A stretch of DNA of 64,000 bases from Azolla caroliniana. Taxonomy: Eukaryota; Plantae; Polypodiophyta. The DNA lies in contig JBHGNT010000022.1 of NCBI GenBank assembly GCA_043228905.1, forward strand, positions 9,796,001-9,860,000, read 5' to 3'. Within the stretch, counting starts at the first letter, position 1, and each line of letters begins with the position of its first letter. The notes under the pieces are model-generated. The model worked only from the letters and a program-made list of their open reading frames with translations, made no database searches and had not been told where the DNA came from. Both the position numbers and the translations under genes were made by a program. Below, piece after piece: positions 1-64,000 of the stretch.

Positions 1-560
1 GAGGCTGCTGGATGGTCACCTTGGCGTAATCGCCGAATTTTGTTGATTGCGGTCCTGATGCTGTCAGTATCTCCGAAACATGCTTTAAACTCACCTAGAA
101 ACTCTTCAAAATTGTTGAGTAACGGAGATTCCTTTTCTAATAGTGGAGCGAACCATGCCAACGCTGAGCCACTTAACAAAGTGCCTACTAAACCCACTTG
201 TGATGCATCGGTGGGATATCAGGAAGGATGCATTTGAATAACTAATCGTACCTGGTTAAGGAACCCTCTAAACTGCGATCGCGTTCCATCGAACTTCGTG
301 GGAAGGCCAATCTTGGGTTCTTTATGAATCCCTTGTGTTCCGGGCCCTTGTTGTTGCATCGCTACGATGGTGGCTTCGAGTTGTTGCACGCGTAACACAA
401 GTTCCCCATGTTGTTGTTACGTTTGCTGCTTTTCTAAGGAGATTTGCTGAAGATCCCCCAGCAACCGTTGGTTTTCTTGTTCCAAAGCATGGAACTTCTC
501 TTTCAAGCATTGAAATTCCGAGAAAACAGATTGATATTCTTCAGCGCTAACAGTGGCCAT
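1..560 (-). pseudogene. gag: Retrotransposon gag, disabled
   Basis: ATG at 560 gives MATVSAEEYQSVF...ALEQENQRLLGDLQQ...EPKIGLPTKFDGTRSQFRGFLNQVRLVIQMHP, with at least two in-frame stops (TAA near 417, TGA near 220). Confidence 0.9.
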
Positions 561-987
561 GGGATGAAAGAAAAGAGGAATAAGAGATTAGTAGGAAATG
601 AGAGAGATAGAAGGTAAGGAAAATCGGTTCAAACTGTTAGGAACAGTACTAAGACAGAGAAGGAATTAATACTAAAAGAAGTATTAGTACTAAGAGAGGT
701 GAAGAACTCTCGAGAGAAGGAAAGAGTGAGTGAGAGAGAGGGAGAGAGAGATCGAGAGAGAGAGAGAGTGATGATAAGAAACGATATATATTATGTGAAG
801 AAAATGTACAGTAGCTAGGAGGCTTAAGACTGGCGTTGAACCGATTTGGTTCGAAATAATGCCTTGTGCCTCCTTTTATAGTGTTCTAAGGAATACTCCT
901 GAAGTTTCTAGAATGTTCCAGAGAAATCTGGAATATATATCAAATTTCTATAATAAAACATTAATGAAAATAATATTCTATGTATTA

Positions 988-1060
988 CAATGTATAGTCT
1001 AATGGTCAAGAGCTCGACTCATGTAGCATAAGGTCATGGGTTCGAGTCTTGCCATATCAT
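988..1060 (+). other. tRNA-derived Pol III promoter module inside an LTR (not a functional tRNA)
   Basis: A-box TAGTCTAATGG 995-1005, variable-loop AGGTC, B-box GGTTCGAGTC 1039-1048; T8-G53 spacing 45 nt; acceptor stem does not pair. Confidence 0.75.
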
Positions 1061-1064
1061 GACA

Positions 1065-2031
1065 CCAGCTATATAAGCAGATTGAGATCCATCATATTTC
1101 ATCTATGTGTTAAGAGCACATAAGAAATAGTTGGACTTGAGCCAGTTTTGTCTAGATGGACATATGTGGCTAAGTCGTCGAACGTGGCTAAGTGCTCAAA
1201 CCGACCGACGATAGAATTGGAAACCGGATGCATCCGGCAACTAGTGACCGAACGTGGATCTGGTGAGGTTTTGGCCAACCAAAACCGGCGGCGGAACCAA
1301 CTACCGGTGATCGGCATTCGGCGACGGATCCGGTGATGAACGGTGACGGAACCGGTTACTCGACATCTGGCATCTGGCATCCGACGACCTCAGGATACGG
1401 ACCAAACTGGCTCGAGATGCGGACCGAACCGGGCCAAACCGAAGGAATGCAAATCGGTCGTGGTGCATGGTGTTTTAAAGATATTTGGTCCAAAAGCCTA
1501 ATAGTATTTTGTGCATAAAAGAAAAAGATGTAAGCAAGACTCGAACTTAACACCTCCAAGATATGAAGCAATAGGCTTACCATTAAGCCAAATAATTTTG
1601 TTAAGGATCATACTTTTATCATTATAGCTTTACATGTAAATTCTCATGTGTGAGAGCTTAGATGAGGACATGGCAAGCATGCATTGCATGCATTTCATGC
1701 ATTCCGTGCATATCTTGCACCCTCACATGCACCATATGCATGGGGGCATCTATAAAAGAGTGGAGGAATCAAGTAAAAGGGGGATTTTTATCAAGCAAGC
1801 TTTTTACTTTATATCAAAATTAATATCAAGAAGAAAAATCGTTCTCCAATTGATGGTGTATCATTTTTCTTAAATCTAAAGTCAAGAGTTCTATCTTATC
1901 TCAATCTCTCTCTCTCTCAATCTATCTTAAATCCTTTCTCGCCAAAGCTAGTGCGTACTTCGAGTCCTTTCGGTCCAGAACCCCGGTGATTCCGCCTCAC
2001 GATCCGCACATAGTAATGGATCTTCACGACA
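1065..2031 (+). mobile_element. Solo LTR-like element, 5' part cut off by the Tcn1-like insertion; same family as 3156-4380 and 38735-39481
   Basis: Ends ...CTTCACGACA followed by CCGG; TATAAAA at 1751; colinear blocks of similarity to the reverse complement of 3156-4010. Confidence 0.75.
1527..1597 (-). other. tRNA-derived Pol III promoter module inside an LTR
   Basis: Minus strand: A-box TGGCTTAATGG (1590-1580), D-stem GCTT/AAGC, B-box AGTTCGAGTCT (1547-1537); spacing 44 nt. Confidence 0.75.
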
Positions 2032-2760
2032 CCGGCAAACCTTGATAATACACCTTTTTGGTGCGATCAACCAAACTGCTGGAACCCCACCCCCTCTATC
2101 TAATGCAATAGCTTGTCCATCGCGCGTAGCAATGACTTTACCTAGTAAAGCCTCAATGCGAGGAAGAACGTTCCTCCACTCCTTCCGCAAACCCGGGAAT
2201 ACTGTCGAAAAAACCATGCTAGTTTCTTGATCTTGTAAAATGTCATCCACCTTAACATTATGCGACCATTTGTGAAAGGAAATCCACGCACCTTCCACAC
2301 CCTCCTCCTTAATCGCGAAAAGCTTGTTGATAGACTCCTCATTTGCCAACTCCACATGGTAACATCCTCTGGACATAAATTGAATGTCAAGGATGTTATC
2401 CATTTCCTCCGAAAAAGCAACATATAAAATATGGAGGAATTCCGATCGATTGGGTCTTGAACCTTGCACCTGCACAACCAGTGAAAATGCTTCCAACCTA
2501 CGTACCTCACCTACCACTGTGATTTTATCCTCTTCTGATAGCACGAGGTCGACTATCTCATCACACAAATGAGGTGATGATTGGGGGGGTGCATTGGGCT
2601 CCCCTATTCGCATGTACAGTCCAATCGTCGATGGCGTTTGTGGTTGTTCTGTAGCCGACCTCCTATTCGTTCCTATCGTGGTTGCTGTAGTGTTCGCGCC
2701 TCCCACATCCTGCTCTGTACTCGTCGATGCCTTATGCATCCTCGCTTCTTCAAAAAACAC
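2032..2760 (-). pseudogene. L1-type LINE ORF1 remnant (DUF4283-like), truncated by the LTR-like insertion
   Basis: Pattern ILDIQFMSRGCYHVEL...WISFHKWSH...VFPGLRKEWRNVLPRIEALLGKVI resembles plant L1 ORF1; the ORF's last codons run into the LTR end. Confidence 0.6.
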
Positions 2761-3155
2761 CCCAATATTCCCCTTATACTACACATGTTGCACCTAACTA
2801 CAAAACCATATTGTTCCCAGAACGGGGAAACCATATACATCAATACATGTTAGAGCCCATCCTGTTATCTGCCATTCAAACCATTGCTTCCATGTGACTT
2901 AACTCACATGCATTGCGATGTGAGATGGGGCGTTGTGGCACAAGTGATGAGAGTGGTCGAGTATGCACACTTTGCCCCAAACAAGTTTCAGAGTTTGAGT
3001 ATCACACTTTGATACAATGTTATGCCTTTGATCATATTCGACCATGCTTTCTAGGGATCGGCAACGGTTCGGTTTAGGCTTAGCCGGTTTGGCCTGATCC
3101 AAGCCAAATTGGCTAAGCCTAAATCGTTTACGGGATCTCAAACCTGAGCCGAGCC

Positions 3156-4380
3156 TCGTGAAGATCCGTCACTAGGCGCGGATCGCGAGGCGGAACCGCC
3201 GGGGTTCTGGACCGGAAGGATTCGAAGTCGGTACAAGCTTAGCGAGGAAGTATTTAGGATAGATTGGGAAAGAGAGAAGTTGAGATTAAGATTAAACGCT
3301 TGACTTAGATTGAGAAAGATTGATATGGCCAAGAGACGAGAAAGTACTTAAGCTAGATTGAAAGAGAGATTAAGATTGAACTCTTGATTTTAGATTTTAA
3401 GAGACAAGTTACACCATCAATTCGATAACGAATTCTCTTCTTCTTAATTTCATAACCAAAAAAAGCCTAACTCTTCTTCTTTTTCATCCCTTCTTTTATA
3501 GATGCTCTCATGCATATAATGCATGTGAGGGTACAAGACATGCATAAAATGCATGTTTGCCATTTGGCGCTCATGTATTACATGTGGTGCATGATAACCA
3601 TGTCACTCATTTTAGCTCTCATGTATGAGAATTTACATGTAAAAGTACAATGATAGAAATATAAATTCAACTAAATGTCATGGCTTAGTGGTAAGCTAAT
3701 TGACTCTTAACTTGGAGGTGCAAGGTTCGAATCCTTACTTGCCCTCCTTGTATATATATGTATATATATGTGTGTATATATATTTATATATTTATTTATC
3801 TAGTCGTCGGACGCCGGTTCGCCGGATGTCGTCGCCTCGCCAACGTCGGATGCCGCCTCGCCAGATGTCGTCGTCTCACTGGCGCCGGATGTCGTCGGAT
3901 GCCCGTGCGCCGGATCACCGGTTGCCGGTGTGCCACCGTCGCTTTGCCGATTGTCGCCGGATCACCGGGTCCATCGCCAGTCCAGTTTTGGTTGGCCAAA
4001 AACCTTTACGAGTAGCTAGCCCACCTCCACTCTTAGTTCAAGTTACCTTGAACTCTCTATGCTCCACACATAGACACAAAGATAATAGCTTTTGCTCTAC
4101 TTTATATATGATGAGAGCTGTATTTGTCGTGCCTATGTGGGACATCTCATAGTTTTCTCTTTTCCTTTCACAAACTTTATACCCTCATATCTTGACATTT
4201 AGTTGTGCATTTCTCGTGTAATAAAGTGCATTTTAAAGCTCTTGAAGACCTCCATCATTTTATACTTAGATATTAAACTTATTTAAAATGTTATCTTCAC
4301 TATTATTGTTTTATGTGATTCATACTCGATTTTGTACGTTTTATGTGATTTTCACACTATTGCCGAAAATATTCACGACA
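3156..4380 (-). mobile_element. Solo LTR-like element nested in the hAT element
   Basis: Ends (TG missing)TCGTGAAGATCC...TATTCACGACA followed by CCGG; minus-strand TATAAAA at 3500-3494; the 4380 end resembles the start of the LTRs at 31342 and 35658. Confidence 0.75.
3674..3745 (+). other. tRNA(Lys-CTT)-like module inside an LTR
   Basis: Consensus A-box TGGCTTAGTGG 3681-3691, D-stem GCTT/AAGC, loop CTCTTAA, T-arm AAGG-TTCGAAT-CCTT with consensus B-box 3724-3734; acceptor stem lost. Confidence 0.8.
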
Positions 4381-4527
4381 CCGGTTTGGTAAACGGCTTG
4401 GAAACCGGTTTAGAAACCTCCCTCTCTCTCTCAGATGATCCACTATATACTATATACTATATACTATATACTATATGGTATACATTGTACAAGCTCTCCC
4501 TCCCACTCTCTCTCATGTTTGTGGTCT

Positions 4528-4529
<2 letters not shown>

Positions 4530-4562
<33 letters not shown>

Positions 4563-4864
4563 GTCTGTGTAGTTCTCCCTCACTCACTCTCTCTCACGTC
4601 TGTGTAGTTCTCCCTCACTCACTCTCTCTCACGTCTGAGTAGTTCTCCCTCACTCACTCTCTCTCACGTCTGTGTAGTTCTCCCTCACTCACTCTCTCTC
4701 ACGTCTGTGAGTTCTTCCTCACTCACTCTCTCTCACGTCTATGGTCTCGACTCTCTCTCTCTCTCTCTCTCCTTATATGTTGTCTCCCTCCCTCTCTCTC
4801 TCTCTCCTCGTCTGTGTAGTTCTCCCTCACTCACTCACTCTCTCTCCCATCGTCTATTTAGTCT

Positions 4865-4917
<53 letters not shown>

Positions 4918-4947
4918 CTTGTCTGTTGTCTCTCTCCCCCTCTCTCT
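4530..4947. repeat. CT-rich region with about five 35-bp tandem units and (CT)n tracts inside the hAT element
   Basis: Unit CGTCTGTGTAGTTCTCCCTCACTCACTCTCTCTCA recurs from 4562 at 35-bp period. Confidence 0.85.
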
Positions 4948-5312
4948 AAAGTTTATAAACGGCTTAAACGGTTTAGCCGGCTTAGCCGGCTTGAGCCGGT
5001 TTGGCAAGGCTCAAGCCGAGTTGAGCCGAGCTCACACCGTTAAGGCAAGTTCAAGCTTGAGTCGAGCCGAGCCAAGCCGCTAAGCTGCTAAGCCATTTTC
5101 AAGTCGGCTAAGCCAAACGGTTTAGGCTTGAGCCGAGCCGTTGCCGATCCCTAATGCTTTCCACACATCTTCGACCAATTCCAATCCTTACACAAATAGA
5201 TTTCCATGTGCTCTCGGGAATAGGCATTGGTTGTAATAAGCCATATGGATGATGTTGAGGTTGTTTTGATCGGCAACATGTATCGCAACTACGAACATAA
5301 TCCATAACAAAA

Positions 5313-8300
5313 TGTTAGGATTTTGGTCCCTCCGGATAGGATATGAGTACCCGACAATGGAAGACCCGGTGAGAACCGGATGATGTGTACCCGGCAAGGA
5401 AGACCCGGTGAGAACCGGATGATCTGTACCCGGCAAGGAAGACCCGGTGAGAACCGGATGATGTAGGCCCGGTGAGAACCTCTCACCGAATGAAGGGACA
5501 TATATGTAAATATGTTTCTTTCAGCCCATTGTGGCTATATTTGTAAATAGCCCAAAAGTCATATTAGTATAAATATAACCTAGGGCAAATAGATCAAATG
5601 TGAAGAGTGTTGTTGCATATTGGTGTAACTATTGTACAGAGTGTAACAGAGAGAGAGAGAGAGAGACCTTGAACAGTCTCTGTTGTAACCGCCTGTTGGT
5701 GAAGATTGAGAGCACGAGGTCGTTGCCTCTATGACTTATTACTGTAATCTTTACATAGTGATAGTTTGGTGTCTGTGGGCTCTCGTGGTTTTTCCCGTTT
5801 AGGGTTTTTCACGTAAACCTCTTGTGTACTCTCTTTTTGGGTGTACATGTATTCATCTCTATCTCATTTCTGTGTTTGATCCTTAAACGAAGTGATTCAA
5901 GACTCGGTTGTGGCCAAGCAATATTCTACATTATTCTCTTCAATCGGGTATTAGAGCAAACAACACATGAAATGGAAGAACCGTTTGGCGGCATGTTCAA
6001 GCTCACCGGCTCCAACTAGTCAGTGTGGAAGTCGAAGATGAGGGACATGCTGGTGGTTAAAGATCTTTGGTTGCCGGTTCAGTTTGGGGACAAGAGACCG
6101 GATAAGATCGACGCCACGGTGTGGGAGGTGATGCACATGAAGATGACGGCATACATCCGGTGTTTCATCGACATGAGCTTGTACAACAACTTCAATGAAG
6201 AGAGCAAGGCTCATGAACTCTGGGAGAAGATCGGCATTATGTTCCAAAACAAAAATGCTGTTAATCGGGTTTCGGTATTCCGGAAGCTAGTGAGGCTCCG
6301 ATACCAAGATGGCTCCAGTATGTGCGGAGCATATGAATGCCTTCTAGGGACTGATCCATAACGCAACCTCGTTGGAGGTACCTCTCGCCAATGAGGTACG
6401 TGCTCTACTCCTGCTCGGTTCCCTCCCAGATAGCTGGGAGACATTAGTTGTCACGTTGCGCAACGCCTGGCCGGAAGGAAAACAACTATCCCTAGCAAGG
6501 GTCAAGTCGAGCTTGCTAGATGAGGAGGCGCGTCGGAAAGACAAGGAGGTAATCTCCGACACCAAAGCCCTCCTTACCGAATTGGAACGTGGAAGACAAA
6601 GGAATCGGAGTCCCCAGAACCGGGAAAAGTCGGGGACACGGTCAAAGTCAAGGGGGAGGCCCACTTGATTCTATTGTGGCAAGCCGGGGCACTTCCAGAA
6701 GAACTGTCGGCATTTCCAGAAAGACAAGGGAACCGATAGTATCGATTCGAAGAAGTCACCGGACCGAATCGGTTCGGATCCGCGAGATCCGGACCGGAAG
6801 GGAACGGCGGCGATCACAGCAAGTGAAGAAGAACTAATGCTCATCACCGAGGAGAGAGAGTTGAACCTTGCCGTCAACGAGACAATGTGGGTTGTTGATT
6901 CCGGAGTGTCGTTCCACCTTACCCCAGATCGGAAATGCTTTTCATCCTACACAGCCGGTGAGCACGGCTGTGTCCGGATGGGGAATGAAGGGACATGACG
7001 AATTATCGGCATAGGAGATGTGTTGTGGATGACATCAACCGGATGCAAGTTGCTATTGAAGGATGTCCGACACGTTCCGGAGGTTCGACTGAACCTAATA
7101 TCAGCTGGTCGGCTAGACGATGAAGGCTACATGGGTAGTATCCAAAATGGAGTCATGAAGTTTAGTAAAGGGAGCCTAATAGTGGCTCAGGCCCGGAAAG
7201 TCAACACATTGTACCTAATGAATGCCCAGTTATGCCGGGAAGAAGTGAATGTTGCATCCGACATTGCCGGTGAGCTATGGCACAAGAGACTGTGTCACAT
7301 GAGCGAGAAGGGGATGAAGAGGCTTGCCGATGACAACCTCATTCCAATGAAAGACATGCATCTTGAGAAGTGCAACGACTACCTGGCCGGTAAGCAAAAC
7401 CGGACCTCCTTCTGCTCAAGGCCACCGATGAGACGTAATGCACCACTGGAGTTGGTGCATACCGATGTGTGTCAAGTGGACACGAAGTCACATGCCAGAT
7501 CGCATTACTTCGTGACGTTCATAGACGACCACAACCGGAAGTTGTGGGCCACGCTGTTGAAGACCAAGTGTGGGACCCCGTCGACAAGAAGGTGTTTCGG
7601 AGTCGAGATATTATCTTCATGGAGGACAAGACCCTTGCCGACTTGGAGTCGGAGAAGAAGATAATGAACTCCGAGTCGACTAGTAAGGATCGGTTCGATG
7701 AGATGCAAACCCAACCGACAAAGAGCCAATTAACACTCGAAGAACTAGCTGGTTACGGAGAGGACACCGAACAGGCAGAAGAAGTAGGAACCGGAACCGG
7801 CCAAGATCCCGAATCGGATTCGGATGAAGAACAAACAGAGGAGCCGGTTGCCCGAAACCAAAGACGCAGATATCCTCTCAGAGAGAGAAGGCCCCCCTAG
7901 AGATTTCCGGACCCAGAGCATGTACTTCTAACCGATCAGGGGGAGCCGGAAAACTTCGAAGAAGCTAAGAGAGACACCCACACCCGCAAGTGGTTGAGTG
8001 CCATGCAGGACGAGTTGGATTCCCTGCATGAGAACCACACGTATGTATTGGTGGAGTTGCCGAAAGGAAAGAGGGCACTCCGAAACAAGTGGGTGTACAA
8101 GCTGAAACCGGGAGATGCCGGCAACCCCCCAAGATACAAAGCCAACATCGTGGTGAAGGGATTCTAGCAGAAGAAGGGCATGGACTTCGACGAGATATTT
8201 ACCCCGGTAGTAAAGATGACTTCCATCCGGATGGTGTTGAGCATAGTGGCAAGCATGGACCTCGAGGTAGAGCAGTTAGACGTGAAGACAATGTTCCTCC

Positions 8301-10119
8301 ACAACGACCTCGAAGAGGAGATCTACATGTAGCAACCAGAGGGATTTGTGAAGAAAGGGAAGGAGCACCTGGTTTGCCGATTGAAGAAGAGCCTCTACGG
8401 TTTGAAGCAGGCTCCCTGGCAATGGTACCGGAAGTTTGACTCCTTCATGACGGATCAAGGATACCACAAGACGCAGGCCGATCACTGAGTGTTTGTGAAG
8501 AAGTTTGAAGGTGGAGACTTCCTAATACTCCTCCTGTACGTGGACGACATGTTGATCGTCGGACGAGACCAAGTCAAGATACGGACACTGAAGAAGGATC
8601 TGAACCGGACCTTCTCAATGAAAGACTTGGGTCCGGCAAGAGAGATACTGGGGATGCATATCATCCGAGACCGGTCATAGAAGCAATTGTGGCTGTCACA
8701 GGAGAAGTACGTGACAAAGGTGCTTTAGCGGTTCAACATGTCAGATGCGAAACTGGTTGGATCGACACTCCCGGAAAATTGCAGGTTATCCGGTAAGCAA
8801 AGCCCGAAGACGAAGGCCGAGAAGGCGGATATGATGAAGATACCATATGCCTCTGCCGTCGGAAGCTTAATGTACGCAATGGTGTGTACCCGATCAGATA
8901 TCAGATATGTAGTCGGAGTGGTGAGCCGGTTTATGAGCAATCCCGGCAAGGAGCACTGGAATGCGGTAAAATGGATACTCTGATACTTGAAAGGCACCTC
9001 ATGTGTCTCCGATTCGGCTCTGGTAAACCCCAACTTGACGGTTTCACCGATTCGGATATGTCGGCTGATGCGGATACCAACCGCTCAACATCGGGATATG
9101 TCATGACATATGCAGGGGGAGCTACTTCGTGGCAGTCGAGGTTGCAAAAGATGGTTGCATTGTCAACCACAAAGGCGGAGTACATGGCAGTTGTGGAAGC
9201 CGGAAAGGAAATACTGTGGATGAAGGACTTCATCGGAGAGCTAGGGATCCGGCAAGAGGAATAACGGCTCTACTGCGACAGTCAGAGTGTCATCCACCTT
9301 GCAAAGAACGATGGGCCTATCATTTTAGGACAAAGCACATCCAACGCAGGTACCACTAGATCCGTGAGCGAGTTGAAGATCGAGAGTTCGTGTTGATGAA
9401 GATCCACACGGAGGACAACGGGTTGGATATGCTGACCAAAGTGCTGACACCCGACAAGCTAGATGCATGCAGGAAGAGGATCGGATTGACGAGGCATCCC
9501 ATGCTAGAGTGAAGGGGGAGTTTGTTAGGATTTTGGTCCCTTCGGATGGGATATGAGTACCTGGCAACGGAAGACCCGGTGCGAATCGGATGATGTGTAC
9601 CCGGCAAGGAAGACCCCGTGAGAACCATATGACGCAGGCCCGGTGAGAACCTCTCACCAGATGAAGGGACATATATGTAAATATGTTTCTTTCAGCCCAT
9701 TGTGGCTATATTTGTAAATAGCCCGAAAGTCATATTAGTATAAATATGACCTAGGGAAAATAGATCAAATGTGAAGAGTGTTGTTGCATATTGGTTTAAT
9801 TACTGTACAGAGCGTAACAAAGAGAGAAAGAGAGCTTGAACAGTCTCTGTTGTAACCGCCTGTTGGCGAAGATTGAGAGCACGAGGTTGTTGCCTCTGTG
9901 ACTTATTACTGTAATCTTTACATAGTGATAGTTTGGAGTTTGTGGGCTCCCGTGGTTTTTCCTGTTTAGGGTTTTCCACGTAAACATATTGTGTACTCTC
10001 TTTCAGTGTTTTGTGTATACGAACATTTATCTCCACATTCCCATTACTGTGATTGTAATTCTCAACGAAGTGATTGAAGACTTGGTTGTGGTTGAGCATT
10101 ATTCCGCATATTCTCTACA
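5313..10119 (+). mobile_element. Ty1/Copia LTR retrotransposon (Tnt1-like), decayed, both LTRs present
   Basis: LTRs 5313-5942 and 9523-10119 (TG...CA); TSD CAAAA; degenerate Met-i PBS GGTATTAGAGC near 5947; PPT AGAGTGAAGGGGGAG 9506-9520. Confidence 0.95.
5972..9510 (+). pseudogene. Copia gag-pol polyprotein, disabled
   Basis: Gag LLLLGSLPDSWE, zinc knuckle, protease WVVDSG, GAG-pre-integrase LWHKRLCH, integrase LELVHTDVC, RT LLLYVDDML, RNase H SDMSADADTNRSTSGY; many stops and frameshifts; most of the integrase core is deleted near 7566. Confidence 0.93.
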
Positions 10120-13012
10120 CAAAATGGCGAAGTTGTGGCCACCAATATCGGCGAGAAATCAACTCAAAAGTCTTGTGGATGCTGAAATGTCCAGTCATTG
10201 GTGTGTCATGACATTGTTGCACGACTTTGAGTTGAGAAGGACCATCATGCACATACAAGAGAGTTTGTCGAAAAAGTAAACCATCATGCCAACTGAAGTG
10301 GGTGTAGTCTGACATGCACTCCTTTGTCAACCTCCTCGAAGTTTCCAACAAGGACTATCATACTAGTATACATTTTAATTGGTGAATATGTATTTGAGCC
10401 CCATATTGAATATAAAAAATAAAGGCATTCCACATACTCCAATTATGACACAATTCCCCATTATCTTGGATATTGAAAGACTATCTCAACATGTGAAGAA
10501 GGCATTCTCAACTCCACATGACCAAACATCCATTGAAATGGGCATTTCGATACTCCACTTAAAGAAGCCCACATTGTAGATAAAAAAAAATCCAAATAGC
10601 CTTGGCCACTAGACAATAGACAAATTGATGTTGACTATGTTCCTAAGCTCTACAATCCCATTTGAACTGCACTTTGCTACCACCTATTGGATCTTGTGAT
10701 TCTCCATTCTTTAGTTACTTGTTCTATAATCCATGAATACCTATCCGTTAGTTTGTGATATGTATAATTTGCTTTTACTTTGGCAAGACTTTTATGACCT
10801 ACAAATGTCGAATCTACCTCAAGTCCTCGTGTGTAACCTCAATCAAATCTAGAATTGGATATTACAAAGCTAACATTTCTTGCAACTAAGACCATGCCAC
10901 ATGGTCATGTCTAGGAATACGAAACCTTGTCTTGGTTTTTTGAAAGCCATTATTTTTCTTTGGGTTCCCAAAATGGAATCATATGTGTCTTCCATTTTTG
11001 TACTAAAAGTTCCAACCCCATCCTTACTCATTCTCTTTCTAGGTCCCTCCTCTCTCACACCATTGTCAAAAGGCATCATTATCATCTGTTTAAAATTCTC
11101 TTCTCATCAATCAATAAAAAATTGGTGTGATATGAAAATTTCACCTTGATTAATACTTCAATATGTAGCTTTAGGCACTCTTTAGATGTGATATAGACTA
11201 GTGATCACATCAATTGGAGATATTCAATTCCTAATCTATTGGTGTTATTTCCGTGCTTAGTACAATTATTAATACATTAGAAATTCATGTTGGGTTTTAC
11301 TTAGCATATACCCCCACATATCAACATCCTCCAAACATACCTTAGATTAGAGGATCCTAATGTAAACAAGTGTAGGAAAATGTTGAAAACAATTCCCATC
11401 TCGGTAACTTCATCTCACAAAAACATTGATCTTGTACAAATTCTAAAATTTTGATGATGGGGCTTTGGGAAAACCGGTTGCAGAACACCAATAAAAAAAC
11501 CTCCCAAAAATGTGAACTATATGCTATGAAGAAGACAGTAGATCGATCGTTAAGAAAGTCCACTAAAAAATAGTGTCATACACACTATTATCACATTCTC
11601 CTCTTCCTTTCTCATATAATATTCCTATACTTCTTGAATCATCATTCATAAAAAAAAGTTACATTCCTTGCATAGGGTAGTTCTTGGTCCCAACCTTCTT
11701 CCTTTGAATTGGGCATTGAAATCAACGTTTTGTAGATCCCATAACATTTGATAATGACCTATCTTGAAAATAAGCAAGCATTCTTTGTGGATACCTTTGC
11801 TTGCTATTGTAAGCTTATATGAGCATGTTTTGATTAAATTTCCCCTATTATTATTTGCTTAAGTAAATACTTCATTGAATTGCAAAAACATTAGCATACA
11901 TGTAGCATATCGTCATAACATGACACCATACCTTTTTAATCATTTCATTGATCAATTAGATCAATAAAAGCATTAAATTTTCTAGTAAGCTATGGTAATA
12001 AGAATTAGTGTGATGTTATAGTTTACATATCTATTGATACTTATTCCACATTGTCAACGTCCAACATTGGTGGTTGTGAATGATTCCTTGTTGTCATGGG
12101 TGTGTTACAACAATTTCCAAACCATCTTATTTATCATGTGAGAGGTTTTGGTTATCATGTTTGCATATGTTCTATTTAAACAAGTTTGAGTTGGTTTCAC
12201 AAGGTAAAGTATTTCGGCCCAATGCCAAGAGGCCATTTACTTGTGAGTGTGAAACTAAAATATAAACTTTGTAGCCATTGATGAGTGTGTAGTGGTTCAC
12301 CATTTAATCCCCATGGCTCCTTCTAGAGTTCTCAAGATGCTTTCTATTTCTTGAAGGATCCAAATTGGGGAGTTTGCTTTTGTCATGTGCAAAGAACAAT
12401 TTGATGCATTGCTTCTTGTTTGTACAATGACCTTTTAGTTAACTTTCTTGATTCTTGTCATTCGCATATTTAATTAACCAAAAGATGAAAACACTTGCAT
12501 GCCTTGGTGAAGCACTACAATGCACAATTGACGATATAACAAATCTACTCAAGAATATGGAGTGAATTATAGAATCACACACAAGGTTATATATACCATG
12601 GAATGTTTCAATACCACACAAGTCCACATTTTGTGTCTCTTTGTGTGTCACTCACATACATGAAGGAGTTAAATTCCAAGATTTTAAGAAAGACATTTGG
12701 CAAAATATTTTAACACACTCTTATGTATTTACCAGGGTCCAGTATACTTAAAAATCTATTTATACATTCTTAGACAAAAGAGACCACCTATTGTATATAA
12801 TATATGATGTATATCCATATTAATGAGAGCACTTTATATGGTTCCCTTGGACTTTGGCATCTAGGTAGAGTTACTTTGGCCTCACTTCATCGAATGAAGT
12901 AAAGATGAGGACTATATGATGCACACAAACAAACATTAATAGAGAGTGAGAGGTAGTGCATATTAACGTCTCGAAAGAAACCAATAGGTTTATGAGATGC
13001 AACACTACATTT

Positions 13013-13046
<34 letters not shown>

Positions 13047-13157
13047 CTTAGATTTTGCAATAGGAATGTCACCCTCCCATATGTGAGTGGTGCAAATCAA
13101 AGGAGAGTGTAGTCTATTTAACTTTTAAGAGAGAGGAAGAGGGAGAAGTATATATGT

Positions 13158-13718
13158 ATGGAACGTTTGATGTTGAGAAACACAAGAGTGTCAGTGGACA
13201 CAAGCACGAGATTGGGACCAAGGAGCAATGACGAAGTTGGTATCAATGCTCGTCAACATGAAATATCTAGTGGTGCATCACCATCTGATAATGAAGAAAA
13301 TTCATTTGGTAGTAGAATACGTGTTATGGCCACAAAAGTGAAGGATTTGGGGAAACAACTTGCACGTTTAGTAGTGCGTTTGTGGAGTAGGGTCTTACAT
13401 GGGGTGCTCTTCATTATCGATCATATCCTTCCACCTCATTATAATTCTAATAGCAACAGGATTGTGCCCACAAATATCACAAACTCTGAAACACTTAATG
13501 TGAATGATTCTTCCATCTCAGATGCAACACGTCCCCCCTCAACCACAAGTAATCCTAGGCCAAATGTGCTCCCACCTTCATCGTCTTTTGGGAATAATAA
13601 CACCAACACAAATTATGAAGCTTGGAGACGTTGGCTTTACCACATGATCGCCTCCTTCATCTACCCTTATATTCGTCATCTCACAACGAACCTCCTTGAA
13701 CGTTTGGCTACCATTTAA
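13158..13718 (+). CDS. Hypothetical 186-aa intronless protein, no recognisable family
   Basis: Open ATG-TAA frame in AT-rich surroundings; TATA-like TATTTAA near 13115 and (GA)n upstream; no homology recognised. Confidence 0.35.
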   Translation: MERLMLRNTRVSVDTSTRLGPRSNDEVGINARQHEISSGASPSDNEENSFGSRIRVMATKVKDLGKQLARLVVRLWSRVLHGVLFIIDHILPPHYNSNSNRIVPTNITNSETLNVNDSSISDATRPPSTTSNPRPNVLPPSSSFGNNNTNTNYEAWRRWLYHMIASFIYPYIRHLTTNLLERLATI

Positions 13719-15434
13719 ACCAATTGCTTCATGTCATTCATTCTTTGTTTAAGGCCATCCCACGGGAAGGGGGGGGCGTTGATTTGGCATACTTATTTTT
13801 CTTAACTTGAAAAATAAGAATTCTATTGTCATTTTTTTTATTTTTCAAAGCCATGTAACCATCAACATAGGCTTCGAATCACCTTCTCTATCATATGTAA
13901 GTAGTTTTATCCCATTCCATCATTGTTACCATTTATTAGGTTTATCTTTTATTCTCTTCTCTCGTCTTCTGCCCTCCCATGAAATCATGTGTAGCCTTTA
14001 TGAACTTTGCTATTTAAAAGGTAATGTTATCATATAGTGTCCTTTATAATCTTAGTATTTTCTTTTAAAGGTGATGTGAACATTTTCACTCTGACATTAT
14101 AGGTAAAATGTCAATGACATTTCCATGAAGCCATTAATTTTAGGTGCAAACAACTATTGTGAATGGATTCGGTCAAATTGATGAAGAGTTCTATCATAAA
14201 CACAAAGCTAACCCCAATTAACTATGCTTATACAATAAGTAAACATTCACCCCATTTATTATCTTTTAGTAAAATCTTTATCATTAGGCCAAGCTTCATA
14301 ATAATTGCTACAAACTATAGCAACAACATTGTAAAACCATTTTCTTTAGAGCAAACTTGCATTGTGAATACCCATAAATCACAATCATCATTCTTGCAAA
14401 AGAATTATGATATGAAAATGTGTTGCGCATCTTTATGGTGTGCCTCGTTGCAATAAAACAATAGGAAACTCTTAGCTAATTTGTAGGTTATTGCCATATG
14501 GAGGTGTACTAATGGAATAACTTGTATTTGACACTATTTAGCTTCTTATTTGAATGATGAATTAGCTTTTAGTGTATGACATTTTTCACTTATTGCAAAG
14601 TTTTCAAAGCTAATTATACTATGTAGTCTTAAAATAGTTCATGAGTATGAAGAATGTCATCTTTTCCATAAAAGGATAGTTTGTTCATCCTCAAATTTGC
14701 AAACTAAAACTTTCTTTTTGAACATGTTTGAAATTCATATTCTCATAATGGATTTGATTATATCCCTTAAGATGTTAATGGAGACAAGAAAGAGAGAGAT
14801 TGAGACTAACAAATTGGTAAGGTCGCTACATTTTCACAAGTATTAGGGCATCAATGGTGAACATGATATTGTTGGAGAGATGAAAGAGTGAGATCAAGAC
14901 TAATAGATTGGTGAATTCACTACATTGTTGGAGAAAGAACCTTGAAACTAAGTCATTCTTGAGTAGTAGGACATCAAGGGTGAACAAACGACATTCAGGA
15001 ATGCAATTATTTTGGGCATATACTGGATATACACAACAAAGACTTGTTCGAAGCAACAAGAGGCCTAAATAGCAAGTTTTAACGATAGTTCCGTGATTGT
15101 AAGAGGAGTTTTCTTGCATGTGATGTGTAAAGAACTATTTCCAAATTTTGAATAGATGCATCATGTGCACTCGTGCAAAAGGATCATGCAAAGTTAACTT
15201 CTTCTTTTTCACAAAAGGGATGTGATGGTAATCTCTTGGGGAATTATTAGGTTATCTAATGGTTAGCACTACATTATTAAATGGTATGTACTTAATAGTT
15301 AAAAATATGATGGATAGGAGTATGCTACTATTTTAACTTGGGTGCATAGTTAATCATCACCACGTAAATCGAGTGCTACTATTTAAACTTGTTTTGTCAA
15401 TACATGGTGGTTTAATTCTTGACAAGTTTGAACA

Positions 15435-16194
15435 TGTTAAGAATTAGGGAAGTAATTAAGCAAGGGATAATAAGTACCTAATTATGTGATTAAGTTAAGC
15501 ACGGAAGATTATGTGATATGTGTGTAAGAGGAAGAGAGAGAGAGGAAGTTAACACTTATGACCAACACAAGATGGGGGATGATTAACTCTATATTAATTT
15601 AACATCATTATCATCAAATACAAAAATACCCACAATGAGGTATATATAGATCTCATGTGCAAGGGTGCACATGTGTGAGGAGAATATAGGTACAAGGGTG
15701 TAAGTCCTATATTAAATGTACTTGGGAGTGGAGGATCTAGAATAGGGAAAAGTACCAGGATACCCCTGGAAGTTCGTCTATTTACCAAAATGCCCTTGGA
15801 AGTTCCAAATTTACCAAACTACCCCTATGTCCAAAAAATTACACTTTATAAAGTAATTATACACTCAAATCTTTAGTAAATAGGGCTAGTTCGGGTCCAT
15901 TTCTTCCATCTTTGGTAAATAGGGCTTGTAGATTTGAGTGTATAAGTACTTTATAAAGTGTAATTTTGTGGACATAGGGGTAGTTTGGTAAATTTGGAAC
16001 TTCCAGGGGCATTCTGGTAAATAGATGAACTTCCATGGGTATCCTGGTACTTTTCCCTCTAGAATATCCCACTTAAGTACAAGGTCCTATTTAAGGCGTT
16101 ATAGTCAACACTTCTAACTAGATTCTATCTAGGTAACTATGAAGTTACATGGTTGACTAACTAACTAAACTAAGTTGAGCTTGATCTCTCAACA
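15435..16194 (-). mobile_element. Copia-type solo LTR
   Basis: TGTTAAGA...TCTCAACA; near-TSD GAACA/AAACA; right end (GTTGAGCTTGATCTCTCAAC) matches the LTR end of the Copia at about 20620-20639. Confidence 0.65.
15745..16057. mobile_element. Mutator-like MITE (foldback) inserted in the solo LTR
   Basis: About 127-bp TIRs starting GGGAAAAGTACCAGGATACC; perfect 9-bp TSD TCTAGAATA (15736-15744, 16058-16066). Confidence 0.92.
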
Positions 16195-16239
16195 AAACAT
16201 ATGCTCTCAAAAATGTGAGATTATTTGTGCACCATGATC

Positions 16240-18450
16240 CAAAACATTGTCAACTGGGAGCCCATGTGAGCATATCACATTTGTGAGTATTAGTTCTACC
16301 ATTTCTATCTCCAAGATAAATTTCAAGCAAGGAGTAAAATAATCCATCTTTTTTTTTTCTAAACAACATATCCTTTCATTAGTTTTAAAAAAGGCATATC
16401 ACCGACAAAATACAAAATAGTTGGAAAGGAAGTGACTATCCTTCCCAAGCCCATCTTGTGTAAGACAATGGCTAGCCATGGATCCTTCGTTTGATGAAAT
16501 TGATTGAGCATTTCCTCAAATTTCCCATTCTCAGCATATCTTGCAATCATGCATTCCAAGAGACTTGTTCCTAGGCTGAAAGCCTGTGAAATACTACCTG
16601 TGCCTCAGCAAGGGACCCACATTTCGCCTACATATCTACTAATGTATTGCCAATGAAATAATATATTTCAACAACTTTTTGTACAATATCCTTGTGAATT
16701 TCATTGCTTGCTAATATAGCTCTAATGCTACCACATGCTTTCAGGTAGCAAACAAGTGTGACACAAGTCTTTGCATTTGCACAAAGAGGGAGAGTGTTGT
16801 CTCACTAAATCCATGTTCCACATATCTCTAATACCACAATAAGCAAGTCCTTCAAATTCCCACATTGTTTGAGTCCAAGAAGAGTTCATTGTTGTCTTCA
16901 AAAAGATTGTATAATTCAAGAAGCATGCCAAACTGCATGAAGCCAACACAACAATTGAAATCCTATTTCAAACATTCAAGGATGACATGGTTCTCTCTAA
17001 ATCTCCATTTAAAATTGCACATACTGCCAATATGGGTCCACACCAAACCATACCACAAACTGTTTGAGTCAAGGGAGAGTCAAGTGTTGTCTTCAAAAAG
17101 ATTGTATACTTCAAGAAAATGCCAAAATGCATGAAGCCAACATAACAATTGAAATCCATTACACCACGTAAGACCAAAACTGTTGAGCCCTTGTTTTACC
17201 AAAATGAGAGATGATTGAAAGTTTTGGGGCTACACCCTCCATTTGCATCTAGATTAGCATATATTGAAGCTCTTCAACATAACCATACTCATCATATTCA
17301 CAAATTAATGCAGTCCAAGATACTACATTACCCTTAGATAAATGTTGTCCACTTAGAAAATAAACCATCTAACTGAATCTGTGTAAAACAATGGAGCATA
17401 TCTTGGAAGCGGTGTGTTCCACAAGACTATATAACTGATCAAGTTAGTAGTCCTGCTCAACATACCCTAAGATAAGTGTTGTCCACTTAGGAAATAAACC
17501 ATACAAGATCATGTTTCAAACCCTATTTGCAGATACTGTTGTGCACTCTCTTGTCCTTTTTCTACTGCTCAAATACTTCCACATGTTTTCAAGCCCCAAA
17601 CAAAGACCACGACATTCAAAGATATGCCTTTTTAATCCATACGTGAATGACATATAAGAGCATCCTCCCCACACTCATTTCGAGCATATCCTGAAACCAG
17701 TGTTTTCAAGAGACTATATTCTATAATGGAAGTCTTTTGAACACATTGAGTGCCTCTATGAAAAAGTCGCATTTCGTATATATAGTCTCAAGATCTTGCA
17801 ACATAGTGCAAGCCTTGAGCAAAGACACATAAGGTGGAATAAAATAATCCATTTTATGGCATCATAAGATTGGCCACATTGAATGCATCTTGTGATGCAC
17901 GCATTCCAATAAACAATAGTCTTCCTGGCTTGTTCAACTTTTACTAGGTCAACACATTTTGCATACATCTATACTAAACTACTTCCAAGATGGTTATTCT
18001 TTGCTAGAAAACCTCTTTGGAGAATATGAGAGCCTACCATACCATTATCCAAATCAAAGAAATGCCCATGCTTTGCATTTATTCAAATGAATCGAATGCT
18101 TTGTGGCCTTGTCCATGCTGGACATATGTTATAATGAGTGCACTCCAAACTATTCAAATCTTGAAAAACAAACTTTTCCAGCACTTCCTTGGCTGTTCCA
18201 AACCTACCACATTTGTCATACATGTCCATCGAAGCATTTCCCAATACCATCATATCATTATCCACAAGAGCCATATCTGCAATGTCACCGTGAATTTATT
18301 TTCCCTTGTCAATAGCTACGGCAAGCTAGGAGATCACATGTAAAGGAAAAAACAATCTCTATCATGTAAAAACAAGTCCACTTTATCATGATTGCATTCC
18401 AAATGGCCACATTTGTAGTTAGAAGCGTCTGAAACACATCTTCCTTTGCC
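16240..18450 (-). pseudogene. PLS-class pentatricopeptide repeat (PPR) pseudogene
   Basis: Broken motifs LGNASMDMYDKCGRFGTAKEVLEK, MYAKC...WNACITRCIQCGQ, TLVDM*AKCGSLAEAQVVF, MIARYAENGKFEE; many stops and frameshifts; boundaries approximate. Confidence 0.8.
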
Positions 18451-18839
18451 CCTTGTCATGGTTTCTAAAAACTTCATGTTGCAAACAAAAGTACTGAAGA
18501 CCATAGTCAACATATAAACAACATCTCAGAGTATCCAACTTTTTCAAACTTCATTTTTCCACATTAACCCTCAACCTTTGACAACAGAAATGCCTACAAA
18601 ATCAACCAGCTTCATAAATCCGGTAATGAGATCACTTTATCAACTAATTCCAATGTCTGAAGTCAAGCAATGTCTTCCGATGACAGCACCACATTTGGCC
18701 TGAGTTGTTGTGTCTTAAAAACATTAAAAATCTCCAAGCTTCAAAACATGTATTGTCATCGACCTTCAAGAAAAGGCTTCCAAGTCCACACCATCAACAC
18801 TCATAAAACAAAAAAAGAAAATGAGTCTACTCTCCCATC

Positions 18840-19600
18840 GTGAAGTATGCTTCGACCCCCACAAACATCATGACTCATCCTTATCAAACAAAGAATCTGT
18901 TTTATTTTCCCCATCCACCATCTAGCCGATTACCAGCAAAGTCCACCTCAACCATCTCTCGTCGTAGACCACCAAAGCCTTGTACATACAAAAAACATAA
19001 TGACACTACTCTCCGGGTCCCCTCATGAAATTATGCTTCTTCCCCCGACACCATCGTCACTCGTCCTTGTCAGAAATAGATAATGTGCTTCGTTGTCCAT
19101 ATCAACAGTGTCATCTTTAACTACGAAGGTCCTTGAGATTGGAAGATGCGATGACCAACATCCAATGTGCTCTGCTTCTCCCCTCATGAAAGTATGCTTC
19201 AACCCCTACACCATCAAAAAATCGATTGAATCACTCTCCTCAGACACATAAAAATCTGCTTCACCCTCCAACACCATCTTTATAGAAATCTGCTTCATTT
19301 TCAACATCAACCATCTGTCCATTTTCAGATTCCATCAAGCATCCTGACATATAGACAACAAACATATTAGTGTAAAAAACTCCCTCACCAACTCATGATA
19401 CTATGCTTCAAACCCCACACCATCTTCGCTCCTCCTTATCCCTCGAAAGAATTTTTCTTATTAATTCCACATCAACCCTCTCGCCGATTACCACTAAATT
19501 CCTGCTCATAATAATATGCTTCAACCCCCGCACCATCTACACTCATCCTTATCGCTCAAAAAGAATTTGCTTCTTACGTCCACAACAACCATCTCGCCAT
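18840..19600. repeat. Degenerate repeat array, at least five units
   Basis: TATGCTTC-AACCCC-CACCATC-(CACTCATCCTTATC) recurs near 18846, 19032, 19194, 19402 and 19515. Confidence 0.65.
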
Positions 19601-22600
19601 TTCGCTAATCGGCACCAAATTTGGCTTGCCATGTCCTTGATTTCCACCAACAACATCACTTATCATGTCCAACGACACTGCATCATAGTCCATTAGGTAA
19701 GTAACAAAACCTGCCGAAAAGTATCAAACAATACAGATTACTTTGAATAGAAAAATATAAATATCTCCCTATCACTCCGTAGGAACACTTCTTCCTCCCA
19801 TAGCAACATCCTTTTCCAACAAAGAAAAGAATTATTATGTTTATCAACAAGTTATGTTGTTATGTGCTCTGAAATAAGAAAGGACTAGGCGGAGGAAACA
19901 ACCATCGTGGTGACACATAATTCCAACAGTTTTCATGTGTCCCATCCAACCATAGAGGTATTGGCCACCATAAAATAATCCATCTTTGTAAGCCAATCCA
20001 ACCATAACACTTCTAGTGACCATGATGACTACCAACAATTGGGCAGTTGAACCTGAGACACATCATCAAGACGCAATGACAAATCAATGGAAAACAAAAG
20101 ACAACTTTATGATGTGAGACTTAGATAAGAAGAAGTTGGGAGTATACATCGTTGTCAAGAGAATACAAGTAGAAATGGAGACAATGAACCAAAAGAAACC
20201 GTGTTGATCTCCACCATCGTCAATACCAAGCCAACCTCTTTGGTTATTCCAAACTAAATCTTTGGATTTTATTTGGAAATTGACAACCTATTTGATGGCA
20301 CTGATAACATGTTCTAGCAAATGTAATGAAGAGATAAATGTTGATAGAAACTAGAGTCAAGAAACTATGGATTAGAGAACTTAAATTACCTTCGAAAACT
20401 AGTGGTTGAATTTGCAAGCAACAAATGACTAGACACCTACAACACATAAGAAATCTTCTAGAGCTATAGAATCTCATGGGTCATGGGGAATGTGGAATTC
20501 ATTAGTTTTGTGTCATAGAATATGATTCTATGACACATAGTTAATGTGTAGAGAGTAGTGGTAACTTTTGACCTTTGAGTGCTCATAGATTCTTAAATGT
20601 GTGTTCACACACTAGACTAGGTTGAGCTTGATTCTCAACCGCCCCCTCAAGCTCAACTTGGATCGGCTTCTTTTGGTTGATGTCTGCTTTGGCTTGTACC
20701 CGGTTTGGACAGTATCCGTTTCTCGGTTCTCTCTTGTACTCCCCCTCAAGTTTGGCAAGTCAAGGATCGTCAATCCAAGGTCTGACATGAATTGCCCAAG
20801 CTTGTCAGCTCCTACAGCTTTGGTGAAGATGTCGGTTGTCTGAAGATTCATGTTGATGTGTTAAAGGTCGACATCTCTAGCTTGAACGTGCTCTCAGATG
20901 AAGTGATAGTGCACTTCAATATGCTTCGTGCGTGCGTGGAACATCGGCTTCCGAGCCAGATAAATATTGCTCATGTTGTCGCAGTAAAGGGGAGTCGGAT
21001 CCTTGATGGGGACACCCAGATCCTTCAAATTCTCATGAGCCATACAACTTCACATGCAGCCACAACCATGCCCTTGTATTCGGCCTCTGTGCTCGAAAGT
21101 GCAACAATCAGCTGCTTCTTGCTACTCCAGGATATTGGTCCATTTCCGAGGGAGAAAACAAATCTAGAGGTCGACCGTCTGTCGACTTTGTAGCCAGCCC
21201 AGTCGGCTTCTGTGTACCTTTCGAGTCGAATTGGCATTGCCGTCTTGTAGAGGATGTCACAATCCATTGGGCCGCACACGTGTCGTAACATTGGCTTAGC
21301 GCAATCCAAGTGAATGTCATGTGGCTTTTGCATGAATTGGCTAAGGAGACCGACTAGGTAGCTTAGGTTGCGATAAGTGATTGTGAGATAAATGAGGCTC
21401 TTGATCAGTTGTTGATACTAAGTCGGCTCACACTCTGTGGTGCCAAAGTCGGCATCCAACTTGAGGTTTCAATCGAGAGGGGTTGCCACAGACTTACACT
21501 TAGTCGTCCTGAAAGATGTAGTGTCATTGAGAGATCATAAGCTAGAGTCTGAATTACTTCAATACCTAGGAAGTAATGGAGCTCCTTCATGTCCTTCATC
21601 TCGAATTTGCCGGAGAGGAGGAACTTGACCTTGTTGATGTCAACTAGATTTTCACCTCCAATGACCAAATCATCCACGTATAGGATGATGACAATCAGAC
21701 TTCCAAAATCGCTTCTTATGTAGAGGGAGTTGTCAGATTTTGACATTCGAAAGCCGATCAATGATGCTTTCAGATGGGCGTTGGATTCGAAGCCGGATGG
21801 TTGTACCATGTACATCTCCTCTTCTAATTCCCCTTGAAGAAAGGCATTCTTGACATCCATCTAGTGGAGGTGCCACCCTTTTGCTACTGCAAGTGCAATC
21901 ACGATCCACACAGTCGTCATCTTTGCCATCAGGGCAAAGGTTTCTTCATAGTCAACTCCATGTGTTTGTGTGTATCCTTCGCTACGAGTCGGGCTTTGTA
22001 GTGGTTGATAAAGCTGTCAGCATTATACTTCACTTTGTAAATCCACTTGTAGTATATCGCCTTTTTGTGTGGTGAGTGGGGAACGAGATCCCATGTCTCG
22101 TTCTTGCATAATGCCTGCATCTCCTCGTTCATTGCTTCAACCCATCGTGGATCCTTGGCGCCTCGGAAAACTTTTCCGGTTCATGAACTATTGCCACCTT
22201 CATCATAAAGGCATAGTGATATGCCATATAGTTATTGTAGCCAAATTGGCTAACTTGATTCTTCTCTCGGGTGGAGTGACGGAGTTTCTCATTTGTTGTG
22301 GCAATGGCTTTCTTTACACCAGATGTCCTCATGATGAGTACATCAAAGCCACCAAACTCAATGTCGAGTGAGTGATCGATTCATTGCTGTCAAATTGATC
22401 ATCTTCATATTCCAGCATTTTGGCCTTGCCTTTGCCCATCTTCGAACTTGGCCGAGATGTGCTCTGGTCACTCGGGGGCTCTTGTGTCCCATTAAGCCTA
22501 GTCGTGATCGGACTTTCTTCGAACATATGCCTCAGTTGATCTTCGTCTTCTATCTCTTGGTTGGCCAAGTTCGGGTCGACCGGAAATGGTTCGGGAGTTG

Positions 22601-23113
22601 GCTCAGGTTCGTACCATGATGCCGATTCATCGAAGATGATGTGTCGACTTACAGGAACCTTCAGAGTGGAGGGGTTGTGTCGTGACTCTTGAGTAGGAAG
22701 CAGAGAGAGAGAGCGATGGCGATAGAGATAACGATAACGATAGAGATGGCGAGAGCGGTAGAGATAGCGATAGTGATAGAAAGAGAGTGAAAGAGGGAGA
22801 GAGTGCGAGAGAGAGAAAAGTATAAGTGAGAGATAAGAAATGGGAATGCGATTATATTATGAGAAAGAAGATTACAAGGAGTAGGCTAAGGGCTAAAGAC
22901 TGGTGTTGAACCGAATGAGTTGTGATGAGTGTATGGACTCTTATTTATAGGCCCTTATGGAGTATTCTAGAATGTTCTAGAATATTTTAGATATTTATGA
23001 ATAATAATAATAATAAATATAATCATGAAATATTCAAGAACATTCTAGAATAATCTAGAATGTTCTAAATATCTTGTAATAACTAAACATATAATTATTA
23101 TGATTACATCTCA

Positions 23114-23185
23114 CATATGTTATTACAATGGTTAAAGTACAATATGTAAACCAAGAGGTTATGGGTTCGATTCCTGGTTCGCCAA
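23114..23185 (+). other. tRNA-derived module in the 3' LTR (identical copy at 28500-28571 in the 5' LTR)
   Basis: Degenerate A-box TATTACAATGG 23121-23131, D-loop TGGTTAA, GAGGTT, consensus B-box GGTTCGATTCC 23164-23174, ends TTCGCCA; spacing 44 nt. Confidence 0.7.
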
Positions 23186-23218
23186 GATGAATGTCATGAT
23201 AAGCCAAGATGTATGTCT

Positions 23219-26200
23219 TCATGACATTATCCCCCCTTTTCGATGACGAGTTGCACGAGTCGGAAGAAAAGAGTTCAGACTTGGTTTATGAGGATATTGG
23301 TTGTGAAATGCAACAACCATGTCAGAGGCATTGGCAAGATGTTCGGCAGGCTCCCATGTTCGATCATTAGGTGTATAGCCTAACCAATCAACCAAGTAGT
23401 ATAGTTTGTTGCGAATGATCTTGGAGTCGAGGATAGCGGCAACCTCATATTCAGAGCCATTGGAAACGTCAATTGGAGGTGGGGGAGGTGTAACACGACC
23501 CGGAATAGAGCTCGTTGTGTAAGGCTCCAAAAGTGAAACATGGAAGACCGGGTGAAGACGCATATGAGGAGGAAGATCAAGACGAAATGTCACATCATTG
23601 ATCTTACCACTTATGACATATGGGCCAAAACGTTGATAATCCAATTTGTAGCAAGGTCGGGTCGTTTTAATGCTACCTTGTAAGAGCCATACACGATCGC
23701 CTACTTGAAATGTAGTCGATGAATCACGCCGATGACGGTCAGCAATCTTCTTTTGAGTGTTTTGGGCTTCACATAAATGATGCAAAAGCATATCCTGAAC
23801 TTCTTGGAGTCGAGTGAGCCGATCTTCAGCAGCTGGGTTTTTTGGGAGTTCAGGATGTTCAAGCATCGTCCAACGAGGATGGTACCCAATGTTTGCAAAA
23901 AATGGGGAATATCCAGTGGAAGAATGCTCGGAGTTGTTATAAGCAAATTCTGCCAAAGGTAGTAAATCCACCCAATCATCTTGTTGATAGTTGACAAAAC
24001 AACGTAGATATTGCTCGACTGTTTGGTTGGTGCGCTCACTCTGCCCATTAGTCTCTGGATGGTAGCCGGAAGAGAGTTTACAAGAAGTATGTAAGAGTCT
24101 GAACATGTGCCGCCAAAATTTCGAGATGAATTGGGGACCCCGATCACTGATAATATCATCCGGAAGACCATGATGGCGAAACACCTCCCGCATGAGTAAA
24201 TCAGCTGTCTCTTGACTAGTAATGGTCTTTGTGCATGGAAGGAAATGTGCCATCTTCGTAAAACGATCGACAACAGTGAGAATCGAATCAAATCCCTTGG
24301 AAGGTGGAAGATCCGTAATAAAGTCCAAGGAAATAGATTTCCATGGGCTCTCCGGAATAGGCATTGGCTGTAATAAGCCATATGGATGATGTCGAGGCTT
24401 TTTTGATCGGCAACATGTATCACAGCTACGAACATAATCCGTAACAAAATGGCGAAGCCGTGGCCACCAATATCGGCGAGAAATCAACTCAAAAGTCTTG
24501 TGGATGCCGAAGTGTCCCGCCATTGGTGTGTCATGACATTGTTGCATGACTTTGAGTCGAGAAGGACCGTCAGGCACATACAAGAGAGTTTGTCGAAAAA
24601 GTAACCCATCATGCCAACTAAACTGGGTGTAGTCTAGACGAGGATTTTGAGTTTGGGAGCTAGATGCACGATTTGGGATAATATGGCTCAAAACCTCTTG
24701 GGCGAACGCATCAGTCGCAATCTGCTCACGAATGGAATCAAGAAGCCTTGAATCTCCCGGTGTGTTGATGGTATGCATTGCCATTATTCGTAGACGATTA
24801 GGACCTAAGAGGATTTGCTTTTGGCTTTCAAATGCGGCCTCTCCAGGTTGAAGTTCCATATACGAACGTCTAGATAAAGCATCTGCTTTTCCTTGTTGCA
24901 TCCCAGGGCGATATAGAATTACAAAATCGAAACGAGTTAAGAACTGCGCCCAACGAGCTTGTCGTCGATTCAAGACTCGAGCACTTTGAAAGTATGTTAG
25001 ATTTTTATGATCATTGTAGACAATAATCTGCTGAGAAGAACCCTCCAGAAAATGACGCCATTGTTGAAAAGAATCCACCATGGCAAGAAGCTCTTTGTCG
25101 TGAATCTCATAGTTGATTTCTGCGGCTTCAAATTTTCGTGAGTGAAAAGCCACCGGGTGCAGTTCACCATCATCACCAATTTGGGATAGTACACTTCCGA
25201 GTGCGAAATCCGATGCATCAGCTTCAAGTATAAAGCGCCTCATTGGATCGACATGGATTAAGATTGGTGCGGATGTAAATGCTTGCTTTAAACCCTCAAA
25301 TGCAGAGTTCGCATCTATACTCCATACAAATGATCGATTCTTGTGCGTCAGTTGAGTGAGGGGCAACACAATTTTTGAATAGTCTTTGATGAACTTGCGA
25401 TAAAAGTTTGCGAACCCCAAAAAACATTGCACATCTCGCACGGACTGTGGTGTTTGCCAATCCAAAATTGTTTGAACCTTTGATGGATCCATAGAGATGC
25501 CATTTGAAGAGACTATGTACCCCAAAAACTCCACTTGACGTTGGTCGAAACTACACTTCTCCAATTTTGCATAGAGACCATACTCTCGTAGCCGTTGCAA
25601 AACTTGGCGAACATGTATATCATGTTCTTCTTGAGTTTTTGAGTAGATCAAGATATCATCCAGGTAAACAATGATGAAGATATCGAGGAAGTCTCGAAAA
25701 ATATCATTCGCCATATGTTGGAAGACTGCTGGTGCATTCGTGAGGCCAAAAGGCATCACTGTGTACTCAAAATGACCATAGCGAGTGCGGAACGCCGTCT
25801 TCCATTCATCCCCAGGACGAATTCGAACAAGGTTGTAGGCACCTCGAAGATCTAACTTCGTGAAATACTTTGCTTCACTGAGGCGTTCTAGAAGGCTTGA
25901 GATCAATGGGAGAGCATATCGGTTTCTAACGGTCACTTTATTCAAGCCTCGATAATCCACGACCATACGAAGCGTACCATCTTTCTTCTTAACGAAAAAG
26001 ATGGGTGCACCAGCAGGAGATTTTGAATGTTGGATAAAACCATTTGCCAAGTTCTCATTGATATATTCTCGAAGTACCTCTAACTCCGTGGGCGAAAGAT
26101 TATAAATTGGTCCCCATGGAGGCTCTTTTCCTGGCTGCAAATCGATTGGGCAATCATATGGTCGATGCTCTGGTAGTCTATTAGCCTTCACCTTATCGAA

Positions 26201-26863
26201 CACATCGGAGAATTCTATGTACTTCTTTGGTAGTTGGACCCCCAATTCTTGTGAGCTAGATGAGGGAGTTGCTAAAACCGCAAATACCATCATGTCTTCC
26301 TTTCTTCTATCCTCTCGTAATTGATGTATAGAGATTGTTGAAATTGTGGGGGATCCTAGATCCTTAGTTGGAGCTTCAAGAGACTTGGATTGTACGGTGA
26401 CCTCTTCAATAGTTCTTTTTCTCCAATCAATGGTTGGGTTATGTAACTCAAACCAAGGAAGACCAAGAACTAGAGAGTGCTCCGGACTACTAATGATGTT
26501 AAATGAGATGACACTAGCCAAATTACCTAGGACTACACGAATTGGTTCAGACTCTTCGACTATATCTCCTGATGCTATAGGGCGACCATCGATGACTCCT
26601 ACAGCTACTGGGTTTGGGAGTTTTTTCAAGATGATGTTTTGAGTCAATGCAAACTCGCGATCCATGAAACAAGAATTGGCTCCGGAATCTAGGAGGGCAG
26701 AGGCTAGGGCGCGATGACCTGTAGATGTGCTAAGCTCGACTTGTGCAGAAAAAACTCTACTAACTTGATTTGATGAAATGGAACCACAACTAGGTACTGA
26801 CTCTACATAACTAGGATGGTCCAACCAAATGGCTCCTATTTTGGCCGGACTTATTCGTTTAAC
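23219..26863 (-). CDS. pol: Pol (protease, RT, RNase H, integrase, chromodomain), probably entered by -1 frameshift
   Basis: LLDSGA, YLDDILIY, DASDFALG, HHCC plus DDE integrase, GPY/F motif, chromodomain YEVAAILD...YLVDWLGY...WEP; no ATG start, frame open across the gag end. Confidence 0.97.
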   Translation of the reverse strand, partial: VKRISPAKIGAIWLDHPSYVESVPSCGSISSNQVSRVFSAQVELSTSTGHRALASALLDSGANSCFMDREFALTQNIILKKLPNPVAVGVIDGRPIASGDIVEESEPIRVVLGNLASVISFNIISSPEHSLVLGLPWFELHNPTIDWRKRTIEEVTVQSKSLEAPTKDLGSPTISTISIHQLREDRRKEDMMVFAVLATPSSSSQELGVQLPKKYIEFSDVFDKVKANRLPEHRPYDCPIDLQPGKEPPWGPIYNLSPTELEVLREYINENLANGFIQHSKSPAGAPIFFVKKKDGTLRMVVDYRGLNKVTVRNRYALPLISSLLERLSEAKYFTKLDLRGAYNLVRIRPGDEWKTAFRTRYGHFEYTVMPFGLTNAPAVFQHMANDIFRDFLDIFIIVYLDDILIYSKTQEEHDIHVRQVLQRLREYGLYAKLEKCSFDQRQVEFLGYIVSSNGISMDPSKVQTILDWQTPQSVRDVQCFLGFANFYRKFIKDYSKIVLPLTQLTHKNRSFVWSIDANSAFEGLKQAFTSAPILIHVDPMRRFILEADASDFALGSVLSQIGDDGELHPVAFHSRKFEAAEINYEIHDKELLAMVDSFQQWRHFLEGSSQQIIVYNDHKNLTYFQSARVLNRRQARWAQFLTRFDFVILYRPGMQQGKADALSRRSYMELQPGEAAFESQKQILLGPNRLRIMAMHTINTPGDSRLLDSIREQIATDAFAQEVLSHIIPNRASSSQTQNPRLDYTQFSWHDGLLFRQTLLYVPDGPSRLKVMQQCHDTPMAGHFGIHKTFELISRRYWWPRLRHFVTDYVRSCDTCCRSKKPRHHPYGLLQPMPIPESPWKSISLDFITDLPPSKGFDSILTVVDRFTKMAHFLPCTKTITSQETADLLMREVFRHHGLPDDIISDRGPQFISKFWRHMFRLLHTSCKLSSGYHPETNGQSERTNQTVEQYLRCFVNYQQDDWVDLLPLAEFAYNNSEHSSTGYSPFFANIGYHPRWTMLEHPELPKNPAAEDRLTRLQEVQDMLLHHLCEAQNTQKKIADRHRRDSSTTFQVGDRVWLLQGSIKTTRPCYKLDYQRFGPYVISGKINDVTFRLDLPPHMRLHPVFHVSLLEPYTTSSIPGRVTPPPPPIDVSNGSEYEVAAILDSKIIRNKLYYLVDWLGYTPNDRTWEPAEHLANASDMVVAFHNQYPHKPSLNSFLPTRATRHRKGGIMS

Positions 26864-27978
26864 ACATCCTCTAATTGGCTCAAGACATCAAATCTATTCT
26901 CATGGCATGGGCTAGTAGGCTTAGTACTTAAGTTATTAGAAGTGATAGTAGAACTTGATGTAGGGTTGTCATGTGCACTTACTTGGTAAACTTGACGCCT
27001 GGGTTTATGTGGACAATTCACAGCTATATGTCCTGGACCACCACAGTAGAGGCATAGGCGATGCGCCCGACGTCGTTGTTTCTCAGCATCTGATAAGGGC
27101 CCTCGACGTTGTGTCGACTCTATTTCCATCGGAGTGGGACCATCCCTCGTAACGGGTCTAGAACCTTGTGGCGGTGTGGCGACTATAGAAGCGTATGTCT
27201 GTTCCGGCTGGCGGCGTAACATTTGTTGACGTTCAGAACGTCGCTCAAATAGGCGATTATCACATCGCACAGCTCGGCTAATAGCTTCAGTAAGAGACTT
27301 TGGATCTTCATGGAAAGTAAGAAGAAGATCTTTGACATCGTTACGCAAACCCTGACGGAATTGATCCATTAAGGCTGCCTCATCCCAAGGGATGTCGCAT
27401 GCCAAGAGACGGAAATCTGCGGCATAAGCTGAAGCGGGACGATCTCCTTGTCGGAGTCTTCGAATCTTGTTTATTGCAGTCCTAGTGCTATCCGTATCTC
27501 CAAAACTAGCTTGAAACTCCTTAACGAATGCCTCGAAATCCTCCAGTAATGGTGATTTCTTCTCAAGAAGTGGTGCAAACCATGCTAACGCTGTACCGCT
27601 TAGCAAGGTTCCTATTAATCCCACACGGGCAGCATCAGTTGGATACCGATTGGGATGTAACTGAATCACCAAACGAACTTGATTCAGGAAACCTCGAAAG
27701 AGAGATCTGGTACCATCAAACTTGGCAGGGAGGCTAATCTTTGGTTCCCTTGGGGAGTTTTGAACCCCTGCCGCTTGTTCTCGTAATGTTAATATAGTAG
27801 CCTCAAGTTGATGAACCCGTTGTGATAACTCCTCATATTGATGAGCTTTCTCAGTACTGACTTGTTGAAGATCCCCGAGTAGCCTTTGATTTTCTTGCTC
27901 TAATGCCACAAACTTAGTGGTGAGCATATCGAGCTCCGAAAGGACACGCATATACTCTTGCTTGCTGACCGACTCCAT
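26851..27978 (-). CDS. gag: Gag (PEG10/Tcn1-like capsid plus CCHC zinc knuckle)
   Basis: 375-aa ORF: coiled-coil N-terminus, PAKFDGTR, LRQGDRPASAYAADF, CLYCGGPGHIAVNC. Confidence 0.97.
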   Translation of the reverse strand: MESVSKQEYMRVLSELDMLTTKFVALEQENQRLLGDLQQVSTEKAHQYEELSQRVHQLEATILTLREQAAGVQNSPREPKISLPAKFDGTRSLFRGFLNQVRLVIQLHPNRYPTDAARVGLIGTLLSGTALAWFAPLLEKKSPLLEDFEAFVKEFQASFGDTDSTRTAINKIRRLRQGDRPASAYAADFRLLACDIPWDEAALMDQFRQGLRNDVKDLLLTFHEDPKSLTEAISRAVRCDNRLFERRSERQQMLRRQPEQTYASIVATPPQGSRPVTRDGPTPMEIESTQRRGPLSDAEKQRRRAHRLCLYCGGPGHIAVNCPHKPRRQVYQVSAHDNPTSSSTITSNNLSTKPTSPCHENRFDVLSQLEDVLNE

Positions 27979-28050
27979 AACCGCGGGGGAAAAAGAAAGA
28001 AGGATAAAGAAGAAAGCTTGCTAGAGTTATTGGAGAAAGGGAAAAGAAAT

Positions 28051-28063
28051 ATTCGGTTCAAAC
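28051..28063 (-). promoter_or_regulatory. Self-priming primer-binding site
   Basis: Minus strand GTTTGAACCGAAT directly after the 5' LTR; lacks TGG; 11 nt complementary to ATTCGGTTCAA at 28302-28292. Confidence 0.88.
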
Positions 28064-28327
28064 TGTCGTGACTCTTGAGTAGGAAGCAGAGAGAGAGAGC
28101 GATGGCGATAGAGATAACGATAACGATAGAGATGGCGAGAGCGGTAGAGATAGCGATAGTGATAGAAAGAGAGTGAAAGAGGGAGAGAGTGCGAGAGAGA
28201 GAAAAGTATAAGTGAGAGATAAGAAATGGGAATGCGATTATATTATGAGAAAGAAGATTACAAGGAGTAGGCTAAGGGCTAAAGACTGGTGTTGAACCGA
28301 ATGAGTTGTGATGAGTGTATGGACTCT

Positions 28328-28335
28328 TATTTATA
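28328..28335 (-). promoter_or_regulatory. LTR TATA box (predicted TSS 28302)
   Basis: TATAAATA 33 nt upstream of the self-primer sequence. Confidence 0.75.
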
Positions 28336-30952
28336 GGCCCTTATGGAGTATTCTAGAATGTTCTAGAATATTTTAGATATTTATGAATAATAATAATAAT
28401 AAATATAATCATGAAATATTCAAGAACATTCTAGAATAATCTAGAATGTTCTAAATATCTTGTAATAACTAAACATATAATTATTATGATTACATCTCAC
28501 ATATGTTATTACAATGGTTAAAGTACAATATGTAAACCAAGAGGTTATGGGTTCGATTCCTGGTTCGCCAAGATGAATGTCATGATAAGCCAAGATGTAT
28601 GTCTTCATGACAGGTTGAAGCACTTGTACCCCTTTTGCTCTAGTGAGTATCCTACGAGGATACACTTCTCCGACTTGGGATCTAGCTTTGGCCGCTTTTC
28701 GTTGGGAATGTGCACGTATGCAATTGAACCGAATATCCTTACCTAGGATAGATCCGGTTTCTTTCCATAGTACTTCTTGTGCGGGGTAAGTTCGTGCACA
28801 CTAGATGTTGAACACCAATTCAGGAGGTAGACGGCAGTATTTGCTGCTTTGGCCCAATATGACTTCGGCATGTGCTTCTCATTAAGCATGGCCCGTGCTA
28901 CTTCGAGGATGTGCCGATTTTTGCGTTCAGTCACTCCATTCTATTGTGGTGTATGTCGAAAGGAAAATTCTTGCCTAATTCCTTCTTGTCGAAGGTATGT
29001 TGTGAATGCATCAGAGAAGTATTCCTTGCCTCCATCTGATCAAACACATCGTACATGAGGGCCGGTTGTCTTTTCGACTTCGTTTTTGAATTTAACACTT
29101 CACTCTTTTGCCTCATGGGGTAGATCCATGTGTGCCTAGAGAAGTCATTGATAAAGGTCACATAATATTGGCATCCGCTGAATGTAGCCGTCTAAGCTGG
29201 TACCCATACATTGGAATGAATTACATCAAGTATACCTTTGCTCACATTCCTATCTTTCGGGAACAGGTACCGATGTTGCTTACTAAATTGGCAGGTTGCA
29301 CATACGCCTTCAATCTCTTTCTCTTTGAAGGTCAGGAGGCCGATGACGACTCCTTTCATTTGCATCGCCTTGAATTTATTGAGATTGATGTGGTCGATTC
29401 TCTTGTGCCATAGCTCTATGTCAGTGTCGGCTTTGGTGCATTTTGCAAACATGGCCGATTTCATCTCGTGTGAATCGAGAATGAATATTCCTTCAACCGC
29501 GAGCAATGAGTCAACCCTCTTTTTCGATGAAGCAACTACCTTGGTTAAACCTAACTTGCATGCCTTGCTCCACAATTTGACCGATTGGGACCAAATTGTT
29601 CGTGATGGTCGGTACATGAAAGACATTCTTAATGTAAGTTTGGTTGCCTTCTTTGCCGAATGGAACTGCCGATGTGACGAATCGTATGAGTAGTGTCATC
29701 TCTGGTCTCGACATAACCAGGTCGATCCGGCTCTCGTAAGCCTCAGAACCATTTTTCATGAGACGTCATATGATTCGAAGCACCAGAGTCAATGAACCAT
29801 ACATCTTCTTGACTAGAGGCACTAGTTGAAGTAGAGGCATGATTGTCATAGTCGGAGTTGGTGGTGCTATTGGTGAGTTGTCGGCTTGTGGAAGCCGACT
29901 CGCGCGTCTTCTTCTGGCACTCTTCTTCGTGGTGGCGGATTTTGCCGCAATATCCGCATTCGATTGAGTTTTGGTGACTTGGACCAGCATAGAAGCCCCC
30001 CCTTCTTCCGAACATCCCTCTATTGTTTCTGCTTTCTTGCCGAAATTGGGAGTTGTTTTCATAGGTTGGACATCGTCCGCCTCGTCCTTGGACGAATCGG
30101 CCTCTTCTTGCTTGATTGCATCCTCTTCCTCCGTCCAAATGTGTGTAGAGCATTTGACCTTCTGAGGAGTTGCTCCTTGTTCGAACATGGTTTTCTTCAA
30201 CCAACAACATTGATTGAAGATCGAAGAAAGGGGGGGGATTCTCCCTTGCTAGAACAACAGTTGTCATCGCGCCGAACCGTAGTGCGAGGCCTCTTAGGCA
30301 TATTTGCACCATCTCATCATCCTCCACATTGACACTTATTGAGCTGAGTGAATCACAAAGCTCCTTGATCTTCAAGGTGTAGCTCGTGATGGACATATCC
30401 CTTTGTTGGATGTTGTTTAACTCTTGCCGGAGTTGAAGCTTTCGTGCCGTCGTATTGGCGGAGAATATCTTCTTGAGATTCTCCCAAGCTTCCTTTGGCA
30501 TCTTAGCTTCTCAGATGTAGCCAAGCATGTGATCATGGACACATGTTGCCAAGCAATACACTATTCAGCTTGCCGCTTACTCCCATGTTGAGTAGTCGGC
30601 GTCCTTAGGGCCGGGTTTGTTTTCTTGTGCTCCTTGAATGTAGCCCCAATAGCCTTGGCCGACAAGGTATTGATGCATCTTGTACCCCCAAGATGCAAAG
30701 TTGTTTTTGTCCAACTTCTCGCTAGGGAGAGCGCTCCCCATTTCAGTATTTATTCTGTCGATGTAGATTTCTTTCTTCTTTTCCTTCCCTCTCGAACACG
30801 AGCCATGTAATGGCAATACGATAACGATGAGTTGGTTCTTCGTGAATGTCAATGTAGAACACAACACACACAGATGGGCTAGATCGAGCTACCAAATCAC
30901 TCTGATACCATGTAAAGAATCGGATATGATTCTATGTAGTGGAAGAGATGTG

Positions 30953-30953
<1 letters not shown>

Positions 30954-31024
<71 letters not shown>
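30954..31024. repeat. (GT)n microsatellite in the Copia 5' LTR
   Basis: About 35 uninterrupted TG units. Confidence 0.97.
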
Positions 31025-31025
<1 letters not shown>

Positions 31026-31341
31026 GAAAGAGGAGAGGAGAGGAGAGAAACACAAGATACACAAGAGCAATGAAGCACTCAAGAAGATGTATATTAACAA
31101 GGAGAATATTTAGTACAAAAAATGTAGCATTACAAGGAGCAACAACTGACACTTTATGAAGTAGGAGGAAGGTGTTTTATATAAGGTCACCCTCTCTCTT
31201 CATTACCAAAAGCATTTGCATGACTATAAAAGGCTTATTCCAAGAAAGAGACGAATATGGGAAGTTACTCAACAACTTCTCCAAACGCAAGAGAAAGCAC
31301 ATGCATGTGCTAAATTTTGGGGAAATCTAAAGGGGAAATGT

Positions 31342-34300
31342 TGTCGTGAAGATTTCCGGCTATAGTGTGAAACCGATCTGGAATAGGGCAAGTCGATAGT
31401 GTGCAACATGTGCACATGTATAGTAGGAAAACGGTGTATAGAATAACAGGGAGTATTGATCCCACATTGTAACGTTCCTCCCTCCTTGGGCTATAAAAGG
31501 AAGGGAGGGGGTCTCTTGTATGGGATTGCCCATTTTGAGTCGTAAAGGGTATACCATTTTGTAGAGGGTCATTTTATTAAGAGTTTCTAGGGTTAGTAAC
31601 TTCTTCTCCTTCTCCTTCTTGGGAAGTTGCACGCCACAGCCATGGCGGCAAAGCTCTATTAGGGTTAACTTCTTTTCTTCTGAGCGTAGCCTGGCTCGAA
31701 GCCGGGGTTGTATCTTCCCCCTTTGTAATATATACACTTATATCTATTTGTGCATATTGGTGTATCTGGTGGTGTCGAGAGCATAGCCCCCTTTCATTTC
31801 CTGTGCATAAGAGTCGGTGTCGCGCGCATGCTCTCTCTCTCCCTTTTCTCTCTCTCTCTCTCTCTCATGTTCGGTTGCCTCCGGGTCGTGTTCGGAGTCG
31901 GTTTTCTTGGCATCCCTTTCTCCCTCGTCCGAGACCTTCGTGGTCATGCCCCTTCTACACGCACGCGCGTAATAACACGACATATTTGGTGAACCCAACG
32001 TGAAAGGCGGCAAGCGAGAATGGAGTTGGAAGAAGACGACTTCGTGCAACTTTTTGTTGAAGCGGTGAGGGAGTTTGGACGAGCAACAACAAGAAGAGAG
32101 GCGGCACAGCAAGTTGTTGAGCGAGTGGTCGAAAGAGTCGACCGTTTCAACAGGGACAAAGTCCCATTCTACTTGGAAGCCTACAATGCGGAAATGGAGG
32201 AGTGAGACATAAACGAGGCATTGAGGTTGGGGTTCTTCTGTCGGGTCGTTGCATGCACGCGGAAGTGAAGGAACTCCAAGAAGCTCATAGTTCTTGGGAG
32301 GCCTTTGAAGAGGCACTCTTGCAGGCATATGGAGGACGTCGGAAGAGCCGGGGATGACGCGGCTTCGACCAGTGGGTGGTATCGGTGAAGACCCACCAAG
32401 GCGCAACAAAGGCATTCCGAGAGTTCGAGCGATGGCTTGCTCGGCTCTCGGAGCGGGAACAAGGTTTGGTGGAGGCAGACAAAGTCTTGTTGTTCGTTAA
32501 GTCAATCGGCCGAGCGGGAAGACAAGGACGGAGCGAATGGACTTACGGAGGATTGGTCGAAGGTCGGAAGGGTTTGCCGACAGCTAGATGACGAGCGAGT
32601 TGAGAAGGCTAGGAGGAAGGCGCGTGATAGCACGCCATCACAGCGGGAAGAGGTCAAACGGCAAAGAGAGTCAGAAATGCTCGGCTTCGCGGCCAAGATT
32701 GCGAAGGCGTATGCAAATCTCGAGGCAATGCTCGAGGAAGAGGAAAGAACGAGGCCGCAAGCTTACGCCGAGAAGACAGACTTGCCCCACGAGACGGCAG
32801 AAGATCGGTATGACGGTACCACGAGAGAGGGTGCGGAACAAAACGCCCTCTCAGCCTGCGGAGATAGAACGGCCGAGGACAAGGCCGAGGTACCGATCGT
32901 AGAATCGGAACGTTGGGACCGGCGGTTTCGGGCACATCAGCCCGAAACTCCGGACATTGGAGAATCAAGCCCAGACGGGGCTTGTGCGATCGGTAAGAAG
33001 ACGACCACCGACCACGAGGATCCAATGGCTACGGACAAGGGCGCAAATAGGACGGGCAATTCTACGCGTCTTCCCACACTTGCTCCCAAGACGATGGAAG
33101 TCAGGCCCGAGTGCCCATGCGAGTCCCAAGAGGAGGAAGGCGGCGGCGTGAGACCGAGAATCCCCGGCGAGATGATGCGAGGGAGGAGCGGCCAAAAGCC
33201 CTCGGGACCAATTCCGAAGAACTCGGCATTCAGGCCCTTATGCCCACGTGCGACCGAAGAGATGGATGACGGTGTCGAGGAGTCCTGGCACGATGACAGC
33301 GAAGATGGATTGGAAATGGCCCGCGAGAAGGGCGATGACGGAACCATGAAATGACCCGACCGGGGACCGAACCGCGCGGCACTCCGATTCGGGTGGGGCG
33401 CGATCCGGTCATGGATTGTTCGACCGGGGCCAGAATCGGCATGAGGGTGCCGATATGGGAGACGGTGCGGAACGAGCCACCCTCTTTTACATGGGGAGAA
33501 AGACCGATTGGGCAAAGGTCGAGAATCGAAAGGAAGGTGATCGAGGGTTCAGAACGAATCCGGCGGGATCGGCATCGGAGCCGAAACTCCAGACATTGGA
33601 GAATCAAGCCCAAGCAGGCTTGGTTGATCATAGAGCGGATGCTATCGACCGACACCACTAAAAGGGTCGGTGACCTAGGACGAGTCGCCGGAGGACGATA
33701 CGAAATCGGTTACCCCACATCTTGACTGGAGACATCGGTAGTTGAAGCCAACAAGGCAACATGAGTCCGAAAGAGAACGGAGATGGTAGGGAAGCGTAAG
33801 GAAGGGATCAACAGCGACAGGGAGAAACAGAAACAGAGAGCAAAAGACCGGTCCTATGGGTCACCAAACACCAGGCTAGAGACTTCGGCGGTCGGCATCG
33901 GATCCAACGTAAGACCAAGATACTGACGGTGGCGGGAGGAGAACGGAACCCGGCAATGCGAAGTGACGGATGGACCCGGATGAGAACTGGGCGGAGCGGA
34001 CTTCCGGATAAGCGATCCGGTAGGGAGGAAGAGGTAGGCCTACGGGGAGGCCGGGAACACGATACCACGGGGGAGGGTGTGTAGCAAGCCACCCTCTCGA
34101 CATGCAGAGAAGGACGACCCGGGAAAGGGTCGGGAAGACGAGAGGCCCAAGGAGGATCCTTCACACCGAATCTAGAGACTTCGGCAGTCGGCAGCAGAGC
34201 CGGCGTAAGACCAAGAGACTGACGGTGGTGGCGAGGGGATGAGGGCAAAGGCGGCAGAAGACCGGTCCTATGGGATCCTCACATCAATCCAGAGACACTG

Positions 34301-36159
34301 GCAGTTCAAGCCGACATGGCAACGTGAGCCCAAGTGTGAAGGATGGTGGCGGCAAGAAACGGGAACCGGCTACGGTGGAAGCGTGGATGGGTGATCCTAC
34401 GATGATCCTCACACCGATCCGGAGACACCGGCAGTTCAAGCCGACGTGGCAACGTGAGACCGAGTGAGAAGGATGGTGGCAGCAGGTGAACAGGATCAAG
34501 CAAAAGGGATGACAAACGGCCTCTAACCGAAACCCGACCGGAAGACAACGGGGAGAGACGAGAGAAGAGAAAGGAAGACCGGTCCTATGGGATCCTCACA
34601 CTAATCCGGAGACACCGGCAGTTCAAGCTGACATGGCAACGTGAGACCGGGTGAGAAGTATGGTGGCTGCAGGAAATAGGTCCCGGCAACACGAAAGAGC
34701 AGATCGGGAGCCAGTAAGATAGGAACCGGCAAGACCGGAGTTGACAAGGGTGAAACCCTTATCGGTCGGATTACTGGTTCGGAAGGGAGCCAGTAAAGGG
34801 TGAGCAAGGAGCGGTGTGCCAAGCCGGATGGGCACACCCGGGAGCGGATCAAGAGTCGTGCATGTGGTCATTAAGGGCCGGTTTGAAGCACGAGTATGGG
34901 ACGGTGTTCGGCACAGGCGGTGCCGAACAAGGACGGTGAAAGACAGCACACTGCAATGCCGGGAACGAGGTAACGGGCACGCAACAAACTGCATGGGTCA
35001 GAGACCGGAAATGATATCACGGGCCAGAGAAGGATCCTCCACACCCGCTTTGGAGATCTCGACGGATCAGTCGGAGTGGCAACGACTGGCGTGGCAAGCC
35101 AAGACCGAGATGACAAGCTGGTGGGGGCGAGGGGACGACGGCAAGTAGAAGGCTTCGGACAGGTCGCAGCGGCGCGAGACGAAAGGGAGCCAAGCGGGCT
35201 ACTACGGGGTGATCCTCGGACACAGGGGACACCCGTATGCGGAGAGGAAGGCGATGCACAATCTGGCTGGGCAAGGGCCGACAACGCGTGCGAAAGGGTT
35301 AGCCAGAGATGGAACACACGTGGTATGTGAGGAGCGGCATCTGGCGAGTAATCGAAGTAACCGGGGGTCTAACTGGAGGACATGCACAGCGAGTGACGAA
35401 ACAGAGACCGGGTCGGCAACGGTGTTTGCGAGGACCGATCGAAGAAGAAGGTGCGTGCGGCGGACATGGTGGATCGGATGGAGCCGACGAGTCAAGTCCA
35501 GTAAGGAGTCGACAAGACGAATCGGCGCCGGCAAGGAACCAGAAAGACAGTCGGGTGCCGGGAAGGTGAAGAACCCGATTGATCACCGTCGCCAAAATCT
35601 CTCACCCTTTTCCTTTCTTGGCACATACCAGTGGATGTGCGATTTGGTGGGGGTGGATGTCGTGAAGATTTCCGGCTATAGTGTGAAACCGGGCTGGAAT
35701 AGGGCAAGTCGGCGGTGTGCAACATGTGCACATGTATAGTAGGAAAACAATGTATAGAATAACGGGGAGTATTGATCCCCCATTGTAACGTTCCTCCCTC
35801 CTTGGGCTATAAAAGGAAGGGACGGGGTCTCTTGTATGGGGTTGCCCATTTTGAGTCGTAAAGGGTATACCATTTTGTAGAGGGTCATTTCGTTAAGAGT
35901 TTCTAGGGTTAGTAACTTCTTCTCCTTCTCCTTCTTGAGAACTTGAGCGTCGCAGCCATGGCGGCAAAGCTCTGTTAGGGTTAACTTCTTTTCTTCTGAG
36001 AGTAGCCTGGCTCGAAGCCGGGGTTGTATCTTCCCCCTTTGTAATATATACACCTATATCTGTTTGTGCATATTTGTGTATCTGGTGGTGTCGGGAGCAT
36101 AGCCCCCTTTCGTTTCCTGTGCATAAGAGTCGGTGTCGCACGCATGCTCTCTCTCTCTC

Positions 36160-36198
<39 letters not shown>

Positions 36199-36312
36199 GT
36201 TCGGTTGCCTCCGGGTCGTGTTCGGAGTCGGTTTTCTTGGCATTCCTTTCTCCCTCATCCGAGACCCCCGTGGTCCCGCCCCTTCTACATGCACGCGCGT
36301 AATAACGCGACA
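31342..36312 (+). mobile_element. Non-autonomous Gypsy-type LTR element (decayed gag, no pol)
   Basis: LTRs 31342-31982 and 35658-36312 (TGTCGTGA...CGACA); PBS 31987-32004; PPT-like GGTGGGGGTGGA 35646-35657; gag-like MELEEDDFVQLF...FYLEAYNAEM from 32020; no RT or integrase motifs seen. Confidence 0.88.
31987..32004 (+). promoter_or_regulatory. tRNA-Trp primer-binding site
   Basis: TGGTGAACCCAACGTGAA; 17/18 complement of the plant tRNA-Trp 3' end as I recall it (TTCACGTCGGGTTCACCA). Confidence 0.8.
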
Positions 36313-38461
36313 ACATGTTGAGAGTTATGGTGACTTAACTCTTCATGACTTGTCTATGCATTGTAAGAATTTATATGGGTTATCTCTTGCCGGAAAGATG
36401 ATGTGTTATGGTTCTCTTTCATATATGTCTCCCTTCTTTACAATTGAAGATATATGCATAGGACTTAAGAAATTGGCCTCTCGAAAGGCAAGCGATCTTC
36501 AATGTATAAAAGTTGAAATGCTCAAATGGACGGGAAAGGAAGCACATATATGGATATGCGATATGTTTAATGATGCATTGCAACATGGTATGCCATATGA
36601 TTGGACTAAAAATTGGATCAAACCTTTACATAAAGGCGGAGATGTAAATAATGTAAACAACTATCGAACCATCATGGTTGGCTCATTAATGGCAAAACTA
36701 TTTGTATGTATAATGAAATCAAAGATAAGTGTATGGGCACATAAAAATGGTAAGAGAGCTTATGGACAAGCTAGTTTTCGAAAACACCATAGCACCATTG
36801 ATCATCTTGTCACTCTTCGAGTATTAATGGAGGAAAGTCGCCTTAGAGGTAAAGCTTTATATTATTTCTTTGTAGACTTCAAGAAAGCATTTGATATGGT
36901 ACCTCGTGAGCATCTTTGGATGCAGATGGAAGAACTTGAGGTGCCAAGTGAATATATGCTTGCAATTTCCCGAATATATGAGAAGGTTATATGTTGTGTG
37001 CGTATGAGAGATAGACTTTTAGAGTTTTTCAATAGCACTATTGGTGTTAAGCAAGGATGCCCACTCTCACCAACATTATTTGGTCTATGCATTGATGAAT
37101 TAGAAGATATGGTTGCCAAGTTTGTAAAGGAAGAATGTGTTGAAGAAGTTTCCATTGGGAATGTTGTGATTATGCTTTTGTTATATGCAAATGATGTAGT
37201 GCTTTTTGCAAATACTTCAGGAGATGCACAAAAGCTTATGAAAGCATTGGAAAAATTTTGCATGCATACTAGATTAAGTGTCAATAGCTCTAAAACAAAG
37301 ATTATGCTTGTGAAGAGTCAAAAAAGAGATAAACCATGCATTATGTACAACAATGAGCCACTTGAATGTGTGGAAAGCTTCAAATATCTTGGCCTTAAAG
37401 TTCCTTCAAATCATAAATGGAATGAATGTGTTACACACCGCTTAGAGGTGGGTAAGCGAGCATATTATGCATTTGAGAACACATGCAATCTTGGAGATAT
37501 TAAGTGTTGGGTCCTCAAGAAATATCTTTTTAACACTTTGGTGACCCCGGCTCTTCTTTATGGGGTGGAAGTATGGGGCGGTAGCATCCCTAAATCTACG
37601 TGGAAAGAGTTTGAAAATGTCAAAAAACATTTTCTTACAAAGTTTCTACAAGTTAAGAAACAAACGCCTTACACCCTCCTCCTCCTTGAGACAGGATCGC
37701 TTCCCATTGAGATCATGGCCATGGAAATGGTTGTTGAATACATGCTTAAGGTTCAAAAAAGTCCCTCACATTGACTTCCTAGAATTGCATGGGAAGCAAG
37801 CAAAAAGATCCAAAAGACGCATAAAAGCAAAATTTTGTGTTCTGGTTGGATGCAAGATTTAGAAAAATGGTTTGGTAGATGGGATGCGAGACACTTGTTT
37901 CATGATGCATCACTAGATTCCTCTGTAAATGAGGCCTTTTTGCAACGCCAATGTATCATGACATGGGACAAATGTGGTGGCTCACGCTTCACACATTATA
38001 CTACAAATGTTGCACCTAACGACAAAACCATATTCTTCGCGGAACGGGGAAGCCGTACACATCGATACATGTTAGAGCCCATCCCGATATCTACCATTTG
38101 AACCATTGCTTCCATGCGACTTAGCTCGCACGCATTGAGATGTGAGACAAGGCGTTGGGGCACAAGTGATGAGAGTGGCCGACTATGCACACTTTGCCCT
38201 AAACAAGTTCGAGAGTCTGAGTATCACACTTTGATACAATGCTCTGCCTTTGATCATATTCGACCATGCTTTCCACATCTCTTCGGTCGAGCCCAATCCT
38301 TGCACAAATTTCTCTCACAACCACGGTGTGCACTCTCGATTGCAACATTAATTAGTAAAGTTCTTGAACATCGAGAGTCGCTACTCACCTTCACACGTAT
38401 CACGTGAAATGTAATATTTTTGGTCTCATATGTCATATTTGACCTTCGAAGATGATAATAT

Positions 38462-38464
<3 letters not shown>

Positions 38465-38544
<80 letters not shown>

Positions 38545-38560
38545 CTATCTCTATCTCTCT
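38465..38560. repeat. (CT)n/(ATCT)n microsatellite at the LINE 3' end
   Basis: Direct observation. Confidence 0.95.
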
Positions 38561-39622
38561 CCTACGCTCTAGTTACATACATTAATGCACTAGTTACAAC
38601 AACTGCATCCCAAATAATGATTTGCCCTACATGTATTTATACTAATACATACTATGGGCTATTTACAAATATGGCCCATCTTAGGGTCACCAAAACATAT
38701 TTACAAATATGTTCACTTTTGGATACCTCTTCGGTGTCATGAAAAATCCATCACTATGTGTGGATCGTGAGGCGGAACCGCCGGGGTTATGGACTAGAAG
38801 GAATTAGAGTTCACACACACAACACAATCAAGATTTGCACATAAGACAAGTAGATGAAAGAAAACATCAGTTTATATCAAAATAATAGATTCTTTTATAA
38901 TATAAGAATCATGTTACAACGGGTTGGATGTGAATATAAAGGATTGTTTATAAAGGAATGGGGGAAGAGAGGTGGAGAAAATAAGAGAGTGGAATATAGA
39001 AGGAGTTTCTTTGTTGATGATGCCTCTTGATGTTGTTGATCCTTCTTCTTCCGCTTTCCAATTGTGTAGAGCTTCCGCGTTCCTTCTCCCTCCCCCTTCT
39101 TCTTAAAATGGGCCCTTATTATAGGTTTAGGATTTCCTACTTCCTTTCTGTTTTTATTCCTAAAAGTTTGTCTATATGAATCGAGTTTCGTTTTATCACT
39201 ATTTATGTTCCGTAACGTCAAATCTGAGCTTTCTTATGCATATTTCCTTTTCTAATTTGGACATTGGATGAGGAAATTACAAGCTTTTTACTCGACCTTG
39301 CTCTTCATATCCACGCCTAGCTTTTCTTTTCCCATCTTTTTCTCTACTTTCGAAAACCGCTTCTAACTTTTTATCGTTTCATTTATTACTATAGTTGATT
39401 TAACAACATTAGTTTATTTGGACTACTATTTTATTCTCTTTCGAGGGTGGTTTTGCACTATGTGTCGAAAACATCACAACACCGAATCCAACCGAATGCT
39501 TCCAGCCAATCTAGGTCTAGGTCCAGTCTCTACCTCATTCTGACCCATCCGATCTGGTTCGTGGACTTCAGACTGCAATCCAACTTGTGCTCATCTCATC
39601 CAGAGGGACCTATTTCCTAACA
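38561..39622 (-). mobile_element. Copia LTR remnant related to the 5313 element, interrupted at 38735-39481
   Basis: Reverse complement starts TGTTAGGAAATAGGTCCC and contains ATATTTGTAAATAGCCCA...TATTAGTATAAATA...TAGGGCAAAT, as in 5537-5590. Confidence 0.7.
38735..39481 (-). mobile_element. Solo LTR-like element (747 bp) with the same termini as 3156-4380
   Basis: TGTCATGAAAAATCCATCACTATGTGTGGATCGTGAGGCGGAACCGCCGGGG...CATCACAACA; flanks TCGG / CCGA. Confidence 0.75.
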
Positions 39623-40919
39623 AATCGTTCACAAAGACAATTTGAAAACAAAGTTACCCCTTCAGTTGCAATTTGCTTCTCTAAGTGAGTTTGTACATCC
39701 ACCAAATACTTGAGTTCTCATTAGAGGTTCTAAATAACAACTCTCTAGGGAAACGATGCATGAAAATCTTTGGAAATGCTTTCAGTAGTTATGTGCACTT
39801 GGTTCCTCTTAAGGAGCCAAGGGTAGATAAGGCTAATTGCATAAATATGGTTTCATGGAATGTAAGAAGGACATGATCTTGAATCGCACCATAAGAAATA
39901 GAAGCAAACATTGTGAAGTAGAAAATGAGATACTAGATGTGTTAGTGAACATAATTGCCATGATTTACCAAGATCCATAATCCATCTGCAAAAATATATT
40001 TACTAAAATCCACAATATACAATCTAACATTTACCAATATAAGTAGCATTTGTTTCAATTAATATACTCAACTTAATCTAGTTCCATTGCATGTAGGAAT
40101 ATATCACATATTTTTATTAAGGCAAGAAGTTGTAACTTGGTTTATGCTTAATTATAAAGACATTTTTGACATATTCCTTTTTGTCACAATGTGCACCTTC
40201 AATTGCAATTAACATTGATACAATTTTGAGCATCAAGATCACTCAACTCCACACATTGCATGAAAATGCTTTCTTTTGATCAATACCACAAGTCATTTTT
40301 CACCTCCACAAACGATAATAAAATTACTCTCCAGTTTTTTCATTACACACTTGCATGAATGCATCTACACCTTGAAGATACATATTTTACAAACTTGCAC
40401 CCTTTACTTATTATTGAATCCATTGGGCATCTAAAATGCAATGAGCAGATTTCCTTTATTGCATATCTCAGACATAGTTCATGGAGTTTGGTATCAATTA
40501 AAGTAAGCTTTCCCAAATGTATCAAAAATGTTCATGGGTTCATTTTGAAAGATTCATATGTATCTATGTTTTTATCTTTCCTACGTAATTATTGTAGAAG
40601 ATTTTCTGTTCAAGGAATTGGTGTTTTCTTCTCTCTTTCTTGTATATATAGTGTTCTACTAAAGGAAATAGTGTATTTGCATGCATGCTAACTATGAGCA
40701 TCACACATGGGAACAATATCATCAACATTTGGAACGAATGACTTGACAATTGACAATAATCAGTTGGAGTTGAATGAGTAATCATGTTTAGATATTCATT
40801 GCGCAAGGTTTGAAGCTTAAAATAGTGATAAAAAACGACGAAGACACACAAGCACCATGGATTGCTTTAAATACTTCTTGTCACAGTTTGAACCCCAATA
40901 TCATATTGTAACACAATAT

Positions 40920-40995
40920 TGCTAGCCTACACCTCAATGTCATATAATGTCAAGTGTTGCTAGCCTACACCTCAATGTCATATAATGTCAAGTGT
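40920..40995. repeat. 38-bp tandem duplication
   Basis: TGCTAGCCTACACCTCAATGTCATATAATGTCAAGTGT occurs twice. Confidence 0.9.
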
Positions 40996-41599
40996 GTTTC
41001 ATAACATTTGATTCTAGAAAGAATAAAAATGCACATCATTTAAGCTCTGCAAGGATTACAATTTATAATCAATATTTCATTAATCGATACCCCAAGAGAA
41101 AAAAGAACATTTCATGAAACCACTACGACGATAGGTTCTATAAATGATCATTTTCTATAGATGATTGGGTTTCATTCAATAGGTTCTTTATGAGAATTTC
41201 TCCAGACACACCCATCGACACTCATTATTAACATCAAATAATGCAATGTCTGAAACTGTGATGATGTTGATTCATTCATGCTCAGCACAGATTTCTTGAT
41301 GAATTCTTGATCTTTTGATGCCTTTTTTACCAAAAAATGCAATAGATAATGACATCAATAGTACTTTTTATTTTCACATATTCTGATCTTTTATTTTTCT
41401 ATGCCTCGTTATTTCGCCGTGAGATCAAATCCAAAGAAGAATCTCCTCTACACATTCCCCCCAAAGAACAAATATGTTTAGTCAAGCAAAAATAAACTTT
41501 TTTGACCTCCATTGAACTATTTAAAAAGCTGCAAAAGCTACCTGGAAAGAAACCTTCACAACAAAGAAGGCCCCAAAATATGTGCATTGTCATGGTCTT

Positions 41600-44500
41600 C
41601 TAGGAGCTTTGGAAAATGTACTCTGCATCATAATAACTCCATATTACTTGAGTAATAAACATTACAAATCTTGTTATAATGTGACTTTGTTGTCATGTGA
41701 CAATTCTTGACATTTGCCAGGAATTACCATTTAAGAAAGAGTGATAAATTCGCTTTTCTCGCAGTCCAACTTCTGACAGGAACAAACCACCCTACAAACA
41801 AACAAACAAACAATGCCAGCAATATAGACATATACATGTGTATGAAATATATAGGCATGAAAAACAATACCTCTACTGCCATCAGTTTTCGGACATTCCT
41901 CGCATAGAGCCTTGGATCAGCTCTTTCGATTTCAGAGGGAAAATAAACAGGGAGCCACAATACTTCTAAATGATTTATAAACTGGCAAAGAAGCAGAAAG
42001 AAATGTCTCACCTGAAAAAATGACACAAGTTCATCAGATGTAGTAAAAAACAAAAAACAAAAAAGATTATTTGTAACAATTCTTACAACATGGCAGTTGG
42101 TACTAGAAAAAAAACATGACTCGGGAAAATAAACCAAACAAATCAAAAGATATCATCACATTTTTTCGGGTTCCACGTCTGATTTTGTCAACAAAAGCAC
42201 ATGTGAATTACTTGCCCCGGAAATAGTCTCCCAGGCAGGACTAAAATGTATGTATGGATATCTTAAGATAACTGGTTGAATTGGAGTGCCAGCAAGAAAT
42301 GCTCCTGTCTTGAATGGAAGAAGATAGAAGCCATTTGTCGTTGTTCCCTCTGGATATATGTAGAGAACCAATCAAATCTCAAGAAGACATGATTTAATTA
42401 GACCTCAAGATCAAAGAGCACATGATTCAACCGAATCTCTGGAAACTATGAATCATTCATTATTCAACCCAATCTCAGGCAATTCTCAGGAAACCATGTA
42501 TCATTTGTCAATTCAATCAAATCTCAGTTAACGATGCACCTTTTGCCAATCAATCAAATCTCAAGAATATATCATCCAATCAAATCTCAAGCACGCATAA
42601 AATATAGAAATTTGCAGGATAGGTAACTGAAACACAATTGTTTAAAAATGAAATATACCAGGAAATAGCATCATTAAAGGTACATTCTTATCTCTAGCAG
42701 CGGCTTGCATCCTCTTCCAGATAATTCCTGGAAAGAACGATGGCATGAGCTCTTAGAACATGACCTAAACGCAAGATAACAATAATTTGATGATTCTTTT
42801 TTCTGTGTGCATACTCATAATACAATTGTATGTAATACAAGGTTTTACATAGGCTGACACACTGGTTTACACATGACTGCAATCATTTTGAATACCAAAT
42901 TAAAATTCTTGATACATTACAATACTTCAACCAGACCACAAGACTCCTAATCTGAAATAAAACAATTCTTGTAACCTGAAACGCCCTTGAAATCTGAAGG
43001 CTTCTCTTCACGTTGAACGAAGACACAGCCTAAACATTTACTGCAAAACCAAAGCCACAAAATAAGTCAAGACAACATATATATTTCAAACCTATCACTA
43101 TAGGAATGTTAGAACATGATCTAACCTGATTAGACCAATAATAGGTAGATCGGCCACTGATCTCTATTTGTAAGTGTAAACAAGTATTATACACCATCAT
43201 GCAAAAGGAAATATCAAAAAGCAATATCATGTCACTCTTTTCACTAGATCAGAAACTCAACACTGCAGCATATACATCATACATACCTTGGGAGCAAAAC
43301 TTGGAAAGACAGCTGATATATGATAAAGAATGTCAATATACGACACATGGTTGGATATAACTGCAGCAGGACGTAGTTCTGACTGCCCCTGTATATTAAA
43401 TAAAATATTAGCCATTTTTTTATTTAATTTATGAACCCAATTAACACAGCAAGAATATAAATAGTTACTCTTAAGACTCTGTCTCTATAGATCTTTTCAG
43501 CATCATAGAGAGAAACAGATTAGGATTTTATGTAAAAAGTGTATAGAAGGTGCAATATGCAAGCCAGATGAAAGAAGGGGTTTATCTGAAGAAGTATTGT
43601 AGCTAAATCAAATCATCAAACAGATTTCTTCTCTATGTTGCTCATTAAATCTACTAACATCCCCAACCGGTCAAGCTACTTTGCTCATACATGAGAAGCT
43701 ATTCTCATTATCCAATATACTAATATAGAGAAAACCTCAAGAACAATGCCTCCCCCACACTAATCAATAAATGGTATGATAATAAGCTCAGCGAAAAATT
43801 GAACCAATCTTCAACTTGTTGGAATATGAGCTAAAATGTAATGAGAATTATACCACGTATTGACTTAAATGATGTCAAAAGATTCATGAACCATATGCCC
43901 ACAAAATCCTATTTACTGACGCAACCATATGGTATCAGAATGTTAAGTCTCTTTCACATATGCCAAGTTAGGCATCTTCACCATCCCCCACTGGAACTCT
44001 GACCCCATAACTTTTGACAGTTTTTTATGTATGAATGGGTGTAGAGTTCGATCAACATGAGGTAGCTATAACGAGTACTTCTTGCATGCATGACACTGCA
44101 CGCAGCCAAGACAATTTAGCACATATTTTTACAAAGGTTGTAGCAGAAGACTTCTAAACATGTGGCATTCTTAAGTCTGGAAATCTTACATGTGAGGTAC
44201 TTTATTGTTTTCAACAGTACTTGATTAAATGTCTTCTGATGCATACAATGATTCGTAGATAGTTTATGTGATTACAACTTCTATGCCTTTCACATCTCAT
44301 GCCCCATTCCAAGCAAACCTCAGGCTATTTCAACTTCCATACATATTTCACTAACTATATCTCTCCTTACCTTGTATACATAAGAGAAGGCTAAAGCTTG
44401 ATTTTATGATATGATTTGTCTCATAGGGGGAATTCAGCCTCGAGCACACATTAATATATCATTGTTTTCTTGTTTGATCTGTCTCGCAAGCCTATTTTGG

Positions 44501-45699
44501 CATCCAATAGACACTAATATTCTCTATTTATCTATCTCTCTCAACCAAATCAGACTTAATAATTGAAAGGAAACATGAGAAACAAAACAAGAGAAGACAA
44601 AACCAACTTAAATCTAACAATCAAAAAAAGCCAGCGATATCCAAATTGTATACACTACATAACCAACCCATCCATGGGAGCATCAATGTCTTACCTTAAA
44701 ATCATCTTCGATATTTATTACTCTGATCCAATAGAAGCCCAACACAAAAAGAAATACCCTTGAAAGAACTCGTCCAGTCAACACAATAACTGCCCGATGC
44801 CATCCACATAAATTTGCATAATTCTCTTGGCTCTCATAAGAAATCTTCACCTCCGGATGATGCTTTATTTCACCATTATTCTCTCCGATTTGATCTGGGG
44901 GTATAAAAAGAGTGCAAATCCTGCAAATGGTATAACCAAGAATAACAATAGCAAGAAGTAAAACTGCCCTGAGCGGAACTATAGTTCCAAAAGCAACAAA
45001 GAGGCGAATTCTTTCTGATATGGGGGTGTTTTCTTTTCCCATTCGGCCATAGATATCATGTCGGACAAAAGGGGCGAATTTAGATTCCATGTCGATGAGG
45101 ATTCTCTCAATCTCATCTAGTGTTAGGGTTTTTCTTCCATCTTCTTCACAATCATATGATGGATCCTCACAATCTATACTGGGCACTTTTCCTGAGGTTT
45201 TTTCTCCATCTTTTCTATGTTCATATGATGACCTCCTACCTTCATCTTCACCACCATATGATGAGCTCTCCTTTTGTCTGATTACTACTTCTCCTAAGGT
45301 TTTTCTTCCATCATCAATGTCATCATCATATGATGAAATTCTACCCTCTATATTTACAGCTTCTTCTAGGGTTTTTTGGTCATCTTTTGCACCGTCATGT
45401 GACAAACCATCTCTATTTACAACTTCTAGATTTTCTACATCATCTTTTATACTACCACCTGATGAACCCTCTCTATTTGCAATTGCCATTTCTTCAGGGA
45501 CTTCCTCTTCATCCTTTGAGCCATTATTTGATGAGCCCTCTCTGTCCACCGAAGCTGAAAGAGGATCACCATTACCACCACCTTCACCATTCTCATTCTC
45601 ATGGGTCACTGTGGGGACATTTCTTCCATAATCAAACTCCTCATCATTTTCCTCTGTTCTTGCAGATTCCTCCTGGTGAGAGGGTACAAAAGCAGGCAT
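41600..45699 (-). CDS. LPEAT1: Lysophospholipid acyltransferase LPEAT1-like, multi-exon
   Basis: Exons about 45699-44695, 43388-43287 (ISNHVSYID, HX4D motif), 43163-43126, 43040-42976 (CLGCVFVQRE), 42728-42659 (MMLFP), 42349-42216 (EGTTTNG..LLPFKTGAF), 42011-41871, 41791-41728, and a probable last exon ending at TAG 41600; the 3' end is uncertain. Confidence 0.9.
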
Positions 45700-46384
45700 G
45701 GCTCAATGGAAGGGGGGGGAGGTCCTAGTTGATTCAGAGTATTGGGCATTCAAAAAACACAAAAGGAAGAAGAGGGATGGATCTCTGCATACTTACTTGG
45801 CATGGTTAACTTGACCAAAAAGCTTGAAGAAGAAGGGGAAGCAGCAGCTCTGTTGGGTGGGTGGGTGGGTGTGTGTGTATGAATGAATGAATGAAGGAGA
45901 AGGAAGGAAGGCATGCACTGTTAGTTTGCATGGAGATCCCAAGTCCATGTCCACACCTTTCTTTTTCTCATTCTCTCACTGTCTCTGTCTCTGTCTCTGT
46001 CTCTGTCTTTCTGTTAGGGACAGACCATACCTGTCTCTGATTGATAGGGACAAAACATGACCATACCATCTTTATTGATAGGGACAAAACATGACCATAC
46101 CTTCTTGGGCGGGGCGGGGCGGGGCGTCGGGTAGTACCAATCCGAAACATTGTCTCCGAGTCCCTTGGGGTCGAGCTTTTCAATGAATTCTTTTTTCTTC
46201 CTTTCACTCGCATCATATGGAGTACGCGATGAAATCATGTAGATCTCATTCATTTCGTTGCATGTTCGCAGATGCTGATGTCTCGTTAGTATGGTTTTTC
46301 AACGGCTTATCTGCTCGAGCCGAAACCGGGCCCCTCACTACCGAGATACCTGCATCTGTGAACATGTAACCAAATGAAGGATAT

Positions 46385-46898
46385 AGGGTTTAGGGTTTTT
46401 TTATCGGCTCCCAAATAATTAAATGGTTTGGTTTGGTTTGGTTTGGATTCTTAATAAATGGTTTGGTTTCGATTCGGTCTAGTTGTAACACTTGGGCTTA
46501 TTGGTTTAAGTGGTTTGGTTTAAAGATTTATTGTTTTTGGTTAGCTTTTTCTTCCTCTTAATGGTTTAACTAATGTTTTTTTATTGGTGTAATTAATTTA
46601 ACTTAAATGTTTATTTAATTTAGTGGTTTAAGTAATGCCTTTTTTTATTAATTTAATTATTTAACTTAAATGTTTATTTAATTTAATGTATTTTTGCTTA
46701 TTTCGTTTTTTAATTAGTTTCACTTAAATGGTTAGGTTTAAAATTTTTATTAAATAGTTCAGTTTGGTTTCAACTTTTCCCTAAACGGTTTTCGTTTAAA
46801 TGGCTTCAGAGCTCATAAATGACTTGGTTTGGTTTTTGTTTTATATAAATGGTTCAGTTCAGTTTCAAGGCAAAGAAACCGAACCGGGCACATTGCTA
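46385..46898. mobile_element. Probable decayed hAT-type MITE upstream of LPEAT
   Basis: AT-rich core with many GGTTT/GGTTC subterminal-like repeats, ending AACCGAACCGGGCACATTGCTA; no matching TIR pair or TSD found. Confidence 0.4.
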
Positions 46899-47999
46899 AT
46901 GTCTCGCACAACGAGAGAAGGAGTCCCTATGCCATTTATACGCCTGAAGGCAAACGACTCCCCACCTTCATCTAGCGCGAGAAAGTTCATATCGTTCACG
47001 CCCCACTCCCATTGATACAACCCCATCACCTTACCAATAGTGATTGTGGACCACCTCTACGTTCTTCTTTTATGATTAAGATCATAAATAGTGGTGGTGC
47101 GCACATATCATGGGTACAAGTAATAGAACCATGGCCGATGTATTCTAAGGCGAATCGCTATTGTTTCATTTATTCATTTCTCCCATTGTGTAATATTGAG
47201 CATAATTATATCATAACAATTATAATCATCATATGCAAGGAAATCGTATTAATAGTATGTGCCTATTTTCTCACAAACACAATGGTCTTTTGATTACCCC
47301 TACGGTAATAGTGGACATGTCTAGTTCTCCTAGGAAATTTAGCTTTATTGATTGTTTTCTAACTCTAATTGATCCAATGAGGTTGTGAGTTGTCTTGTCA
47401 CTACTCGAGGGTGCATGACATCTAGCTACCTATGTAAAAGGATTGTACAATAAAACCATGTATTAACACACTACAACAAGATATCACTTGTCAGTCATCT
47501 TACTATCAAGTGGCACAACAATTGATACAGGCCCTCTATATAACCAATTGATTTTTCTCGAGATCACTCTTAAAATTTATGACTTCTTAATTTTTAGACA
47601 AGGCCAACAATTACGTGAATAAGTTTAATCGTAAATAAAATCATTGTCTTTATCTTAAAGGCATTAACTTATTAAACCATTTGTATAATCTTAAGATTAG
47701 AGAGCCATCAATATAAATGAAACATCGACAAGTTTGGAAATAAATTTTCTTAAACGAATCCCAAGTGCTAAAGCAAGTTTGCATTAGCATTGAATTCATT
47801 CATAAAATTGCAAAGAGAGTTAAATTTTGGCCTACCCCTTCCTTAGGTCGCAGCTTGTTTTTAGTTCCCACAATAGAGTTTTAGATTATAATGATCACAA
47901 ATACAAACAAGAGGCTCAATAATCGAAGTAAGACTATTTTAGAGCATTGTATTTCTTAATATCCCCATCGAAGGTCCAAGTCAATCCATGCAAAAAGTT

Positions 48000-49310
48000 G
48001 GAGGATACTCAATCGTGGAGTTGGAGAAGGTCAACAACAATGGAGACAATACAACAATTCAGGTGATCTTTTCAAATTGCTTTTTTTTCCACAAATTCGT
48101 TGAGCTCAAACTTGCCCTTCATCCAAGTGTCTTGATTATTAAAGGGGAATTTTATAATCCTTGTGTGTGGAACCACATGAGCATTTGTTCACGTTAGTTT
48201 TTTGAATATATATCTTGTTGAGGATGTAGTGTATTAGATATTTTGTAAGAAGTTGGGTCATAAGCTTCTTATTGAAATGGCATTGACTACACCCTACCAT
48301 TTGTTAAAAAAAGATAACATGTCATCAAACATAGATGTCTTTCTTGAACCTATATCACAATAAAATGAAATAGTAAAGATGAAGCATCCAAAGTATGATT
48401 AAAGTTGAGGTTTAACCAATGCCTTGTGCCTAATTATAGTATCTTGATTAAATTATTCTAGAGCCTTGTTAGATTATTATGTTAATAAATCAACTTGTGA
48501 GGTCGAATGACACCTAAGATTAAGTGACCTTGGAAAGCATTGTAACAGGTAAATGTGCAACTTAATTATTTAACTAGTTGATTATGATACAAAATTAGAT
48601 CAAGATGATGAGGTTGGTGCAACTTGATTAAAGCAGTAAATGTATTTTCATTAAAATCAAATTACTTAAAATTTAGTTAGGTAGCATACAGTTTGCAATG
48701 GTATAAGGGATAACCTCAATATTAGGAGAGATACTAATGATATAATTGTCACCTCATGTATGAGGGGTGTTTAACATATGTTCCTAAAATTTAGTCTCTT
48801 TATAAGCTTGCTAGCATTTTTGTACAAACAAGTTATGCCAAGTATGTTTGACATGTTTTATAAACATAATGGTTTGTGTTGAAGTGCAATGTTGAGCATT
48901 GTCTTTATATGATATGTAGGAAACATAATACTCCTTTTTGGGTTCAAATATTCAAAGTTGATGATATTGTGATCATTTTAAGAACAATATATGATTAAAT
49001 CTTGGCATCGTGGACGTCAACTAGTTGTTCTACATTAGTTCTTTGCAATAAACACTTAACGTTCTTTATATTGAGATTGAGCACATAAGCAATTTGTTAT
49101 GACAAAATATCTTTCCAACTAATGAATCGACATGTGGTTCCACACACAAGGGTTATAACATTCCCCTTTAATAATCAAGACACTTGGGAGGAAGGGCAAG
49201 TTCAAGCTCCCCGAATTTGCAGAAAAGAAAGCAATTTGTAAAGAACACATGAAGTATTGTATTCTCTCCGTTGTTGACATTCTCCAACTCCACATTTGAG
49301 TATCCTCAAA
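48000..49310. repeat. Diverged inverted repeat, arms of about 200 bp (48000-48197, 49117-49310)
   Basis: GAGGATACTCAA...CCAAGTGTCTTGATTATTAAAGGGGAA...TGTGTGTGGAACCACATG present on both strands. Confidence 0.85.
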
Positions 49311-50075
49311 GATAGTACACACAATAAATTGAGGAAAATAATAGGGAGCATTTGTTGTACAAGACTTGGTTAAATCCCTAAATGAATTGTCATACGAGCA
49401 CACTATACCATACTTCTTTGTACCCATGCAGATTTTAACTACAAAAAATTATCGACACAATTTTATAGAGCTCAGCTGCACATCCACAAATACCTTGAGA
49501 AAAACTGATTACAACTTTGCAGATTCACAACAGAATTGATTTCTTGCGTTTTAGTTTCTTTTTAGTGAACCAAAAAACCTATATCTTGATCTCATCACAA
49601 TTGGTGATGACAACATAAGTGCCATTTGTGTGCACTTCACATCCTCCATGGATATAAATGATGGAAAGAGTATAGTATCATTTGAATAAAGCTCTTCTAC
49701 TTTCTTAGAAAACACAGTACACAGTTTTCGTATCCTAAGATTAAATCACAATACAATAGGCTTGATACAATAAAGCCCATGAACTGTACAGCTAACTTGG
49801 TTATCATATATCGCCAATAGCCATAATGATTGTTAGTAATATACTGCAAAGTTGGAAATAAAATGAGATTTTCCCCTTCTGAAAGTTTATGCTCGCATAT
49901 TATGGCTATAAACATTTCAACGAAATCACTCACCTATATGGGTAGTATAATAAGCTAGGAAAACTACATCACGTAAAGATATTTACTCTTATTCTTCACT
50001 TTACAACTCCAGTTTTTTTACATCTTTAAGGTATACAATGCATTAGTCTCATCTTCTGACCACGTCGGCATGAGC

Positions 50076-53000
50076 TTAAATTGCCCTAGTGTTGTAAGAG
50101 CCACATGTGCTACATTTATGATACAGCCAGTGAAAAGGAGCCTTGCCCTTTCTTTCACAGTCATTACAAAGAATATCCTGCAAATAAGAGCAAATTAATA
50201 CAAAAAACGACACTAGCATCAAAAATCACTTTTGACTGTAAGCAATTAGAATAACGCTCTTAACCTGTTGCCTATCTCGATACTCTTCCGGGAGCTGTTC
50301 TGAAGCCAGCAAAGCATCAAGCATGCCAAAATACACCTGTACACCACAAAACTATAAAATTTCAGAAAATGATAGCTTATATTTTATGTTTGAACGTATA
50401 TGGGCTCTTTGATTACTTACATTCATGTCACCAAGAGATTTATAGCATATTGGACAAGTGTAATGACTGTATGTGTATGCCTGCACAACAAAAGCAGTTG
50501 AAATGGTACATATAAAATGGCCCTAAACAAAGTTTATGTATGTAGCCACTATGTCTGTATGTTTATGACTGAACACAGCCAAAAAGGCTCAAATGGTATG
50601 TAGAAAAAACATTTAAATAAGCCTAAAGGCATGTTAATAACCTACCCCATAACAGGCTGAATGCATGAAGTGTCCACATGAAAGAGCCTTCACTGGAGTG
50701 TGAGATGTAAAAAGAAAATCGTGACAGATTGGGCAATTTGATTCCATTCCCCTTTCTCGGCATTTATGAGAAGTCAGTGATGTAGACATGCATGAATTGC
50801 ATGTCATACAATGGAAAAAGTCAATTCCTAACCCTTTTCCAACTCTACATACGTTACACGATGGACAGTGGTAAATGTCCCTGCAGCAGAGAAAAGTGGA
50901 TTTCAATAAGAAATTGTGTATCCAAACCATAATTAATGTATGTGTATTATACTTATCATCAAGTAGTTTGCAGATGTTGCAATAGTATTCATTAATATAT
51001 GTGTATAATATCTTTTGTCATCAAGTAGTTTGCAAATGTTGGAATAATATCTTTTAATGTGTATTACACCTGCTACTATCAAGCAGTTTGAAATGTTTTT
51101 GAACATTTCTGAAAATGTATTATACCTGCTGTCATCTAGTAGTTTGCAAATGTTGCAATAGTATTTTGCCATGCAAAACCGGTTACAAGATGGTGTAGTA
51201 CAATATTGGCCAATTGGTTGTGTCCGTAAGCACTGCATACACATCATCTCCTCTATTGCTTGCCTGAAAGTACGTGGAATTTGTATAATGAATGCAAGAT
51301 CAAACCTAAAGCCTAAAACCCATGACATTAAGATCACAAAGCACACACTGTCACTACACCGTCATCTTCATGGTAAAATTATGATTTTTTAATTAGGTAT
51401 TAACATAATCAGTTTATAGGAATACATGAAAGAGAATGCTAGATAGATCACCTGTCCATGGTGTGGTCACTAACTTTATCATGGCAAAATCTGCATGGAA
51501 AGAGGATACCACAGCATACAGCTCTAACTTTACAATTTCGCTTATAATGTTCACAACCGAAGACATTTTCATTCATGTCTGTATAAGATGGAGAACGTCC
51601 AGGGACATCTTCATTCTCATCCAGTGATTCTGATCCTGTTCGAGATGGGTGTTGTTGAGCCACAATCCACCGACTGCCATTGCAACATTTCAGATTATTT
51701 TTTATTAACTATTGAGAAAATATATGCTCATCTTTCACACACAGCATACCTAGTCAACAAATTCTGCATAAGGTAAGCTTTCCTGCGAGGATCAAGTGTT
51801 GGGTCTCCAGAGACTTTCCTAACTGCAGCCTCAAGTTCTTTCTCATTCATTCTAAATATATCCTGCCAACCAGGCTTGAACTTTGTTGTACACTGCTCAA
51901 TTTTGCCTTCAAGAACATGTTCATTGATGTAATCATCCCCTCTTTCACCATCAAAAGAGAAGCTAGAACATGACACGGATCTCTGAGTTTTGCCTAGATT
52001 CTGTTCTTCAGAGGCAACAGGAGTACCTGTAGTCTCGATTGAATGACTTCTGGCTTCATTTCCTTGTATGTTATTCTTTGAAAGGTAATCAGCCACTAGT
52101 TGTAAGCATTCTGGAGTTCCAGATTCGGGCAATTCATCATCTGAAACTGATGATTCAGATGAATGATTAGGAGATTGCTTCCACCATGCACGTAACCACT
52201 TCTCAAACATGGTATTCCGAGTAGCTTGTCGCACTGTATACATCATAGAGTTTTGCTCCTCTTCAGTTAGAGCTGTAGTCACCCACGGAAGCATTGCCTG
52301 CAAGACCTCTGCACCCGTACTGCCTATGATCTGCCCCACTAATTTTTCTTGCTCCTCTATACTGAAATGCAAAGAGAATAGAGGCCACAATTCTAACTCC
52401 TCTCTAGACACATGTTGATCTAGAGTAACATGTATTGACTTACACATGCCCTGCAGTTTTGCAGCAAGACTTTGCTTGTGAAGCACAGCATTCTGGATTG
52501 AATTGCTTCCATCTTCTGATACTTGCACCATGAATGAGCCAGTACAATCTTGCTGAACCATGCTTGCTTGCAACTCTGTGAGCTCCGACAGCACATTTGC
52601 TATTTCATTGAATAAACGCTCTTCATGTTTATGATCAATTGTATAAGAGTGACTCACATTATGTAGAGCCTCTTTTGCTTCTAAAGCTGGAAAAACTATG
52701 ACATCTTCCGCATTGCTATGAGCACAATATAAACCCCGTAGAAGCTGAAATCTTCCTTTGAATTGTCGTAGAAACCGATTGTCACAATCAGCTAGCCTTG
52801 AAGACTCAAAGTCCAAGTACTCCAGATCTTTTCTTATAGCCTTGTGGAACTGAAATATTGTATCAATTGGCTTAGGAACCAATCCACAAGGAGAAGAAGG
52901 TTCAGTACCACCACCAGACAATCCAGACCCAAAATAACCACCTTGAAGTGGATTGGACAATGAAGACTGGAGAAAACTCCGAGCACCAGTGCAGAGGCTG

Positions 53001-56000
53001 CTCCTACTCACACCTAAACCAGGAACACAACAAGATTCTCTAGACTGAGTTTTCTGGCACTCTTGTCTATCCACTATCTTGCTGATCCTGGCACGCTTCT
53101 GTGATCTTACAGAAGTGTAATCCTCACAATCTATCTCTGTAGAACTCATGGAACAATACCTTCCACAGCTATAGATACAACCATCTGTATTATTTCCATA
53201 AAAGCATCTGATAGTGGAAGGCTTCTTAGTCCGTCCTCCGCAAGCCCATCCTAAGAGCAAGGTCACTAATGCTGCATGAGATGCTGGGGCTGCATACAAA
53301 TCGAAGTTATTATACACATTCGACAAATTGGAAAAGACATAGAAGGTACTAAATGCAATATTAAATGGGCTTCAAACATAAAGAACATGTGCCACCTATT
53401 TTTAAAGTTTCTGGGGCTGTGCATATTTTTTGTGTCAACTTCTACAGTGCTTGCAAAAATCACAACTTCTATAAAATGTAACAACAGTACTTATGCTTTT
53501 GCCTGATAAAATGTAGCAATAGGGTCTTTTCAGATATGAAACCGAGAGTTGCCTTGTAGTCCCAATTCAAGATATATCGCAGACATGGTACTGAGGTTCA
53601 CAGGGATACACACTCTACATCGAGTGAGTAGATCAAAATATACTAACACAGACCAAATTCTAAACCTCAGCAAGTCATTTATTTTCCTTGGTTGCGTGTA
53701 CACAAAACTTGGAATCGCAGAGCATGGAACAGCTCGAATAGAAAATTATAGCTTACTCACTAAACCAAAACTTCATATTGAAATGGAAAAGAAAAAATAC
53801 CTGCTAAACGTATGTTTTCAAGCATGGCTTTGGCTTCTTCTTCCTGTAATGAAGTGGCAAGCCATGGAAGAACTCTCTCAAGCAATTTCAAAGGCATGAC
53901 ACAAAGACTCTGATACACTAAAAACCGCTGCTCTTCTATGCTGCAATAATCACGTGCAAGAGGGAATACCTAAAAGAAACCATTCATAAGCAGCATAAAC
54001 CACAAATTATCTTGAGGATCAAATGAAGAATTCTGGAATTTACCTTCAATTCCTCATCTCCAAGATGTTCTCGCACAGTTTGTGCAATTACTTCTGCACG
54101 TGTACATATTTGTCTATACATTTCAATTGAAATATGTGAATTTTTCTCCACCATGATATCTTCAAGAAGTTGCCGTATATCATTAAACAGATGTTTTTCT
54201 TTTAGATGCTCAGAACCATATGATAATGGTTGCTTGGTTTTTTCTGCGATTGCTGGAAACACAACCTTGTCTTCAGCAGCACTGTAATACGATTAATCGA
54301 TGTTTAGATCATATGCAATAATGTGCATCAATGTATGAACCCACTATTTTCTTCCATAAATATTTAGTTTCAAAACAAAACAATGACAAAATGCATACAG
54401 ACGCTATGATACAATCTTTGACTTCTATCTGCCTGACTTACAAGAACATCATGACCCTTTGCTTTGCAATAGTAGAAATCATATAAACAGAAAGAAATAT
54501 TCTTAACATACAAAAAGATGACCTACAAGATATAATCAGTATATGGTATTGTGCCTCAACATGCACTCATGCACACATACAAACAGGTGCATGCCACCAC
54601 TTCAACATGAAATTGCCATTGAAGAAAGACTGTATCTTCATGAAAGGATGTTTCTATCACTTTGTATGCCATGACATCACCATGCTCAACTTGTTGACTA
54701 CTTTATACTGAAATTGCCTAATTGTTATGAGCTTATACCACTTCCTGTAGTATCAACTTTCCACCCAGTGCCAATATACAGCATGGCTTATTTACCCCTA
54801 AGAACACCTTTAAGTTTCTTCTTGTCTTCTCTCAATCACCTCAAAACATGCAGTATAACCTTCAATCTCCAATTTCACGTCAAGTCTTTGTTCACTTCAT
54901 TCTCCATGGGAAGCAGCAAAATACTCATGCACACTTTACAAAAGTTGGACTGACCCTAAAATAAACCTTTGGTGTACAGTTTCCGTTTCATTTATGAAAA
55001 CCCCTTAAAATCTAGGCCACAGCTCTGGAAGCACAATCAATCATAAAAGTGCAAGTTCACAAGAATCAACTAATTCCATAAATTTGTACATAGAAGACCT
55101 GGAACCAAGGCACTCATATAAACTCTCAGATGATCTCACATACTGATAGCAGGACATCATCAAGCTTGTCCCTGAACACTAAATCGTTGGTAAAGAACAA
55201 AATAGAATCAAGCCTAGTATGGGGAGAAAAATAAAGTATATTTATTGAAGTAAGAAAATCTATTCACTAGTGTCAATGACAAAAAAATGGTATGAAACAA
55301 AAAACCCAGGCTCAACACCAACTTCTTCAATATGTCTTACGCACATCATCAGTGCCCAAGAAGCGGTTTGGAGTCATATTGGTGACATTTCTCCAGGCAT
55401 GTTTTTGGGATTCAACTCCCAAAAACAATGCTATCACACCATAAACCTCCTCGAATACTATGTGTTCAAAGCTCCACCTCACAAACCTCAAACCCTCTAT
55501 GTGTCAAAATCTTCACCTCATCCACCATGTGCATGATGCCTGATGGTGTCTCAGCCATTATAGTCAGAAAAACATTAAATGGACTAGATGAGTTGTTTGA
55601 CAACACCTTGCATCATCAAATCAGAGCCATGATCAAACATTCAAGTAGCTTCACTCCATCCAGTTCACAGCCTGGAAGTATTGTGCAGTGGTGAAGAAAG
55701 AGCAATGGCCCACCAATATGTGTAAGATCTCCTCGAATACTATGTATTCAAAGCTCCACCTCATAAACCTCAAACCCTCTGTGTGTCAAAATCTTCACCT
55801 CATCCACCATGTGCATGATGCCTGATGGTGTCTCAGCCATTATAGTCAGAAAAATATTAAATGGACTAGATGAGTTGTTTGACAACACCTTGTATCATCA
55901 AATCAATGCCATGATCAAATCTTCACGTAGCTTCACTCCATCCAGTTCACAGCCTGGAAGTATTGTGCAGTGGTGAAGAAAGAGCAATGGCCCACCAGTA

Positions 56001-58444
56001 TGTGTAAGACACTCCCATCTTTCTCTTAGAAAAGTAAGTTGAGATATGCAAACAAGGGGTACACATTGATGGCAATGAATAAAAATTACCATACTTTGGC
56101 AAAACAAAATATAAACAAAATATAAACAAAATACTGGTGATGGAACTTCCTTTCGGTTATTCCTAGTCTGACAATCGACATGAGATCGATATCACATTAC
56201 CCAAGAAGAAATGCAAAAAATTATAGCTTATCAGAATATAACTAGAGTCTAGGACTCTATATATGAGAACTACAGAAACAAGGAACAAAACAAAAATTGT
56301 AGACAGAGTATTAGCACATGTGCATCTACGATCTATTTACCGTAAGGTTTATAGAGAACATAATTTGACGCATCAAATAATCTTCTGTCTTAGCTTGAAC
56401 ATGCATAATGAGATTCCAAGCTCTTCTAACCAAGTCATTTGAAATTCCAAGGCCAAAAAGAAATCCAATTTCCATTAATCAAATAATTCACATTGCTGAT
56501 TGCAGCTTAGTGAAGGTGTATTGAGAGTTAAACCACAAATATGCCACATCGTAGAGAGTCTTTAACATCGATAGAAACAAGTACATCAAAACTCTACTCA
56601 CCAACCTATTCATGCATTTATCGTTCACTACCCACATTTGCCTGAATAACCTTAAAAGTTGAAGATAGCAACCTTATTATCTCCCTAATACAGCCGATAT
56701 CATCAGGATGATGGTACAATCTCTATACACCCAGATTTATATTACTTAACAAGCATCTGAAGCCTTATTTTCAATTGACCTCTTCTCATTGGTTCCAAAC
56801 CCTGTACAACTAATAGAGAGCGATGGATGCTAGACTAGAATATAGTAAAATCAATCTGGAAACCGACCCCTGGGTCATCATTAAAAGAAGAAGTTCAATT
56901 TCTATGAAACTTTGTCCTATAGACCCTATACAAAGGGAAATGTCATTTACCTATGGAAGATACAGATTTCTGCTAAGAACTGCAGATGCTCACTGAAAAT
57001 GGGAAGATACTCAATACCTAATGAACGCAATTCTTCCACTGCTTGTGTAAACTTAATTAACTCTTCTCTGATAGCATTGTGCCAAGAGATCAGTGTGTCA
57101 ATGGGAGAATATGCCTGACTTCCAAATGCTCTGATGGTGTCATTGTCACGTTCAAGGACACAATCTGATTTCCTCGGGTAAGGAACATCGCATCCCTGCA
57201 ATTTGCTTTCCTTGTTTAACCCGGCAGCAATATCTTGAGATTTCTCCGCTTGTGCAAGAACATCCTTGCCAACCTCATTTGTATTCATTTTTTCCATCTC
57301 ACTGGTTTCTAGCATGATGCTAGCTCTTTTCAGCCATGCAAATACCACCTGGAAACATCAAAGATCTATTTAGTTGCGCATTATGATCTGGAATCTTCAT
57401 AATTTAACACAAATACAGGGAAAACACCAGAATACTCCTAACTTGTTGGGTATTATGAAAATACCCTGACTTTTCAATAAAATTACCAGAATAACCTTCC
57501 ATGGTAATTATTGTTTTTGCTGAATATGATTATTCTGGTAAATGTTTAAAACGAGGTATTCTGGCAAATTTTCATAAAGCGATATATTTTAGTGTTTGCC
57601 ATAAAATATGTACCACCTTACGAAGAAGATCTTCCTTCGGAACAACAGAATGCATGCACTCAATCATTGCATGCTGTTCTTCTGATGAAAGACATGATGC
57701 AATCCAAGGAAGAAACATTTCCATGAGATTTACGGGAATACTACAGATGAACTGCCACACAAGCCCAGCTTGTTCTTCAAAGCTCAAATGTTTAATTAGC
57801 AATGGAAATACCTGCATCAAGTAAAGTTTCAGTATGTTCTGCTTTATTCCAGGATCATATCCCAAATGCCTTCTTTACCCTTAAAATTTAGTAAACTCTA
57901 GACTATCCAGAGGTGAAGTGTCATTCAGATATAAACTTCAAATCAGAGTAATTTCCATATTTATTATGGAAGGTATTATTGCATTGTAACATCTGGGTCA
58001 CAACTTGTGATAAGAAATGCAATGCATGTTCACATATAGAGAGAGTGCACACCATAATTCTTCTTATTAAGATGCCAAAATAATACTGGTTCATTTGTTC
58101 TGCAATAATGTGAATAGACATGCAAATAGCTATTCTGACTGAATCATACTGATGCATTCTTTCTGTAATGGTATGAATAGATAGATATGAAAACAGTTAT
58201 CATAATTTTACCAGCATGCTACCTGCTCTTCTTCTTTAGACATATGTTTGCAAAGAGTTGTCTGAATAACTTCTGTACAACATATTATATCTCTCCGAAG
58301 TTTTGCTGATGCATTAATGCTATCATTTAGGGCCGTCGTAAGCAGCAGTAGCATTTGATCAAACAAGTCGCATTCCTCCTTGTGTTCTAGTGAATATGTT
58401 TGAGCTATGTTCTTGACACGACTATCTAGAGCTGGAAAAATAAC
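50076..58444 (-). CDS. BTS: Zinc finger protein BRUTUS-like (hemerythrin domains plus CHY, CTCHY, RING and zinc ribbon E3 ligase); first exon not found in the window
   Basis: Exons about 58444-58223 (VIFPALDSRVKNIAQTYSLEH), 57811-57617, 57348-56951, 54281-54043, 53969-53801, 53290-51749 (PIDTIFQFHKAIRKDLEYL, HSNAEDVIVFPALE), 51680-51452 (GCEHYKRNC), 51264-51126, 50881-50647 (CPICHDFLF), then three short exons to CGSYNTRAI-stop at 50076. Confidence 0.95.
55447..56009. repeat. 282-bp tandem duplication in a BTS intron
   Basis: Units start CTCCTCGAATACTATG at 55447 and 55729 and differ by a few substitutions. Confidence 0.92.
57418..57573. mobile_element. Possible decayed Mutator-like MITE in a BTS intron
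   Basis: Imperfect inverted ends GGGAAAACACCAGAATAC / GTATTCTGGCAAATTTTC resembling the TIR at 15745; no TSD found. Confidence 0.4.
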
Positions 58445-59779
58445 CTGTGATTATAAGTACCCAAGAGGATCAGCACTGGAAATAAGAAACTTATGTAACA
58501 TCAACCAAAAAGACGAAGAATGAATAGACATCATACATACATACAGAAAATAAAAACTATTTATGAATTACCTCGTAAGACTGAACAGTTCACTCTTCAA
58601 AAATAGTGACATTTTCATGCAGCAGACAAGCACCCACATCGTCAACAAACATAGGTGCAGCCTATCAACAAGATTAATTTCAATGACTTCTAAGAAGTTA
58701 AGGAGAAAATGCAACAGTAATGGAGATGACAACCAGAAAGTAAAACAAGATACATCTGTAAGAATCATCCACCCATATAACATGAGTTTTATTTTTTTGG
58801 TGCACAATGAGTACTTTACTACTCCATAGTGTGTAGGCATTTTTCACGTTAGGCATAAAGCACATAATTAAGAAGTTTCACAAAGCTATTTGATTGGAAC
58901 TCCATTATTATCATTCATAATTATGAATGCCATCTTCAGTTTATACATGGCAACTATAGAACTTTATATAATAAAAAACCTACGCCAGCAAACCACTTGA
59001 GAATAAAATGATTTCTAATTACTGAAATTTGAGAAGCCATCTGCAGGTTGTACAGGAGAAAAAGAAAGAGATGCAACAACTAGGTACTAAGCTCTATATT
59101 TCCATCCAATCATCCTTATTCTTACTTGTAGGCTCAACAAAGCTTTGTCCAAAGTCCTATATTATCAAATTACCACTCCTCCAGCCAACCTTCAGTAGAT
59201 ATTAAAATATACGACATAAATATCTAATACATCCTTTAATATTCTTAAAGTGACATGTAACACAATAGGTATACATACCTAATAGATGTTATTTTTATTC
59301 TTCTTTAGCACACTTTTTAATAACTGCTTATTATTTTACTTGTTTCCCAGCAAAATGGCATTTCTAGGCCAGTATGAAAGAACTAATTTTACTTGTTTGC
59401 CTACCAAAGTGACAATTCCAGACCAGTATGAAACAACTATGTATATGATGAGAACCTTTGTGAGATTATGGAGATGAGAGCTATTGTTTATCAAGGGCTG
59501 TATGAAATGGAGAGAAAAAGGTCTCGTGCATTGCTCATGTCAAATTTTTTATTTACTAAATTCATTCTCTCAAGGTCTAGATTTTGGATCTAATGCATGT
59601 GTACATGCTCTACTATTTTTCATTTGTATTTCTACAACCTAACTCGAGCACGCTGGTATGTAGAAAGCAAGGTGTTCACCCTCTCCTACAACTATCTTTG
59701 TGTTGTGAGCTTTCGAGTATTAGATGGTTAGCAATGAGTTCCTCGTTATGCAGTTGATGAGTGTGCCTGTGATCAAGTA

Positions 59780-60090
59780 GATGTTGATACATTCAGTAGA
59801 TAATCTAGCCAAATCACTTTGAATTTGGGAGTTGGATATGATTTGAGCTATAACGTAAAAGTTGAGGATGGATTTAAAGAAAGTGGATATCTTTTGCTAA
59901 TGGTAGGTATTGAATCATATATTTTGCTAGAATGATCAAGCAGATATTGATACATTCAGTAGATAATCTAACCAAATCAATTTGAATTTGGGAGTTGGAT
60001 ATGATTTGAGCTATATCGTAAAACTTGAGGATGGATTTAAAGAAAGTGGATATCTTTTGCTAATGGTAGGCATTGAATCATATATTTTGC
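59780..60090. repeat. Tandem duplication with a period of about 163 bp
   Basis: TTGATACATTCAGTAGATAATCTA...GAATCATATATTTTGC occurs twice. Confidence 0.9.
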
Positions 60091-60189
60091 AAAAGAATGA
60101 TCATATAGGAATGCAAGGCTAATAATAAGAACTAATATTCATGATCCATATAATTGGTTTCAATTTGTTTACATGCACCCCTTTTCAAT

Positions 60190-63100
60190 GTGATTGGTTA
60201 CAATTTGGGAAGGCCCAAGATCATGATGGATTGGTTGGTGAGCACTTTATCTATGCTCATGACATATTGCTCCTATTGCTAGCACGTATCTTTAATAGAG
60301 CTATGTGTGAAGGTTTCCCTACTAGATGAATAGAACATACTGTGAAGTCAATTTCTGTTTGTAAGAAAAGACTGTTGCAAATACATTAGATGCTAAGATG
60401 TCTAAGAATAAAGCGTGACATAACAAGTTCAAGTATTAAACGAGGAAGGAACTTAAAGGAATATAAGGTTAGAGGCATTTTTTCAAAAGTAGAAAAAAGC
60501 AAGGCGTGGATATGAAGATTTAGGTAAAGAAAAAAGCTCATAACTTCTTCATCTAATATCCAAATTTCAAAAGAAAAGATTCATAAAGAAGATGAAAACG
60601 AGAGCTTTCTAAAAAGATATTGTATGACAAATTTGGGATTACAATAGGGAAAATAATGATATAAAAAGTACACCTCACATCAACTCGAGTGTATTTTAAA
60701 AAACACAACCAGAATAACACAACCAAAAACCTATAAATAGGAGGGTATTCTTAGCCATAGGGGTGAGTGAGGAAGTATAGAAGGTCTACAAGAAGTGAGA
60801 AGAGTCTTGGTAGGAGGGAAGAAGGGAGGTCTATTTTTCGTTTAGAGTCATAGAAAGAAAAAAAGGTCTATGTAGTTGAGTTTTTAGTTGGAGTCTACGA
60901 ACCTTGTATTGTTCTCCTAATGGTATAGTATAACATTCCTTTCTCTTCCTCTTCTCTTCTCTATCTTTTCTCTACCTCTCTTCATCACATACCATTGTGC
61001 CAATCCTCAAGGGTGGAGACTCCATGATGCCAAGCAACAATAGGACAACCATGATTGACCATTACTTGGCTAAACTATATGGCTCGATCGTAGAGTCAGA
61101 ATTGAGTATGTGGGCAGAGCAAAATGGCTGCTGTTCAGCTGGACAGGCAGGCTTTCAGAAGGGGTTCACAACTTTGGATCACATATTGACCCTCTTAGCC
61201 CTTATCGAGGAGAACGGAGCCAATAATAAGAGGACTTGTTGCTGCTTTGTGGATTTCCAAAAAGCCTTTGACATGGTGCACGTGCTCGGCTTATGCAATG
61301 GCTAGAAGCCCTTGGTGTCCCTACAGATATGCATGGGGAATCTACGCATTATATGAATCTGTGTCACGAAAAGTGCGGTCTCCTATAGTTTGTCAGAGGT
61401 GGTGGCTAGCACAATCAAAGTAAAACAAGGATGTCCATTATCAGCCACTCTCCTCATTCTCTATGTAGATGAGGTATCACATTACATAGAGAGATTAAGG
61501 GGTTCGGGAGCATGCCTAACAGGTGTAGCTATACAAATATTACTATATGTTGATGATATTGTGCTAATTTTTTACTCTCGAAAGGGACTACAAAGACATC
61601 TGAACACCTTAAAACTATTTTGTTCAGCCGAAGGTTTGTCAATAAACATGGGTTAAACTAAAGTGATGGTGTTTAATACCAATTCAAGCGTGGGTGGCAA
61701 GATCAGAACCAGAATTCTTCTTGGGAGAGGAAAAGGTGGCATACACATGGTCCTACACATACCTCGGAATAACATTTACAGGGTCTAGGTTCTCCTTACA
61801 AGAGGCTGTTCATACCCGACTTTCTCGCGGATATGCAGCCCTTGGTGCTCTCGATAGACAATGAGCACATTTACAATTCCAAGAGCCACGAACTAAATTG
61901 TGGCTATTTGATACACTTGTGACACTGACTCTTCTCCATGGAGTAGAAGCGTGGGAACAAATCTTTAACAAGGCAAATAACTAGAAAGATCTAGATAGAC
62001 TTTTAGTGTCAATGATTGCTCCAATGATAAGAGCAAAACACAGGTGCACCATGATATAATCTGAGCTGAGATGGGAGCAGCCCCTATAATCATCAGGGCA
62101 TTATTCCGATCAGTGATCTTTATCCAATGACTTTGGGAGCTCCCTAGAGGAAGGTACTCAAGGTTGGCACTTATGTCATCAAGGGAACTTGCTGAACATG
62201 GAGACATTCATTGTTGGTATGTTAAAATGCAGCAATGCTTCGAGTCACATGACCATAAGCATAAATGCACTACCTCTGTTCCAATATAGCTTGGACTTTC
62301 CCCATCTATACATGACCAAACTGGAAAAGAATAGAGTGATCCAAACTGACATTATTAACTTGGAAAACAAGATAACATGGATCAGCCCCAAAATATCACT
62401 TGGTGCAAAGATGGCCCATGATAAGACACACTTCTTACACAAATCGGAGGATAGATTCATCATCAGGCCACCTTATATGGACATACATCTATCCTATGCA
62501 ATGCGCAGTGTAATAGGGCAGCTACAAACTTCATCACATCAGTTACAGATTGAGGTAGGCAGATATACACGAATACCTCTAGAAGAAAGAATTTGCCAAT
62601 TGTTTCATCAAGGAGTGGAATCCGAAGAACACTATGTTTGTCACCGTAGTGTCTTTTATGAAATCAGAGGGAGATACCATCGCCTCTTTAAACAAGGCTT
62701 TGGCCTGCTACGCAAGGTAATGGAATATGAGGACCAACGGTGCCTAGGACTTTTCTTGCTAGAGCTCAAGAGACATCGAGAAAAGTTGTTGACGAATACA
62801 GCCACACAAGCTCACCCACAAAAAACAATCACAATTTTCTTTAGCCCCATCACTCCTACTAATGTTACAAGTCAATCAAGGGATACACAAATGGGCTCCC
62901 GACCAAGACACAACAAAGGGGTTACAATTGATCAGGCAATAGCAATTTGTCGTGCACGTAGGCCCTGGCCCCATGGACCATGGCCTCAACACCCTTGTCA
63001 TCGACGGACAAAAGCCATTATCTCCCGGCATCGCAAGTGCTTCCCTCGCTTCGGAGACCTTTCCATTCTGGATCGACCTATGCTAGAGATCTTTCAAAGA

Positions 63101-63327
63101 CAAAAGTTACAATATATCTAACTTGAGAATCTCACATGTGCCGAAAACCGGTTTCCCTCATCTCCTTTTATCTTATTTGCTTTTATATTTACGGAGTAAT
63201 ATTTATTTTATTTTGATTTGTTGTTCTCAGAGACGAGGCAACACTTAAGATGTAATCTCTTGTTTGGTCTTATAGGCTATTTTGGCCTCTTAAAAGACAT
63301 TAATATATCTTTCTTTCTCTCTCTCTT
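60190..63327 (+). mobile_element. RTE/RTEX-like LINE, 5'-truncated and decayed, antisense within the presumed first BTS intron
   Basis: GKAQDHDGL, QAGFQKG, CFVDFQKAFD, VKQGCPLS, LLYVDDIV, TSSHQLQIEVGRY...ERICQL...ESEEHYVC; CT-rich tail near 63308-63327. Confidence 0.9.
60341..60987 (+). mobile_element. Solo LTR inserted in the LINE
   Basis: TG...CA ends, perfect 5-bp TSD CATAC, TATAAATA at 60732; the LINE frame IEHT|IVPILKGGD rejoins when it is removed. Confidence 0.88.
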
Positions 63328-64000
63328 CCCCTCCCCCCCAATAGGTCATGGACAATAAAAATCTTTTCTATTTGATTCTCCTAATCTCTATCTCATTGAG
63401 GTGGTTAAGTGAGAGAAAATGGCAAGTGGGAGATTTTGAGTCATCATCTAGAATTCCGAGGTTGTTTTATCTTGCCAACTACCACAATTGCTCTATATGC
63501 GCCTCTCTACAACTTTTATGTTGTTAAATTCTATTTTGAGCACAGAAGGCAAGCCTCTAGTTGGTCCAGTTTGCATTGAGTTCCAACGTGTGCCATCTCG
63601 TTTTATACGTATAAAACTTGTTTCAAACATTGCTGGCCAGTTTGACAGCCTGAACTCTTTAACCTAGATCATCCAAACAGATTCAAATGTTTTCACATCT
63701 CTAACTCATCCTCAAAATTTTAAATGTGACTCAATCAACACCAATTGTTGTCTCTAGAAACATTCATTACAATCACTCTCTGATTGCTTGAAATTATTGA
63801 CTTCCAGGCTACGTTGACATATAACTGATATCCTGCTGCTACTTTTCCTTTCCCACTGATTTTGGATTCAAAACAATAAGATTTTATTATCCGCTTATTA
63901 AATGAATGTGGTATCTTTAATAAGACCATGTCATGAACATTAGAAATGTTCACATATATGTTAGTATATTTTTGGATGCTGATGTTTCCTACACATAATT

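What the first reader, a model, noticed from the sequence alone, without database searches (positions are those of the whole stretch)
988..28571. tRNA-derived Pol III promoter cassettes at a fixed position in the U3 of two dissimilar LTR families, including an intact autonomous chromovirus
Seen: five LTRs carry an A-box and B-box with tRNA spacing (T8-G53 of 44-45 nt) at 995-1048(+), 1590-1537(-), 3681-3734(+), 23121-23174(+) and 28507-28560(+). Every module is antisense to its element and back-to-back with the Pol II TATA box, starting 115, 161, 181, 172 and 172 bp upstream of it. The boxes, and in two copies the D-stem, are kept while acceptor and anticodon stems are degenerate. The four distinct modules are otherwise divergent, except that the two solo-LTR ones resemble each other. 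Known: Cassandra TRIMs carry 5S-derived LTR segments, tRNA-like LTR segments have been reported in non-autonomous TRIMs (Helenus, from memory), and TFIIIC-bound B-boxes can act as heterochromatin barriers in yeasts. Inference: these elements carry their own TFIIIC site, either insulating the LTR promoter from flanking heterochromatin (where chromodomain integrases tend to insert) or driving an outward Pol III transcript. I know of no description of this in an autonomous, self-priming plant element, which needs no tRNA for priming.
Basis: partly seen in the sequence, partly recalled or inferred. Interest (0 to 1): 0.85.

Follow-up and report, generated by a model that had tools for sequence, protein, structure and literature searches.

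The report
Backward tRNA promoter in retrotransposon ends
In what is likely a moss, one lineage of jumping genes carries a backwards-facing copy of the tRNA-gene promoter signals at the outer edge of its terminal repeats, kept in most related copies while the DNA between the signals has drifted, and it likely serves as a docking site for the host's tRNA-gene transcription factor that would shield the element's own promoter.

Summary
Observation confirmed and extended. All five A-box/B-box modules lie at the stated places (5 hits against 0.075 expected). Two are in the identical LTRs of an open-frame, self-priming Tcn1-type chromovirus. In metagenome relatives, 36 of 47 usable 3' LTRs carry the same antisense module 15-62 nt from the LTR edge (one of the 36 has a false A box); controls gave none. 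Across 22 non-redundant modules the boxes, an AGGT stretch I had not searched for, and the 43-44 nt spacing are kept, while anticodon arm, acceptor stem, RNA fold and terminator are not. This points to a selected DNA element, likely a TFIIIC site. The second family has the 4-bp NCGN target of Phygy elements and probably gained its module separately. Corrections: distance to TATA is not fixed (99-252 nt); a few relatives lost the A box or the module. Binding and transcription are untested. Pol III promoters in LTRs are known (Cassandra, Helenus, foamy viruses); ten paper searches found none in an autonomous plant element. This scan noted similar modules before in two probably fungal genomes.

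The parts
22678..28612 (-). Open-frame Tcn1-type chromovirus (Ty3/gypsy), nested in a Copia element; 5-bp target duplication at 22673-22677 and 28613-28617
28064..28612 (-). 5' LTR, 549 bp, identical to the 3' LTR
22678..23226 (-). 3' LTR, 549 bp
28507..28560 (+). tRNA-type A box + B box module, antisense to the element, 52 nt from the outer edge of the 5' LTR; would read out into flanking DNA
23121..23174 (+). Same module in the 3' LTR; would read into the polypurine tract complement and pol; first run of four T at 23237-23240
28330..28335 (-). Pol II TATA box of the 5' LTR, 172 nt from T8 and 33 nt before the self-primer
28291..28302 (-). Predicted self-primer (5' end of the RNA), complementary to the primer-binding site
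   Evidence: covaries with the PBS in relatives
28051..28063 (-). Primer-binding site of self-priming type
26851..28020 (-). gag frame (stop to stop, 389 aa), capsid and zinc knuckle
23219..26887 (-). pol frame (1222 aa): RT, RNase H, integrase, SH3, chromodomain; overlaps gag; its stop lies in the first bases of the 3' LTR
23231..23240 (-). Polypurine tract
635..1064 (-). 5' LTR (430 bp) of a second, decayed Tcn1-type element, inserted in family-2 copy a; gag remnant at 1-560 with two stops
995..1049 (+). A box + B box module of that LTR, 15 nt from the LTR edge, 115 nt from TATA
1065..2031 (+). Family-2 LTR, copy a (right part), followed by a CCGG flank; likely Phygy lineage
1537..1590 (-). 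A box + B box module of copy a, 161 nt from TATA
3156..4380 (-). Family-2 solo LTR, copy b (about 1.23 kb), inserted in a repeat that looks like a hAT-type transposon; high-copy family; likely Phygy lineage
3681..3734 (+). A box + B box module of copy b, perfect boxes and D-stem, 181 nt from TATA

Best explanation
The module is a worn tRNA-type promoter that sits backwards at the outer edge of U3 and has been kept in most members of a clade of self-priming chromoviruses, likely because it binds the host factor TFIIIC and would thereby act as a portable boundary that keeps the element's Pol II promoter open and correctly started inside repeat-rich, silenced DNA. Shown: position, orientation, clade-wide presence, conservation of the boxes, of AGGT at 44-47 and of the spacing; loss of the cloverleaf and of a shared terminator; self-priming (primer and PBS covary). 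Inferred: an ancestor captured a tRNA gene or tRNA-derived SINE head in U3; reverse transcription copies it to both LTRs of every new insertion; TFIIIC, with or without TFIIIB and Pol III, binds it; the bound complex would slow heterochromatin spreading and block read-in transcripts from neighbours, which matters for an element whose chromodomain likely steers it to heterochromatin and whose RNA 5' end is its primer. Any Pol III RNA would be a by-product of varying length. A second Gypsy lineage (likely Phygy) probably gained a similar module separately.
For: 36 of 47 usable relatives carry it antisense, 15-62 nt from the LTR edge, against 0 of 46 sense-strand and 0 of 41 downstream control windows printed. 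Spacing is 43 or 44 in 34 of 36 although 41-47 was allowed. Mean pairwise identity among 22 non-redundant modules: A box 0.69, B box 0.77, positions 44-51 0.72, anticodon arm 0.40, upstream 0.39, acceptor sides 0.42 and 0.37. G46 and T47, not in the search pattern, are invariant in 22 of 22. In 15 aligned pairs of closer relatives: A-box core 0.96, B box 0.87, 44-51 0.86, anticodon arm 0.70, upstream 0.74-0.80. 16 of 17 relatives with an open pol end keep it against 15 of 24 with a broken one (Fisher p = 0.028). It occurs in all main branches of a 34-row clade with 99% SH-aLRT support, except two small branches represented only by short or decayed copies (quick tree). No consensus RNA fold; cloverleaf pairs 47% against 45% shuffled; first TTTT lies 0 to over 1000 nt downstream. 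Precedent: TFIIIC/Pol III complexes act as barriers and roadblocks to Pol II in yeasts (PMC2040200 abstract; PMC4228148 passages); moss RLG1 has a chromodomain and sits in heterochromatic islands (PMC7466625 passages).
Against: No binding, chromatin or RNA data. Box conservation is partly built in, since modules were chosen by box match; only 44-47, the spacing and the open/broken contrast are free of that. Rows are related and partly duplicates, so 22 or 47 are not independent. 11 of 47 fail: three (L039, coverage 11; L056; L095) keep TATA and self-primer but lack the A box, L053 lacks the whole module, so module-poor copies exist. The Selaginella Tcn1 element shows no such module in its published LTR (read by eye) and 24 more distant chromovirus-like loci have none at <=3 mismatches, so the life cycle works without it. 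A relative of family 2 (38735-39481) lacks it. A bare TFIIIC barrier would not obviously need a fixed spacing or AGGT. Yeast tRNA genes can also repress a neighbouring Pol II promoter (PMC4228148). Barrier activity of B boxes in plants is not shown in anything I read.
Confidence: 0.5

Rival explanations
1. The module is an active Pol III gene and its RNA matters: from the 3' LTR it makes a short antisense RNA over U3, the polypurine tract and the end of pol that tunes the element's expression or feeds small-RNA pathways.
For: Both A and B boxes, their spacing and AGGT are kept, as a working promoter would need; the upstream DNA is AT-rich; in the window's sub-family the polypurine tract complement gives a run of four T 40-62 nt after the B box; foamy viruses make Pol III RNAs from their LTRs.
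Against: No shared fold; the terminator position is not shared across families; the 5' LTR copy would read into arbitrary flanking DNA; CAA near the start in only 8 of 22 against a background of 0.19 per window.
Confidence: 0.22
2. The tRNA origin is incidental: the kept letters now serve as sites for Pol II transcription factors (the sense strand reads TGACC across 44-48), working as an upstream enhancer.
For: The best-kept columns (G46, T47) lie outside the canonical B box; the module tolerates 99-252 nt to TATA, like an enhancer.
Against: Both boxes match the TFIIIC consensus at tRNA spacing in two unrelated LTR families, which a Pol II factor would not require.
Confidence: 0.12
3. A passenger: an old SINE or tRNA pseudogene insertion in one ancestor's LTR, carried along without function.
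Against: Spacer and flanks are near random identity while boxes, AGGT and spacing are kept; the CpG of the B box survives in 15 of 22.
Confidence: 0.09
4. The module is a landing pad or tether: bound TFIIIB/TFIIIC attracts integrases, so that elements nest upstream of it, as Ty3 does at tRNA genes.
Against: Only two events, from two superfamilies and at different distances; other breakpoints fall inside the module or far from it; being hit destroys the LTR, so it would not be selected for.
Confidence: 0.07

Closest known systems
Tcn1 clade chromoviruses (PMC6317226 passages and supplement 5; PMC2864245 passages and supplement S3)
   Same: Self-priming, 5-bp target duplication, overlapping gag and pol, chromodomain with aromatic cage, non-seed plant host; the Selaginella SM-Tcn1 sequence shows the same PBS/primer layout by eye.
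   Different: No tRNA-type promoter is mentioned in the passages read (0 hits for 'polymerase III' in both papers and in the RLG1 paper); SM-Tcn1's LTR shows none by eye.
Helenus TRIMs (TRIMp3; Kojima 2024, PMC10886601, parts 1-4 of 6 and passages)
   Same: tRNA-like stretch in the LTR with A and B boxes kept and the cloverleaf lost; origin by SINE or tRNA capture proposed.
   Different: Helenus is non-coding, 311-1263 bp, tRNA-primed and is thought to use the boxes to transcribe itself; the paper expects autonomous partners to use Pol II and not to share LTRs. Here the element is autonomous, 5.9 kb, self-primed, has its own TATA box, and the boxes face away from it. The paper also says that 'not a few' Repbase LTRs hold tRNA-like parts and followed up only the short ones.
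Cassandra and Ajax TRIMs (PMC10886601; PMC12786077 and PMC10946416 passages)
   Same: Pol III promoter carried in both LTRs and kept by selection.
   Different: 5S-derived (type 1) promoter, non-autonomous; in Cassandra it drives the element's own RNA.
Foamy virus LTR Pol III microRNA cassettes (PMC3993851 passages)
   Same: Autonomous, Pol II-driven LTR element with A/B-box Pol III units in the LTR.
   Different: There the product is a structured RNA with its own terminator and known targets; here neither fold nor terminator is conserved.
Yeast tDNA and extra-TFIIIC (ETC) barriers (PMC2040200 abstract; PMC4228148 passages)
   Same: B-box sites, including a tRNA pseudogene, that act through bound protein beside a Pol II promoter.
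   Different: Fixed host loci in fungi, tested by experiment; here a mobile plant element and no test yet.
Phygy non-chromovirus Gypsy clade (PMC6317226)
   Same: Family 2 shows CG-centred 4-letter flanks (CCGG in the window, ACGT in many contigs), as Phygy's NCGN target.
   Different: No coding region of family 2 was found, so the assignment rests on the target alone.

Membership tests
Tcn1 chromovirus | Gypsy domain order with C-terminal chromodomain | tested here: met
Tcn1 chromovirus | Self-priming instead of a tRNA primer | tested here: met
   LTR primer complementary to PBS in both window elements; covaries in L031, L040, L045; one mismatch in L036
Tcn1 chromovirus | 5-bp target duplication; overlapping gag and pol | tested here: met
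Tcn1 chromovirus | Placement with reference Tcn1 sequences in an RT/RH/INT tree | not tested
   reference set (Additional file 3 of PMC6317226) not readable; the tree has no named Tcn1 row
Helenus / TRIMp3 | tRNA-like A and B boxes in the LTR | tested here: met
Helenus / TRIMp3 | Short (about 1 kb) and non-coding | tested here: not met
   5935 bp with open gag and pol
Helenus / TRIMp3 | tRNA primer-binding site | tested here: not met
   self-priming PBS
Helenus / TRIMp3 | Pol III promoter drives the element's own RNA | tested here: not met
   boxes are antisense to gag-pol and face outwards
Functional tRNA gene | Cloverleaf with acceptor, D, anticodon and T stems | tested here: not met
Free tRNA-derived SINE | Own tail and target duplication, scattered positions | tested here: not met
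   fixed place at the U3 edge, no shared 3' sequence; only two other A/B hits outside LTR edges in 196 kb of loci, one a true tRNA-Arg gene. No host genome was held, so a related free SINE elsewhere is not excluded
Type 2 Pol III promoter / TFIIIC site | A box and B box consensus at workable spacing | tested here: met
   (consensus patterns recalled)
Type 2 Pol III promoter / TFIIIC site | TFIIIC occupancy or Pol III transcript | not testable with these tools
   needs ChIP or stranded raw RNA reads
Phygy (family 2) | 4-bp NCGN target | tested here: met
Phygy (family 2) | Non-chromovirus Gypsy polyprotein and tRNA-Trp PBS | tested here: inconclusive
   no internal region recovered

The most novel reading that the evidence does not exclude
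Autonomous plant retrotransposons have, at least twice, captured a tRNA-gene promoter and turned it into a portable TFIIIC chromatin boundary that every new insertion brings along, letting them target heterochromatin yet stay expressed: the first Pol III-type insulator in plants, and a general counter-silencing device.
Probability: 0.3. Interest if true: 0.88.

Novelty: new variant of a known kind. Interest (0 to 1): 0.68.

Why it matters
Elements that insert into heterochromatin must still be transcribed, and how they manage this is open. A selected, outward-facing TFIIIC site in U3 offers a concrete, testable answer and would give plants their first example of the tRNA-gene barrier known from yeasts. 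As these families are high-copy, they would also scatter many TFIIIC sites through the genome. It extends the Cassandra/Helenus idea from short elements that use Pol III to copy themselves to full-length elements that use the same signals for something else.

Tried and rejected
No whole genome was held, so the genome-wide LTR survey was replaced by metagenome contigs and run contigs. ARAGORN and Rfam do not see the modules; relaxed ARAGORN was pure noise, so no tRNA isotype can be named. No RNA holder listed. Viral-contig scans gave only distant elements or nothing. A conserved RNA structure was sought by single folding (mean z -0.4; only L036 stood out), alignment folding and cloverleaf pair counts and rejected. 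A terminator supplied by the polypurine tract complement holds only for one sub-family. [quoted passage not shown] A fixed distance to TATA was rejected. Common descent of the family-2 and Tcn1 modules was not supported: on non-box columns they score -3.6 and -5.3 against a leave-one-out range of 1.0 to 32.2, like a true tRNA-Arg gene at 0.4. The internal region of family 2 could not be recovered. The careful tree did not finish; the quick tree is cited. Cluster look-up gave no organism names. Two supplements that may bear on novelty (element tables and sequences of PMC6317226, which would show whether Physcomitrium RLG1 has the module) and five .doc supplements of PMC2864245 could not be read.
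Full report
Observation. With at most 2 mismatches over both boxes, the window holds exactly these five; shuffles give 0.075 on average. The box patterns are recalled consensus. ARAGORN and Rfam do not call them tRNAs. The T8-to-TATA distances of 115, 161, 181, 172 and 172 nt are right.

Host and elements. A BRUTUS-like hemerythrin frame at 51728-53371 is 42-64% identical to named vascular-plant proteins, and runs that hold the element include leaf and plant metagenomes; with the two element types below this points to a non-seed plant, likely a moss (inference). The element 22678-28612(-) has identical 549-bp LTRs, a 5-bp target duplication, open overlapping gag and pol and a chromodomain and sits in a Copia element. 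Its PBS pairs with a stretch 33 nt after the TATA box; the pair covaries in relatives. These are the marks of the Tcn1 clade (PMC6317226, passages and supplement 5); I had no named Tcn1 sequence for a tree. The LTR at 635-1064 belongs to a second, decayed Tcn1-type element. The other two modules lie in a 1.2-kb LTR family. Contigs of four runs (three organism codes) cover it deeply, module included, and show the empty site of copy b. Its flanks are CCGG in the window and end in ACGT in 38-78 contigs per run, which matches the NCGN target reported only for Phygy. No coding region was recovered, so this is a likely, not a proven, assignment.

Relatives. For 47 my script found the 3' LTR start with at least 110 nt; 5 were too short and 21 had no start found. 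36 of the 47 carry an antisense A+B module with at most 3 mismatches, ending 15-62 nt from the LTR edge; one of these (L065) has a false A box after a break. None of the 46 sense-strand and 41 downstream control windows printed reached that score. Two of the 21 set aside (L085, L087) and a second LTR in L037 also carry it. The 11 failures: three interrupted within the module, four decayed (two with a recognisable remnant), three lacking the A box but keeping TATA and primer, one lacking the module. Some loci are duplicates. On a quick tree the loci form one clade (34 rows, 99%), with modules in its main branches (rows with under 120 aligned residues and identical rows were left out). 24 more distant loci, scanned for 600 nt or what was held after the match, have none at <=3 mismatches, and the published Selaginella SM-Tcn1 LTR shows none by eye (PMC2864245 supplement S3).

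What is kept. Among 22 modules under 85% identical, pairwise identity is 0.69 (A box), 0.77 (B box), 0.72 (44-51), 0.40 (anticodon arm), 0.39 (upstream) and 0.37-0.42 (acceptor sides). Box values are inflated by selection on the boxes; the unsearched columns are not: A44 21 of 22, G45 19, G46 22, T47 22, and family 2 has the same AGGT. Spacing is 43-44 in 34 of 36, whereas the distance to TATA runs from 99 to 252. 16 of 17 copies with an open pol end keep the module against 15 of 24 broken ones (p = 0.028; 41 of the 47 had enough coding sequence). No common fold exists; cloverleaf pairing is 47% against 45% in shuffles, D-stem 55%; the first TTTT lies anywhere from 0 to over 1000 nt downstream. 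On non-box columns the family-2 modules fall outside the Tcn1 range, which favours a separate capture, though great age cannot be excluded.

Mechanism. The pattern is that of a DNA-binding site, not of an RNA product. The natural ligand of A and B boxes is TFIIIC (PMC13578239, passages). In yeasts such complexes act as heterochromatin barriers (PMC2040200, abstract) and as roadblocks that stop read-through and upstream Pol II starts (PMC4228148, passages). Moss chromoviruses such as RLG1 sit in heterochromatic islands yet are transcribed (PMC7466625, passages), and a self-priming element depends on an exact RNA 5' end (established for Tf1; recalled). I therefore favour a portable boundary (0.5) over a functional antisense RNA (0.22), a Pol II enhancer (0.12), a passenger (0.09) and a landing pad (0.07). 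Binding, transcription and barrier effect are all untested. The fixed spacing and AGGT are not explained by a bare B-box barrier and keep the RNA reading alive; the A-box-less sub-lineage and the outgroups show the module is not essential.

Comparison and novelty. Helenus, Ajax and Cassandra carry Pol III promoters in LTRs but are short non-coding elements (PMC10886601, parts 1-4 of 6 and passages); the element fails three of four Helenus features. Foamy viruses have Pol III units in the LTR that make microRNAs (PMC3993851, passages). A 2025 review of plant LTR elements names only Cassandra as a Pol III case (PMC12786077, passages). Passages of PMC13570524, PMC12477816 and PMC10946416 added no autonomous case. 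Ten full-text searches listed no description of this module in an autonomous plant element; the library lacks most subscription papers, Kojima notes further tRNA-like LTRs in Repbase, and the element tables of PMC6317226 could not be read. This scan has two unchecked notes of tRNA-type boxes in LTRs of probably fungal elements and none on this sequence. Verdict: real, selected, a new variant of a known kind; interest 0.68.

Noticed in passing
window 28560-28612 and 23174-23226: The intact element has a 22-nt partial duplication at the outer LTR end compared with its closest relatives (B box 52 nt from the edge instead of 30), present in both LTRs.
   Followed up: partly
window 23219-23240: The pol frame runs through the polypurine tract and stops inside the first bases of the 3' LTR; most close relatives do the same.
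   Followed up: partly
window 38735-39481: A 747-bp solo LTR that shares its U5 end and CG-centred flanks with family 2 but has no module; a relative is nested in a Tcn1-type LTR in L073.
   Followed up: partly
window 31342-36312: An element with about 640-bp LTRs (92% alike) and a GC-rich, repeat-laden interior; the four longest frames tested have no Pfam match. Possibly a non-autonomous LTR element; no module.
   Followed up: partly
window 5378-10119: A decayed Copia element with 87% identical LTRs; no module.
   Followed up: partly
window 3052-5153: Inverted ends and many subterminal repeats of a non-coding DNA transposon (hAT-like by recalled terminal motif) that hosts family-2 copy b and a CT-rich minisatellite.
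   Followed up: partly
window 22960-23105 and 28346-28491: U3 between the module and TATA is an AT-rich, self-complementary stretch of repeated short palindromes, also seen in relatives; a candidate factor-binding or nucleosome-free region.
   Followed up: no
window 51728-53371: BRUTUS-like hemerythrin gene part.
   Followed up: partly
window 35939-38400 and 2040-3051: LINE reverse-transcriptase frame and a second fragment of the same LINE family.
   Followed up: no
window 15733-16069 and 47998-49310: Long inverted repeats, likely miniature or non-autonomous DNA transposons.
   Followed up: no
L081 about 319 and L080 about 446: A Gypsy element with a tRNA-type PBS and a Copia element are nested 9 and 16 nt upstream of the module's T8.
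   Followed up: partly
L086 1046-1118; L037 2953-3005: A true tRNA-Arg(ACG) gene call and a separate tRNA-like A/B element outside LTR edges.
   Followed up: partly
PMC2864245 supplement S3, LTR and PBS of SM-Tcn1: The published element shows, by eye, a self-primer complementary to its PBS although the paper reports finding none.
   Followed up: no
L097-L113: Eukaryotic Gypsy contigs filed inside bacterial genome records, apparently contamination.
   Followed up: no
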